Source: Verrucomicrobiales bacterium (GTDB lineage Bacteria; Verrucomicrobiota; Verrucomicrobiia; Limisphaerales; UBA1096). From it: a DNA stretch of 30,897 bases. The notes beneath the pieces are model-generated. The model did not search any database. It was not told the DNA's origin and was given only the letters and a program-made list of their open reading frames with translations. Each line of letters begins with the position of its first letter. Position 1 is the first letter of the stretch. This document shows positions 1-30,897 of the stretch, piece by piece. The translations under genes were made by a program, and so were the position numbers. The stretch covers positions 1 to 30,897 of the forward strand of contig JAPPPH010000115.1 of NCBI GenBank assembly GCA_028817635.1, given 5' to 3'.

Positions 1-1
1 G

Positions 2-766
2 GGCAGCACGGTGGGGGCGATCCCCAGCGCCATCGGTGGCCGCAAGATTACACTCAGCCACATTGGCAAGACGTTTGACGTCAACGATGAGAACGTCAGG
101 CGCTGGAACGGCTGGTGGAGATATATTCGAACAGACCAGTTGTTCATCTGGATGCCGGGTTGCTTCATGGGCATGGCGTTGCCGGCGCTCATTTCGCTGC
201 AGTTCTCACCGCACTCTCCGATGTTCGATGATCCCAACCGGCTCGACTGGGCTCAGGCCATCATCAGCGCTGACGGCATGCGGCATGCGTTCACGCCCGG
301 CACGGGGCTGTCGACTTTCTTCTGGGTGGCCACGCTGCTGGTAGGACTGGTGGTGCTGTTGCCCAGTCAAATGTCCATCGTCGAGGACGTCTGCCGGCGG
401 TGGACGGACATCCTGTGGTCCGGCAGCCAGACCGTGCGCGAAAAAATGCGCCCCGATCAGGTTCGCCGAATCTATTACTCCATTCTTGGCTTCTACGTCC
501 TGTGGACATTTATTTGTGCGACGATTTTTCTTTTTTACAGCAAACCCAAAATCATGGTGCTGATTGTCGCCAACCTGAATACTGTTGGCATTGGCTTCAC
601 GGCATTTCTCATCCTGCGGATGAACTGCCGGCTGCTACCCGCGCAGTTGCGCCCCCGCTGGTATCACCGTGCCGGGATGATTGGTTGTGGCGTCTTTTAC
701 CTTGGCATGGCGACCGTCGTTTTTTTCCAGACACAAATGCCGCTCATCCGGGAACTCTTTTTCTAG
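2..766 (+). CDS. Polytopic membrane transporter, probably Nramp/MntH-like (planctomycete type); 5' end lies outside the window
   Basis: Frame is open from position 2 and ends at TAG 764-766. Several hydrophobic helices (LFIWMPGCFMGMALPALISL; FFWVATLLVGLVVLLP; YYSILGFYVLWTFICATIFLF). Family assignment is by resemblance only. Confidence 0.55.
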   Translation, partial: GSTVGAIPSAIGGRKITLSHIGKTFDVNDENVRRWNGWWRYIRTDQLFIWMPGCFMGMALPALISLQFSPHSPMFDDPNRLDWAQAIISADGMRHAFTPGTGLSTFFWVATLLVGLVVLLPSQMSIVEDVCRRWTDILWSGSQTVREKMRPDQVRRIYYSILGFYVLWTFICATIFLFYSKPKIMVLIVANLNTVGIGFTAFLILRMNCRLLPAQLRPRWYHRAGMIGCGVFYLGMATVVFFQTQMPLIRELFF

Positions 767-781
767 TCACCCAATGCGACC

Positions 782-1591
782 ATGAACGATTCACTTTTCA
801 ACCTGACAGGCAAGGTGGCAGCCGTGTCCGGCGCGGCCAGCGGCATGGGCCGAGCGATGTCACTGGCCCTTGCCGAAGCCGGGGCGGATGTGGTGTTGAT
901 CGACCTCAATGAGGATGGCGCACGCGAAGTCGCCAGTGCTGTCGAAGAGATGGGCCGTCGCAGCCTTGCCGCCCGTTGCGACGTTTCCAATCCAGACGAC
1001 ATCCGAGCCCTGTTCACCGCCATTGACGAGGCATTTGGCCGGATCGACTTTCTTGGCAACGTCGCCGGGGACGCGGTCCGCGAAAAACCGGAGACCATTC
1101 GACTCGAGGACATCGAATCCACCTGGCGAAACCTCGTGCTGGGCCGGTTTTTCTGCTGTCAGGAGGCGGGGCGGCGCATGCTGGCACAGGGCAGCGGCAG
1201 CATCGTCAACATCGGTTCGCTGGCGAGCGTCTCCGCGCTGGGGCGGGGGCACATCGGCTACAGCATGGCCATGGGCGCGGTGGCCCAAATGACCCGTGAG
1301 TTGAGTACCGAGTGGGCCCATCGCGGCATCCGGGTCAACGCCATCCTGCCGGCACAGGTTTTGAACGAGGGGCTGCAGCAACGCATCGACGCCGACCCGG
1401 GAATTCGCGACCGCTTTCTCGGGGGTATCCCGGCCGGTCGGTTTGGCCACCCGGACGACATCCGCGGCCTGTCGGTTTTTCTCGCGTCCGATGCCTCGTC
1501 GTGGATTACCGGCGCGCTCATCCCGATGGACGGAGGTAATCTGGCGCAGAACGCCGGGGGCTCGCACGGCAGTGAGACCTTCAACGAATAA
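782..1591 (+). CDS. Short-chain dehydrogenase/reductase (SDR), atypical catalytic motif
   Basis: Rossmann motif SGAASGMG, NVAG, GSIVNIGS, IRVNAILP and C-terminal WITGALIPMDGG. The catalytic YxxxK reads YSMAM. Confidence 0.9.
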   Translation: MNDSLFNLTGKVAAVSGAASGMGRAMSLALAEAGADVVLIDLNEDGAREVASAVEEMGRRSLAARCDVSNPDDIRALFTAIDEAFGRIDFLGNVAGDAVREKPETIRLEDIESTWRNLVLGRFFCCQEAGRRMLAQGSGSIVNIGSLASVSALGRGHIGYSMAMGAVAQMTRELSTEWAHRGIRVNAILPAQVLNEGLQQRIDADPGIRDRFLGGIPAGRFGHPDDIRGLSVFLASDASSWITGALIPMDGGNLAQNAGGSHGSETFNE

Positions 1592-1598
1592 CACGCCC

Positions 1599-2471
1599 AT
1601 GGACGCCACGAGTGAAACCGGCCTAATCCTTTATCGCCGAATGCAGCTCATCCGGCAGACGGAACTGACTCTGGCCAGGGCGCACCAGCGAGGGTTGGTT
1701 CACGGTGCCTGTCACACGTATGTCGGTCAGGAGGCCATCGCTGCAGGGGTGTGTCATCACCTGCGCCGGGAGGATGTTGTGTTTAGTACGCACCGCGGCC
1801 ACGGCCATGCCCTGGCCAAGGGCATGGAGCCGGGAGAGTTGATCGCCGAGTTGTTTGGCAAAGAGACCGGATGTTCCGGGGGCCGTGGCGGCAGCATGCA
1901 CCTGTTCAAGCCGGAGATCGGGATGATGGGCACCAGCGGCATTGTCGGGCCTTGCATTCTACAGGCCTGTGGAGGGGGATACAGTTTCAAGCTGCTGGAC
2001 AGCGCCAACGTGGCCGTGGCGTTTTTCGGGGATGGAGCCGTGAACAACGGCGCCTTCCATGAGGGACTCAACATGGCCGCCATCTGGAAACTGCCGGTCC
2101 TGTTCGTCTGCGAGAACAATCAGTTCGCCACCGAGGTGCCGTTCGATTATTCCAGCGGCAACCCGAATGTCGCCCAACGTGCGGAGCAGTTCGGCATATG
2201 CGGAATTGAAGTCGACGGCAACAACGTCCACGAGGTTGAACAGGCAGCCGGGCGGGCTCTCGAGCAGGCGCGACAGGGGGGCGGCCCGACGTTGATCGAG
2301 TGCAAAACCTATCGCACCCGGGCGCACGCAGAGGGGATGGCTGACTTTACCTATCGCACTCGCGAGGCGGTGGATCAGTGGAAAAAACGCTGTCCCATCG
2401 AGCAGCTTGGCCAAGCACTGATCGAGGCCGGCCAAGCGGAGCCAGAGGATTTAAACAGCCATCGAGGATGA
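1599..2471 (+). CDS. TPP-dependent 2-oxoacid/acetoin dehydrogenase E1, alpha portion of a fused alpha/beta gene interrupted by a frameshift
   Basis: ATG 1599. Motifs GACHTYVGQEA, STHRGHGH, GRGGSMH, TPP-binding GDGAVNNGAFHEGLNMAAIWKLPVLFVCENN and TYRTRAHAEG. The frame ends early at TGA 2469-2471. Confidence 0.88.
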   Translation: MDATSETGLILYRRMQLIRQTELTLARAHQRGLVHGACHTYVGQEAIAAGVCHHLRREDVVFSTHRGHGHALAKGMEPGELIAELFGKETGCSGGRGGSMHLFKPEIGMMGTSGIVGPCILQACGGGYSFKLLDSANVAVAFFGDGAVNNGAFHEGLNMAAIWKLPVLFVCENNQFATEVPFDYSSGNPNVAQRAEQFGICGIEVDGNNVHEVEQAAGRALEQARQGGGPTLIECKTYRTRAHAEGMADFTYRTREAVDQWKKRCPIEQLGQALIEAGQAEPEDLNSHRG

Positions 2472-3576
2472 GGTCGCTGAACAGGTCGCGCTTGGCCAAG
2501 CGGAGGCCGAACGAGCCGCCTCGCCGGATCCGGCCACCGCCACCGCCCATGTTTATTCCTGTGCCGGCGCGGCTGTGCCCGATCCGCCAGAGCCGGGTGA
2601 CAGGGAGACGACATTTGTCGGCGCCACCCTCGAGGCTTTGGCCTTTGAGATGAAACGCAACCCGGCCATCTTCGTGATGGGCGAGGGCATCGGCCAGCGG
2701 GGTGGCAACTTTGGTACCACGCTTGGCCTTTACGAGGAACACGGGGCCACGCGCCTTTGCGACACGCCGATTTGCGAGCGTGGGTTTGTCGGGCTCGGGT
2801 GCGGCGCTGCGATGACCGGTTCACGGCCGGTGATCGATTTCATGTTCATTGATTTCATCAATGACGCTTTCGGCGAGATTGTGAATCAAGTGGCCAAAAT
2901 GCAGTACATGAGCAGCGGCCGGTTGAAGATGCCAATCCTCCTCCGAGGCTGCATCGGCGTTGGGCATAGCGCGGCCACGCATCACTCCGGAAATTACGCA
3001 TCGATCTACTCACACATCCCGGGTATTCGCGTGGTGTTGCCCTCGACTCCGTACGACGCCAAGGGGTTGTTTCATCATGCGCTGCGTTGCGATGACCCTG
3101 TCCTGTTTCTTGAGCATCGTGAACTGATGGCCACCCGGAGCTGCGTTCCCGAAACCGATTACGAGATCCCCTTCGGCCAGGCGCGCGTCGCCCGCGAGGG
3201 AACGGACGCCACCGTCGTCGCCTTGTCGCTCATGGTTCACCACACGCTGGCGGCGGCGGAAAAACTCGCGGGGGAGGGCCAGTCGATCGAGGTGATTGAT
3301 CCCCGGACAGTGTCCCCGCTGGACTTCGACACGATCCTTGGGTCGGTGGCAAAGACCGGCCGACTGCTCGTCGTGGACGAGGCTTTCGGCCCGTGCGGCT
3401 TCGCCTCGGAAATTGCCGCTCGGGTGGCCGACGAAGGCTTCGACGAACTCGACGCGCCGGTCAGGCGGCTCAACGGGGCCCACGCGCCCGTCCCCTACAG
3501 CCCGACGCTGGAGCAGGCCGTCGTACCCGGTGCGGACACCATCGAGGCCGCGATCCGCGCCCTACTGGAGGAGTGA
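2455..3576 (+). CDS. E1 alpha C-terminus plus E1 beta (transketolase-like) domain; continuation of the 1599 gene in the +1 frame
   Basis: Frame is open from 2455 and reads AIEDEVAEQVALGQAEAERAASPDPATATAHVYS (E1 alpha tail), then the beta motifs MGEGIG, DTPICE, FMFIDF, HHSGNY, PSTPYDAKGL, LFLEH, EVIDPRTVSPLD. Confidence 0.85.
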   Translation, partial: TAIEDEVAEQVALGQAEAERAASPDPATATAHVYSCAGAAVPDPPEPGDRETTFVGATLEALAFEMKRNPAIFVMGEGIGQRGGNFGTTLGLYEEHGATRLCDTPICERGFVGLGCGAAMTGSRPVIDFMFIDFINDAFGEIVNQVAKMQYMSSGRLKMPILLRGCIGVGHSAATHHSGNYASIYSHIPGIRVVLPSTPYDAKGLFHHALRCDDPVLFLEHRELMATRSCVPETDYEIPFGQARVAREGTDATVVALSLMVHHTLAAAEKLAGEGQSIEVIDPRTVSPLDFDTILGSVAKTGRLLVVDEAFGPCGFASEIAARVADEGFDELDAPVRRLNGAHAPVPYSPTLEQAVVPGADTIEAAIRALLEE

Positions 3577-3578
3577 TC

Positions 3579-4781
3579 ATGGCAACGGAAGTGATAGTAC
3601 CCCGCTTGGGCTGGTCGATGGAGGAAGGCACGTTTCAGGAGTGGCTCAAGGCCGATGGCGAACGAGTCGAGGCCGGGGACATGTTGTTTGTCTTGGAGGG
3701 GGACAAGGCCTCGCAGGAAGTTGAATCCTTTGACGCCGGCTACCTTCGCCTGCCGCCCGACGTGCCCCAACCAGGGGACGCCGTTGTGGTTGGCCAGCGT
3801 TTGGCTTTTCTCGCTGATGAAGACGACCTCGAGCCGTGGAAGGATTCGCCCCAGCCCGGGGCCGTACCCGACCGCAAAACCCCGCTTGGCCAAGCGCCCG
3901 GCCCGGTCACTGCCCAAACTAAGCCGGTGCGCTCCGGGAAATCCATCTCGCCGAGAGCCCTCCGCTTGGCCACCGAGTTGGACGTCGACTGGGATAATAT
4001 TGAAGGCACCGGCCGCGGCGGACGAATTCGCGAGCAGGACATTCGAGCGGCAGCCGCGCTTGGCCAAGCGGAGGCCCCGGGTACATCGTTGACAGGAAAA
4101 ACCGAGCCGCTCTCGGCCACCCGCAAGGCGATCGCCCGGCAGATGGTGATCGGCACCAACCTGACCGCCCCCGTCACCCTGCATCGCGAAGTGGATGCCA
4201 CGGCGTTGGTTGCCTTGCGCCGACAATTCAAACAGGCATGTGACGACAAAAAGACCGTGCCCACCTACAACGACATCCTGATTCGTCTGGTCGCGGAGGC
4301 TCTCAAGAGCCATCCGCGGCTAAACAGCCAGTGGCGCGAAGAGGGGATTTTTGTGCCGGAGCAAATTCATATCGCCTTCGCGGTGGACACGCCAACGGGG
4401 TTACTGGCGCCGGTTGTTAGCGATGCTGACCGGCTCTCCATCGACCAGTTGGCCGACCAAACCAAGGCGCTGGCGCAACAGGCCCGTGCTGGGCAACTGG
4501 AAGCGGGGCAGATGCGGGACGGCACGTTCACGGTGTCCAACCTAGGAGGTCTGGGCGTGGATTCGTTCACACCGGTGATCAATCCCCCGCAGTGCGCCGT
4601 CCTTGGCGTCGGGCGTATCCGGAAAAAAGTGGTGTGGCACGGGGAACAAGCCGTGGGCCGGGATCGATTGAACCTGAGCCTGACGTTCGACCACCGGATT
4701 GTCGACGGGGCCCCGGCGGCGAGGTTCCTTGACGATCTCGCCGGGCAAATCGAGCAACCGCCCGAGTGGCTGACGCACTGA
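3579..4781 (+). CDS. Dihydrolipoamide acyltransferase (E2) of a 2-oxoacid/acetoin dehydrogenase complex
   Basis: RBS GGAGGAG precedes ATG 3579. Lipoyl domain (LEGDKASQEV), peripheral-subunit-binding domain (SPRALRLA...GTGRGGRIREQDI) and catalytic GTFTVSNLG, PVINPPQ, DHRIVDG. Confidence 0.93.
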   Translation: MATEVIVPRLGWSMEEGTFQEWLKADGERVEAGDMLFVLEGDKASQEVESFDAGYLRLPPDVPQPGDAVVVGQRLAFLADEDDLEPWKDSPQPGAVPDRKTPLGQAPGPVTAQTKPVRSGKSISPRALRLATELDVDWDNIEGTGRGGRIREQDIRAAAALGQAEAPGTSLTGKTEPLSATRKAIARQMVIGTNLTAPVTLHREVDATALVALRRQFKQACDDKKTVPTYNDILIRLVAEALKSHPRLNSQWREEGIFVPEQIHIAFAVDTPTGLLAPVVSDADRLSIDQLADQTKALAQQARAGQLEAGQMRDGTFTVSNLGGLGVDSFTPVINPPQCAVLGVGRIRKKVVWHGEQAVGRDRLNLSLTFDHRIVDGAPAARFLDDLAGQIEQPPEWLTH

Positions 4782-4799
4782 ATTGACAAGACGATTTCC

Positions 4800-6497
4800 A
4801 TGAAAAACAGACTCCCCATTCTCACACTGTTGGCTCTCGCCACTGCGCTTGGCCAAGGCGGCACAACACGGGCGGCCGATCCCGGGCAAAGCCGGTTTGT
4901 CGATCTCTCCCTCATCGTCGCCGAGAATTATCCCTGCACATGGGCCACCGGGTTCCCGCGATTTTACATGAATCGCTACATCCGGATCGGACCGTCGAGT
5001 CCCTACAACAGTGACCTGCTGCAGATCGACGGCAACACCGGCACACAGATCGACGTACCGCCCCACTCCATTCCGCGCCCCGGCAGCGGACTGAAGAACG
5101 CCGGGCCGCTTGGTCTCGAATACACCGACCGGACCCCGGCCTGGAAGCTGGTCGGCGAAGCCTGCGTCATCGACGTGACCGCTCTCCTCGATCAGGCGCC
5201 CAACGGCGTCAGTCCGCTCGTGAAAAAGGAACACATCATCGCGTGGGAAAAGAAACACCGGCCGCTTGGCCAGGGGGACATCGTGCTGCTGTGGAGCGGG
5301 TACAGTGACAAGTATTACAGGCCAATGCCGGAGGGCCGCCGGTTTCTTGCCCTGCCGCTTGAGAAAAAAACCCCGGCCTGGCCGGATCCCGATCCCGAGT
5401 GCATGGCTTACATGGCAAAAAAGGGCGTTACCGCAGTGGGATGCGACAGTCCCACGATGGGCCCGATGCCCGACCTTGCCGCTGCCGTTCACGACGAGGG
5501 CCTGTTGCGGGGGCTGGTCTTCACCGAGGGGGCCACGAATCTCCGGAAGCTCCCACCGACCGGGGCGTTTTACTGCATGATGGGGCCGAGGCATTTCGAG
5601 GGGCCGTATGGTGAGTGCCGGGCGTTTGCCATCGTGGGTGGGCAGGCCGAAGTTCTCATCAAAGCCGCGCGCGAAAAACGGGTGGCCGATCTCTCGGTAG
5701 TGATGGCGGCGAACCATCCACTGACATGGCCCGGCCGGGGCGTATCGAGACATCGCCACCCCTACACCCGGGCCGACTTTTTTTACGAGCCGGCGCTCGA
5801 CATTTTTCATCACACTCACCTGATGGACAGCCACGCCGGGACGCATCTCGTCCCGCCGGCCTACGCCCTGCCGGGGCCGGGGTTCAAAAACAAAAAATAC
5901 TCCCCGGAGGTGCGGCAATGGCTCAAGGAGTACGAGGGCCGGTTCGGAGAACGCGGCACCAGCCGGACGACCGCTGACAAGGTTCCACTCGCTCAGACCT
6001 CGGGAAACGCCCGCGTGATTGACGTGCGGCCCCTCGTCGGCACGACCGAGGGCAGCCAATGGCCTGCCTCGCCGGTGATCACCACCGCCCACATCGAGGC
6101 CTACGAAAAGAAGACCGGCAAACTCGCACCGGGCGACGTTGTGCTGTTTCGCACCGGGCATGTGGACACCCATTTCAAGCCGCTGCCGGAAGGCAAGGCA
6201 TGCATGGAAAATCCGATAAACGGACTCAGTGAAGGCTGGCCGGCCCCGGACGCGGAGGCCATCCAGCACTTGGCCAAGCGCGGAATCCGCTGCGTGGGCA
6301 CGGACGCTCCCACGCTCGGTGGCGTGAATCCAAAACAGGCGCTGTTCACCTACTGGATGTTGGGCACTCGGGGCATGGTTGGAGTCGAATTCCTGACCGG
6401 GCTTGGCCAACTGCCGGCCAAGGCGGTGTTTCTCTTTGCCCCGGTGAAAATAAAGGGCTGCCATGGTGGCCCCGGGCGTGCGATCGCGCTGTATTAA
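4800..6497 (+). CDS. Exported cyclase-family (kynurenine formamidase-like) metal hydrolase with two tandem domains
   Basis: N-terminal signal peptide. Both halves show a DLS start, a GT(H/Q) motif (NTGTQIDVPPH; HAGTHLVPPAY), GDIVLL/GDVVLF, GCDSPT/GTDAPT and E-x-x-x-x-L (EGATNL; EFLTGL). Confidence 0.75.
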   Translation: MKNRLPILTLLALATALGQGGTTRAADPGQSRFVDLSLIVAENYPCTWATGFPRFYMNRYIRIGPSSPYNSDLLQIDGNTGTQIDVPPHSIPRPGSGLKNAGPLGLEYTDRTPAWKLVGEACVIDVTALLDQAPNGVSPLVKKEHIIAWEKKHRPLGQGDIVLLWSGYSDKYYRPMPEGRRFLALPLEKKTPAWPDPDPECMAYMAKKGVTAVGCDSPTMGPMPDLAAAVHDEGLLRGLVFTEGATNLRKLPPTGAFYCMMGPRHFEGPYGECRAFAIVGGQAEVLIKAAREKRVADLSVVMAANHPLTWPGRGVSRHRHPYTRADFFYEPALDIFHHTHLMDSHAGTHLVPPAYALPGPGFKNKKYSPEVRQWLKEYEGRFGERGTSRTTADKVPLAQTSGNARVIDVRPLVGTTEGSQWPASPVITTAHIEAYEKKTGKLAPGDVVLFRTGHVDTHFKPLPEGKACMENPINGLSEGWPAPDAEAIQHLAKRGIRCVGTDAPTLGGVNPKQALFTYWMLGTRGMVGVEFLTGLGQLPAKAVFLFAPVKIKGCHGGPGRAIALY

Positions 6498-6507
6498 ATA
6501 CCATATC

Positions 6508-6530
6508 CGCTTGGCCAAGCGCTTGGCCAA
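6508..6530. repeat. Tandem palindrome pair (12-bp period) in the cyclase/DUF1501 gap
   Basis: CGCTTGGCCAAGCGCTTGGCCAA, 10 nt after TAA 6497. Confidence 0.95.
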
Positions 6531-6604
6531 AACACGAAAAACCGGGCAAATTGGGTTGGCGTGCGGTGGTTTTTCTCCGTAGATTTCCCGGCGTCCGTAG
6601 CGTT

Positions 6605-8056
6605 ATGAAATTTTCTGATCACGAACGTGCCGTGCGCCGAATGATGCGTGCGCCGAAAACCCGGCGCGAGATGCTGAAGCAGTTGGGAGCCGGCATGGGT
6701 ACCATCGGCCTGGCTGGGTTGATGGCCGACAAGGGGCTGCTCGCCCCGGCCGCGCAGGCGTCCACCTCGCCGCTCGCGCCCAAGACGCCGCACTTCGCGC
6801 CCAAGGCCAAGCACATCATTCAACTATTCATGCCGGGTGGCCCATCGCAGGTCGATACGTTTGACCACAAGCCGGCGCTCACGGAGCACGCCGGCAAACG
6901 CCCGAGCCTTGTTGACCGCAAGACGCTGCGGAACACGAAGAACGGCCTGATGCCCTCGCCGTTTGGCTTCAAGCAGTACGGCCAGAGCGGCAAGTGGGTC
7001 AGTGATATTTTTCCCGAGGTGGGCAAGATGGTGGACGACATTTGTTTCGTCCACTCGATGCACACCGACATCCCGGAACACGCCGGGGCGATCATGATGA
7101 TGAACGTCGGGCACATTCAGCCGAACCGCCCAAGTCTCGGCTCATGGCTGGCCTATGGGCTGGGCAGTGAGAGTGATAATCTTCCCGGGTTTGTCGCGAT
7201 GTCTCCCCGCGCCCAACCGCGTGGCAAGCTGGCCAATTGGGGCAGCTCATTTCTCCCCGGTGCCTACGCCGGCTCGTACGTCAACATCGGCAGCATGAAG
7301 CCGGACGCCGTGATCGCCGACCTCAAAAACGGCAGCCTCAACCGTAGCGAGCAGCGCAAGCAGGCCGATCTTCTGGCCAAGTTGAACCGAGGGTTCCTCG
7401 CGCGCCGCGAAAAGGACGCGCAGATCGAAGCCGGCATCGAGGCGATGGAGATGGCCTTCCGCATGCAATTCAGTGTGCCGGACGTTTTTGATATCTCGAA
7501 GGAAAGCCAGGCCACGCGCGACCTGTACGGTGACAGCGAGTATGCCAAGGGCTGCCTCATCGCCCGGCGCCTCGTGGAGCGCGGTGTGCGGACGGTTCAA
7601 CTTTCGCACTCGATCGACGGGTACGACATCGCCTGGGACACCGGCCACGGTGACATCAAGGGCGGTCACGCCCGCTTGGCCAAGGCCTGTGACCAGGGGA
7701 TTGCCGCGTTGCTCAAGGATCTCAAGACGCGCGGATTGCTCGACGAGACTCTCGTAGTCTGGGGCGGTGAATTCGGCCGCGCACCAACTTCCGAAGGCAA
7801 AAACGGGCGCGACCACGATCACTACGGCTTCACCGTCTGGATGGCTGGTGGCGGTGTGAAACCCGGCTACAGCTATGGTGCCACCGACATGTTCGGCTGC
7901 TCAGCTGTCGAAAACCGCGTCCACGTCCACGACCTGCATGCGACCATCCTCAATCAGATGGGACTCGATCACGAGCAACTGACCTACCGTTACAGCGGCC
8001 GCGACTATCGGCTCACCGATGTCCACGGCAAGGTCGTCAAGGACGTCATCGCCTAG
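6605..8056 (+). CDS. DUF1501 family protein with Tat-like leader
   Basis: TRREML leader. Motifs AKHIIQLFMPGGPSQVDTFDHKP, RPSLGSWLAYGLG, GCLIARRLVERGVR, WGGEFGR, GRDH, VHVHDLHATIL, LTDVHG. Start chosen at ATG 6605. Confidence 0.88.
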   Translation: MKFSDHERAVRRMMRAPKTRREMLKQLGAGMGTIGLAGLMADKGLLAPAAQASTSPLAPKTPHFAPKAKHIIQLFMPGGPSQVDTFDHKPALTEHAGKRPSLVDRKTLRNTKNGLMPSPFGFKQYGQSGKWVSDIFPEVGKMVDDICFVHSMHTDIPEHAGAIMMMNVGHIQPNRPSLGSWLAYGLGSESDNLPGFVAMSPRAQPRGKLANWGSSFLPGAYAGSYVNIGSMKPDAVIADLKNGSLNRSEQRKQADLLAKLNRGFLARREKDAQIEAGIEAMEMAFRMQFSVPDVFDISKESQATRDLYGDSEYAKGCLIARRLVERGVRTVQLSHSIDGYDIAWDTGHGDIKGGHARLAKACDQGIAALLKDLKTRGLLDETLVVWGGEFGRAPTSEGKNGRDHDHYGFTVWMAGGGVKPGYSYGATDMFGCSAVENRVHVHDLHATILNQMGLDHEQLTYRYSGRDYRLTDVHGKVVKDVIA

Positions 8057-8063
8057 CCGCGCC

Positions 8064-10946
8064 ATGGCTTGCGGTCGTGCATTTTTGAGGCGTCCGTGGC
8101 TGCTCATCCTGTTCGCTGCCCAACTGGCTGCCCAAGCGGCGCCGGATTTTCAGCGCGACGTTCGGCCGATATTGGCCGGGCATTGTTTCAAGTGTCACGG
8201 GCCGGACGAGAAAACCCGTAAGGCCGATCTCCGGCTGGACGTCCGGCCGGAGGAGGACGCGTTCGCCCGCTTGGCCAAGCGCATCGACCACCCCGACCCC
8301 GACGAATTGATGCCGCCGCCCTCGGCCAAAAAGCCGCTGTCCGCCGCCCAAAAAAAGGTGCTTCAGAAATGGGTGCAGGCCGGTGCCGGGTACACTGAGC
8401 ACTGGGCGTTCATCCCGCCAAAGGCCAAGCCGTTGCCGAAGGTGAACCAGACCGACTGGCCCCGGAACGACATTGACCATTTCGTTTTGGCCCGGCTAGA
8501 GACGTCCGGAAAATCCCCTTCAGCGGAGGCGGATCGTTACCGGTTGATCCGCCGCCTGTCGCTGGATCTCATTGGCCTGCCGCCCACGCCGGGAGAGGTT
8601 CGGGAGTTCGTGGAGGACACACGGCCGGATGCCTACGAGCGGCTGGTGGATAGACTGCTCGACCGGCCGGAGTACGGCGAGCACTGGTCGTCGTCATGGC
8701 TCGACCTCGCACGTTATGCCGACACGAACGGCTACGAGAAGGATCGCCCGCGAACCATCTGGCCGTGGCGAGACTGGGTAATCCGCGCCATCAACGACGA
8801 CATGCCGTTCGATCAATTCACCGTCGAACAGATCGCCGGCGACATGCTGCCGGGCGCCACATTGTCGCAGCGCGTGGCCACTGGTTTTCATCGTAACACG
8901 ATGGTCAACGAGGAGGGCGGCATCGATCCGCTTGAGTTCCGATTCTACGCGATGGTCGATCGCGTCAACACCACCGGCACCGCGTGGCTTGGCCTCACGC
9001 TGGGCTGTGCGCAGTGTCACACGCACAAGTTCGACCCGGTACCGCACCGGTCGTACTACGAGCTGATGGCGTTCATGAACAACACGGCCGAACCGGAGCT
9101 GCCGCTGTTCACGCCGGAGCAGAAAATCAAAAAGGAATCGGTCGAGAAACAAATTCGCGAACAACTCTCGTCGCTCGCGGTCGACAACGCCAAGTATGAG
9201 GCTTGGCTCAACAAAGAACGGGCGACCGCCGTACCGTGGCAAACCATCGTCCCCGCAAAAATGAAGGCGAGCATCGGCTGGCTGGAGCTGCTCGAGGATC
9301 AATCCATTTTTGCCAGTGGCGACACGCGCAAGCACGACACCTACGAGCTTGAGTTTAACGATCTGCCCGAGGGGATCACCACGCTGCGGCTCGAGGCGTT
9401 GCCGGATGCGCGTCTGCCCAAGGGAGGCCCCGGCCGCGCGTATTACGAGGGGCCGAAGGGCGATTTTTTCCTGAGCGAACTCAGGCTCATCGCAGACGGC
9501 CAAGCGGTGAAATTGGAATCCGGCTCAGAAAATCATGCCAAGCAGTGGATCGGCAGCGGCAAACCCGGCGCGATGGCTGCGCTGGACGGCGATCTGCAGA
9601 CCGGCTGGTCTGCCAGCGGGCGCGAGGGCAAGCCCAGTCAGGCCGTTTGGCAACTGGCCAAGCCGCTCACAGCCAGCTCGCTCACGGTGCAAATGGATTT
9701 CAGCCGCCACTACTCCGCGAGCCTTGGCCGGTTTCGCTTCTCGGTGGCCAAGCGCGACAAAGCGCCCAAGGCAAAGGAACTGCCCGGCGACATCGCGGCC
9801 CGCTTGGCCAAGCCGGCCGATGCGCTTGGCCAAGCGGACCGCGACGCCCTCCGCGCACACTACATCGAGACCACCGGCGACGCGGCCGAGCTTCGGAAGC
9901 CGATAGAGGCACTTCGTCGGGGCATCCCCAAACCACCCACCACGCTTGTGATGCACGAGCGTCCGGCAAGCCGTGTTCGCCCGACGCACCGCCATCATCG
10001 CGGCGAATTCCTTTCGCCCCGCGAAACGGTTCTACCGAAAGTGCTGCCGTTCCTGCCGCCCCTCGCGGAGGAACTGCCGCGCAACCGGCTTGGTTTTGCG
10101 CGGTGGCTGGTTGACCCGGCCAATCCGCTCACGGCCCGTGTCACTGTCAACCGGCTGTGGGCATCCATTTTTGGTGAAGGCATCGTGCGCACGACGGAGG
10201 ATTTTGGTTACACCGGCGCTTCCCCCACGAATCCAGAGCTGCTCGACTGGCTCGCGTTGGAATTCATCCGTCAGGGTTGGTCTCAGAAAAAACTGCTGCG
10301 GCTCATCGTCACCAGTGCCACCTATCGGCAGCGATCCGGGACGGAGTACCGGCTGAGCGCAGAGCAGATTCGTGACTCTCTCCTGAGCGTCAGCGGCCTA
10401 CTGCATCAGCGGATCGGTGGGGCGAGCGTTTTCCCGCCGCAACCCGGGAGCATCGGCGAGGGCATCTACGGTGGCGGCGGCTGGAAAACCAGCTCAGGCG
10501 CGGATCGTTATCGACGGAGCCTTTATACCTACCGCAAACGCTCAATGCCCTACGCGATGCACGACACGTTTGATGCCCCCAGCCACGAAACCTGCGTGGC
10601 GCGTCGTGAGGTTTCCAACACCCCGTTGCAGGCGTTGACGCTGTTGAACGACCCCCTCCCCATCGAGGCAAGCCGCGCACTTGCCCAATGGGCGGTGCAG
10701 CAGTCCGGCGATCGGGCGTCTGTTTCGAAGGCGTTGTTTGAGCGATGCCTTTCTCGTCCGCCGGATGCCAGGGAACAAAAGATCGTACTGGATTATTTCG
10801 AAAAAACGCTTCGACGATTTGAATCCGGCGAAATCGATGCCGCCAAGGTGGCCGGCCCCGGCCCCGGGGACACAAACAAAAGAGCTGCATGGACCGCCCT
10901 GTCCCGTGCACTGCTCAACACACACGAATTTATCACCCGCAATTGA
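8064..10946 (+). CDS. PSD1/planctomycete cytochrome c domain protein (DUF1549/DUF1553 type)
   Basis: Signal peptide, [11 protein letters not shown], heme-binding [68 protein letters not shown]-like [21 protein letters not shown]. Confidence 0.88.
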
Positions 10947-10948
10947 GG

Positions 10949-12379
10949 ATGAATAAAACGAATCTAACGGACTCGCAGGCTCGTCCCTCCAATTCCTCGG
11001 AGATTACGCGGCGGCACTTCTTTGGGGAATGCGGCTATGGGGTGGGCAAGATTGCGCTGGCTGGGTTGTTGACCGGGTCGCTTGGCCAAGCGCGGGCGCG
11101 CACCCACTTTGCGCCCAAGGCCAAGCGGGTGATTCATCTTTTCCAGGCCGGCGCACCGAGCCAGCTGGAGCTGTTTGATAACAAGCCCAAGCTGAAACAG
11201 CTCGAGGGCAAACCGCTGCCGCCCTCTGTGATCGGCGATCAGCGTTACGCCTTTATCCAACGCGATGCCGCCGTGCTGGGGCCGCGGTTTGGCTTTGCGC
11301 GACACGGCCAATCCGGCGCGGAGTTGTCCGACAAATTGCCGCACTTGGCCAAGGTCGTCGATGACATCGCCATCATCCGGTCGATGCACACGGATCAGTT
11401 CAATCACGCGCCCGGGCAGATTTTTTTCAATACCGGTTTTGCCCAGCCCGGCCGACCGTGCCTCGGTTCGTGGCTCAGTTACGGTCTCGGTGCCGAGACG
11501 AGTAATCTGCCTGCTTTTGTTGTGCTTTCCACCGGCGGCGGCATCAGCGGCGGCTCGGCGTTGTGGTCGGCCGGGTTCATGCCGGGCAAACATGCCGGGG
11601 TCCGCTTTCGAAACTCGGGCGATCCCATCCTCAACGTGAGCCGGCCCGAGGGCGTGGATGCCCAGCTTCAGCGCGACTCGATAGACCTGATCGGTGCGCT
11701 CAATCGTCGACGATTGGAGATTGAAAACGACCCCGAAATTGCCACGCGCATTGACAGCTACGAGATGGCGTATCGGCTGCAGGCCAGCGCGCCGGAGTTG
11801 ATGGACTTGAAAAGTGAAAGCGCCGAGACACTCAAGCTCTACGGCGCTGACCCGGCCAAGCCGTCGTATGCCCGCGCCTGTCTGCTCGCGCGGCGCATGA
11901 TTGAGCGCGGCGTGCGTTGCGTGAACATTTACCACTCCGGCTGGGATGCCCACTCCAACGTTGCCGGCAACGTAACCAACAACGCACGCACCACCGATCA
12001 GGCCAGCGCGGCATTGATCACCGATCTCAAGCGGCGTGGCCTGTTGGAGGATACGATGGTTATTTGGGGGGGGGAGTTTGGGCGCACGCCAATGGTTGAG
12101 AGTAACCCCACGCTCAACCGTTCACAGGGTCGTGATCACCATCCGCAGGCGTTCAGTCTTTGGATGGCCGGCGGCGGCGTGAAGGGCGGTGTCACCCTTG
12201 GCGCCACTGATGAACTTGGCTTTCACATCACCGAACGACCTGTGCACATCCATGATCTGCAGGCGACGATTCTTCATTTGCTTGGGCTGGATCACGAGCG
12301 GTTGACGTTTCACCACGGCGGCCGCGACTACCGCCTCACCGACGTACACGGCAAACTGGTTCGGGAAGTGGTTGCGTGA
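10949..12379 (+). CDS. DUF1501 family protein with Tat-like leader (second copy)
   Basis: ITRRHFF leader. Motifs AKRVIHLFQAGAPSQLELFDNKP, ACLLARRMIERGVR, WDAH, WGGEFGRTP, GRDHHP, VHIHDLQATILHLLG. ATG 10949 is 2 nt after the upstream stop. Confidence 0.88.
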   Translation: MNKTNLTDSQARPSNSSEITRRHFFGECGYGVGKIALAGLLTGSLGQARARTHFAPKAKRVIHLFQAGAPSQLELFDNKPKLKQLEGKPLPPSVIGDQRYAFIQRDAAVLGPRFGFARHGQSGAELSDKLPHLAKVVDDIAIIRSMHTDQFNHAPGQIFFNTGFAQPGRPCLGSWLSYGLGAETSNLPAFVVLSTGGGISGGSALWSAGFMPGKHAGVRFRNSGDPILNVSRPEGVDAQLQRDSIDLIGALNRRRLEIENDPEIATRIDSYEMAYRLQASAPELMDLKSESAETLKLYGADPAKPSYARACLLARRMIERGVRCVNIYHSGWDAHSNVAGNVTNNARTTDQASAALITDLKRRGLLEDTMVIWGGEFGRTPMVESNPTLNRSQGRDHHPQAFSLWMAGGGVKGGVTLGATDELGFHITERPVHIHDLQATILHLLGLDHERLTFHHGGRDYRLTDVHGKLVREVVA

Positions 12380-12381
12380 CA

Positions 12382-12405
12382 CTTGGCCAAGCGCTTGGCC
12401 AAGCG
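12382..12405. repeat. Tandem palindrome pair filling most of a convergent intergenic gap
   Basis: CTTGGCCAAGCGCTTGGCCAAGCG lies between TGA 12379 and the minus-strand stop at 12413. Confidence 0.95.
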
Positions 12406-12412
12406 GACTTCG

Positions 12413-12877
12413 TCAGATGTTTTCCTTGGGCGCCTCGGGATCGTCCTTGGGCGCTTTGCTCTGAGGGCGGGCGCCGGGGGGCGGCTCGACGATGACGACC
12501 GGGATCGGGTAGCGCAGTTTCATCACCTCGTCCACCACGACCTCGATCGTGTAGACGCCGGGGGCCTCGAATTGTGTGCCGGCGAACATCGCGACATTGG
12601 TTGCACAGTGCGCCGGGTCGCGCAGGACGAACTTGGTCTCGCACTTGCGCATGACGGTTTCCTGATCGGGGGCGATGAGCCGGATGTTTTCGTGAAACTC
12701 ACCCACACCGGCCACCCAGCGGGTGAAGACGCAAAGTTTGCCGGCGACGATCGGCAGCTTGGGCACGCGGATGGCACCGATGATGCCCAGCGCGATGAAG
12801 TTGCCGGTGACCTCCTGCCGTACGTCTTCGCACAGCACGGAGCATTGCAGGTCGGGAAGGATTCGGGAGGCTTGCAT
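12413..12877 (-). CDS. Conserved hypothetical protein (small beta-sandwich, DUF6941-like)
   Basis: ATG abuts the folD stop codon. Pattern CSVLCEDVRQE..G...LGI, then F..PGVY.IEV.VD. Family recalled from memory. Confidence 0.6.
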   Translation of the reverse strand: MQASRILPDLQCSVLCEDVRQEVTGNFIALGIIGAIRVPKLPIVAGKLCVFTRWVAGVGEFHENIRLIAPDQETVMRKCETKFVLRDPAHCATNVAMFAGTQFEAPGVYTIEVVVDEVMKLRYPIPVVIVEPPPGARPQSKAPKDDPEAPKENI

Positions 12878-13783
12878 TTAAATGGTTGGGTTGCCTTTGC
12901 CGGTTTGTTGTTCCGCGGCACGGACGGTGTTGCGCATGAGCATGGCGATGGTCATCGGGCCGACGCCGCCGGGGTTGGGTGTGATTTTCCCGGCGATCGG
13001 CTGCACGGCGGCGAAGTCGACATCGCCCACGAGCCGGTAGCCCTTTTCGGCGGCGGTATCGTCGACTCGATTGACTCCGACATCGATCACGGTTGCCCCC
13101 GGCTTGCACATGTCGGCCTTGACGAAATCGGCCACACCCATCGCCGCGACCAGGATGTCCGCCCGGCGGCAGTGCTCCGCGACATCGCGGCTGCGCGAGT
13201 GGCAGAGGGTGACGGTGGCATTGGCGTGCTTGTCTTTCTGGCAGAGGATCGCCGTCATCGGTTTGCCGACGATGTTGCCCCGGCCAAGGACCACGACCTT
13301 GGCGCCCTCCACCGGCACGCCGGAGCGGATGAGCAGCTCGTGAACCCCGCCGGGGGTGCACGGCACGAAACCGCCGCCCTCACCCAGCATCAGTTTGCCG
13401 ACGTTCACCGGGTGAAATCCGTCGATGTCTTTTCCGGGCGATACCGTTGAGAAAACCTTGGTCTCGTCGATGTGCCCCGGCAGCGGCGCTTGCACCAGCA
13501 CGCCGTGCACGCTGTCGTCGGCATTGAGTTTCTCGAGTAGCTCGAGCAGTTCGGCCTCGGGGGTGTCCTCCGGTAGGACGGTGGTTTCGGAACGGATACC
13601 GAGCTTGGCTGCGGTGCGCTCCTTCATGCCGACGTAGACGCGCGATGCGGGGTCTTCTCCCACGCGAATGAATACAAGGCACGGCTCCACGCCGTCTGCC
13701 TTCAGGGCAGCGACACGGGCTTCGGTCTCCGCGTGGACCTCCTTGGCGATCGCGCGGCCATCGATCAAATTATCCAGTGACAT
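12878..13783 (-). CDS. folD: Bifunctional methylenetetrahydrofolate dehydrogenase/cyclohydrolase
   Basis: IDGRAIA, VGEDPASRVYV, VHGVLVQAPLP, KDIDGFHPVN, PCTPGG, GRGNIVGKP, ATVTLCHSRS, VIDVGVNR, ITPNPGGVGPMTIAML. Confidence 0.97.
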   Translation of the reverse strand: MSLDNLIDGRAIAKEVHAETEARVAALKADGVEPCLVFIRVGEDPASRVYVGMKERTAAKLGIRSETTVLPEDTPEAELLELLEKLNADDSVHGVLVQAPLPGHIDETKVFSTVSPGKDIDGFHPVNVGKLMLGEGGGFVPCTPGGVHELLIRSGVPVEGAKVVVLGRGNIVGKPMTAILCQKDKHANATVTLCHSRSRDVAEHCRRADILVAAMGVADFVKADMCKPGATVIDVGVNRVDDTAAEKGYRLVGDVDFAAVQPIAGKITPNPGGVGPMTIAMLMRNTVRAAEQQTGKGNPTI

Positions 13784-14985
13784 CAGGGAACGGTCTTGAG
13801 GGTGCGCACATCGAGCAGCGGAAGCGAGGGCCAGCGGGGATCGACCGCTTCCACTCCGGTCAGGATCACCTTGCGATTGCGCAGCATGTTCATCAGCCGT
13901 TCGAACGTGATCGGCTCCTCTTCGTCATCCGCCACCTTCAGCGGGGTTTCGTCTGATGAGAACAGGTAATTCAGAGTGCGGCCTTTTTCGTCCACCAACT
14001 CGTAGCGACTCGGTGCACGGGGGCTCCGGAAAAACCGGCGCTTGATTTTGCCTTCGCGAGTGACAATGCGCGGCGGCGGGACCGGGAGTTCCTTTTTCGA
14101 GGTGACGGGTGCGGGATCCGGCTTAATCTCCTCGGCGTCCTCCGGGTTGCCTGCCGGTGGGTTGTTTGTGTCCGTGCCTTCCTCGACCACCACGACCTCG
14201 GGCTCCGGCACATCCGGCATGTCGTTGGTTGTGGGTTCCTGCTTCGACTCGGTGGATTCGGTGGTTTCCGTGGACTCGGTTGTTTCAGTGGTCTCAGTGG
14301 TCTCCGCAGCGGTAGCCGGCTCCTCCGTGGTCTCTGTGTTGGCCGTTTTTTCCTCGGTAGTTTCGGTCACTTCAGTGGTTGCATCCGGTTTTTCCTCCGT
14401 TGTTTCGGTGGATTCAGTCGTCTCGGCTACCTCGGTGGATTCCGTGTTTTCAGTCGTCTCGGTGTTCTTCTCCTCAACTGTCTCAGCCACCTCGCCGATC
14501 TCGATAAAACTGGCTGCAACATATGCGTGGGCGCCGTCTGGATGCTCAATCTCAATCCAGTCGCCGGAGGTTCGTTTTTCCTTCACTTCATCATCCTTCG
14601 CCAAGTGGGCGACGATGCTGAAGCGCTCGCTGCCGCCGGCACGGACATTGAGTTTGTTGGCGGTCACCTTGCCTTCCTTGACAAAGGCCATGTGCACCCA
14701 GGTTTGGCCGCCGGCTGGCATGGCGATCTTGAGCCACTCGCTCGGCTCGCCTTCCTTCGGTGGATCAATTTTCACTGTGGCCAGTACGGTGACGGTGTCG
14801 TCTTTGCGGAGCTGGGTGACTCGCTCTCCGATCAGGCTAGCCCGGGCACGAACGTTTACTCGATCGGCGGTAACTTTGCCGGATTTCGGTGGGGCGATAT
14901 CGGTGACGATGCTCTTCGCCGACACGGCTGAAAGCGCCATCAGCCATGCGAGCGCGGGGAGGATGAGACGGCCAAGTGATTTCAT
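13783..14985 (-). CDS. Exported SH3b-domain protein with a Thr/Glu-rich low-complexity linker
   Basis: Signal peptide MKSLGRLILPALAWLMALSAVSA. Two SH3b-like repeats (VTADRVNVRARAS..; VTANKLNVRAGGS..). TETTESTE repeats. Stop overlaps the folD start (ATGA). Confidence 0.7.
   Translation of the reverse strand: MKSLGRLILPALAWLMALSAVSAKSIVTDIAPPKSGKVTADRVNVRARASLIGERVTQLRKDDTVTVLATVKIDPPKEGEPSEWLKIAMPAGGQTWVHMAFVKEGKVTANKLNVRAGGSERFSIVAHLAKDDEVKEKRTSGDWIEIEHPDGAHAYVAASFIEIGEVAETVEEKNTETTENTESTEVAETTESTETTEEKPDATTEVTETTEEKTANTETTEEPATAAETTETTETTESTETTESTESKQEPTTNDMPDVPEPEVVVVEEGTDTNNPPAGNPEDAEEIKPDPAPVTSKKELPVPPPRIVTREGKIKRRFFRSPRAPSRYELVDEKGRTLNYLFSSDETPLKVADDEEEPITFERLMNMLRNRKVILTGVEAVDPRWPSLPLLDVRTLKTVP
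14240..14480 (-). repeat. Degenerate 9-bp-period coding repeat (TET/TES/STE) within the SH3 protein
   Basis: The + strand shows recurring GGTTTCCGT / GGATTCGGT / GGTCTCAGT / AGTTTCGGT units. Boundaries are approximate. Confidence 0.7.
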
Positions 14986-15019
14986 TGGACGCCGAGTGTG
15001 GAACGTCCCTGTTGCCGTG

Positions 15020-15763
15020 TCAATTCCGGCGATGGCTTTCCCGTGTTTTGCCACCGGACCGCAGGCATGAGGCGATCTCGGCCTGACTCAGGACGCGCCA
15101 TTTGCCGAGCGGCAGCTCGCCCAGTTTCACCGGCCCGACCGCGATGCGCTGCAGCCGCAACACCCGATGGCCAAGCGCTTTAAACATCCGGCGAATCTCC
15201 CGGTTTTTCCCCTCGGCCAAAACCAGCTCCACCTCGCTGCGTGTGTTATTGGCGGCCAGTAACTTGGTGCGCTTGGCCTGAAGCCATTCGCCGTTATCGC
15301 GCAGGCCGTTGGTCAGGGTTTTCAAGGCCTCGGTGTTAACCCGCTTGGCCAAGCTCACACGGTAGGTCTTGAGCATGCCGTGCCGGGGGTGGGCCACTTT
15401 TTGGCAGAATTCCCCGTCGTTGGTCAGCAGGATCAACCCCTCGCTGTCGGCGTCCAGCCGGCCGATGGTGAACAAGTGGCCCCAGTCGCCCGGTAGCAGG
15501 TCAAACACCGTCGCCCGGTCGTGGGTGTCCCGGCGGGTGCAGATAATCTTGGGAGGTTTGTTGAGGGCTACGAAGCGCTTGGTCTTGGCCTGAACCGGCT
15601 TGCCGTTCAGCGTGACTTCGTTTTTGGAGGGATCAATCTTAGTGCCAAGCAGGCGGATGACTTGTCCGTCGACGGCGATTTTCCCGGAGAGAATCAGCTT
15701 CTCGCCTTCGCGGCGCGAAGCCACCCCGGCCTCTGACAGGAATTTTTGCAGTCGAACCGTCAC
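15020..15763 (-). CDS. rluB: rRNA pseudouridine synthase, RsuA/RluB/E/F family with S4 domain
   Basis: GTG start, S4 domain RLQKFLSEAGVASRRE, LNKP, catalytic GRLDADSEGLILLTNDG, EGKNREIRRMF, LRLQRIAVGPVKLG. The exact paralogue (RluB, RluF or RsuA) is not certain. Confidence 0.85.
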   Translation of the reverse strand: MTVRLQKFLSEAGVASRREGEKLILSGKIAVDGQVIRLLGTKIDPSKNEVTLNGKPVQAKTKRFVALNKPPKIICTRRDTHDRATVFDLLPGDWGHLFTIGRLDADSEGLILLTNDGEFCQKVAHPRHGMLKTYRVSLAKRVNTEALKTLTNGLRDNGEWLQAKRTKLLAANNTRSEVELVLAEGKNREIRRMFKALGHRVLRLQRIAVGPVKLGELPLGKWRVLSQAEIASCLRSGGKTRESHRRN

Positions 15764-15818
15764 CGCTGGAAAAATAGGGCGGTGGCGTCAGGACGGGGAA
15801 GACAGAAGAACCGGCGGA

Positions 15819-15974
15819 CTATTCCTCCGGCTTGGTTTTCTTCAGGCCGGTGATGCGGCCGCCTTCCTTGAATTCACCACGCTTGCGGAGCAGCTCGACC
15901 CGCTCGAATCGCTTGAGAACGGTGCGCTTGGTCGTGGTGCCGCCGCCGGTTTTCAGACTAGGATGCTGTGACAT
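15819..15974 (-). CDS. Small basic protein, PVC superphylum signature protein (51 aa; absent from the ORF track)
   Basis: Manual translation: MSQHPSLKTGGGTTTKRTVLKRFERVELLRKRGEFKEGGRITGLKKTKPEE, stop TAG. Matches the recalled family pattern MS.H.S....KR.VLKR.ER......G....G..V.GL.K.K (TIGR04137-type). Confidence 0.85.
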   Translation of the reverse strand: MSQHPSLKTGGGTTTKRTVLKRFERVELLRKRGEFKEGGRITGLKKTKPEE

Positions 15975-16025
15975 GTCTCTAAAAAGTAAAGTTTCTGGAG
16001 TCCTCCGCCGAAAAGCGGGCGCGGG

Positions 16026-16053
16026 AACCTACCACAACGAAATTCGATTGCAA
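16026..16053 (-). promoter_or_regulatory. Possible sigma70-type promoter for the small-basic-protein/rluB operon
   Basis: Minus strand reads TTGCAA-16 nt-TAGGTT with a TG extended -10, inside an AT-rich divergent gap about 50 nt upstream of ATG 15974. Confidence 0.3.
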
Positions 16054-16129
16054 CCGGTATTTTTCAGCAAAAAACCGGCTTTTCTCGAGTATGGCAGACG
16101 GGCACGCTGGGCCCAGCACGAATCCGTCC

Positions 16130-17032
16130 ATGACTGTTGTCTCCCGCAAAACCTTATTGCTGCTGCTCGGCTTGGTCCTGGCGCTGCCCTTGGCCAAGTC
16201 GGACGCGCCCGATATTCGCACGGTGAAGCCGGACCTGACCGTGCCCAAGCTCGAGTCCGGCAAGGCGGCCCCCGGCAGCCGGGTCCGGGAGACCCTGCCC
16301 GGCTACAAGAAAACCAAGGTCTATCATGTCACCTATCTTCCGACCAACTGGCAGGCGGGAAAACGCTATCCGGTCATTGTCGAGTACGCCGGCAACAATT
16401 ACCACGGGGCACATGGCGACATCAGCACCGGGCGGCCGGAAGGCAGCAACATGGGCTACGGCATCTCCGGGGGGCGGGGTTTCATCTGGGTTTGTCTGCC
16501 GTACCTCAACGCTGCCGGAGACGACATCGCTCTCACCTGGTGGGGCGACGCGAAAAACCGGACGGCCAAGCCGACGATCGACTATTGCCTCAAGGCTGTT
16601 CCGTGGATTTGTGAACAGTACGGCGGCGACCCCGGGCAGGTCATCCTTGCCGGGTTTTCCCGGGGCGCGATCGCCTGCAACTATCTTGGCCTGCACAACG
16701 ACCGGGTGGCCAAACTGTGGCGGGCGTTTATCCCGTACAGCCATTACGACGGCATCGCCGCCTGGCCGTATCCCGGCTCGGATCGCGACTCGGCGGGCGC
16801 ACGGCTGAAGCGCTTGGCCAAGCGGCCGCAGTTCATCTGCCACGAGGTCACCGGCTCCCGGCTCAACCTCGCGGCCACCCGGCGCTGGCTCAAGTCCACC
16901 GGCCTGACGGAAAATATCACCTTTGCCGAGACCGGTTTTCGCAATCACAACGACGTCTGGCTGCTCCGGCCAAGCGCCGCCCGTAGTCAGCTGCGCCAGT
17001 GGTTGGAGGGTGTTTTGTCACAAAAGCGCTGA
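16130..17032 (+). CDS. Exported alpha/beta-hydrolase-fold protein (esterase-like)
   Basis: Signal peptide. YLP.NW...KRYPVIVEY, nucleophile elbow LAGFSRGA, candidate acid HYDG and His in RNHND. Confidence 0.7.
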   Translation: MTVVSRKTLLLLLGLVLALPLAKSDAPDIRTVKPDLTVPKLESGKAAPGSRVRETLPGYKKTKVYHVTYLPTNWQAGKRYPVIVEYAGNNYHGAHGDISTGRPEGSNMGYGISGGRGFIWVCLPYLNAAGDDIALTWWGDAKNRTAKPTIDYCLKAVPWICEQYGGDPGQVILAGFSRGAIACNYLGLHNDRVAKLWRAFIPYSHYDGIAAWPYPGSDRDSAGARLKRLAKRPQFICHEVTGSRLNLAATRRWLKSTGLTENITFAETGFRNHNDVWLLRPSAARSQLRQWLEGVLSQKR

Positions 17033-17114
17033 ACCAAACTTGGCCAAGCGCGGCTTGCGTCCCGGCGCGGGACGACTACACTTCCGCACCGCTTCAAGGC
17101 GGTACAAAAACGGT

Positions 17115-20100
17115 ATGGATCCAAAGGAAAAACTTTCCCGAGACGACTTCCCGGACGAGTTGCGCGAGCAGTTCGCCGTGGTGGAACGCCGGCTTTGGAA
17201 GGTGGAAACGACGATGGCGGTCTGCCTCGCCGCCGCCGGTTTGTTCGGCTCGTACCTCGTCCTGTTTTTCTCTGACCGGCTTTGGGACAGCCCGGGCTGG
17301 CTCCGGGTCGGGCTGTTGGTCAGCGGCATCGCCACGACGGTTGGCGCGATCTTTTGGTGGACATCACGCTGGGTTTTTCATCGGCGCGACACCCGGGCGC
17401 TTGCGCGGCTGGTGCAGCGGCGTTATCGGCGACTGGGCGATCGGCTGCTTGGTATTGTTGAGTTGGCCGAAGAGGAAAAACGGCCGGCGGTATTTTCGCC
17501 CGCCCTCTATCGAGCCGCCATCGGGCAGGTGGCCGGCGAGGCGCTGAAGCTGGATTTCAAGCAGACGGTCAGCCCCCGGCCGGCGAGGCGTCGTGCCGTT
17601 ATTGCCTTTGCCCTGATTCTCATCGCCGTCACCGGCTGGGCGATCCTGCCCGAGGCCGGGCTAAACTCTCTGCGTCGTTGGGGTTTGCCGGGCGCGGAGA
17701 TCACGCGCCACACGCTGATCCACCTCGCAGGGTTCCCGGCCGAGCGTGTTGTGGCCAAGGGGGAGCCGTTTGAGGTTGGCGGTTCGGTCGAGTTCCGCTC
17801 GTTTTGGGAACCCCCGACCGGCTCGGCTCGGTTTCGCGACAACCAGCCGCTGTCCGCGGACATCGCCGACGGCAAGGTGAAATTCTCCGTCCCCGGTCAG
17901 GTGGAGGACGGTGACCTGACGGTATCCGTCGGCGACGCCGAGCACGCGGTGGCGATCCGGCCGGTGTCCCGCCCTGCCATGCGGGAGTTGCATGCGCGAA
18001 TTGCGCTGCCGGATTATCTCAAATATCCGATGCAAAATGAGATTGTGCAGGCTGGTTACCTGCCGGTTCTACGCGGCAGTACGGTTCAGTTTCAGGGGCG
18101 TGTCTCTCGCAATCTCAACGAGGCGCAGGTGGCCATCGACGAGGTGGGCACACCGATGCAGGTGCGCAATGAATCCTTCGCCAGTCCGGAACACAAGGTC
18201 GATGACACGGCGCATTTCGCCTTCACGTGGCGCGACGAGCATGACCTTGCCGGAGCTGCAGCGTGGCAACTTAACATTGAGCCAACCGAGGACACCGCGC
18301 CCCGCCCCGATCTTGGCTCACTTGGCCGCAGTCTTGCCATCCTCGAGACCGAGGTACTCGAGTTGAAGGCCAGCGTGCACGACGACTTTGGCATCAAGGA
18401 AACTGGCCTCGAGTGGCGTGCGCTTGGCCAAGCGGAGGAGCAGAAACCGAAGGCGGTCGCCGCCCTGACGAAGGAGGCAGCCAGCCCGCAGGAAACCGAG
18501 ATGGAGGCCGACTTTCACTTTAGCCCGGCTGTACTGGGCATCGAGCGCGACACCACCGTGGAGCTGGCCGTCTGGGCCACCGACCACATGCCGGGCCGCG
18601 AGCCAGCCCGTACCCAGCCGATCCAGTTGCACATCCTCGGCACGGAAGATCACGCTGAGATGGTGCGTCAAAAACTGGAGGAAGTTTTGCAGGATTTGGA
18701 GGAAGTCTCGCGTACCGAGGAAAACATCGCCGAGGACACCCGCGAATTGGCGCAGAAGGATGACGACGACTTGGCCAAGCGCAAGACCAACGAGAAAATC
18801 AAGGAAACGGCCGACAACCAGCGCGACAACGCCGAGGAGTTGAAGGACCTGGCCAGGGAGGGGGCGAAGGCGTTGATGGAGGCCATGCGCAACCCGGCGT
18901 TTGACGAGCAGACTCTGCGCGACTGGGCGCAAAATCTGAAGTCGATGAACGAGCTGGCCGACCAACAGATGAAGCAGGCTCAGTCCAAGCTTGGCCAAGC
19001 GGCACAGGAAAGCCAGCCGCAGGATAAGAAGGAGAATCTCGCCGATGCACTCGAGGAGGAGGAGGAGGCACTCGACGAGTTAGCCGACCTGCAGGACAAG
19101 GTGAACAAGGACCTCGACAACCTGCAGGCGCTCACGCTCGCCCAGCGGCTGCGCAAGCTCGGCAAGGAGGAGCTTGCGTTGCGCAAGAAAATCAAGGACA
19201 TCATTCAGGAGACCATCGGCCTGATGCCGGAGGATCTGCCGGAACGCTACACCCGCGCCAACACGCGCTTCACCAAGTCGCAGGGCCGCACGCAGGAGAA
19301 GGCCGTCGAGTTGCAGGGCGAGATCAGCCGTTTTTACGAGCGCACCGGCAAGGGCCAGTACGGCGAGGTTAGCAAGGAGATGGAAACCGAGCAGACCGGG
19401 GAGGCACTCGCCGAGATCGAGACGCAGATTGAGTCGAACATCAACATGCTGGCCATCCGCAACCTCGGCAACTGGGCCGGCAAATTCGAGGGATGGGCCG
19501 AGATGCTCGAGCCACCCAAGCCGGAGGATGACGGCGGCGGACAAGGCGGCGGTCAGGGTGGCGGCGAGAAAAAGGAAAACAATTTGATGAAGCTGTTGTT
19601 CTCCATGCTGCGCCTGCGCGAAAGCGAGTTGCGCCACCAGCAGCAGACGACACTGGTCGAGCAGCAAAAGGGTGATGCCGAGACTTACAAAAAAGGGGTC
19701 GAACGACTTTCAAAAATGCACGCCGACTCGATGCTGGAACTGAACCGGCTGCAGTTTGAGAATGCCGAGCCGGCGATGCTCGATCCGTTGCAGGAGACCT
19801 TCGATGCGATGGAGATCACCGATAACTTTTTGGAGAAGCCGCAGACCGACGTCGCCACGACCACATCTCAGGCCAACACCATCCGGCACATGTCCGACGT
19901 CATTAACCTGATCAACGAAGAGATTAAGCGTGACCAAAATCAACAGGGCCAATCCAAGGCCCAGCAGGAGATGGCGTTCATGATGGCGATGATGGCCATG
20001 AAACAACAGATGGGTCAGGGCATGCAGCAGGGACAGACCGCGGGCGGCAGTCAGGCTGGTGGATCAACCGACCGAGTGGCCAGCGGGTTGACCGGGGACG

Positions 20101-20237
20101 CCGCCGGGCGCGAGGACGCCAGTCGTACCATCAGCCGTGGCAGCGGTGCGGCGACCAAGTTGCCGGAGGAATTTCGGGATGCGCTGCAGGGATATTTCGA
20201 GGCAGTGGAGGCCATTGAAGGGGGCGAACAGCCATGA
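17115..20237 (+). CDS. Large membrane-anchored protein with Ig-like middle and long acidic coiled coil (DUF4175-like)
   Basis: Three N-terminal TM segments, a beta-rich middle (P.Y...Q, D.AP, DDFGI), a long E/Q/K/L coiled coil, a Gly/Gln/Met-rich tail and the ending LPEEFRDALQGYFEA. Confidence 0.65.
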   Translation: MDPKEKLSRDDFPDELREQFAVVERRLWKVETTMAVCLAAAGLFGSYLVLFFSDRLWDSPGWLRVGLLVSGIATTVGAIFWWTSRWVFHRRDTRALARLVQRRYRRLGDRLLGIVELAEEEKRPAVFSPALYRAAIGQVAGEALKLDFKQTVSPRPARRRAVIAFALILIAVTGWAILPEAGLNSLRRWGLPGAEITRHTLIHLAGFPAERVVAKGEPFEVGGSVEFRSFWEPPTGSARFRDNQPLSADIADGKVKFSVPGQVEDGDLTVSVGDAEHAVAIRPVSRPAMRELHARIALPDYLKYPMQNEIVQAGYLPVLRGSTVQFQGRVSRNLNEAQVAIDEVGTPMQVRNESFASPEHKVDDTAHFAFTWRDEHDLAGAAAWQLNIEPTEDTAPRPDLGSLGRSLAILETEVLELKASVHDDFGIKETGLEWRALGQAEEQKPKAVAALTKEAASPQETEMEADFHFSPAVLGIERDTTVELAVWATDHMPGREPARTQPIQLHILGTEDHAEMVRQKLEEVLQDLEEVSRTEENIAEDTRELAQKDDDDLAKRKTNEKIKETADNQRDNAEELKDLAREGAKALMEAMRNPAFDEQTLRDWAQNLKSMNELADQQMKQAQSKLGQAAQESQPQDKKENLADALEEEEEALDELADLQDKVNKDLDNLQALTLAQRLRKLGKEELALRKKIKDIIQETIGLMPEDLPERYTRANTRFTKSQGRTQEKAVELQGEISRFYERTGKGQYGEVSKEMETEQTGEALAEIETQIESNINMLAIRNLGNWAGKFEGWAEMLEPPKPEDDGGGQGGGQGGGEKKENNLMKLLFSMLRLRESELRHQQQTTLVEQQKGDAETYKKGVERLSKMHADSMLELNRLQFENAEPAMLDPLQETFDAMEITDNFLEKPQTDVATTTSQANTIRHMSDVINLINEEIKRDQNQQGQSKAQQEMAFMMAMMAMKQQMGQGMQQGQTAGGSQAGGSTDRVASGLTGDAAGREDASRTISRGSGAATKLPEEFRDALQGYFEAVEAIEGGEQP

Positions 20238-21226
20238 TGCACACAAGGCTTTGGCTGCTCCTGCTCGGTTGTATCGTGTTGTCCGCACCGGCAAGTGCGC
20301 AGGAGTTGTTTGAGGAATCCAACGATGCACTGACAAAAGAAATCGAGCGTATGTACGTTCGAGGCCTTCAGTTTCTAGCGCAGGGTCAAACCACCTCCGG
20401 TGGTTTTAAGGACAGTCCGTACGGCACTTCGCCGGGAGTGGTTGGGTTTGCAGTGATTGCCTATCTCGCGCACGGGGATGATCCCAACCACGGCCCCTAC
20501 AGCGGCAACATCAAGCGCGGACTCAACTTCATTATAAGTAAACAAAACCAGACGACCGGCTACATCGGCACCACGATGTACAACCACGGTTTCGCCACGC
20601 TGGCCCTCGCCGAGGCGTACGGTGCGGTGGAGGACGAGCGGCTTGGCCCAGCGCTCGAGAAGGCAATCAGCCTGATCGTCAGTTCGCAGAAAAACAACCC
20701 GCGTGGCGGGTGGCGTTATTCGCCGGACAGCACCGACGCCGACACCACTGTGAGCGGCGCACAGATGGTCGCGCTGTTTGCAGCACGCAACGCCGGCCTG
20801 GCCGTACCGGAGACGGCGATCCAGACTGGGCTGAAGTATTTCAAGTCCTGCCAGACCCCTGAGGGTGGTTTTGGCTACACCTCAAACCGTGGACCCAACG
20901 CCGCGCGCACGGCAATTGCCACGCTGGTGTTTGCGTTGGCCAAGGAGAAGGACAGCGCCACCTTTCGCAAAGCATTTGGATATCTGCGAAAGGCGCCGGA
21001 AAGCTCGAGCTACCGGCAGTACTATCTCTATTATGGTGCGCAGGCGTTTTTCCACGCCTCCCCGGCGGAGTGGGGCAAGTGGAACCGCAAAAACATCACC
21101 AAGCTGAAGGAGAGTCAAAACGAGGACGGCAGTTGGAGCGGCCAGTTCGGGACCACCTTCAGCACATCCGCATCGTTACTTTCCCTCGCGCTCAACTACC
21201 GGTTCCTGCCCATCTATGAGCGGTAA
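20234..21226 (+). CDS. Prenyltransferase/squalene-oxidase-repeat (alpha/alpha barrel) protein
   Basis: Signal peptide. QW-like repeats RGLQFLAQGQ, GLNFIISKQ, SSQKNNPRGGWRY, SCQTPEGGFGY, ESQNEDGSW; also MYNHGFATLALAE and DTTVSGAQMVAL. Start overlaps the upstream stop. Confidence 0.8.
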   Translation: MMHTRLWLLLLGCIVLSAPASAQELFEESNDALTKEIERMYVRGLQFLAQGQTTSGGFKDSPYGTSPGVVGFAVIAYLAHGDDPNHGPYSGNIKRGLNFIISKQNQTTGYIGTTMYNHGFATLALAEAYGAVEDERLGPALEKAISLIVSSQKNNPRGGWRYSPDSTDADTTVSGAQMVALFAARNAGLAVPETAIQTGLKYFKSCQTPEGGFGYTSNRGPNAARTAIATLVFALAKEKDSATFRKAFGYLRKAPESSSYRQYYLYYGAQAFFHASPAEWGKWNRKNITKLKESQNEDGSWSGQFGTTFSTSASLLSLALNYRFLPIYER

Positions 21227-22610
21227 GCCGAGCCAAACCAAACGATGCCGCCGGCCGCTGACTTGGGCACTGTTGTGTTTTGCGCTTGGCCAAGCGCTTG
21301 GCCAGGCGGCGGGTGGAGACAGCCTACTCCGATTCATGGACGGCTCGATGCTTCACGGTGACCTGCAGCAGGTCAGCCTGCAGCAGGGCGTGCGCTGGGG
21401 GCATCCGGATTTGGCCAAGCCGGTCGATTTTAAGCCGGACAATCTGGCTTGGATTCGCTTCGAGGGTGCGAGGCCGGTGCAGCGGAACAACGATCCCACC
21501 GTGCACATTCGTTTTCACAACGGCGATGAGGTACTCGGCAATCTGGTCGCACTCGATGAACAACGCGTCCAGTTTTCGACTTGGTTCAACGAGCAACTTT
21601 CCGCACCGCGCAACGTGTTGCAGTCGCTCGCGTTTCTCTCACCCGGTTTCCGGATTTTGTACGAGGGACCGACCAGCATGGACGGTTGGAGGCTGGGCCG
21701 CGACCCGGACGCGTGGAAATACCGCGACGGGGTTTTCATCTCCGAGGGGGTTGGCGTGCTGGGCCGTGACTTCGGGCTCAAGGGATCGTCTCGCGTGGAG
21801 TTTGACCTCCAGTGGAATGGCACCTTCAGCTTGATTGTACCGGTGTACACCTCGGCGCTCGACCGGTTCGACTATCGGAGCAACTCCTACATGTTTTACA
21901 TCAGCCGCGGCTACGTGAGCCTTCAGCGCGTGCAGAGCGGAGCCGGCGTGCGCAACCTTGGCCAAGGGCAGATCCCGGAGATGCAATCGAAGAACCGCGT
22001 GTCGGTCGAGATTCGCGTCAACAAGGACAAGGCGGAGATGGAGCTGTATATCGACCGGAAGCTCGTCCGCAAGTGGCGCGACACGAACGGCTTCGCCGCG
22101 ACCGGTTCAGGCATCTCGTTTTTCTCCCAGCTCAACGGCCCGATCGTGCGCGTCAGCAACCTGCGCGTCTCAGCTTGGGACGGTCACTCCGACCCGGTGC
22201 AATTCGCGCAGGCCGTGAGCGACGAGGACATGGTTTACCTGAAGAACCGCGATGAGGTGCCGGGCAAAGTCAAACTGATGAACGGCAAAAACGTGATCAT
22301 CAACTCGCTGGGCGAAGACCTGAACATCCCGCTGGACCGTATAATCCGTGTGTCTCTGGCCAAGCCGGAAGCCAAAGCGGAGGTCAACCGGCCGTGGGAG
22401 GTGCGCGCCCACTTTGCCGGCGGCGCGGCAGTGTCGTTCAATCTGAATCAATGGGAGGGAACAACGCTCACCGGCCGGAGCCGAAACTTTGGCCCGGTGT
22501 CATTCGACTCCAAGTACATTCGACGTCTGCAATTCAATCTCGGTTCGTCACAGAAAACCAACGACACCAACGCCGGTGGAGCGAACCAACTTTGGCCATG
22601 GGATGACTGA
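21216..22610 (+). CDS. Exported beta-rich hypothetical protein, paralogue of the next gene
   Basis: Signal peptide ending FALGQALGQA. Repeated (N/D)G(D/S)..G beta-hairpin units and a lectin-like core. Start overlaps the upstream gene. Confidence 0.7.
   Translation: MSGKPSQTKRCRRPLTWALLCFALGQALGQAAGGDSLLRFMDGSMLHGDLQQVSLQQGVRWGHPDLAKPVDFKPDNLAWIRFEGARPVQRNNDPTVHIRFHNGDEVLGNLVALDEQRVQFSTWFNEQLSAPRNVLQSLAFLSPGFRILYEGPTSMDGWRLGRDPDAWKYRDGVFISEGVGVLGRDFGLKGSSRVEFDLQWNGTFSLIVPVYTSALDRFDYRSNSYMFYISRGYVSLQRVQSGAGVRNLGQGQIPEMQSKNRVSVEIRVNKDKAEMELYIDRKLVRKWRDTNGFAATGSGISFFSQLNGPIVRVSNLRVSAWDGHSDPVQFAQAVSDEDMVYLKNRDEVPGKVKLMNGKNVIINSLGEDLNIPLDRIIRVSLAKPEAKAEVNRPWEVRAHFAGGAAVSFNLNQWEGTTLTGRSRNFGPVSFDSKYIRRLQFNLGSSQKTNDTNAGGANQLWPWDD
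21283..21305. repeat. Tandem palindrome pair inside a signal peptide (ALGQALGQ)
   Basis: CGCTTGGCCAAGCGCTTGGCCAG. Confidence 0.93.
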
Positions 22611-24144
22611 GGCGATTTCAAAACCGATCCGTTCGAAGTGCGCTTGGCCAAGCGCACTTGGCCTTGTGTTGGCGCTTGGCCAAGCGGTGGCCAACGACGC
22701 TCCAAAGTCCACGATCCACTTTACCAACGGCGATTGGCTGCGCGGCAGTCTGGCCGCCTACGATCAGGCCAGTGGTGTTTTGTGGGAGCATCCGGACGCG
22801 GGCGGCACGATGCAGTTCAACATCAGCCGCGTCACCGAGTTGACCCTCGACGGCGCCGCCCCTTCCGCCCTTCCGCCCGGCAACCTTTGCGAAGTGATGC
22901 TGGTCAATGGCGACCACTTTCGCGGCAACCTCACCGGAACCACCGAGCAGCATTACCTGCTGGACACGTGGCATGCCGGCACGCTCCAACTTGCCCGCAA
23001 ATCGGTGCGCAAAATTGCTCCGTTGCCGCGTGGGTTGAAAACCGTTTTTCAGGGGCCAGAAAATGACGACGACTGGACGCACGGCAAGATCACCAACGAG
23101 ACGATTGGCGAGTCGGGCAACTGGCGCTATCACAACGGCGGTTTTCATGCCAAGCCGGCGGCGTCCATCGCGAAGGATCTGAAGCTGCCGGAACGTTCAC
23201 GCATCTCGTTTGACCTCGAGTGGAACGGCTCACTGCATTTGGCTTTTGCATTGTACACCGACACGCTGCACCCGATCAGCCTGTCCACCAAGGAGGACGA
23301 ACCGGACTTTGGCGGCTTCTACAGCGTGCAGCTCAACAGCTATTCCGTAAACCTCCTGCCGGTGAAAAAACACGAGCCGTTGACGTACCTCGGGCAGGCG
23401 ACACTGCCCGGTTTCCGTAACGAGACCAACTCGCACATCGAGTTTTTCGCCAGTAAACCGGAGAAGATGATCGCCGTTTCGATCAACGGCAAAGTCATTC
23501 GCAAGTGGACGGATCACGACGGATTCGTCGGGGAAGGTACCGGGGTGCGCATCGTGCATCAGGGGCGCGGCGCCGTCCGCATTGCCAATCTGCGTGTCGA
23601 GGAGTGGGACGGCCGGTTTCAGGAACCGCCCACGCACCCGGTTGGCGCGGAGAAGGATCTCGTGAAGCTGATCAACAACGATCGGATGGAAGGCACCGTC
23701 ACCGGTGTTGTCGACGACAAGCTGTTGGTGAAGACGCCCGAGGGTGAATTCCCTGTGCCACTCGACCGCGTCAAGCAAGTTGAACCCGCCACCACCAAAA
23801 CCATCCTCGACATGCCGCTCAAGCAGCGCGTCATTACCCACCTGAGCGACGGCAGCCAGATGACCTTTGTGCTGGATCGATGGAAAAAAGACGGCGTCGA
23901 GGCGAGCAGCCCGGGATTTGGCAAGGCGACGTTCAAGCCGTCATCGATCATGCGGATGGAGTTTCAGGCTCACCTCGCCCGGGCCGACATCAAGACGATT
24001 TATCGAGTGCAGCAGGGCGACACAATTAACAGCATCGCCCGCAAACGCGGCGCCTCAGTGCAGGCCATCCTCAAGGCCAACCCGTCGCTCAAGCCCGGCC
24101 AATTGAGAATCGGCCAACAGGTGATCATCCCCCTCAAAAAGTGA
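22603..24144 (+). CDS. Exported beta-rich protein with C-terminal LysM peptidoglycan-binding domain
   Basis: ATG 22603 overlaps the upstream stop. LysM YRVQQGDTINSIARKRGASVQAILKANPSLKPGQLRIGQQVIIP. The body is colinear with the 21216 protein. Confidence 0.8.
   Translation: MTEAISKPIRSKCAWPSALGLVLALGQAVANDAPKSTIHFTNGDWLRGSLAAYDQASGVLWEHPDAGGTMQFNISRVTELTLDGAAPSALPPGNLCEVMLVNGDHFRGNLTGTTEQHYLLDTWHAGTLQLARKSVRKIAPLPRGLKTVFQGPENDDDWTHGKITNETIGESGNWRYHNGGFHAKPAASIAKDLKLPERSRISFDLEWNGSLHLAFALYTDTLHPISLSTKEDEPDFGGFYSVQLNSYSVNLLPVKKHEPLTYLGQATLPGFRNETNSHIEFFASKPEKMIAVSINGKVIRKWTDHDGFVGEGTGVRIVHQGRGAVRIANLRVEEWDGRFQEPPTHPVGAEKDLVKLINNDRMEGTVTGVVDDKLLVKTPEGEFPVPLDRVKQVEPATTKTILDMPLKQRVITHLSDGSQMTFVLDRWKKDGVEASSPGFGKATFKPSSIMRMEFQAHLARADIKTIYRVQQGDTINSIARKRGASVQAILKANPSLKPGQLRIGQQVIIPLKK
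22636..22686. repeat. Palindrome cluster: 24-bp perfect palindrome, a partial copy and a second 14-mer
   Basis: AAGTGCGCTTGGCCAAGCGCACTT (22636-22659), overlapping CACTTGGCC, then CGCTTGGCCAAGCG (22673-22686). Confidence 0.93.
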
Positions 24145-24762
24145 TCACTCGCCCACGCTGCGATAGGCGGCGTAATTTGTCGGGATGCCCTGCGCATTAA
24201 ACTGCTGCTCGAAGTCGGTGACCAACTGCTTCATCGGTTCCGGCGTCTCGACAGTTTCAAATCCTACCGCATCACCGAACACCTCGAGCATCTGTTCAAA
24301 GTATTCGATGTTGTCCGTGCGCAGGTAGACGATGCCACCCTCCCTCAGCAGCCGCTTGGCCAAGGGCGGGAACGGCTCGCTGATCAGCCGGTTTTTGTGG
24401 TGCCGCTTCTTCGGCCACGGGTCGGGAAAGTAAACGTGAATCGCATCCAGCAAACCGGGCGGCAGCAGGTACTCCAGCACGTACGCCGCCTCGGCCCGGA
24501 GCAGCCGCAGGTTTTTCAATCCGGCACGATGCCCCTTGCGGTCAAGCTTGGTGATACGGCCGAGCAGCCGCTCCAGCGCGACGATGTTCCGGCCCGGATT
24601 GGCCAAGGCGTACTGCAGTGTGAACGAGCCGTCGCCGCAACCCAGCTCAAGCTCCAGCGGTTGCCTCGTGGAAAACAGCCCGGCCAGGTCGATCGGCTCG
24701 ACGGCGGAGGTGATTGGGTGAAGCAGCGTCTGCCCCGGCGGTAAAACTTTCTTACGACTCAT
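24145..24762 (-). CDS. trmB: tRNA (guanine-N7)-methyltransferase
   Basis: LELELGCGDGSF, FPDPWPKKRHHKNRLI, LRTDNIEYF, TDFEQQF...G. Confidence 0.95.
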   Translation of the reverse strand: MSRKKVLPPGQTLLHPITSAVEPIDLAGLFSTRQPLELELGCGDGSFTLQYALANPGRNIVALERLLGRITKLDRKGHRAGLKNLRLLRAEAAYVLEYLLPPGLLDAIHVYFPDPWPKKRHHKNRLISEPFPPLAKRLLREGGIVYLRTDNIEYFEQMLEVFGDAVGFETVETPEPMKQLVTDFEQQFNAQGIPTNYAAYRSVGE

Positions 24763-24807
24763 CGCTTGGCCAAGCGCTATTGGGTTAAGCGGGCACCGAT
24801 AACCGCA

Positions 24808-26229
24808 TCACCGATAGTCCCTGCCGTTCAGGCTGTTGATGACCGACTGCTGCCAGGTGACGAGGTCGGCCTTCATCCGGCCGAAGCGCTTGGCCAAGCG
24901 CGATTTATCCTCATTGAGCAGGTTGTTCGACTCCTTCGGGTCGTTGACTAGGTGGTACAGCTCGTAGTTGAACTGGGTCGCGTTTTTCTTCACCGGAATG
25001 CGGTGCAACTTATAGTCGCCCTCGATCCAGGCGGAGTGGCCGGGCAGGTTGTCGGCCGCATGAAAATGTCCAATCTGTCCCTCCGCTGCAGCCGGTTGCT
25101 GGTTGCCGGCGAGCTGCTCCTGCCGCAGCGCCTCAAGCATTCGGCGGGCGTGGCGGCCAAATCCGCGGTTGTGATATGTCCAGAATCCCATCGGCTGTTT
25201 GCGCACCTGTTTTTCCCCGCGAAGCAACGGGGCGAGGCTGATGCCGTCGAGTCTCGGCTGGTTTTTCGGCAGAGCCACGCCGGCCAACTCGAGCAGCGTC
25301 GGATAGATGTCCGAGGTGTTGGCGTTGATGTTCGTGATGCGGTTGGCCTTGACCCGGGACGGCCACTCAAGCACGGCCGGCACCCGGATGCCGCCTTCGT
25401 ACAGGCTGCCCTTTCGTGCGCGTAGACCGCCGCTGGAGCCCTTGGGTAACGAGCCGTTGTCGCTGCAGTACCAGAGCACCGTGTTGTCGGCGATACCCAG
25501 CTTGCGTAGACCGCTGCGCATTTTTCCGAGCGCGGCGTCCATCGCGGTGATTTCACCGTAAAAATGGGCCACACCGTCCGGCTGGTCGCTGTACATATTT
25601 TTAAACTTATCGACCGCCACATGCGGGCTGTGCGGATTGCCAAACCAGACCACCGCAAGGAACGGCTTCTTGCCCTTGGCCACCTTGCCGATCCAGTCCA
25701 TCGCCAGCCCGGCGGTGACGTCGGAACTTTCACCCTTGGTCTCGATCACCTTGCCGTTGTGGCTGAAGAGCGGATTGTTCTCGTAAAAATTCGGGCTGGA
25801 AAACCATTCATCGAAGCCGCTGTTTCCCGGGCTGGCCGCACCGTCCGCGCGCACGGAGCCGATGTGCCATTTGCCGAAGTGCCCGGTCGTGTAGCCGGCC
25901 TTTTTCAGCGCCTCGGCGATGGTAATCTCCTGCGGCCGCAGCGTGTGTCCCCACGCAAAACAGCCGAAGCGGTTGGGGTGCCGGCCGGTCATCACGCTGC
26001 CGCGCGTCGGCGAGCAGACGGCTGCCGCCGCATAAAACCGGTCGAACCGCAGACCGGTTCGCGCCATCTCGTCCATCACCGGCGTCTTGAGCACGGGATG
26101 GCCGTTGTAGCCGGTGTCGCCCCAGCCCTGGTCATCGGCCATGCAGAGAATGAAGTTCGGGCGCTCGTCCGCCAGTGGCCCGACCAGCGAGGCGGCGGCG
26201 AACAGGATCAAACTGAACATGTTTTTCAT
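24808..26229 (-). CDS. Cys-type (formylglycine-dependent) sulfatase, arylsulfatase A-like, exported
   Basis: Signal peptide, RPNFILCMADDQGWGD, signature CSPTRGSVMTGR, GYTTGHFGKWH, SDNG, KGSLYEGGIRVP, ELYHLVNDPKESNNL. Confidence 0.92.
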   Translation of the reverse strand: MKNMFSLILFAAASLVGPLADERPNFILCMADDQGWGDTGYNGHPVLKTPVMDEMARTGLRFDRFYAAAAVCSPTRGSVMTGRHPNRFGCFAWGHTLRPQEITIAEALKKAGYTTGHFGKWHIGSVRADGAASPGNSGFDEWFSSPNFYENNPLFSHNGKVIETKGESSDVTAGLAMDWIGKVAKGKKPFLAVVWFGNPHSPHVAVDKFKNMYSDQPDGVAHFYGEITAMDAALGKMRSGLRKLGIADNTVLWYCSDNGSLPKGSSGGLRARKGSLYEGGIRVPAVLEWPSRVKANRITNINANTSDIYPTLLELAGVALPKNQPRLDGISLAPLLRGEKQVRKQPMGFWTYHNRGFGRHARRMLEALRQEQLAGNQQPAAAEGQIGHFHAADNLPGHSAWIEGDYKLHRIPVKKNATQFNYELYHLVNDPKESNNLLNEDKSRLAKRFGRMKADLVTWQQSVINSLNGRDYR

Positions 26230-26365
26230 GTGAACGTTCCAACTCAGGTTGGCCGGAAAGAGTTGCCGCCGGGAGGCGATTAGTCGAGCGCTGAAGGCAT
26301 CAACAGGAATGCTTTGCCCTTGCCACGGGTGGGGGTTGGCCGGATGCTCCCGGTCGTTTAATCCA

Positions 26366-27696
26366 ATGATGAAAGCCAAATCACTTCACTGCATCGCTGC
26401 GCTTGGTCTTGGGCTGGCGCTTGGCCAAGCGGCCGACCCGGTTCGCGAACGCGTGGCCAAAGGGGTCGCCACCGAGCTGCCTTCGCTCGTCTCGCTGTAC
26501 AAACATTTTCACGCCAACCCGGAGCTGTCATTCATGGAGGTCGAGACGGCCAAGCGCATGGCCGCCTAGTTGCGGACTGCCGGTTTGAAGGTCACCACCG
26601 GCGTTGGCGGTCACGGGATCGTCGGCATCCTGAAAAATGGCCCCGGCCCGACGCTGCTTATTCGTGCCGACATGGATGGCCTGCCGGTGCAGGAGGAGAC
26701 CGGCCTGCCGTACGCCAGCAAAAAACAGATGGTCGATGAGCAGGGCAACACGGTTTACACCATGCACGCCTGTGGCCACGACGTGCACATCACCAGTTTC
26801 GTTGGGACGGCCCGTATGCTCGGCCAGCTTCGTGATCAGTGGAGCGGCACGCTGGTGATGATCGGCCAACCGGCGGAAGAACGCGGCGCCGGCGCGCGCG
26901 CGATGTTGGCGGATGGCTTGTACACGAGGTGGCCGGTGCCGGACTACTGCATCGGCCTGCATGTGGCGTCCGATCAGCCAGCCGGGACGATTGGTCACAA
27001 CTCCGGCTACGTGTACGCGAATGTCGATTCGGTGGACATCACCGTGCGCGGTCAGGGCGGGCACGGTTCGCAACCGCAGGCTGCGAAGGATCCCATCGTG
27101 CTCGCGGCGCAGATTGTGGTCGCGCTGCAAACGATCGTCAGCCGCGAAGTGCATCCCCGCGAACCGGCGGTCGTCACCGTCGGCTCGATCCACGGCGGCA
27201 CCAAGCACACATCATCCCCAACGAAGTGAAGATGCAGTTGACCATCCGCTCCTACACGGACGCTGTCCGGAATCAAATTCTCGCCTCGATCAAGCGCATC
27301 TGTCTCGGTACCGCGCAGGCCGCCGGCTTGGCCAAGGAGCAAATGCCGATCGTCACCGTGAAGGACGAGTTCACGCCGTCAGCCTACAACGACCCGGTCT
27401 TGGCCAAGCGCGTGACCGATACGTTCGCCGCGTGGCTGGGCAAGGGGGCGCTGATCAAGCGGCAGCCCACGATGGGCGGCGAGGATTTCGGGATGTACGG
27501 GCGCACCAAGCACAAGGTGCCGACGTTCATGTTCGCGCTGGGCACGGTATCGACCGACTTGATCAGGCGCTTTCGTGCCACCGGCAAACCGCTGCCGATG
27601 GTGCACTCCAGCACCTACGCGCCGGACATCGAGCCAACCCTCCGAACCGGCGTCACCGCCACCACCGCCGCTGCGCTTGAGCTGTTGAAAAAATAA
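26366..27696 (+). pseudogene. M20D-family amidohydrolase broken by an in-frame TAG (26567-26569) and a 1-nt deletion near 27209
   Basis: Pieces join into one protein: HFHANPELSFME, LIRADMDGLPV, MHACGHDVH, QPAEE, GGHGSQP..AKDPI, VVTVGSIHGGTKH/IIP, MGGEDF, VHS. Could be real decay or assembly error. Confidence 0.85.
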
Positions 27697-27710
27697 GCCG
27701 GCGTGGGGCG

Positions 27711-28979
27711 TTATTTCCTCGGCTTGCCGATGCAGTAAAGGTGTTCGTGGGTGCGAATGAAGAGTTGCCCCTGACTGATCGCCGGGCTGGCGGAGACCGG
27801 TTCGCCCAGTTTGTTTTGGGTCACCACCTCAAAGGTTTCACCGGGGCGAATGACCGAAGTCACGCCAAGGTCTGAGGTGAAGTAAACCAGCCCGTCCGCC
27901 GAGACGGGTGACGGACTGTGCCCGCCCGGGAGTCGTTCCTGCCAATGTCGGCGGCCGGTCTTGGCGTCAAAGCAGCTCGCAATCCCGCTGTCCGCGACAA
28001 CCAACAAAAATCGTCCAGCTATAATCGGCGAAGGGACATAGGCTGCCCCGCGTGTGGTGCGCCATGCGATGTGCGAGTCGGTGACATTACCGGTGCCGTC
28101 CGGCTTGATCGCTAGGATGTGCCTCTGGGGATACCCGCCGGTCACAAATACGTATTCGCCGTTGTGGACCATCGACGCGACAAACTGCTCGGGCGGCCCG
28201 TCCACGATCCAGTGCCGCTTGCCATTGCGCGGATCGTAGCTCGCTACCGACAGGCTGCCGGAAAGGATCATCTGCGTACGGCCACCGATCTCGCGGATGA
28301 TCGGCGTGACGTAGCTGCGCGTTCTGTTTTCGCGCATCGTCCGCCAGCGTTCACTGCCGGACTCGCGGTCGAGCGCGACAATGTAGGCATCCCCATCGTG
28401 GTCGCCGTTGATAATCACGAGGGTCTCACACAAAACCGGGCAGGTGTTGAAGCCGTGCGCGCTCACGAAGCCGCCGACGGCTGTTTTCCACTTTTGATTT
28501 CCGTCCAGATCGTAGGCCGCGACGACAATCTTCCCCGGCGTGATCAACCGCTCCGAGCCGACGTTGGGAGCGACCACCTTGTCGCCCTCGGCACGCATGA
28601 AGGTGACGTAGACCTGTTTGCCATCCGTGGCCGGAGTGCCGGAGGCGCGACTGTTCAGGCGGTGAATCGACTCCGGCGGAGACTGCACCACGACTTTGCC
28701 CCAGATCGTTTTGCCGGTGCGCCGGTCGAGGCACAAAAGGTGTCGCTCGTTTTTCTCGGTCAGGCTGGCGGTCAGAAAAATGCGGTCAGCCCAGATGACG
28801 GGAGATGAGTGGCCCTCACCGGGGATGGCAACTTTCCAAGCGACATTTTCCGTCGCACTCCAATTCGTCGGGATGTTTTTCTCGGGACTGATCCCGTCCC
28901 CGCTTGGCCCGCGCCAACCCGGCCAATTTCCGGCCGACAATGTGGCGGTGAAAAGAAAGAGTGAAATGAGGATTCGCAC
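27711..28979 (-). CDS. PQQ-binding-like beta-propeller repeat protein (BamB-like, PVC type), exported
   Basis: GTG start, signal peptide, [29 protein letters not shown], repeated ALD..(T/S)G...W units, [14 protein letters not shown]...LYCIG. Confidence 0.85.
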
Positions 28980-28991
28980 GCCGGGAGTTTA

Positions 28992-29038
28992 GTGCGCTTG
29001 GCCAAGCGCACAAGAACAACCAAGCGCTTGGCCAAGCG
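28992..29038. repeat. Two palindrome copies 30 bp apart in a divergent intergenic gap
   Basis: GTGCGCTTGGCCAAGCGCAC (28992-29011) and CAAGCGCTTGGCCAAGCG (29021-29038). Confidence 0.95.
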
Positions 29039-29069
29039 AAAAACATCGCCAATCACGGGGCGGCACCGG

Positions 29070-30527
29070 ATGCTTCGTGCGATGCGTGCCCTCTCCGTTT
29101 CCCTGCTCGTGCTGCTGTCGAACCTGACTTTATCAGCCAAGCCCAATGTGCTGTTTATCGCCATCGACGACCTCGCGCCGGCGTTGCGTTGCTATGGCAA
29201 TCTCATTGCCAAGACGCCGCACATTGATCGGCTGGCGGCGACCGGCGTGCGGTTTGACCGCGCGTACAATCAACTGCCGCTCTGCAATCCCACGCGCGCC
29301 AGCGTGATGACCGGGCTGCGGCCGGACACCATCAAGGTGTACGATCTCGACCGGCATTTCCGCGACGAAGTGCCCAAGGCGGTGACGCTCTCGCAGACGT
29401 TTATGCGCAACGGCTGGTGGGCCGGGCGTGTGGGAAAGATCTATCATTACAACGTCCCGGCCAGCATCGGTACCGATGGTTTTGATGATCCGCCCAGTTG
29501 GCAAAAGACGGTGAATCCCAAGGGGCGCGACAAGACCGACGAGGCGCTCATCTTCAATGCCGAGCCGCACCGAAAAATCAGCGCCGCGCTCAGTTGGCTC
29601 GCCGCCGACGGCACGGACGAGGAACAAACCGATGGCATAATCACCACCGAGGCGATCAAGCTCATGGCGCAAAAACGCGACCAGCCGTTTTTCCTCGGCG
29701 TTGGTTTCTTCCGCCCGCACACGCCGTATGTGGCGCCCAAAAAATATTTCGCGATGTATCCGCTCAAGGACATGCGCCTGCCGTACGCGCCCAAGGGCGA
29801 TCGAGACGACATACCCACGGCCGCCTTTGCACATAACTGCCCCGTGCCGCATTATAATCTGGATGAACTCACACTGCGCAAGGCGTTGCAGGCCTACTAC
29901 GCGACCATCTCGTTTGTCGACGCGCAAGTCGGCCGATTGATGACCGCGCTGGATGAACTCAAGCTGGCCGACAACACCATCGTCGTCCTTTGGAGCGACC
30001 ACGGCTATCACCTCGGCGAGCACAACGGCATCTGGCAAAAGCGCACGCTCTTTGAGCAATCCGCCCGCTCGCCGCTCATCATCCGCGCCCCCGGCATGAA
30101 GGGAAACGGCACCGCCAGCACGCGTATCGTGGAGTTCGTGGACATTTACCCCACACTCACCGACCTCGCTGGCTTGAAAAATCCAAAAGGCTTGGAAGGC
30201 CGCAGCCTCAAGCCGCTTTTGCAAAATCCCCTCGCCGAATGGAACGGCACCGCTTTCACGCAAGTCCTTCGTCCCGCCGACAAACGCCTACCCAAGGCTG
30301 TGATGGGCCGCAGCATCCGCACCGCCCGCTGGCGCTACAGCGACTGGGCCGAGGGCAAATCGGGTGTGGAGCTGTACGATCACGCCTCTGACCCCATGGA
30401 ATTCAACAACCTCGCCCTCAAGCCCGATGCCGAAGCCAAGGCAGTGATGCAGCGCCTGCGCAAACTGCTCGAGAAAAAAGCCAGCGGCAAAGTGCCCACC
30501 ACGCCGTTTAATCCGAAGCGACTTTGA
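29070..30527 (+). CDS. Cys-type sulfatase, iduronate-2-sulfatase/choline-sulfatase-like, exported
   Basis: [76 protein letters not shown]. Start is ATG 29070 or 29082. Confidence 0.92.
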
Positions 30528-30897
30528 TACGATTCAGTTTAATCCTGCTGGCCACGTGCATTGCTGTTCGGGCGGCGGATTCATTGCCGCCGCTCAAAAA
30601 AGTGCCGCAGAATGTGGCGGAGCTTTGGGCGGGGTATGATCCGCGCAAGGAGCCGTTGCGGACGGAGGTGGTGCGCGAATGGGAAGAGGATGGGGTGACC
30701 ATTCGGTACGTGCGGTACTTCATCGGGTCGTTCAAGGGCAAGGCGGCTTGGATGGCGGGGTTTTATGCAGCACCAAAAGGCGGAACGAATTTGCCGGGCG
30801 TGTTGCACATGCATGGGGGTGGGCAGCGGGCGAATTTGCATTTGGTGAAGTATCACGCCAGGCGGGGGTATGCGGCGTTGTCGGTGAAATGTGGAGT
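30524..30897 (+). CDS. Exported hydrolase-like protein (dienelactone hydrolase/acetylxylan esterase type), 3'-truncated; absent from the ORF track
   Basis: TTG 30524 overlaps the sulfatase stop. Manual translation: [73 protein letters not shown]...[14 protein letters not shown]...RGYAALSV. No stop before the window end. Confidence 0.7.

Follow-up and report, generated by a model that had tools for sequence, protein, structure and literature searches.

The window, by which we mean the whole 30,897-nucleotide stretch analysed here, belongs to a marine Verrucomicrobiales MAG and encodes PSCyt/PSD1/DUF1501 proteins, sulfatases, a cyclase and a LysM protein, a gene content that bears out the statement of the sequence-only reading of this DNA that no gene cognate to its repeated word lies within it. 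That word, a palindrome, is present as 18 perfect 14-mers (CGCTTGGCCAAGCG) and 34 cores (CTTGGCCAAG), an exact count that agrees with the earlier one in number and position. Sites are given below without strand, and the peptides quoted are those read in the enclosing gene.

In the first part of the window, a core at 2406..2415 reads LGQ(A) in the CDS at 1599-2471(+), and a perfect 14-mer follows in intergenic DNA at 2489..2502, 18 nt past the stop at 2471. The CDS at 3573-4781(+) carries perfect 14-mers at 3883..3896 (PLGQAP) and 4057..4070 (ALGQAE); that at 4800-6497(+) carries cores at 4848..4857 (LGQG) and 6269..6278 (LAKR), with an intergenic 14-mer at 6508..6521, 11 nt past its stop at 6497. 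A core at 7675..7684 reads RLAKA in the DUF1501 gene at 6605-8056(+), where genome G018 has CCTGGCCAAG. The PSCyt2/PSD1 gene at 8064-10946(+) contains a 14-mer at 8268..8281 (RLAKR), then a core at 9803..9812 (RLAKP) and, 22 bp or two helical turns away and in a different frame, a 14-mer at 9823..9836 (ALGQAD). A second DUF1501 gene (10943-12379, +) holds a 14-mer at 11079..11092 (SLGQAR) and a core at 11344..11353 (HLAKV), and the convergent spacer behind it (12379-12413) holds a pair of copies 12 bp apart with overlapping flanks (12382..12405; core from 12382, 14-mer from 12392).

Further along, the core at 15344..15353 (SLAKR, CDS 15020-15763(-)) is not conserved in G018. The CDS at 16091-17032(+) carries a core at 16189..16198 (PLAKS) and a 14-mer at 16811..16824 (RLAKR, replaced without indel by RLG(N/T/L)R in motif-poor orthologues), and a core at 17039..17048 marks its boundary with the CDS at 17040-20237(+). 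In the latter, a 14-mer at 18421..18434 (ALGQAE) is intact in all five motif-rich genomes aligned and has 2-4 mismatches in motif-poor ones, a core at 18770..18779 (LAKR) corresponds to LEKA, LSEA or LDKS in motif-poor orthologues, and a core at 18990..18999 (KLGQAA) is absent from G018 (CTCGGCCAGG). Near the start of the CDS at 21216-22610(+) lies a 14-mer at 21283..21296, followed by a partial next unit (…GCGCTTGGCCAG), and farther into that gene a core at 21957..21966 (NLGQGQ); just past its stop at 22610, ahead of the LysM gene or at its start, two perfect 14-mers stand 32 bp (three helical turns) apart (22641..22686). A core at 24355..24364 (PLAKR) lies in the CDS at 24145-24762(-), a 14-mer at 24763..24776 in the 45-bp spacer between that gene and the sulfatase gene at 24808-26379(-), and another at 24887..24900 (RLAKR) in the 3' end of the sulfatase gene itself. 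The remaining sites are a 14-mer at 26418..26431, in the divergent spacer 26379-26570 (which holds only a doubtful small ORF); two cores 72 bp (about seven turns) apart in the CDS at 27226-27696(+), at 27327..27336 (GLAKE) and 27399..27408 (VLAKR); and two perfect 14-mers 30 bp apart at 28995..29038, in the divergent spacer or 5' end of the sulfatase gene at 28992-30527(+).

Abundance, placement and origin of the word

Dinucleotide-preserving shuffles of the window predict 0.00 14-mers and 0.08 cores. The refuting outcome named by the sequence-only reading, a word confined to this contig, is excluded by the full assembly (3.32 Mb; GC 58.3%, not the ~63% assumed earlier), which contains 1296 14-mers and 3000 cores (0.90 cores/kb), and by 21 of 26 genomes of the genus, which share the same consensus throughout. 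The palindromic word is the top-ranked k-mer of the assembly at each k from 8 to 14. Against the codon-preserving null that the earlier reading had proposed, the 796 14-mers observed within genes exceed the expectation under within-gene synonymous shuffling (10.6 +/- 3.0) by 75-fold, and codon-order shuffling predicts 0.1. The same 3-kb stretch of this DNA is present in 14 DNA runs from 6 studies; contigs assembled independently in 4 of these studies, where they cover its four motif sites, are free of differences within the sites, and a single contig covers the entire 3 kb. The word is thus no assembly artefact. Our literature search for it returned only primers and unrelated constructs and no paper describing the motif, which the earlier reading had likewise not recognised as a described element. 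Its characterisation as a HIP-like, lineage-specific and actively maintained genome signal in a PVC bacterium holds, the host being a genus of uncultured marine Verrucomicrobia.

The full form, (S)CG-CTTGGCCAAG-CG(S), is a perfect palindrome of 14-16 bp, and sequence information ends at about 16 bp, the farther flanks carrying none. Its inner bases are nearly invariant (about 193 single-mismatch core variants in total vs 1296 perfect copies), the outer two bases tolerate change, and deamination-type variants show no special depletion.

Site density is 0.73 per kb for CDS and 2.58 for non-coding DNA, and sites are 3.5-5.7 times denser between genes than inside them; 73% of cores nevertheless lie within genes, in three frames and both gene orientations. 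They are densest in convergent spacers, 41% of which contain a site, and 338 of the 587 intergenic sites fall within 30 nt after a stop codon. On the 5-kb scale the spread is even (mean 5.66 per bin, variance 4.17) with no contig depleted, and a search for motif-free islands as a sign of foreign DNA found none (one empty 5-kb bin vs 1.3 expected), a result limited by the tendency of MAG binning to remove such islands.

In orthologue alignments the word replaces similar sequence by substitution, including non-synonymous changes, and no indel accompanies it at any aligned coding site. The proteome bears the imprint: reading-frame counts are 499 for LGQA, 250 for RLAKR and 68 for AWPS, the pentapeptides ALGQA (391 observed vs 2.5 expected) and RLAKR (270 vs 1.8) are each about 150-fold over-represented, and the encoded tripeptides are 4.4-4.7-fold in excess. 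Once present, sites tend to be kept. Between G000 and G018, which are 91% identical, 21 of 26 cores are intact vs 47% of control 10-mers, and 11 of 12 14-mers vs 36% of controls.

Helical phasing and the loss of uptake genes

Neighbouring copies face the same side of the DNA helix: their spacings follow a period of 10.45-10.5 bp as far as 170 bp, and five other genomes show the phasing again (128 in-phase vs 17 out-of-phase pairs). Phasing is of similar strength (R ~0.4) for pairs in CDS, in different frames, in non-coding DNA and of mixed location. Because non-coding, gene-boundary and different-frame pairs share the period, the heptad periodicity of protein alpha-helices was rejected as its sole cause, and the phasing indicates one-sided recognition of the site in double-stranded form.

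Mapping the word across relatives, together with the genes that might track it, as the sequence-only reading had suggested, revealed that motif decay coincides with the absence of comEC, dprA and comM. G000 possesses all three, each is found in 14 of the 19 genomes outside the loss lineages (MAGs 59-93% complete), and all are missing (0/7) from motif-poor clade P and genomes G041 and G010, which constitute three phylogenetically separate lineages. The gene order antiporter-dprA-HMGL has become antiporter-HMGL in G007, G041 and G010, Ffh-comEC-UNK has become Ffh-UNK in G010 and four P genomes, and in G041 other genes stand in place of comEC at the syntenic site. These syntenic deletions and replacements mark the absences of comEC and dprA as real losses, not assembly gaps; that of comM rests on family search. 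UNK itself (1062 aa), which adjoins comEC, was discarded as a co-lost candidate since the loss lineages retain it; internal stops seen in G041 and G010 in a first search gave way to single-frame matches by tblastn.

The lowest motif densities belong to these same lineages: the ratio of TTGGCCAA to its reversed control is 3.4-5.2 in P, 10.1 in G041 and 15.4 in G010, against 17-44 in all others, the drop in G010 being modest (20.2 in its sister G002). Clade P is nested, as sister to the window's own clade, and an AU test on a single-gene tree with long-branch outgroups rejects a single clade of all motif-rich genomes (p = 0.014); it follows that the motif was ancestral and that P lost it. Relics are still visible there, namely 1-7 perfect 14-mers vs at most 0.006 expected, and a 12-mer with up to one mismatch at 13-40 times its control. 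With three losses, all three with low motif, a one-sided sign test gives p = 0.125.

This association must be tempered by a possible common cause, namely a general shift towards AT or a weakening of selection, with dispensable competence genes removed as well. P and G041 have lost GC as well (GC3 0.38 and 0.63 vs 0.72-0.89 elsewhere), so part of their motif decay could stem from such a cause.

No candidate for a receptor gene emerged from our search, in which HHH_3 (PF12836, ComEA-like) and secretin (PF00263) domains proved uninformative as discriminating genes, being present in all clades, motif-rich and loss genomes alike. Methyltransferases of the C5, N4/N6 and Dam types (PF00145, PF01555, PF02086) are absent from G000 and from all motif-rich genomes, a single C5 gene in G009 excepted, and a search for Vsr (PF03852) in five motif-rich genomes, of which three have a completeness of 90% or more, found none. 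A methylation-linked origin involving these families was accordingly rejected, and the word comes without the C5 methyltransferase and Vsr of Dcm/Vsr-type words.

Known systems and candidate functions

The closest parallels are the DNA uptake sequences of Neisseriaceae (DUS) and Pasteurellaceae (USS). Like them, the present word recurs about once per kb in genes and spacers (3000 cores in 3.3 Mb, 75-fold over synonymous shuffle), shows a roughly threefold excess in spacers, frequently close behind the end of a gene, arose by point mutation (seen here in indel-free alignments) with biased reading frames and over-represented peptides (ALGQA and RLAKR, ~150-fold), has critical inner and tolerant outer bases, is clade-specific and is tied to the comEC/dprA pathway, which with comM is present in G000 and missing from the loss lineages of lowest density. 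The same pattern of critical inner and tolerant outer bases is reported for DUS and their receptor ComP (PMC3868556), a proteome imprint of the same kind has been reported for both USS and DUS (PMC2817400), and the Haemophilus USS has helically phased parts (PMC3458573). The differences are that DUS and USS are asymmetric and proteobacterial, whereas the present motif is a perfect 14-16-bp palindrome in Verrucomicrobiota; that its imprint on the proteome is much stronger than the ~2-fold tripeptide excess of USS; and that whole copies are phased with one another across at least 170 bp.

Cyanobacterial HIP1 (GCGATCGC) and other highly iterated palindromes are similarly hyper-abundant within and between genes and conserved across species, and recent work ties HIP1 to natural transformation, with an uptake signal as its proposed role (PMC4390886, PMC5861425, PMC13756078, bioRxiv 10.1101/2024.09.10.611283). 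HIP1 is, however, an 8-bp site recognised by conserved orphan methyltransferases (DmtA, DmtC), with a methylation-dependent effect on transformation and a reported periodicity of 10-90 kb in place of 10.5 bp; the 14-16-bp word shares its abundance and conservation but is accompanied by none of the three methyltransferase families (bar the G009 gene) nor by Vsr, and is to that extent unlike it.

We favour the interpretation, at a probability of roughly 60%, that the word is a palindromic DNA-uptake-type signal of 'self' DNA kept up by a transformation-linked drive, a likely role given that its density drops wherever a lineage has deleted the genes for DNA uptake. A putative, probably dimeric receptor of the uptake machinery would bind the palindrome in double-stranded DNA, best where several copies share one helix face; fragments with good copies would enter via ComEC, be processed by DprA and ComM, and then recombine. 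Under such a preference for good copies, point mutations that improve near-matches would be over-transmitted, a molecular drive operating with or without selection and predicted to fill weakly constrained places such as post-stop spacers and protein positions with a helix-compatible LGQA or RLAKR. Where the uptake genes are lost the drive would stop and sites would decay by mutation. We infer that sequence specificity resides in uptake itself and not in a subsequent stage of transformation, and likewise that the receptor is probably a dimer. Among the four functions offered by the sequence-only reading, DNA uptake is thus the one the missing comEC, dprA and comM support, and methylation-directed repair is disfavoured by the methyltransferase and Vsr results; nucleoid-protein binding is compatible with the helical phasing, with the evidence favouring uptake. 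More tentatively, the word may represent a new class of uptake signal, a dimer-read palindrome whose copies cooperate where they share one helix face and are recognised as a phased array instead of a single site; the transformation it drives would also keep GC high through GC-biased gene conversion, as the fall from ~60% to 43-51% GC in two of the three comEC/dprA-loss lineages might suggest.

The nucleoid-protein alternative, in which an abundant dimeric nucleoid-associated or chromosome-organising protein binds sites selected for chromosome structure and the competence link is indirect, seems to us unlikely. A sharp-cored perfect palindrome of this length is typical of a dimeric DNA-binding protein, as in the 12-16-bp palindromes parS (ParB), NBS (Noc), matS (MatP) and SBS (SlmA), each presumably dimer-read, and the 10.5-bp phasing, even 5-kb-scale spread and conservation of sites all suit such a role. 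Those sites, however, number a few to tens per genome, are confined to regions and leave proteins unreshaped, whereas the present copies number in the thousands and are evenly spread; we know of no case in which matS, SBS, NBS or parS rewrites protein sequences. No candidate protein was identified, and the coincidence, in three separate lineages, of motif decay with deletion of comEC, dprA and comM would be left unexplained. A chromosome-structure role has also been proposed for HIP1 (Xu et al. 2018).

Quite improbable, in our view, is a neutral in-cell bias of repair or gene conversion, such as very-short-patch repair or a Chi-like hotspot acting after uptake, with no tagging of DNA for uptake. 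It would fit the origin of sites by substitution at near-matches and the joint fall of GC and motif density upon loss of recombination genes, but the missing methyltransferases (again bar G009) and Vsr and the undepleted deamination-type variants count against a repair bias, helical phasing between neighbours is not predicted by it, and the Chi sites known so far have an asymmetric sequence and a defined orientation. A Chi-like recombination role, beside the uptake role, is among the proposals made for HIP1 (bioRxiv 10.1101/2024.09.10.611283).

A miniature mobile element or transposition footprint, whether REP/RAYT-like or a 12-bp frame-preserving insertion unit, is very hard to credit. Like REP/BIME units, the sites are abundant palindromes enriched after stop codons, tandem copies at exactly 12 bp make up 178 pairs, and hairpin potential reaches -5.5 kcal/mol for the 16-mer and -11.1 for the 24-mer; but REPs are imperfect units of ~35 bp, located strictly outside genes and spread by RAYT transposition, whereas these copies lie mostly in genes and were born by substitution, without flank information beyond ~16 bp, and 12 bp is just the minimum distance that lets two copies share their CG flank. 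The indel-free alignments rule out an insertion origin. An RNA-level role as 3'-end hairpin, terminator or mRNA stabiliser is similarly far-fetched despite the clustering 0-30 nt past stops and between convergent genes, for no T-run follows the sites (which rejects a terminator role), real terminator hairpins often lie farther downstream, most copies are within genes in three frames and both orientations, and 10.5-bp phasing is a property of double-stranded DNA.

Implications

To our knowledge only two families, both proteobacterial, have established uptake sequences, and for 30 years cyanobacterial HIP1 has had no settled function. The present genus adds a third, unrelated phylum with a word iterated a thousand-fold, and its three natural loss-of-competence lineages with a decaying word offer comparative evidence for words maintained by transformation. 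Self-DNA tagging may consequently reach further, and take more forms (palindromic, methylation-independent, helically phased), than has been recognised. The phasing yields a structural prediction for the putative receptor, a multivalent reader contacting one helix face, and since two of the three loss lineages have fallen in GC, it becomes possible to test whether transformation is linked to GC-biased gene conversion. The 16-mer also offers a practical means of doing pull-downs, of following this abundant marine group and, in future, of building genetic tools for Verrucomicrobia. If the more tentative reading, with its GC-biased gene conversion, is true, a single genus would supply three natural knock-outs tying together uptake sequences, recombination and base composition.

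Abundance, structure and placement of the palindrome

The sequence-only reading had described a HIP-like genome signal from 18 perfect copies of the 14 bp palindrome CGCTTGGCCAAGCG and 34 copies of its 10 bp core CTTGGCCAAG in the window; both counts are exact and the positions as stated, against chance expectations of 0.00 and 0.08, respectively, in dinucleotide-preserving shuffles. The genome-wide count that it proposed gives 3000 cores (0.90 per kb), 1852 12-mers and 1296 14-mers in the assembly holding the window as contig C44 (3.32 Mb in 524 contigs, GC 58.3%), where the palindrome is the top k-mer at each k from 8 to 14. Counts in 5 kb bins (mean 5.66, variance 4.17) are more even than Poisson, and no contigs are depleted of the motif. 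Information is limited to ~16 bp, (S)CG-CTTGGCCAAG-CG(S), in otherwise random flanks, which means that no larger repeat is built around the palindrome; site flanks often run on as partial neighbouring 12 bp units. The near-miss spectrum is very sharp, with ~193 single-mismatch variants in total at the five inner half-site positions versus 1296 perfect copies; at the outer two, change is tolerated (20-198 copies per variant).

An assembly artefact is ruled out for the motif sequence: a 3 kb stretch with four sites occurs in 14 DNA runs of 6 studies (marine, seawater, coral-reef and ballast-water metagenomes), and independently assembled contigs from 4 of the 6 studies have no listed differences from it within motif sites; a single contig covers the entire stretch, with 8 differences.

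Using a gene model made for this analysis (2721 genes, 90.8% coding), 796 14-mers lie in genes, compared with 10.6 +/- 3.0 expected from a within-gene synonymous-codon shuffle, the null suggested beforehand, and 0.1 from a codon-order shuffle. Codon choice does not account for the whole excess, as protein sequences are distorted as well: the peptides ALGQA and RLAKR occur 391 and 270 times in the proteome of the window's genome (G000) versus 2.5 and 1.8 expected, and the motif spells 84% of all LGQA peptides. The 14-mer is read as LGQA (499), RLAKR (250) or AWPS (68). Density is lower within coding sequence than outside it, both for cores (0.73 vs 2.58 per kb) and for 14-mers (0.27 vs 1.54 per kb). 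Convergent spacers are densest, at 5.2 per kb with a site present in 41%, and 338 of 587 intergenic sites lie no more than 30 nt 3' of a stop codon.

Spacings of neighbouring TTGGCCAA cores peak at 12, 21, 30, 42, 51, 63, 72, 84, 93, 105, 114 and 126 bp, with hardly any pairs in between and a dominant period of 10.45-10.5 bp. Rayleigh R was ~0.39-0.42 in all pair classes tested, namely pairs within the same CDS (n = 826), CDS pairs whose spacing is not divisible by 3 (n = 413), pairs lying entirely in non-coding DNA (n = 121, p about 6e-9) and pairs crossing a gene boundary (n = 237), and at most 0.10 at control periods of 8 and 13 bp. Because non-coding, boundary and different-frame pairs share the same phasing, the alpha-helix periodicity of proteins is ruled out as its sole cause, and the phasing is a property of the DNA duplex. 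Five genomes from the other major clade show it too, with 128 pairs at 20-22 bp versus 17 at 24-26 bp.

Distribution, origin and maintenance of sites

The GTDB family is a single genus of 26 genomes, and the 14-mer was counted in 25 of them, including G000 and leaving out G041. It occurs 150-1296 times in 20 genomes and 1-7 times in the remaining five (G001, G003, G005, G007, G024; hereafter clade P), while the mapping in relatives advised by the sequence-only reading found 0-2 copies in each of 16 genomes from the order's other families. The consensus is identical across motif-rich genomes, whose GC is 56-65% versus 41-46% in P. By 8-mer count G041 is intermediate: the ratio of TTGGCCAA to its reversed control is 3.4-5.2 in P, 10.1 in G041, 15.4 in G010, 17.1 in G011 and 20-44 in all others. 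Relics persist in P, as the 1-7 perfect 14-mers compare with at most 0.006 expected, and 12-mers with at most one mismatch occur at 13-40 times control.

A tree of one gene (a 1065 aa protein, window 17040-20237) resolves group A (G000, G004, G018, G011), P as sister to A (support 100/98), B1 including G041 and B2 including G010, with two outgroups joining among the B clades. Grouping all motif-rich genomes in a single clade is rejected (AU test, p = 0.014), which indicates that the genus had the motif from its common ancestor onwards and that P lost it. A tandem 22-mer occurs in marine Verrucomicrobiales/Verrucomicrobiota MAGs (MED711, ARS81, UBA6775, UBA673, NIOZ-UU28, and ETNP, Arabian Sea and Tara bins). 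It is also carried, with 6 TTGGCCAA cores, by an 8 kb stretch (L122) of JAERSV010000037.1, labelled Methanobacteriota archaeon BH15 (GC 47%); this stretch is one giant open frame weakly similar to the 1062 aa gene of unknown function (UNK) beside comEC, and the contig is probably a misbinned verrucomicrobial one.

Window positions 16000-22700 were aligned with four motif-rich and three motif-poor congeners. All coding sites there are indel-free and lie opposite already similar sequence, some being common to all rich genomes and others lineage-specific, from which it follows that sites arise by point substitution with continual gain and loss; an insertion unit as their origin is excluded by these orthologue alignments. 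The changes creating sites are both synonymous and non-synonymous, e.g., RLG(N/T/L)R to RLAKR and LEKA to LAKR. Sites are actively maintained: in the 22.3 kb over which G000 and G018 align, at 91.4% identity, 21 of 26 cores have been preserved versus 47% of control 10-mers, and 11 of 12 14-mers versus 36% of controls. BLAST blocks between these two genomes break at motif-bearing spacers, at window 12354-12393 (94% vs 89% identity on either side) and 24778-24801 (90% vs 92%), which could reflect ordinary spacer divergence or recombination tracts ending at motif sites.

Competence genes and base composition

Family searches found ComEC (PF03772), DprA (PF02481) and ComM (PF13541) in 14 genomes each among the 19 not belonging to the loss lineages, a share that fits MAG completeness of 59-93%, and in none of the five P genomes, G041 or G010. 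The order antiporter-dprA-HMGL (G015, G022, G000) becomes antiporter-HMGL in G041, G010 and G007, with gaps of 140-545 bp, and Ffh-comEC-UNK (G009, G018, G000, G015) becomes Ffh-UNK in G010 and four P genomes. In G041 the comEC slot between ffh and UNK (L290:5131-7806, contig C40) holds a 481 aa trypsin and Endonuclease_I fusion, a TPR protein and a VanZ-like protein; here the DNA channel gave way to a putative secreted nuclease. Syntenic deletion or replacement identifies the comEC and dprA absences as true losses, and competence genes were lost three times independently. None of the three was found in G011 (67% completeness), which has two full-length copies of the single-copy 1065 aa marker (L243 on C100 and L264 on C53; 94% and 90% identical to that of G000). 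Two strains or species are probably mixed in this MAG, which calls for caution over its missing genes and its motif ratio.

Base composition dropped in two of the three lineages without comEC and dprA. For the gene at 17040-20237 with its orthologues (L240-L266), competent genomes have GC3 values of 0.72-0.89, compared with 0.63 for G041 and 0.38 for P. Genomic GC, as sampled, is ~51% in G041, 41-46% in P and 56-65% elsewhere, and G010 has hardly changed. The drop could follow loss of transformation-linked GC-biased gene conversion, or the drop and the gene losses could both stem from something else, such as drift or AT pressure.

One secretin domain lies within ~3900-4300 aa open frames in several genomes, low-GC ones included (G009:C16:32713-33210, G007:C18:35329-35829, G041:C63:20021-20518, others), suggesting either one giant protein with a secretin domain or a fusion of several genes. 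Window 6605-12379 holds a PSCyt2/PSD1 gene between two paralogous DUF1501 genes, with several sulfatase genes further along, a set typical of PVC bacteria and unrelated to motif function.

Candidate roles of the motif

Our literature search found no paper treating the word as a genomic element. HIP1 is marked by a pair of conserved orphan methyltransferases, and its effect on transformation is methylation-dependent (PMC4390886; bioRxiv 10.1101/2024.09.10.611283). A methyltransferase was among the gene types that the sequence-only reading advised checking for a presence that tracks the motif. The C5, N4/N6 and Dam-type families (PF00145, PF01555, PF02086) are absent from G000 and essentially all motif-rich genomes, apart from one C5 gene in motif-rich G009, and motif-poor G007 has several methyltransferases. 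This sets the motif apart from HIP1. Five rich genomes, three of them at least 90% complete, lack Vsr.

Among alternative roles, a site bound by a nucleoid protein appears unlikely, and a part in intracellular biased repair or a Chi-like role somewhat more so. Mobile-element and RNA-level readings are essentially excluded. The post-stop sites are followed by no T-run, and genuine terminator hairpins are sometimes found beyond them.

The motif matches the uptake sequences known from Neisseriaceae and Pasteurellaceae (PMC2817400, PMC3868556, PMC3458573) in its even spread at about one copy per kb, intergenic excess directly 3' of genes, point-mutation origin, frame bias and peptide imprint, critical inner core with tolerant outer bases, and tie to the comEC/dprA/comM pathway. 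A recent proposal that HIP1 is itself an uptake signal (PMC13756078) agrees with such a link to transformation. The comparative signal comprises three loss events only, that of G010 weak, on a one-gene tree, and in P and G041 the falling GC could itself have brought about both the gene loss and the motif decay. Taking the combined match to uptake sequences with the HIP1 proposal, we consider it most likely (probability roughly 0.6) that the motif is a transformation-linked self-DNA signal, kept by uptake or recombination drive. Palindromy and phasing suggest that its reader would be dimeric and multivalent, touching one face of double-stranded DNA.

Follow-up and report, generated by a model that had tools for sequence, protein, structure and literature searches.

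The closest described counterparts of the repeat analysed here are the uptake sequences of Pasteurellaceae (USS) and Neisseriaceae (DUS), with their imprint on the proteome (Findlay & Redfield 2009, PMC2817400; Treangen 2008, PMC2397512; Frye 2013, PMC3630211), and the HIP1 word (GCGATCGC) and alternate HIPs of cyanobacteria (Elhai 2015, PMC4390886; Xu et al. 2018, PMC5861425), for which a link to gene transfer by transformation has recently been proposed too (preprint 10.1101/2024.09.10.611283). The palindrome described below resembles DUS and USS in its density of about one copy per kilobase, in lying both in and between genes with a surplus just downstream of genes, in a strong frame bias that follows the abundance of the tripeptides it can encode, in the enrichment of those tripeptides, in the placement of copies at poorly conserved positions, in being common to related species and in a tie to the transformation machinery, which is here one of co-variation. 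Like HIP1, it is hyper-abundant, enriched in all frames and conserved at its sites (PMC5861425), and neither codon nor peptide selection explains it.

Other features set it apart. Whereas DUS and USS are asymmetric and often occur as inverted pairs forming terminators, the word here is a perfect palindrome; it enriches tripeptides 4–5-fold rather than about twofold; and its neighbouring copies are phased at 10.4 bp. To our knowledge, no helical phasing has been reported for known uptake sequences. Codon preference, unlike in DUS and USS, does not explain frame use, as the frame reading L-G-Q contains the rare codon CTT and is yet the most enriched. The host belongs to a lineage of Verrucomicrobiales rather than to the Pasteurellaceae or Neisseriaceae, and the uptake role here is putative. 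Compared with HIP1, the palindrome is longer (14–16 bp) and a different word, its period is the helical repeat of 10.4 bp rather than tens of kilobases, and the cognate orphan DNA methyltransferases that accompany HIP1 have no counterpart here among PF00145, PF01555 and PF02086. That a hyper-abundant DNA word favours some reading frames is known from USS, DUS and HIP1; the effect is unusually strong here, where the word spells the proteome's three most frequent tetrapeptides.

The window, the whole stretch of 30,897 nt analysed, is contig JAPPPH010000115.1 (positions 1-30,897) of GCA_028817635.1, the assembly of an uncultured marine Verrucomicrobiales bacterium (3.3 Mb, 524 contigs). The full word is a 14-base palindrome, CGCTTGGCCAAGCG, found at about one copy per kilobase genome-wide. 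The window contains 34 copies of its core, CTTGGCCAAG, against 0.08 expected from shuffles (Table 1), and five further copies fit TTGGCCAA only. The whole assembly holds 3000 cores and 1296 14-mers; 72% lie within genes, yet non-coding DNA, 8.5% of the genome, holds 28% of copies. Many cluster behind genes, with 348 of 664 copies no more than 20 nt after stop codons; the window copies inspected there lack the T-run of an intrinsic terminator. For about half of the copies, a neighbour lies inside 200 bp, and 147 tandem pairs in the assembly are spaced at 12 bp. The HIP1 word has only 203 copies in this genome. A literature search on the palindrome returned nothing relevant, and it is absent from Elhai's HIP survey; in viral contigs, 14-mer matches were single and at chance level and the 22-mer tandem had none, giving no sign of phage carriage.

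Genes were called with an in-house simple dicodon model, which leaves start codons uncertain and partly trims N-termini (for example 22603-22665), so that some copies classed as intergenic really lie in signal peptides. Its initial calls placed 12 window cores in the L-G-Q frame (LGQ), 13 in the L-A-K frame (LAK) and nine between genes, including the copy at 22643; we count that copy as A-W-P-S, in the Trp-Pro frame (WP), because a start at the ATG at 22603, overlapping with the stop codon upstream, yields a normal signal peptide. The accepted tally of 12 L-G-Q, 13 L-A-K and one A-W-P-S (about 26 coding copies of 34) corrects the 13/13/1 of the initial annotation and leaves its pattern standing, and the peptides quoted there are all present in the window. 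Housekeeping genes do carry the word, as had been noticed: a TrmB-type gene (24145-24762, minus strand; Methyltransf_4) and an S4 plus pseudouridine-synthase gene (15020-15763, minus strand) each have one copy within the catalytic domain. The TrmB site reads L/I-V-K-R in divergent congeners; the homologue search there returned close relatives only (at least 71% identity) and no true outgroup.

Table 1. Core copies of the palindrome in the window, with frame, encoded peptide and context.
Positions	Class	Peptide	Strand	Context
2406..2415	LGQ	IEQLGQALIE		E1 alpha gene, C-terminal tail
2491..2500	intergenic			20 nt past stop at 2471
3885..3894	LGQ	KTPLGQAPGP		E2 linker
4059..4068	LGQ	AAALGQAEAP		E2
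4848..4857	LGQ	ATALGQGGTT		cyclase gene, residue 16
6269..6278	LAK	AIQHLAKRGI		
6510..6519	intergenic			13 nt past stop at 6497; degenerate TTGGCCAA copy 12 bp further, at 6523
7675..7684	LAK	GHARLAKACD		DUF1501 gene
8270..8279	LAK			
9803..9812	LAK			next copy at 22 bp
9825..9834	LGQ			
11081..11090	LGQ	TGSLGQARAR		
11344..11353	LAK	KLPHLAKVVD		
12382..12403	intergenic, two cores			12-bp tandem in convergent gap, 3 nt past stop at 12379
15344..15353	LAK	YRVSLAKRVN	minus-strand gene	inside pseudouridine synthase domain
16189..16198	LAK	LALPLAKSDA		residue 19
16813..16822	LAK	RLKRLAKRPQ		
17039..17048	intergenic			7 nt past stop at 17032
18423..18432	LGQ	WRALGQAEEQ		
18770..18779	LAK	DDDDLAKRKT		
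18990..18999	LGQ	QSKLGQAAQE		
21285..21294	LGQ	CFALGQALGQ		residue 23
21957..21966	LGQ	VRNLGQGQIP		
22643..22652	WP	SKCAWPSALG		signal peptide of LysM-protein gene, if start is ATG 22603
22675..22684	LGQ	VLALGQAVAN		LysM-protein signal peptide too; 32 bp from 22643 copy
24355..24364	LAK	PFPPLAKRLL	minus-strand gene	inside TrmB Methyltransf_4 domain
24765..24774	intergenic			34 nt downstream of sulfatase stop
24889..24898	LAK	DKSRLAKRFG	minus-strand gene	sulfatase C-terminus
26420..26429	LGQ	GLALGQAADP		67-aa ORF, low coding score; coding status uncertain
27327..27336	LAK	QAAGLAKEQM		split M20 peptidase, second piece
27399..27408	LAK	NDPVLAKRVT		72 bp from 27327 copy
28997..29006	divergent intergenic			extended 20-bp palindrome GTGCGCTTGGCCAAGCGCAC
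29027..29036	divergent intergenic			30 bp from 28997 copy

Genome-wide, LGQA is over-represented 33-fold, RLAKR 141-fold and AWPS 18-fold; no tetrapeptide in the proteome is commoner than LGQA, RLAK and LAKR, and among tripeptides LGQ is enriched 4.5-fold, LAK 4.2-fold and WPS 3.3-fold, with WPS and AWP both in the 20 most over-represented. In matched orthologues, a motif-poor congener has five LGQA and four LAKR where the host has 50 and 38, which bears out the proposal that the motif is reshaping the proteome. The exact palindrome codons spell 54–84% of the peptide instances against 0.3–6% expected (LGQ, 75% versus 2.2%; LAK, 67% versus 5.7%; LGQA, 84% versus 0.7%; range for LGQA and RLAKR, 54–84% versus 0.7–1%), including 84% of AWPS, and LGQ, LAK and WPS in other codons occur at an observed-to-expected ratio of about 1. 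Because exact codons dominate and synonymously coded peptides are unenriched, the conserved unit is the DNA, not the peptide, as the initial annotation had held; the comparison with synonymous codons that it proposed puts the palindrome codons far above expectation.

Copies arise by substitution, not insertion. At 143 orthologous sites compared with the genome G003, 137 align without gaps and six have gaps; mobile units of the REP or MITE kind were rejected on the 137 sites without added length. Copies lie in stretches of about 50–60% identity, against 72% overall. Sites are exact in the genome G009 for 68% of LGQ, 53% of LAK and 83% (5/6) of WP copies, against 10–14% of control 10-mers. In G003, synonymous codons still bear a trace of the motif, a sign that the word decayed there and was not missing from the start, and this genome was therefore rejected as a motif-free control; because of this trace, amino-acid differences between host and G003 ('pre-adapted' versus 'decayed' sites) are polarisable only with an outgroup.

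The palindrome most probably has a link to natural transformation and would act as a word of the uptake-sequence kind, preferentially taken up or recombined. The comparison covers 26 genomes of the genus (the host and 25 congeners, MAGs). ComEC, DprA and ComM are present in the host and in 14, 14 and 15 of the 20 motif-rich genomes, respectively, versus none of the six motif-poor ones. Among control genes, the secretin is found in 26 of 26 genomes, MutL in three of six motif-poor and 14 of 20 motif-rich genomes, and a 1040-aa protein in five of the six motif-poor genomes. Deletions are visible at syntenic loci for ComEC in G003 and G032, for DprA in G032 and for ComM in G032, G001 and G007. 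The two motif-poor lineages, a low-GC clade (G001, G003, G005, G007 and G031) and G032, stand apart on a single-gene, midpoint-rooted tree, and their G+C has fallen from about 60% to 44–54%. We draw the tie to transformation because two independent lineages deleted ComEC, DprA and ComM and have lost, or are losing, both the palindrome and high G+C. Drawn from incomplete MAGs, this correlation comprises two evolutionary events, or perhaps three. None of the three genes was found in the motif-rich genome G010 (86% complete, 210 14-mers). ComEA was sought through HHH_3 (PF12836) and set aside, as unrelated large ORFs matched in motif-rich and motif-poor genomes without discrimination. The frame pattern is probably a by-product of a genome-wide DNA signal, CGCTTGGCCAAGCG, that is born by substitution and probably tied to transformation.

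The spacing of copies bears on what may read them. Neighbours follow a period of 10.4 bp (power 112), alike in coding-coding, intergenic-intergenic and mixed pairs, that persists to about 200 bp, is not found in six control palindromes and recurs in other MAGs (power 15). This phasing suggests that the reader would be a symmetric protein that contacts several copies from one side of the helix. A dedicated word receptor is exemplified by the minor pilin ComP of Neisseria; phasing combined with a strict palindrome is more typical of sites for dimeric chromosomal DNA-binding proteins. It is conceivable, if unlikely, that an abundant dimeric chromosomal protein docks at the word in nucleoid organisation or segregation (an HIP1-like 'architecture'), with the same origin of the frames and with the co-loss of competence coincidental to a change of lifestyle. 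The strict 14–16 bp palindrome, the phasing over coding and non-coding pairs, the close neighbours of about half the copies and the conservation of sites would all suit such a protein, but it leaves unpredicted the co-deletion of ComEC, DprA and ComM in both word-losing lineages while MutL, secretins and neighbouring genes stay, and no candidate protein was found.

Use of the three frames is unequal genome-wide, as had been anticipated: the cores divide into 870 LGQ, 1176 LAK, 90 WP, 838 intergenic and 26 gene-boundary copies, giving shares of coding cores of 41%, 55% and 4% and densities of about 29%, 39% and 3% of the intergenic one. The WP share within homology-validated alignments is 10/310. 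The Trp-Pro frame is rare because the peptides [SPTA]-W-P-[SR] have a low background, with an expected class count of 24 versus 106 and 401 for the other two. Frame shares roughly track how abundant the encodable peptides are in the background: tripeptide counts in a motif-poor relative (LGQ, 28; LAK, 77; WPS, 4) predict 3.7% WP, and 4.2% is observed. The LGQ frame is used at about twice its peptide-background prediction, which is loosely explained by the full 14-mer needing Ala flanks there and Arg on both sides in the LAK frame.

The initial annotation had gone further, holding that the motif marks proteins in only two of three frames, that the Trp frame is avoided, and that copies arise in all frames and are filtered by selection. 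DNA pressure combined with protein-level selection does fit; the special removal of Trp-Pro does not. The 18-fold excess of AWPS contradicts a two-frame imprint, and several lines of evidence contradict avoidance. First, peptide-class enrichment is 4.65-fold for WP, as for LAK, with LGQ at 9.8-fold, and against a codon-product expectation the Trp frame has the highest observed-to-expected ratio (about 1900, the others 340 and 102). Second, Trp-frame copies are as complete as others: 80% of the WP peptide class is motif-coded (LGQ 83%, LAK 63%), the ratio of exact to one-off copies is 2.3 (2.7 and 1.4), and 60% of WP cores extend to the full 14-mer (LGQ 59%, LAK 19%, intergenic 60%). Third, their conservation and helical phasing equal those of the other copies. 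Active purging of the Trp-Pro frame, with copies arising equally in all frames (for example by a 12-bp insertion) and selection then removing Trp-Pro, is therefore very improbable. The low absolute share and density of WP copies would agree with purging, as would the 147 tandem pairs at 12 bp and W-P dipeptides without inflation (observed-to-expected 1.06, against 1.45 for G-Q and 1.49 for A-K); against it, sites align gaplessly with orthologues, W was already present in G003 at three of four Trp-frame sites, five of six Trp-frame sites are kept in G009, and the enrichment, copy quality, phasing and predicted share of the class are those given above.

A HIP1-type palindrome maintained through methylation or a repair bias would account for the hyper-abundance, the GGCC/TGGCCA core, the enrichment in all frames and the conserved sites, as for HIP1 (PMC5861425), but appears highly improbable, since DNA methyltransferases of the C5 (PF00145), N4/N6 (PF01555) and D12 (PF02086) families, the search being confined to these, are absent from the host and from 23–25 of the 25 congeners. 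That the peptides were themselves selected, LGQA as a signal-peptide end and LAKR as a helix motif with the DNA repeat secondary, accords with the enrichment of LGQ-frame copies in the first 30 codons (25% versus a baseline of 8%) and is practically excluded by the unenriched versions in other codons, the 838 intergenic copies, the one DNA word behind three unrelated peptides and a phasing that extends to coding-intergenic pairs.

On the reading of a substitution-born, genome-wide signal, the palindrome would be installed and maintained as DNA at any place where the sequence can accommodate it. Point substitutions at existing codons would create copies in three frames and between genes, and purifying selection on proteins would pick the survivors, such that frame use would track peptide abundance, from x-L-A-K through L-G-Q-[VADEG] to the much rarer [SPTA]-W-P-[SR]. 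New G-Q and A-K pairs would have been made by the thousands in the LGQ and LAK frames, and new W-P almost never; in the Trp frame, existing W-P would instead be recoded as TGG CCA, with Ala (GCT) and Ser (AGC) replacing the residues on either side.

The genus thus offers a natural experiment, in which lineages without transformation genes are losing the word and G+C, and in which the word is phased and has no methylase partner among the families searched. It makes the maintenance of iterated palindromes testable, as chromosome architecture, methylation-linked repair or transformation drive, and allows the reader protein to be sought among the genes that both motif-poor lineages have lost. We advance more tentatively the possibility that CGCTTGGCCAAGCG is a true DNA uptake signal, the first outside Proteobacteria and the first to be palindromic, with a symmetric receptor reading it cooperatively on one helix face. 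If so, its decay in two lineages after the loss of ComEC, DprA and ComM, together with the fall in G+C, would mean that transformation by itself sustains base composition as well as an uptake word.

In the 30.9-kb window there are 34 copies of the palindrome's core, CTTGGCCAAG, compared with 0.08 expected from dinucleotide-preserving shuffles, and five additional window copies match TTGGCCAA only. The assembly as a whole (3.3 Mb, 524 contigs, 58% G+C, 79% complete) holds 3000 cores and 1852 12-mers, and the 14-mer CGCTTGGCCAAGCG is found in it 1296 times; around TTGGCCAA, the consensus fades within about 4 bases on each side. With genes called by an iterative dicodon log-odds model trained on the genome's own long open reading frames (2831 genes, 91.5% of the sequence), the window cores fall 12 times in L-G-Q, 13 times in L-A-K and 9 times between genes. 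Genome-wide, 870 are in the LGQ frame, 1176 in LAK and 90 in Trp-Pro (WP); another 838 lie between genes and 26 fall on a gene boundary. The Trp-Pro share in homology-validated alignments is 10/310. DNA-level pressure acts in every context, with 3.0 cores per kb between genes versus 0.7 per kb within them. Convergent gaps are the densest intergenic class, at 5.8 cores per kb, and the distance from core to flanking stop is <20 nt in 348/664 cases.

LGQ-frame and WP-frame copies are enriched threefold in the first 30 codons, an effect that is genuine in part, in signal peptides, with perhaps some contribution from start-codon error. The initial annotation's window tally of 13 LGQ, 13 LAK and one Trp-frame core proved essentially right: we accept the A-W-P-S reading, which follows from an ATG start of the LysM-protein gene that overlaps the stop codon upstream and gives the product a typical signal peptide. 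That signal peptide carries two palindrome copies, in frames AWPS and LGQA, 32 bp apart. Elsewhere in the window, a Peptidase_M20 gene is split into overlapping frames, either as a frameshift pseudogene or through assembly error.

Window coordinates of features discussed in the text
Feature	Position	Detail
LysM-protein gene, start ATG	22603	signal peptide MTEAISKPIRSKCAWPSALGLVLALGQAVA
Overlap of this ATG with upstream stop	22603-22610	ATGACTGA
Trp-frame core	22643	A-W-P-S, if the gene starts at ATG 22603
Peptidase_M20, first frame	26585-27229	214 aa
Peptidase_M20, second frame	27226-27696	156 aa
Copy pairs exemplifying phasing	9803/9825, 22643/22675, 27327/27399, 28997/29027	

Several lines of evidence decisively identify the unit as DNA rather than peptide. 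First, the palindrome-encoded peptides use the exact palindrome codons far beyond expectation, at 54-84% for the LGQ and LAK peptides against 0.7-5.7% expected, and the same four peptides coded otherwise stay near expectation (observed/expected 1.2-1.5). Control peptides LGE, LAR, LGK and LAQ showed no unusual enrichment proteome-wide. Second, as had been proposed, the proteome is reshaped: LGQA, RLAK and LAKR are its three commonest tetrapeptides, and G-Q and A-K rank third and fourth among over-represented dipeptides. Third, across 214 orthologous protein pairs with G003, a motif-poor congener, this genome has 50 LGQA versus 5, 38 LAKR versus 4 and 15 RLAKR versus 1, with control peptides equal; against the motif-rich congener G009 the counts are 63/62, 49/45 and 15/15. 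The housekeeping genes to which the initial annotation had drawn attention, of TrmB and RluB/RsuA type, do carry copies, within their catalytic domains, and more distant congeners have L/I-V-K-R, L-S-K-R or L-A-E-R at the L-A-K-R site of TrmB.

Peptides encoded by the palindrome; classes comprise the peptides that each reading frame can encode
Peptide or class	Observed	Expected	Enrichment	Motif-coded	Motif-coded, expected
LGQ	1300		4.7x over composition	75% (CTT GGC CAA)	2.2%
LGQA	851		33x over composition	84%	0.7%
LAK	2092		4.4x over composition	67% (TTG GCC AAG)	5.7%
RLAKR	253		141x over composition	54%	1%
AWPS	76	4.3		84% (GCT TGG CCA AGC)	0.3%
L-G-Q-[VADEG]	1045	106	9.8x	83%	
x-L-A-K	1868	401	4.65x	63%	
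[SPTA]-W-P-[SR]	112	24	4.65x	80%	

Neither equal use of the three frames nor ordinary synonymous codon frequencies was found. The proposal that only two frames are used fails on the abundance and coding of AWPS, and avoidance of the Trp frame holds in absolute numbers only, since relative enrichment, copy quality, conservation and phasing are all comparable. A codon-product null predicts 2.6 LGQ, 11.6 LAK and 0.05 WP cores (observed/expected ~340, 102 and 1900), and the 20 most over-represented tripeptides include WPS (3.3x) and AWP (2.1x). Copies are of equal quality in all frames, with exact to one-off ratios of 2.7 (LGQ), 1.4 (LAK) and 2.3 (WP) and full 14-mers at 59%, 19% and 60% of cores, respectively, and 60% between genes. 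Palindrome sites are conserved, in G009 at 68% for LGQ, 53% for LAK and 5/6 for WP; another copy lies within 200 bp of 50-54% of copies, and phase coherence does not differ between frames (R = 0.39-0.42).

The frames do differ in the way copies come about. The number of W-P dipeptides is not raised (845 versus 801 expected; 73 versus 67 in matched G003 orthologues), whereas G-Q and A-K dipeptides are in excess by thousands, indicating that the Trp frame is filled by recoding around existing W-P; TGG CCA encodes 27% of all W-P dipeptides versus 12% expected, and W is present in G003 at 3/4 Trp-frame sites. Frame use is shaped by purifying selection on proteins, and the Trp-frame share predicted from tripeptides of the motif-poor relative (LGQ 28, LAK 77, WPS 4) is 3.7%, versus 4.2% observed. 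For uptake sequences, frame use was proposed to track the commonness of encodable tripeptides, which fits here too, with codon preference the better predictor (PMC2817400); codon preference fails here, as the LGQ frame uses CTT, which makes up 12% of Leu codons, and is nevertheless the most enriched.

Neighbouring copies are helically phased. Core-to-core distances peak at 21, 30, 42, 51, 63, 72, 84, 93, 105 and 115 bp, with a Fourier power of 112 at the helical repeat of DNA, 10.4 bp (91 for coding-coding, 14 for intergenic-intergenic and 16 for mixed pairs). Phasing is strong to 100 bp, persists at 100-200 bp and is absent beyond; it recurs in 611 kb from other metagenome-assembled genomes (period 10.55 bp, power 15), and six palindromic hexamers of comparable abundance, used as controls, showed no 10.4-bp phasing, just the 3-bp codon period. 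The word is probably read by a symmetric, cooperatively binding protein. The main rival explanation, that the word is a site for a chromosomal architectural protein, accounts for the phasing equally well.

The host genus comprises uncultured marine Verrucomicrobiales; among the genomes with matches to the tandem word are MED711, ARS81, UBA6775, UBA673 and NIOZ-UU28. Among 26 species-level genomes, 20 carry hundreds to >1000 14-mers and 6 carry 1-53; other families of the order have 0-1. A contig labelled Methanobacteriota archaeon BH15 (L042, JAERSV010000037.1) holds a 22-bp tandem of the Verrucomicrobial word and is probably mis-binned. This genome and 23-25 of 25 congeners lack DNA methyltransferases of the C5, N4/N6 and D12 families, so that, unlike HIP1, the word has no such methylase partner. 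G007 is the sole congener with genes of all three families (L156-L161); it is motif-poor and without the competence genes, and at 4.5 Mb its genome is the largest.

Copies arise by substitution: 137/143 orthologous sites are gap-free against G003, which speaks against insertion of a 12-bp unit. Copies sit in stretches of ~50-60% identity to G003 versus 72% overall; Leu is usually shared, and the G/Q/A or A/K positions in only 40-58%. Where the amino acid is kept, G003 exceeds its own background in motif codons (CTT 52% versus 24%, TTG 33% versus 19%, CAA 86% versus 61%), so it once had the word and has since lost it; given this codon trace, G003 is unusable for polarising changes at the sites.

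Across genomes, the distribution of the word follows that of the transformation genes. ComEC, DprA and ComM were detected in 14/20, 14/20 and 15/20 motif-rich genomes, about what assembly completeness allows, and in 0/6 motif-poor genomes (G001, G003, G005, G007, G031 and G032), in which the controls MutL and a 1040-aa single-copy protein were found in 3/6 and 5/6; secretins occur in 26/26 genomes. Some secretin-domain matches fall in very long open frames, ~3900-4300 aa, whose secretin-containing products would be of unusually giant size (G009:C16, G013:C15, G032:C63, G036:C25, G018:C184, G005:C44, G007:C18). With ComEC of a congener and DprA of this genome as queries, nothing credible was returned in 5/6 motif-poor genomes. 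Synteny (L323, L324, G032:C6, G032:C28, G007:C158, G001:C23) shows real deletions: in G003, 544 bp separate the two genes flanking ComEC, and in G032 these genes enclose unrelated frames; G032 has gaps of 331 bp and 29 bp in place of DprA and ComM, and G001 and G007 likewise lack ComM between the genes that adjoin it. A single-gene, midpoint-rooted maximum-likelihood tree of the 1040-aa protein joins (G003,(G001,G007)) to the subclade of this genome as its sister group and places G032 deep within the other subclade, indicating that the word is ancestral and that there were at least two losses, both of them together with the three genes. G+C is 44-47% in the low-GC motif-poor clade, ~51-54% in G032 and 58-65% elsewhere, and the lower values would fit loss of recombination-associated GC-biased conversion. 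G010, motif-rich but sparse (210 14-mers in 3.5 Mb), yielded none of the three genes in its 86% complete assembly, which may reflect a third, recent loss or assembly gaps.

An architectural protein does not account for this co-loss, although a shared ecological cause may lie behind the loss of both the word's reader and the competence genes. That a hyper-abundant word shows frame bias and imprints tripeptides is known from USS/DUS (PMC2817400) and HIP1 (PMC5861425). We found no published description of this palindrome in the literature; new here are the quantitative frame analysis, the absence of methyltransferases beside the word, and its twofold co-loss with ComEC, DprA and ComM. Most probably this word is preferentially taken up or recombined in natural transformation and would accumulate by drive, in the way that models describe for USS and DUS.
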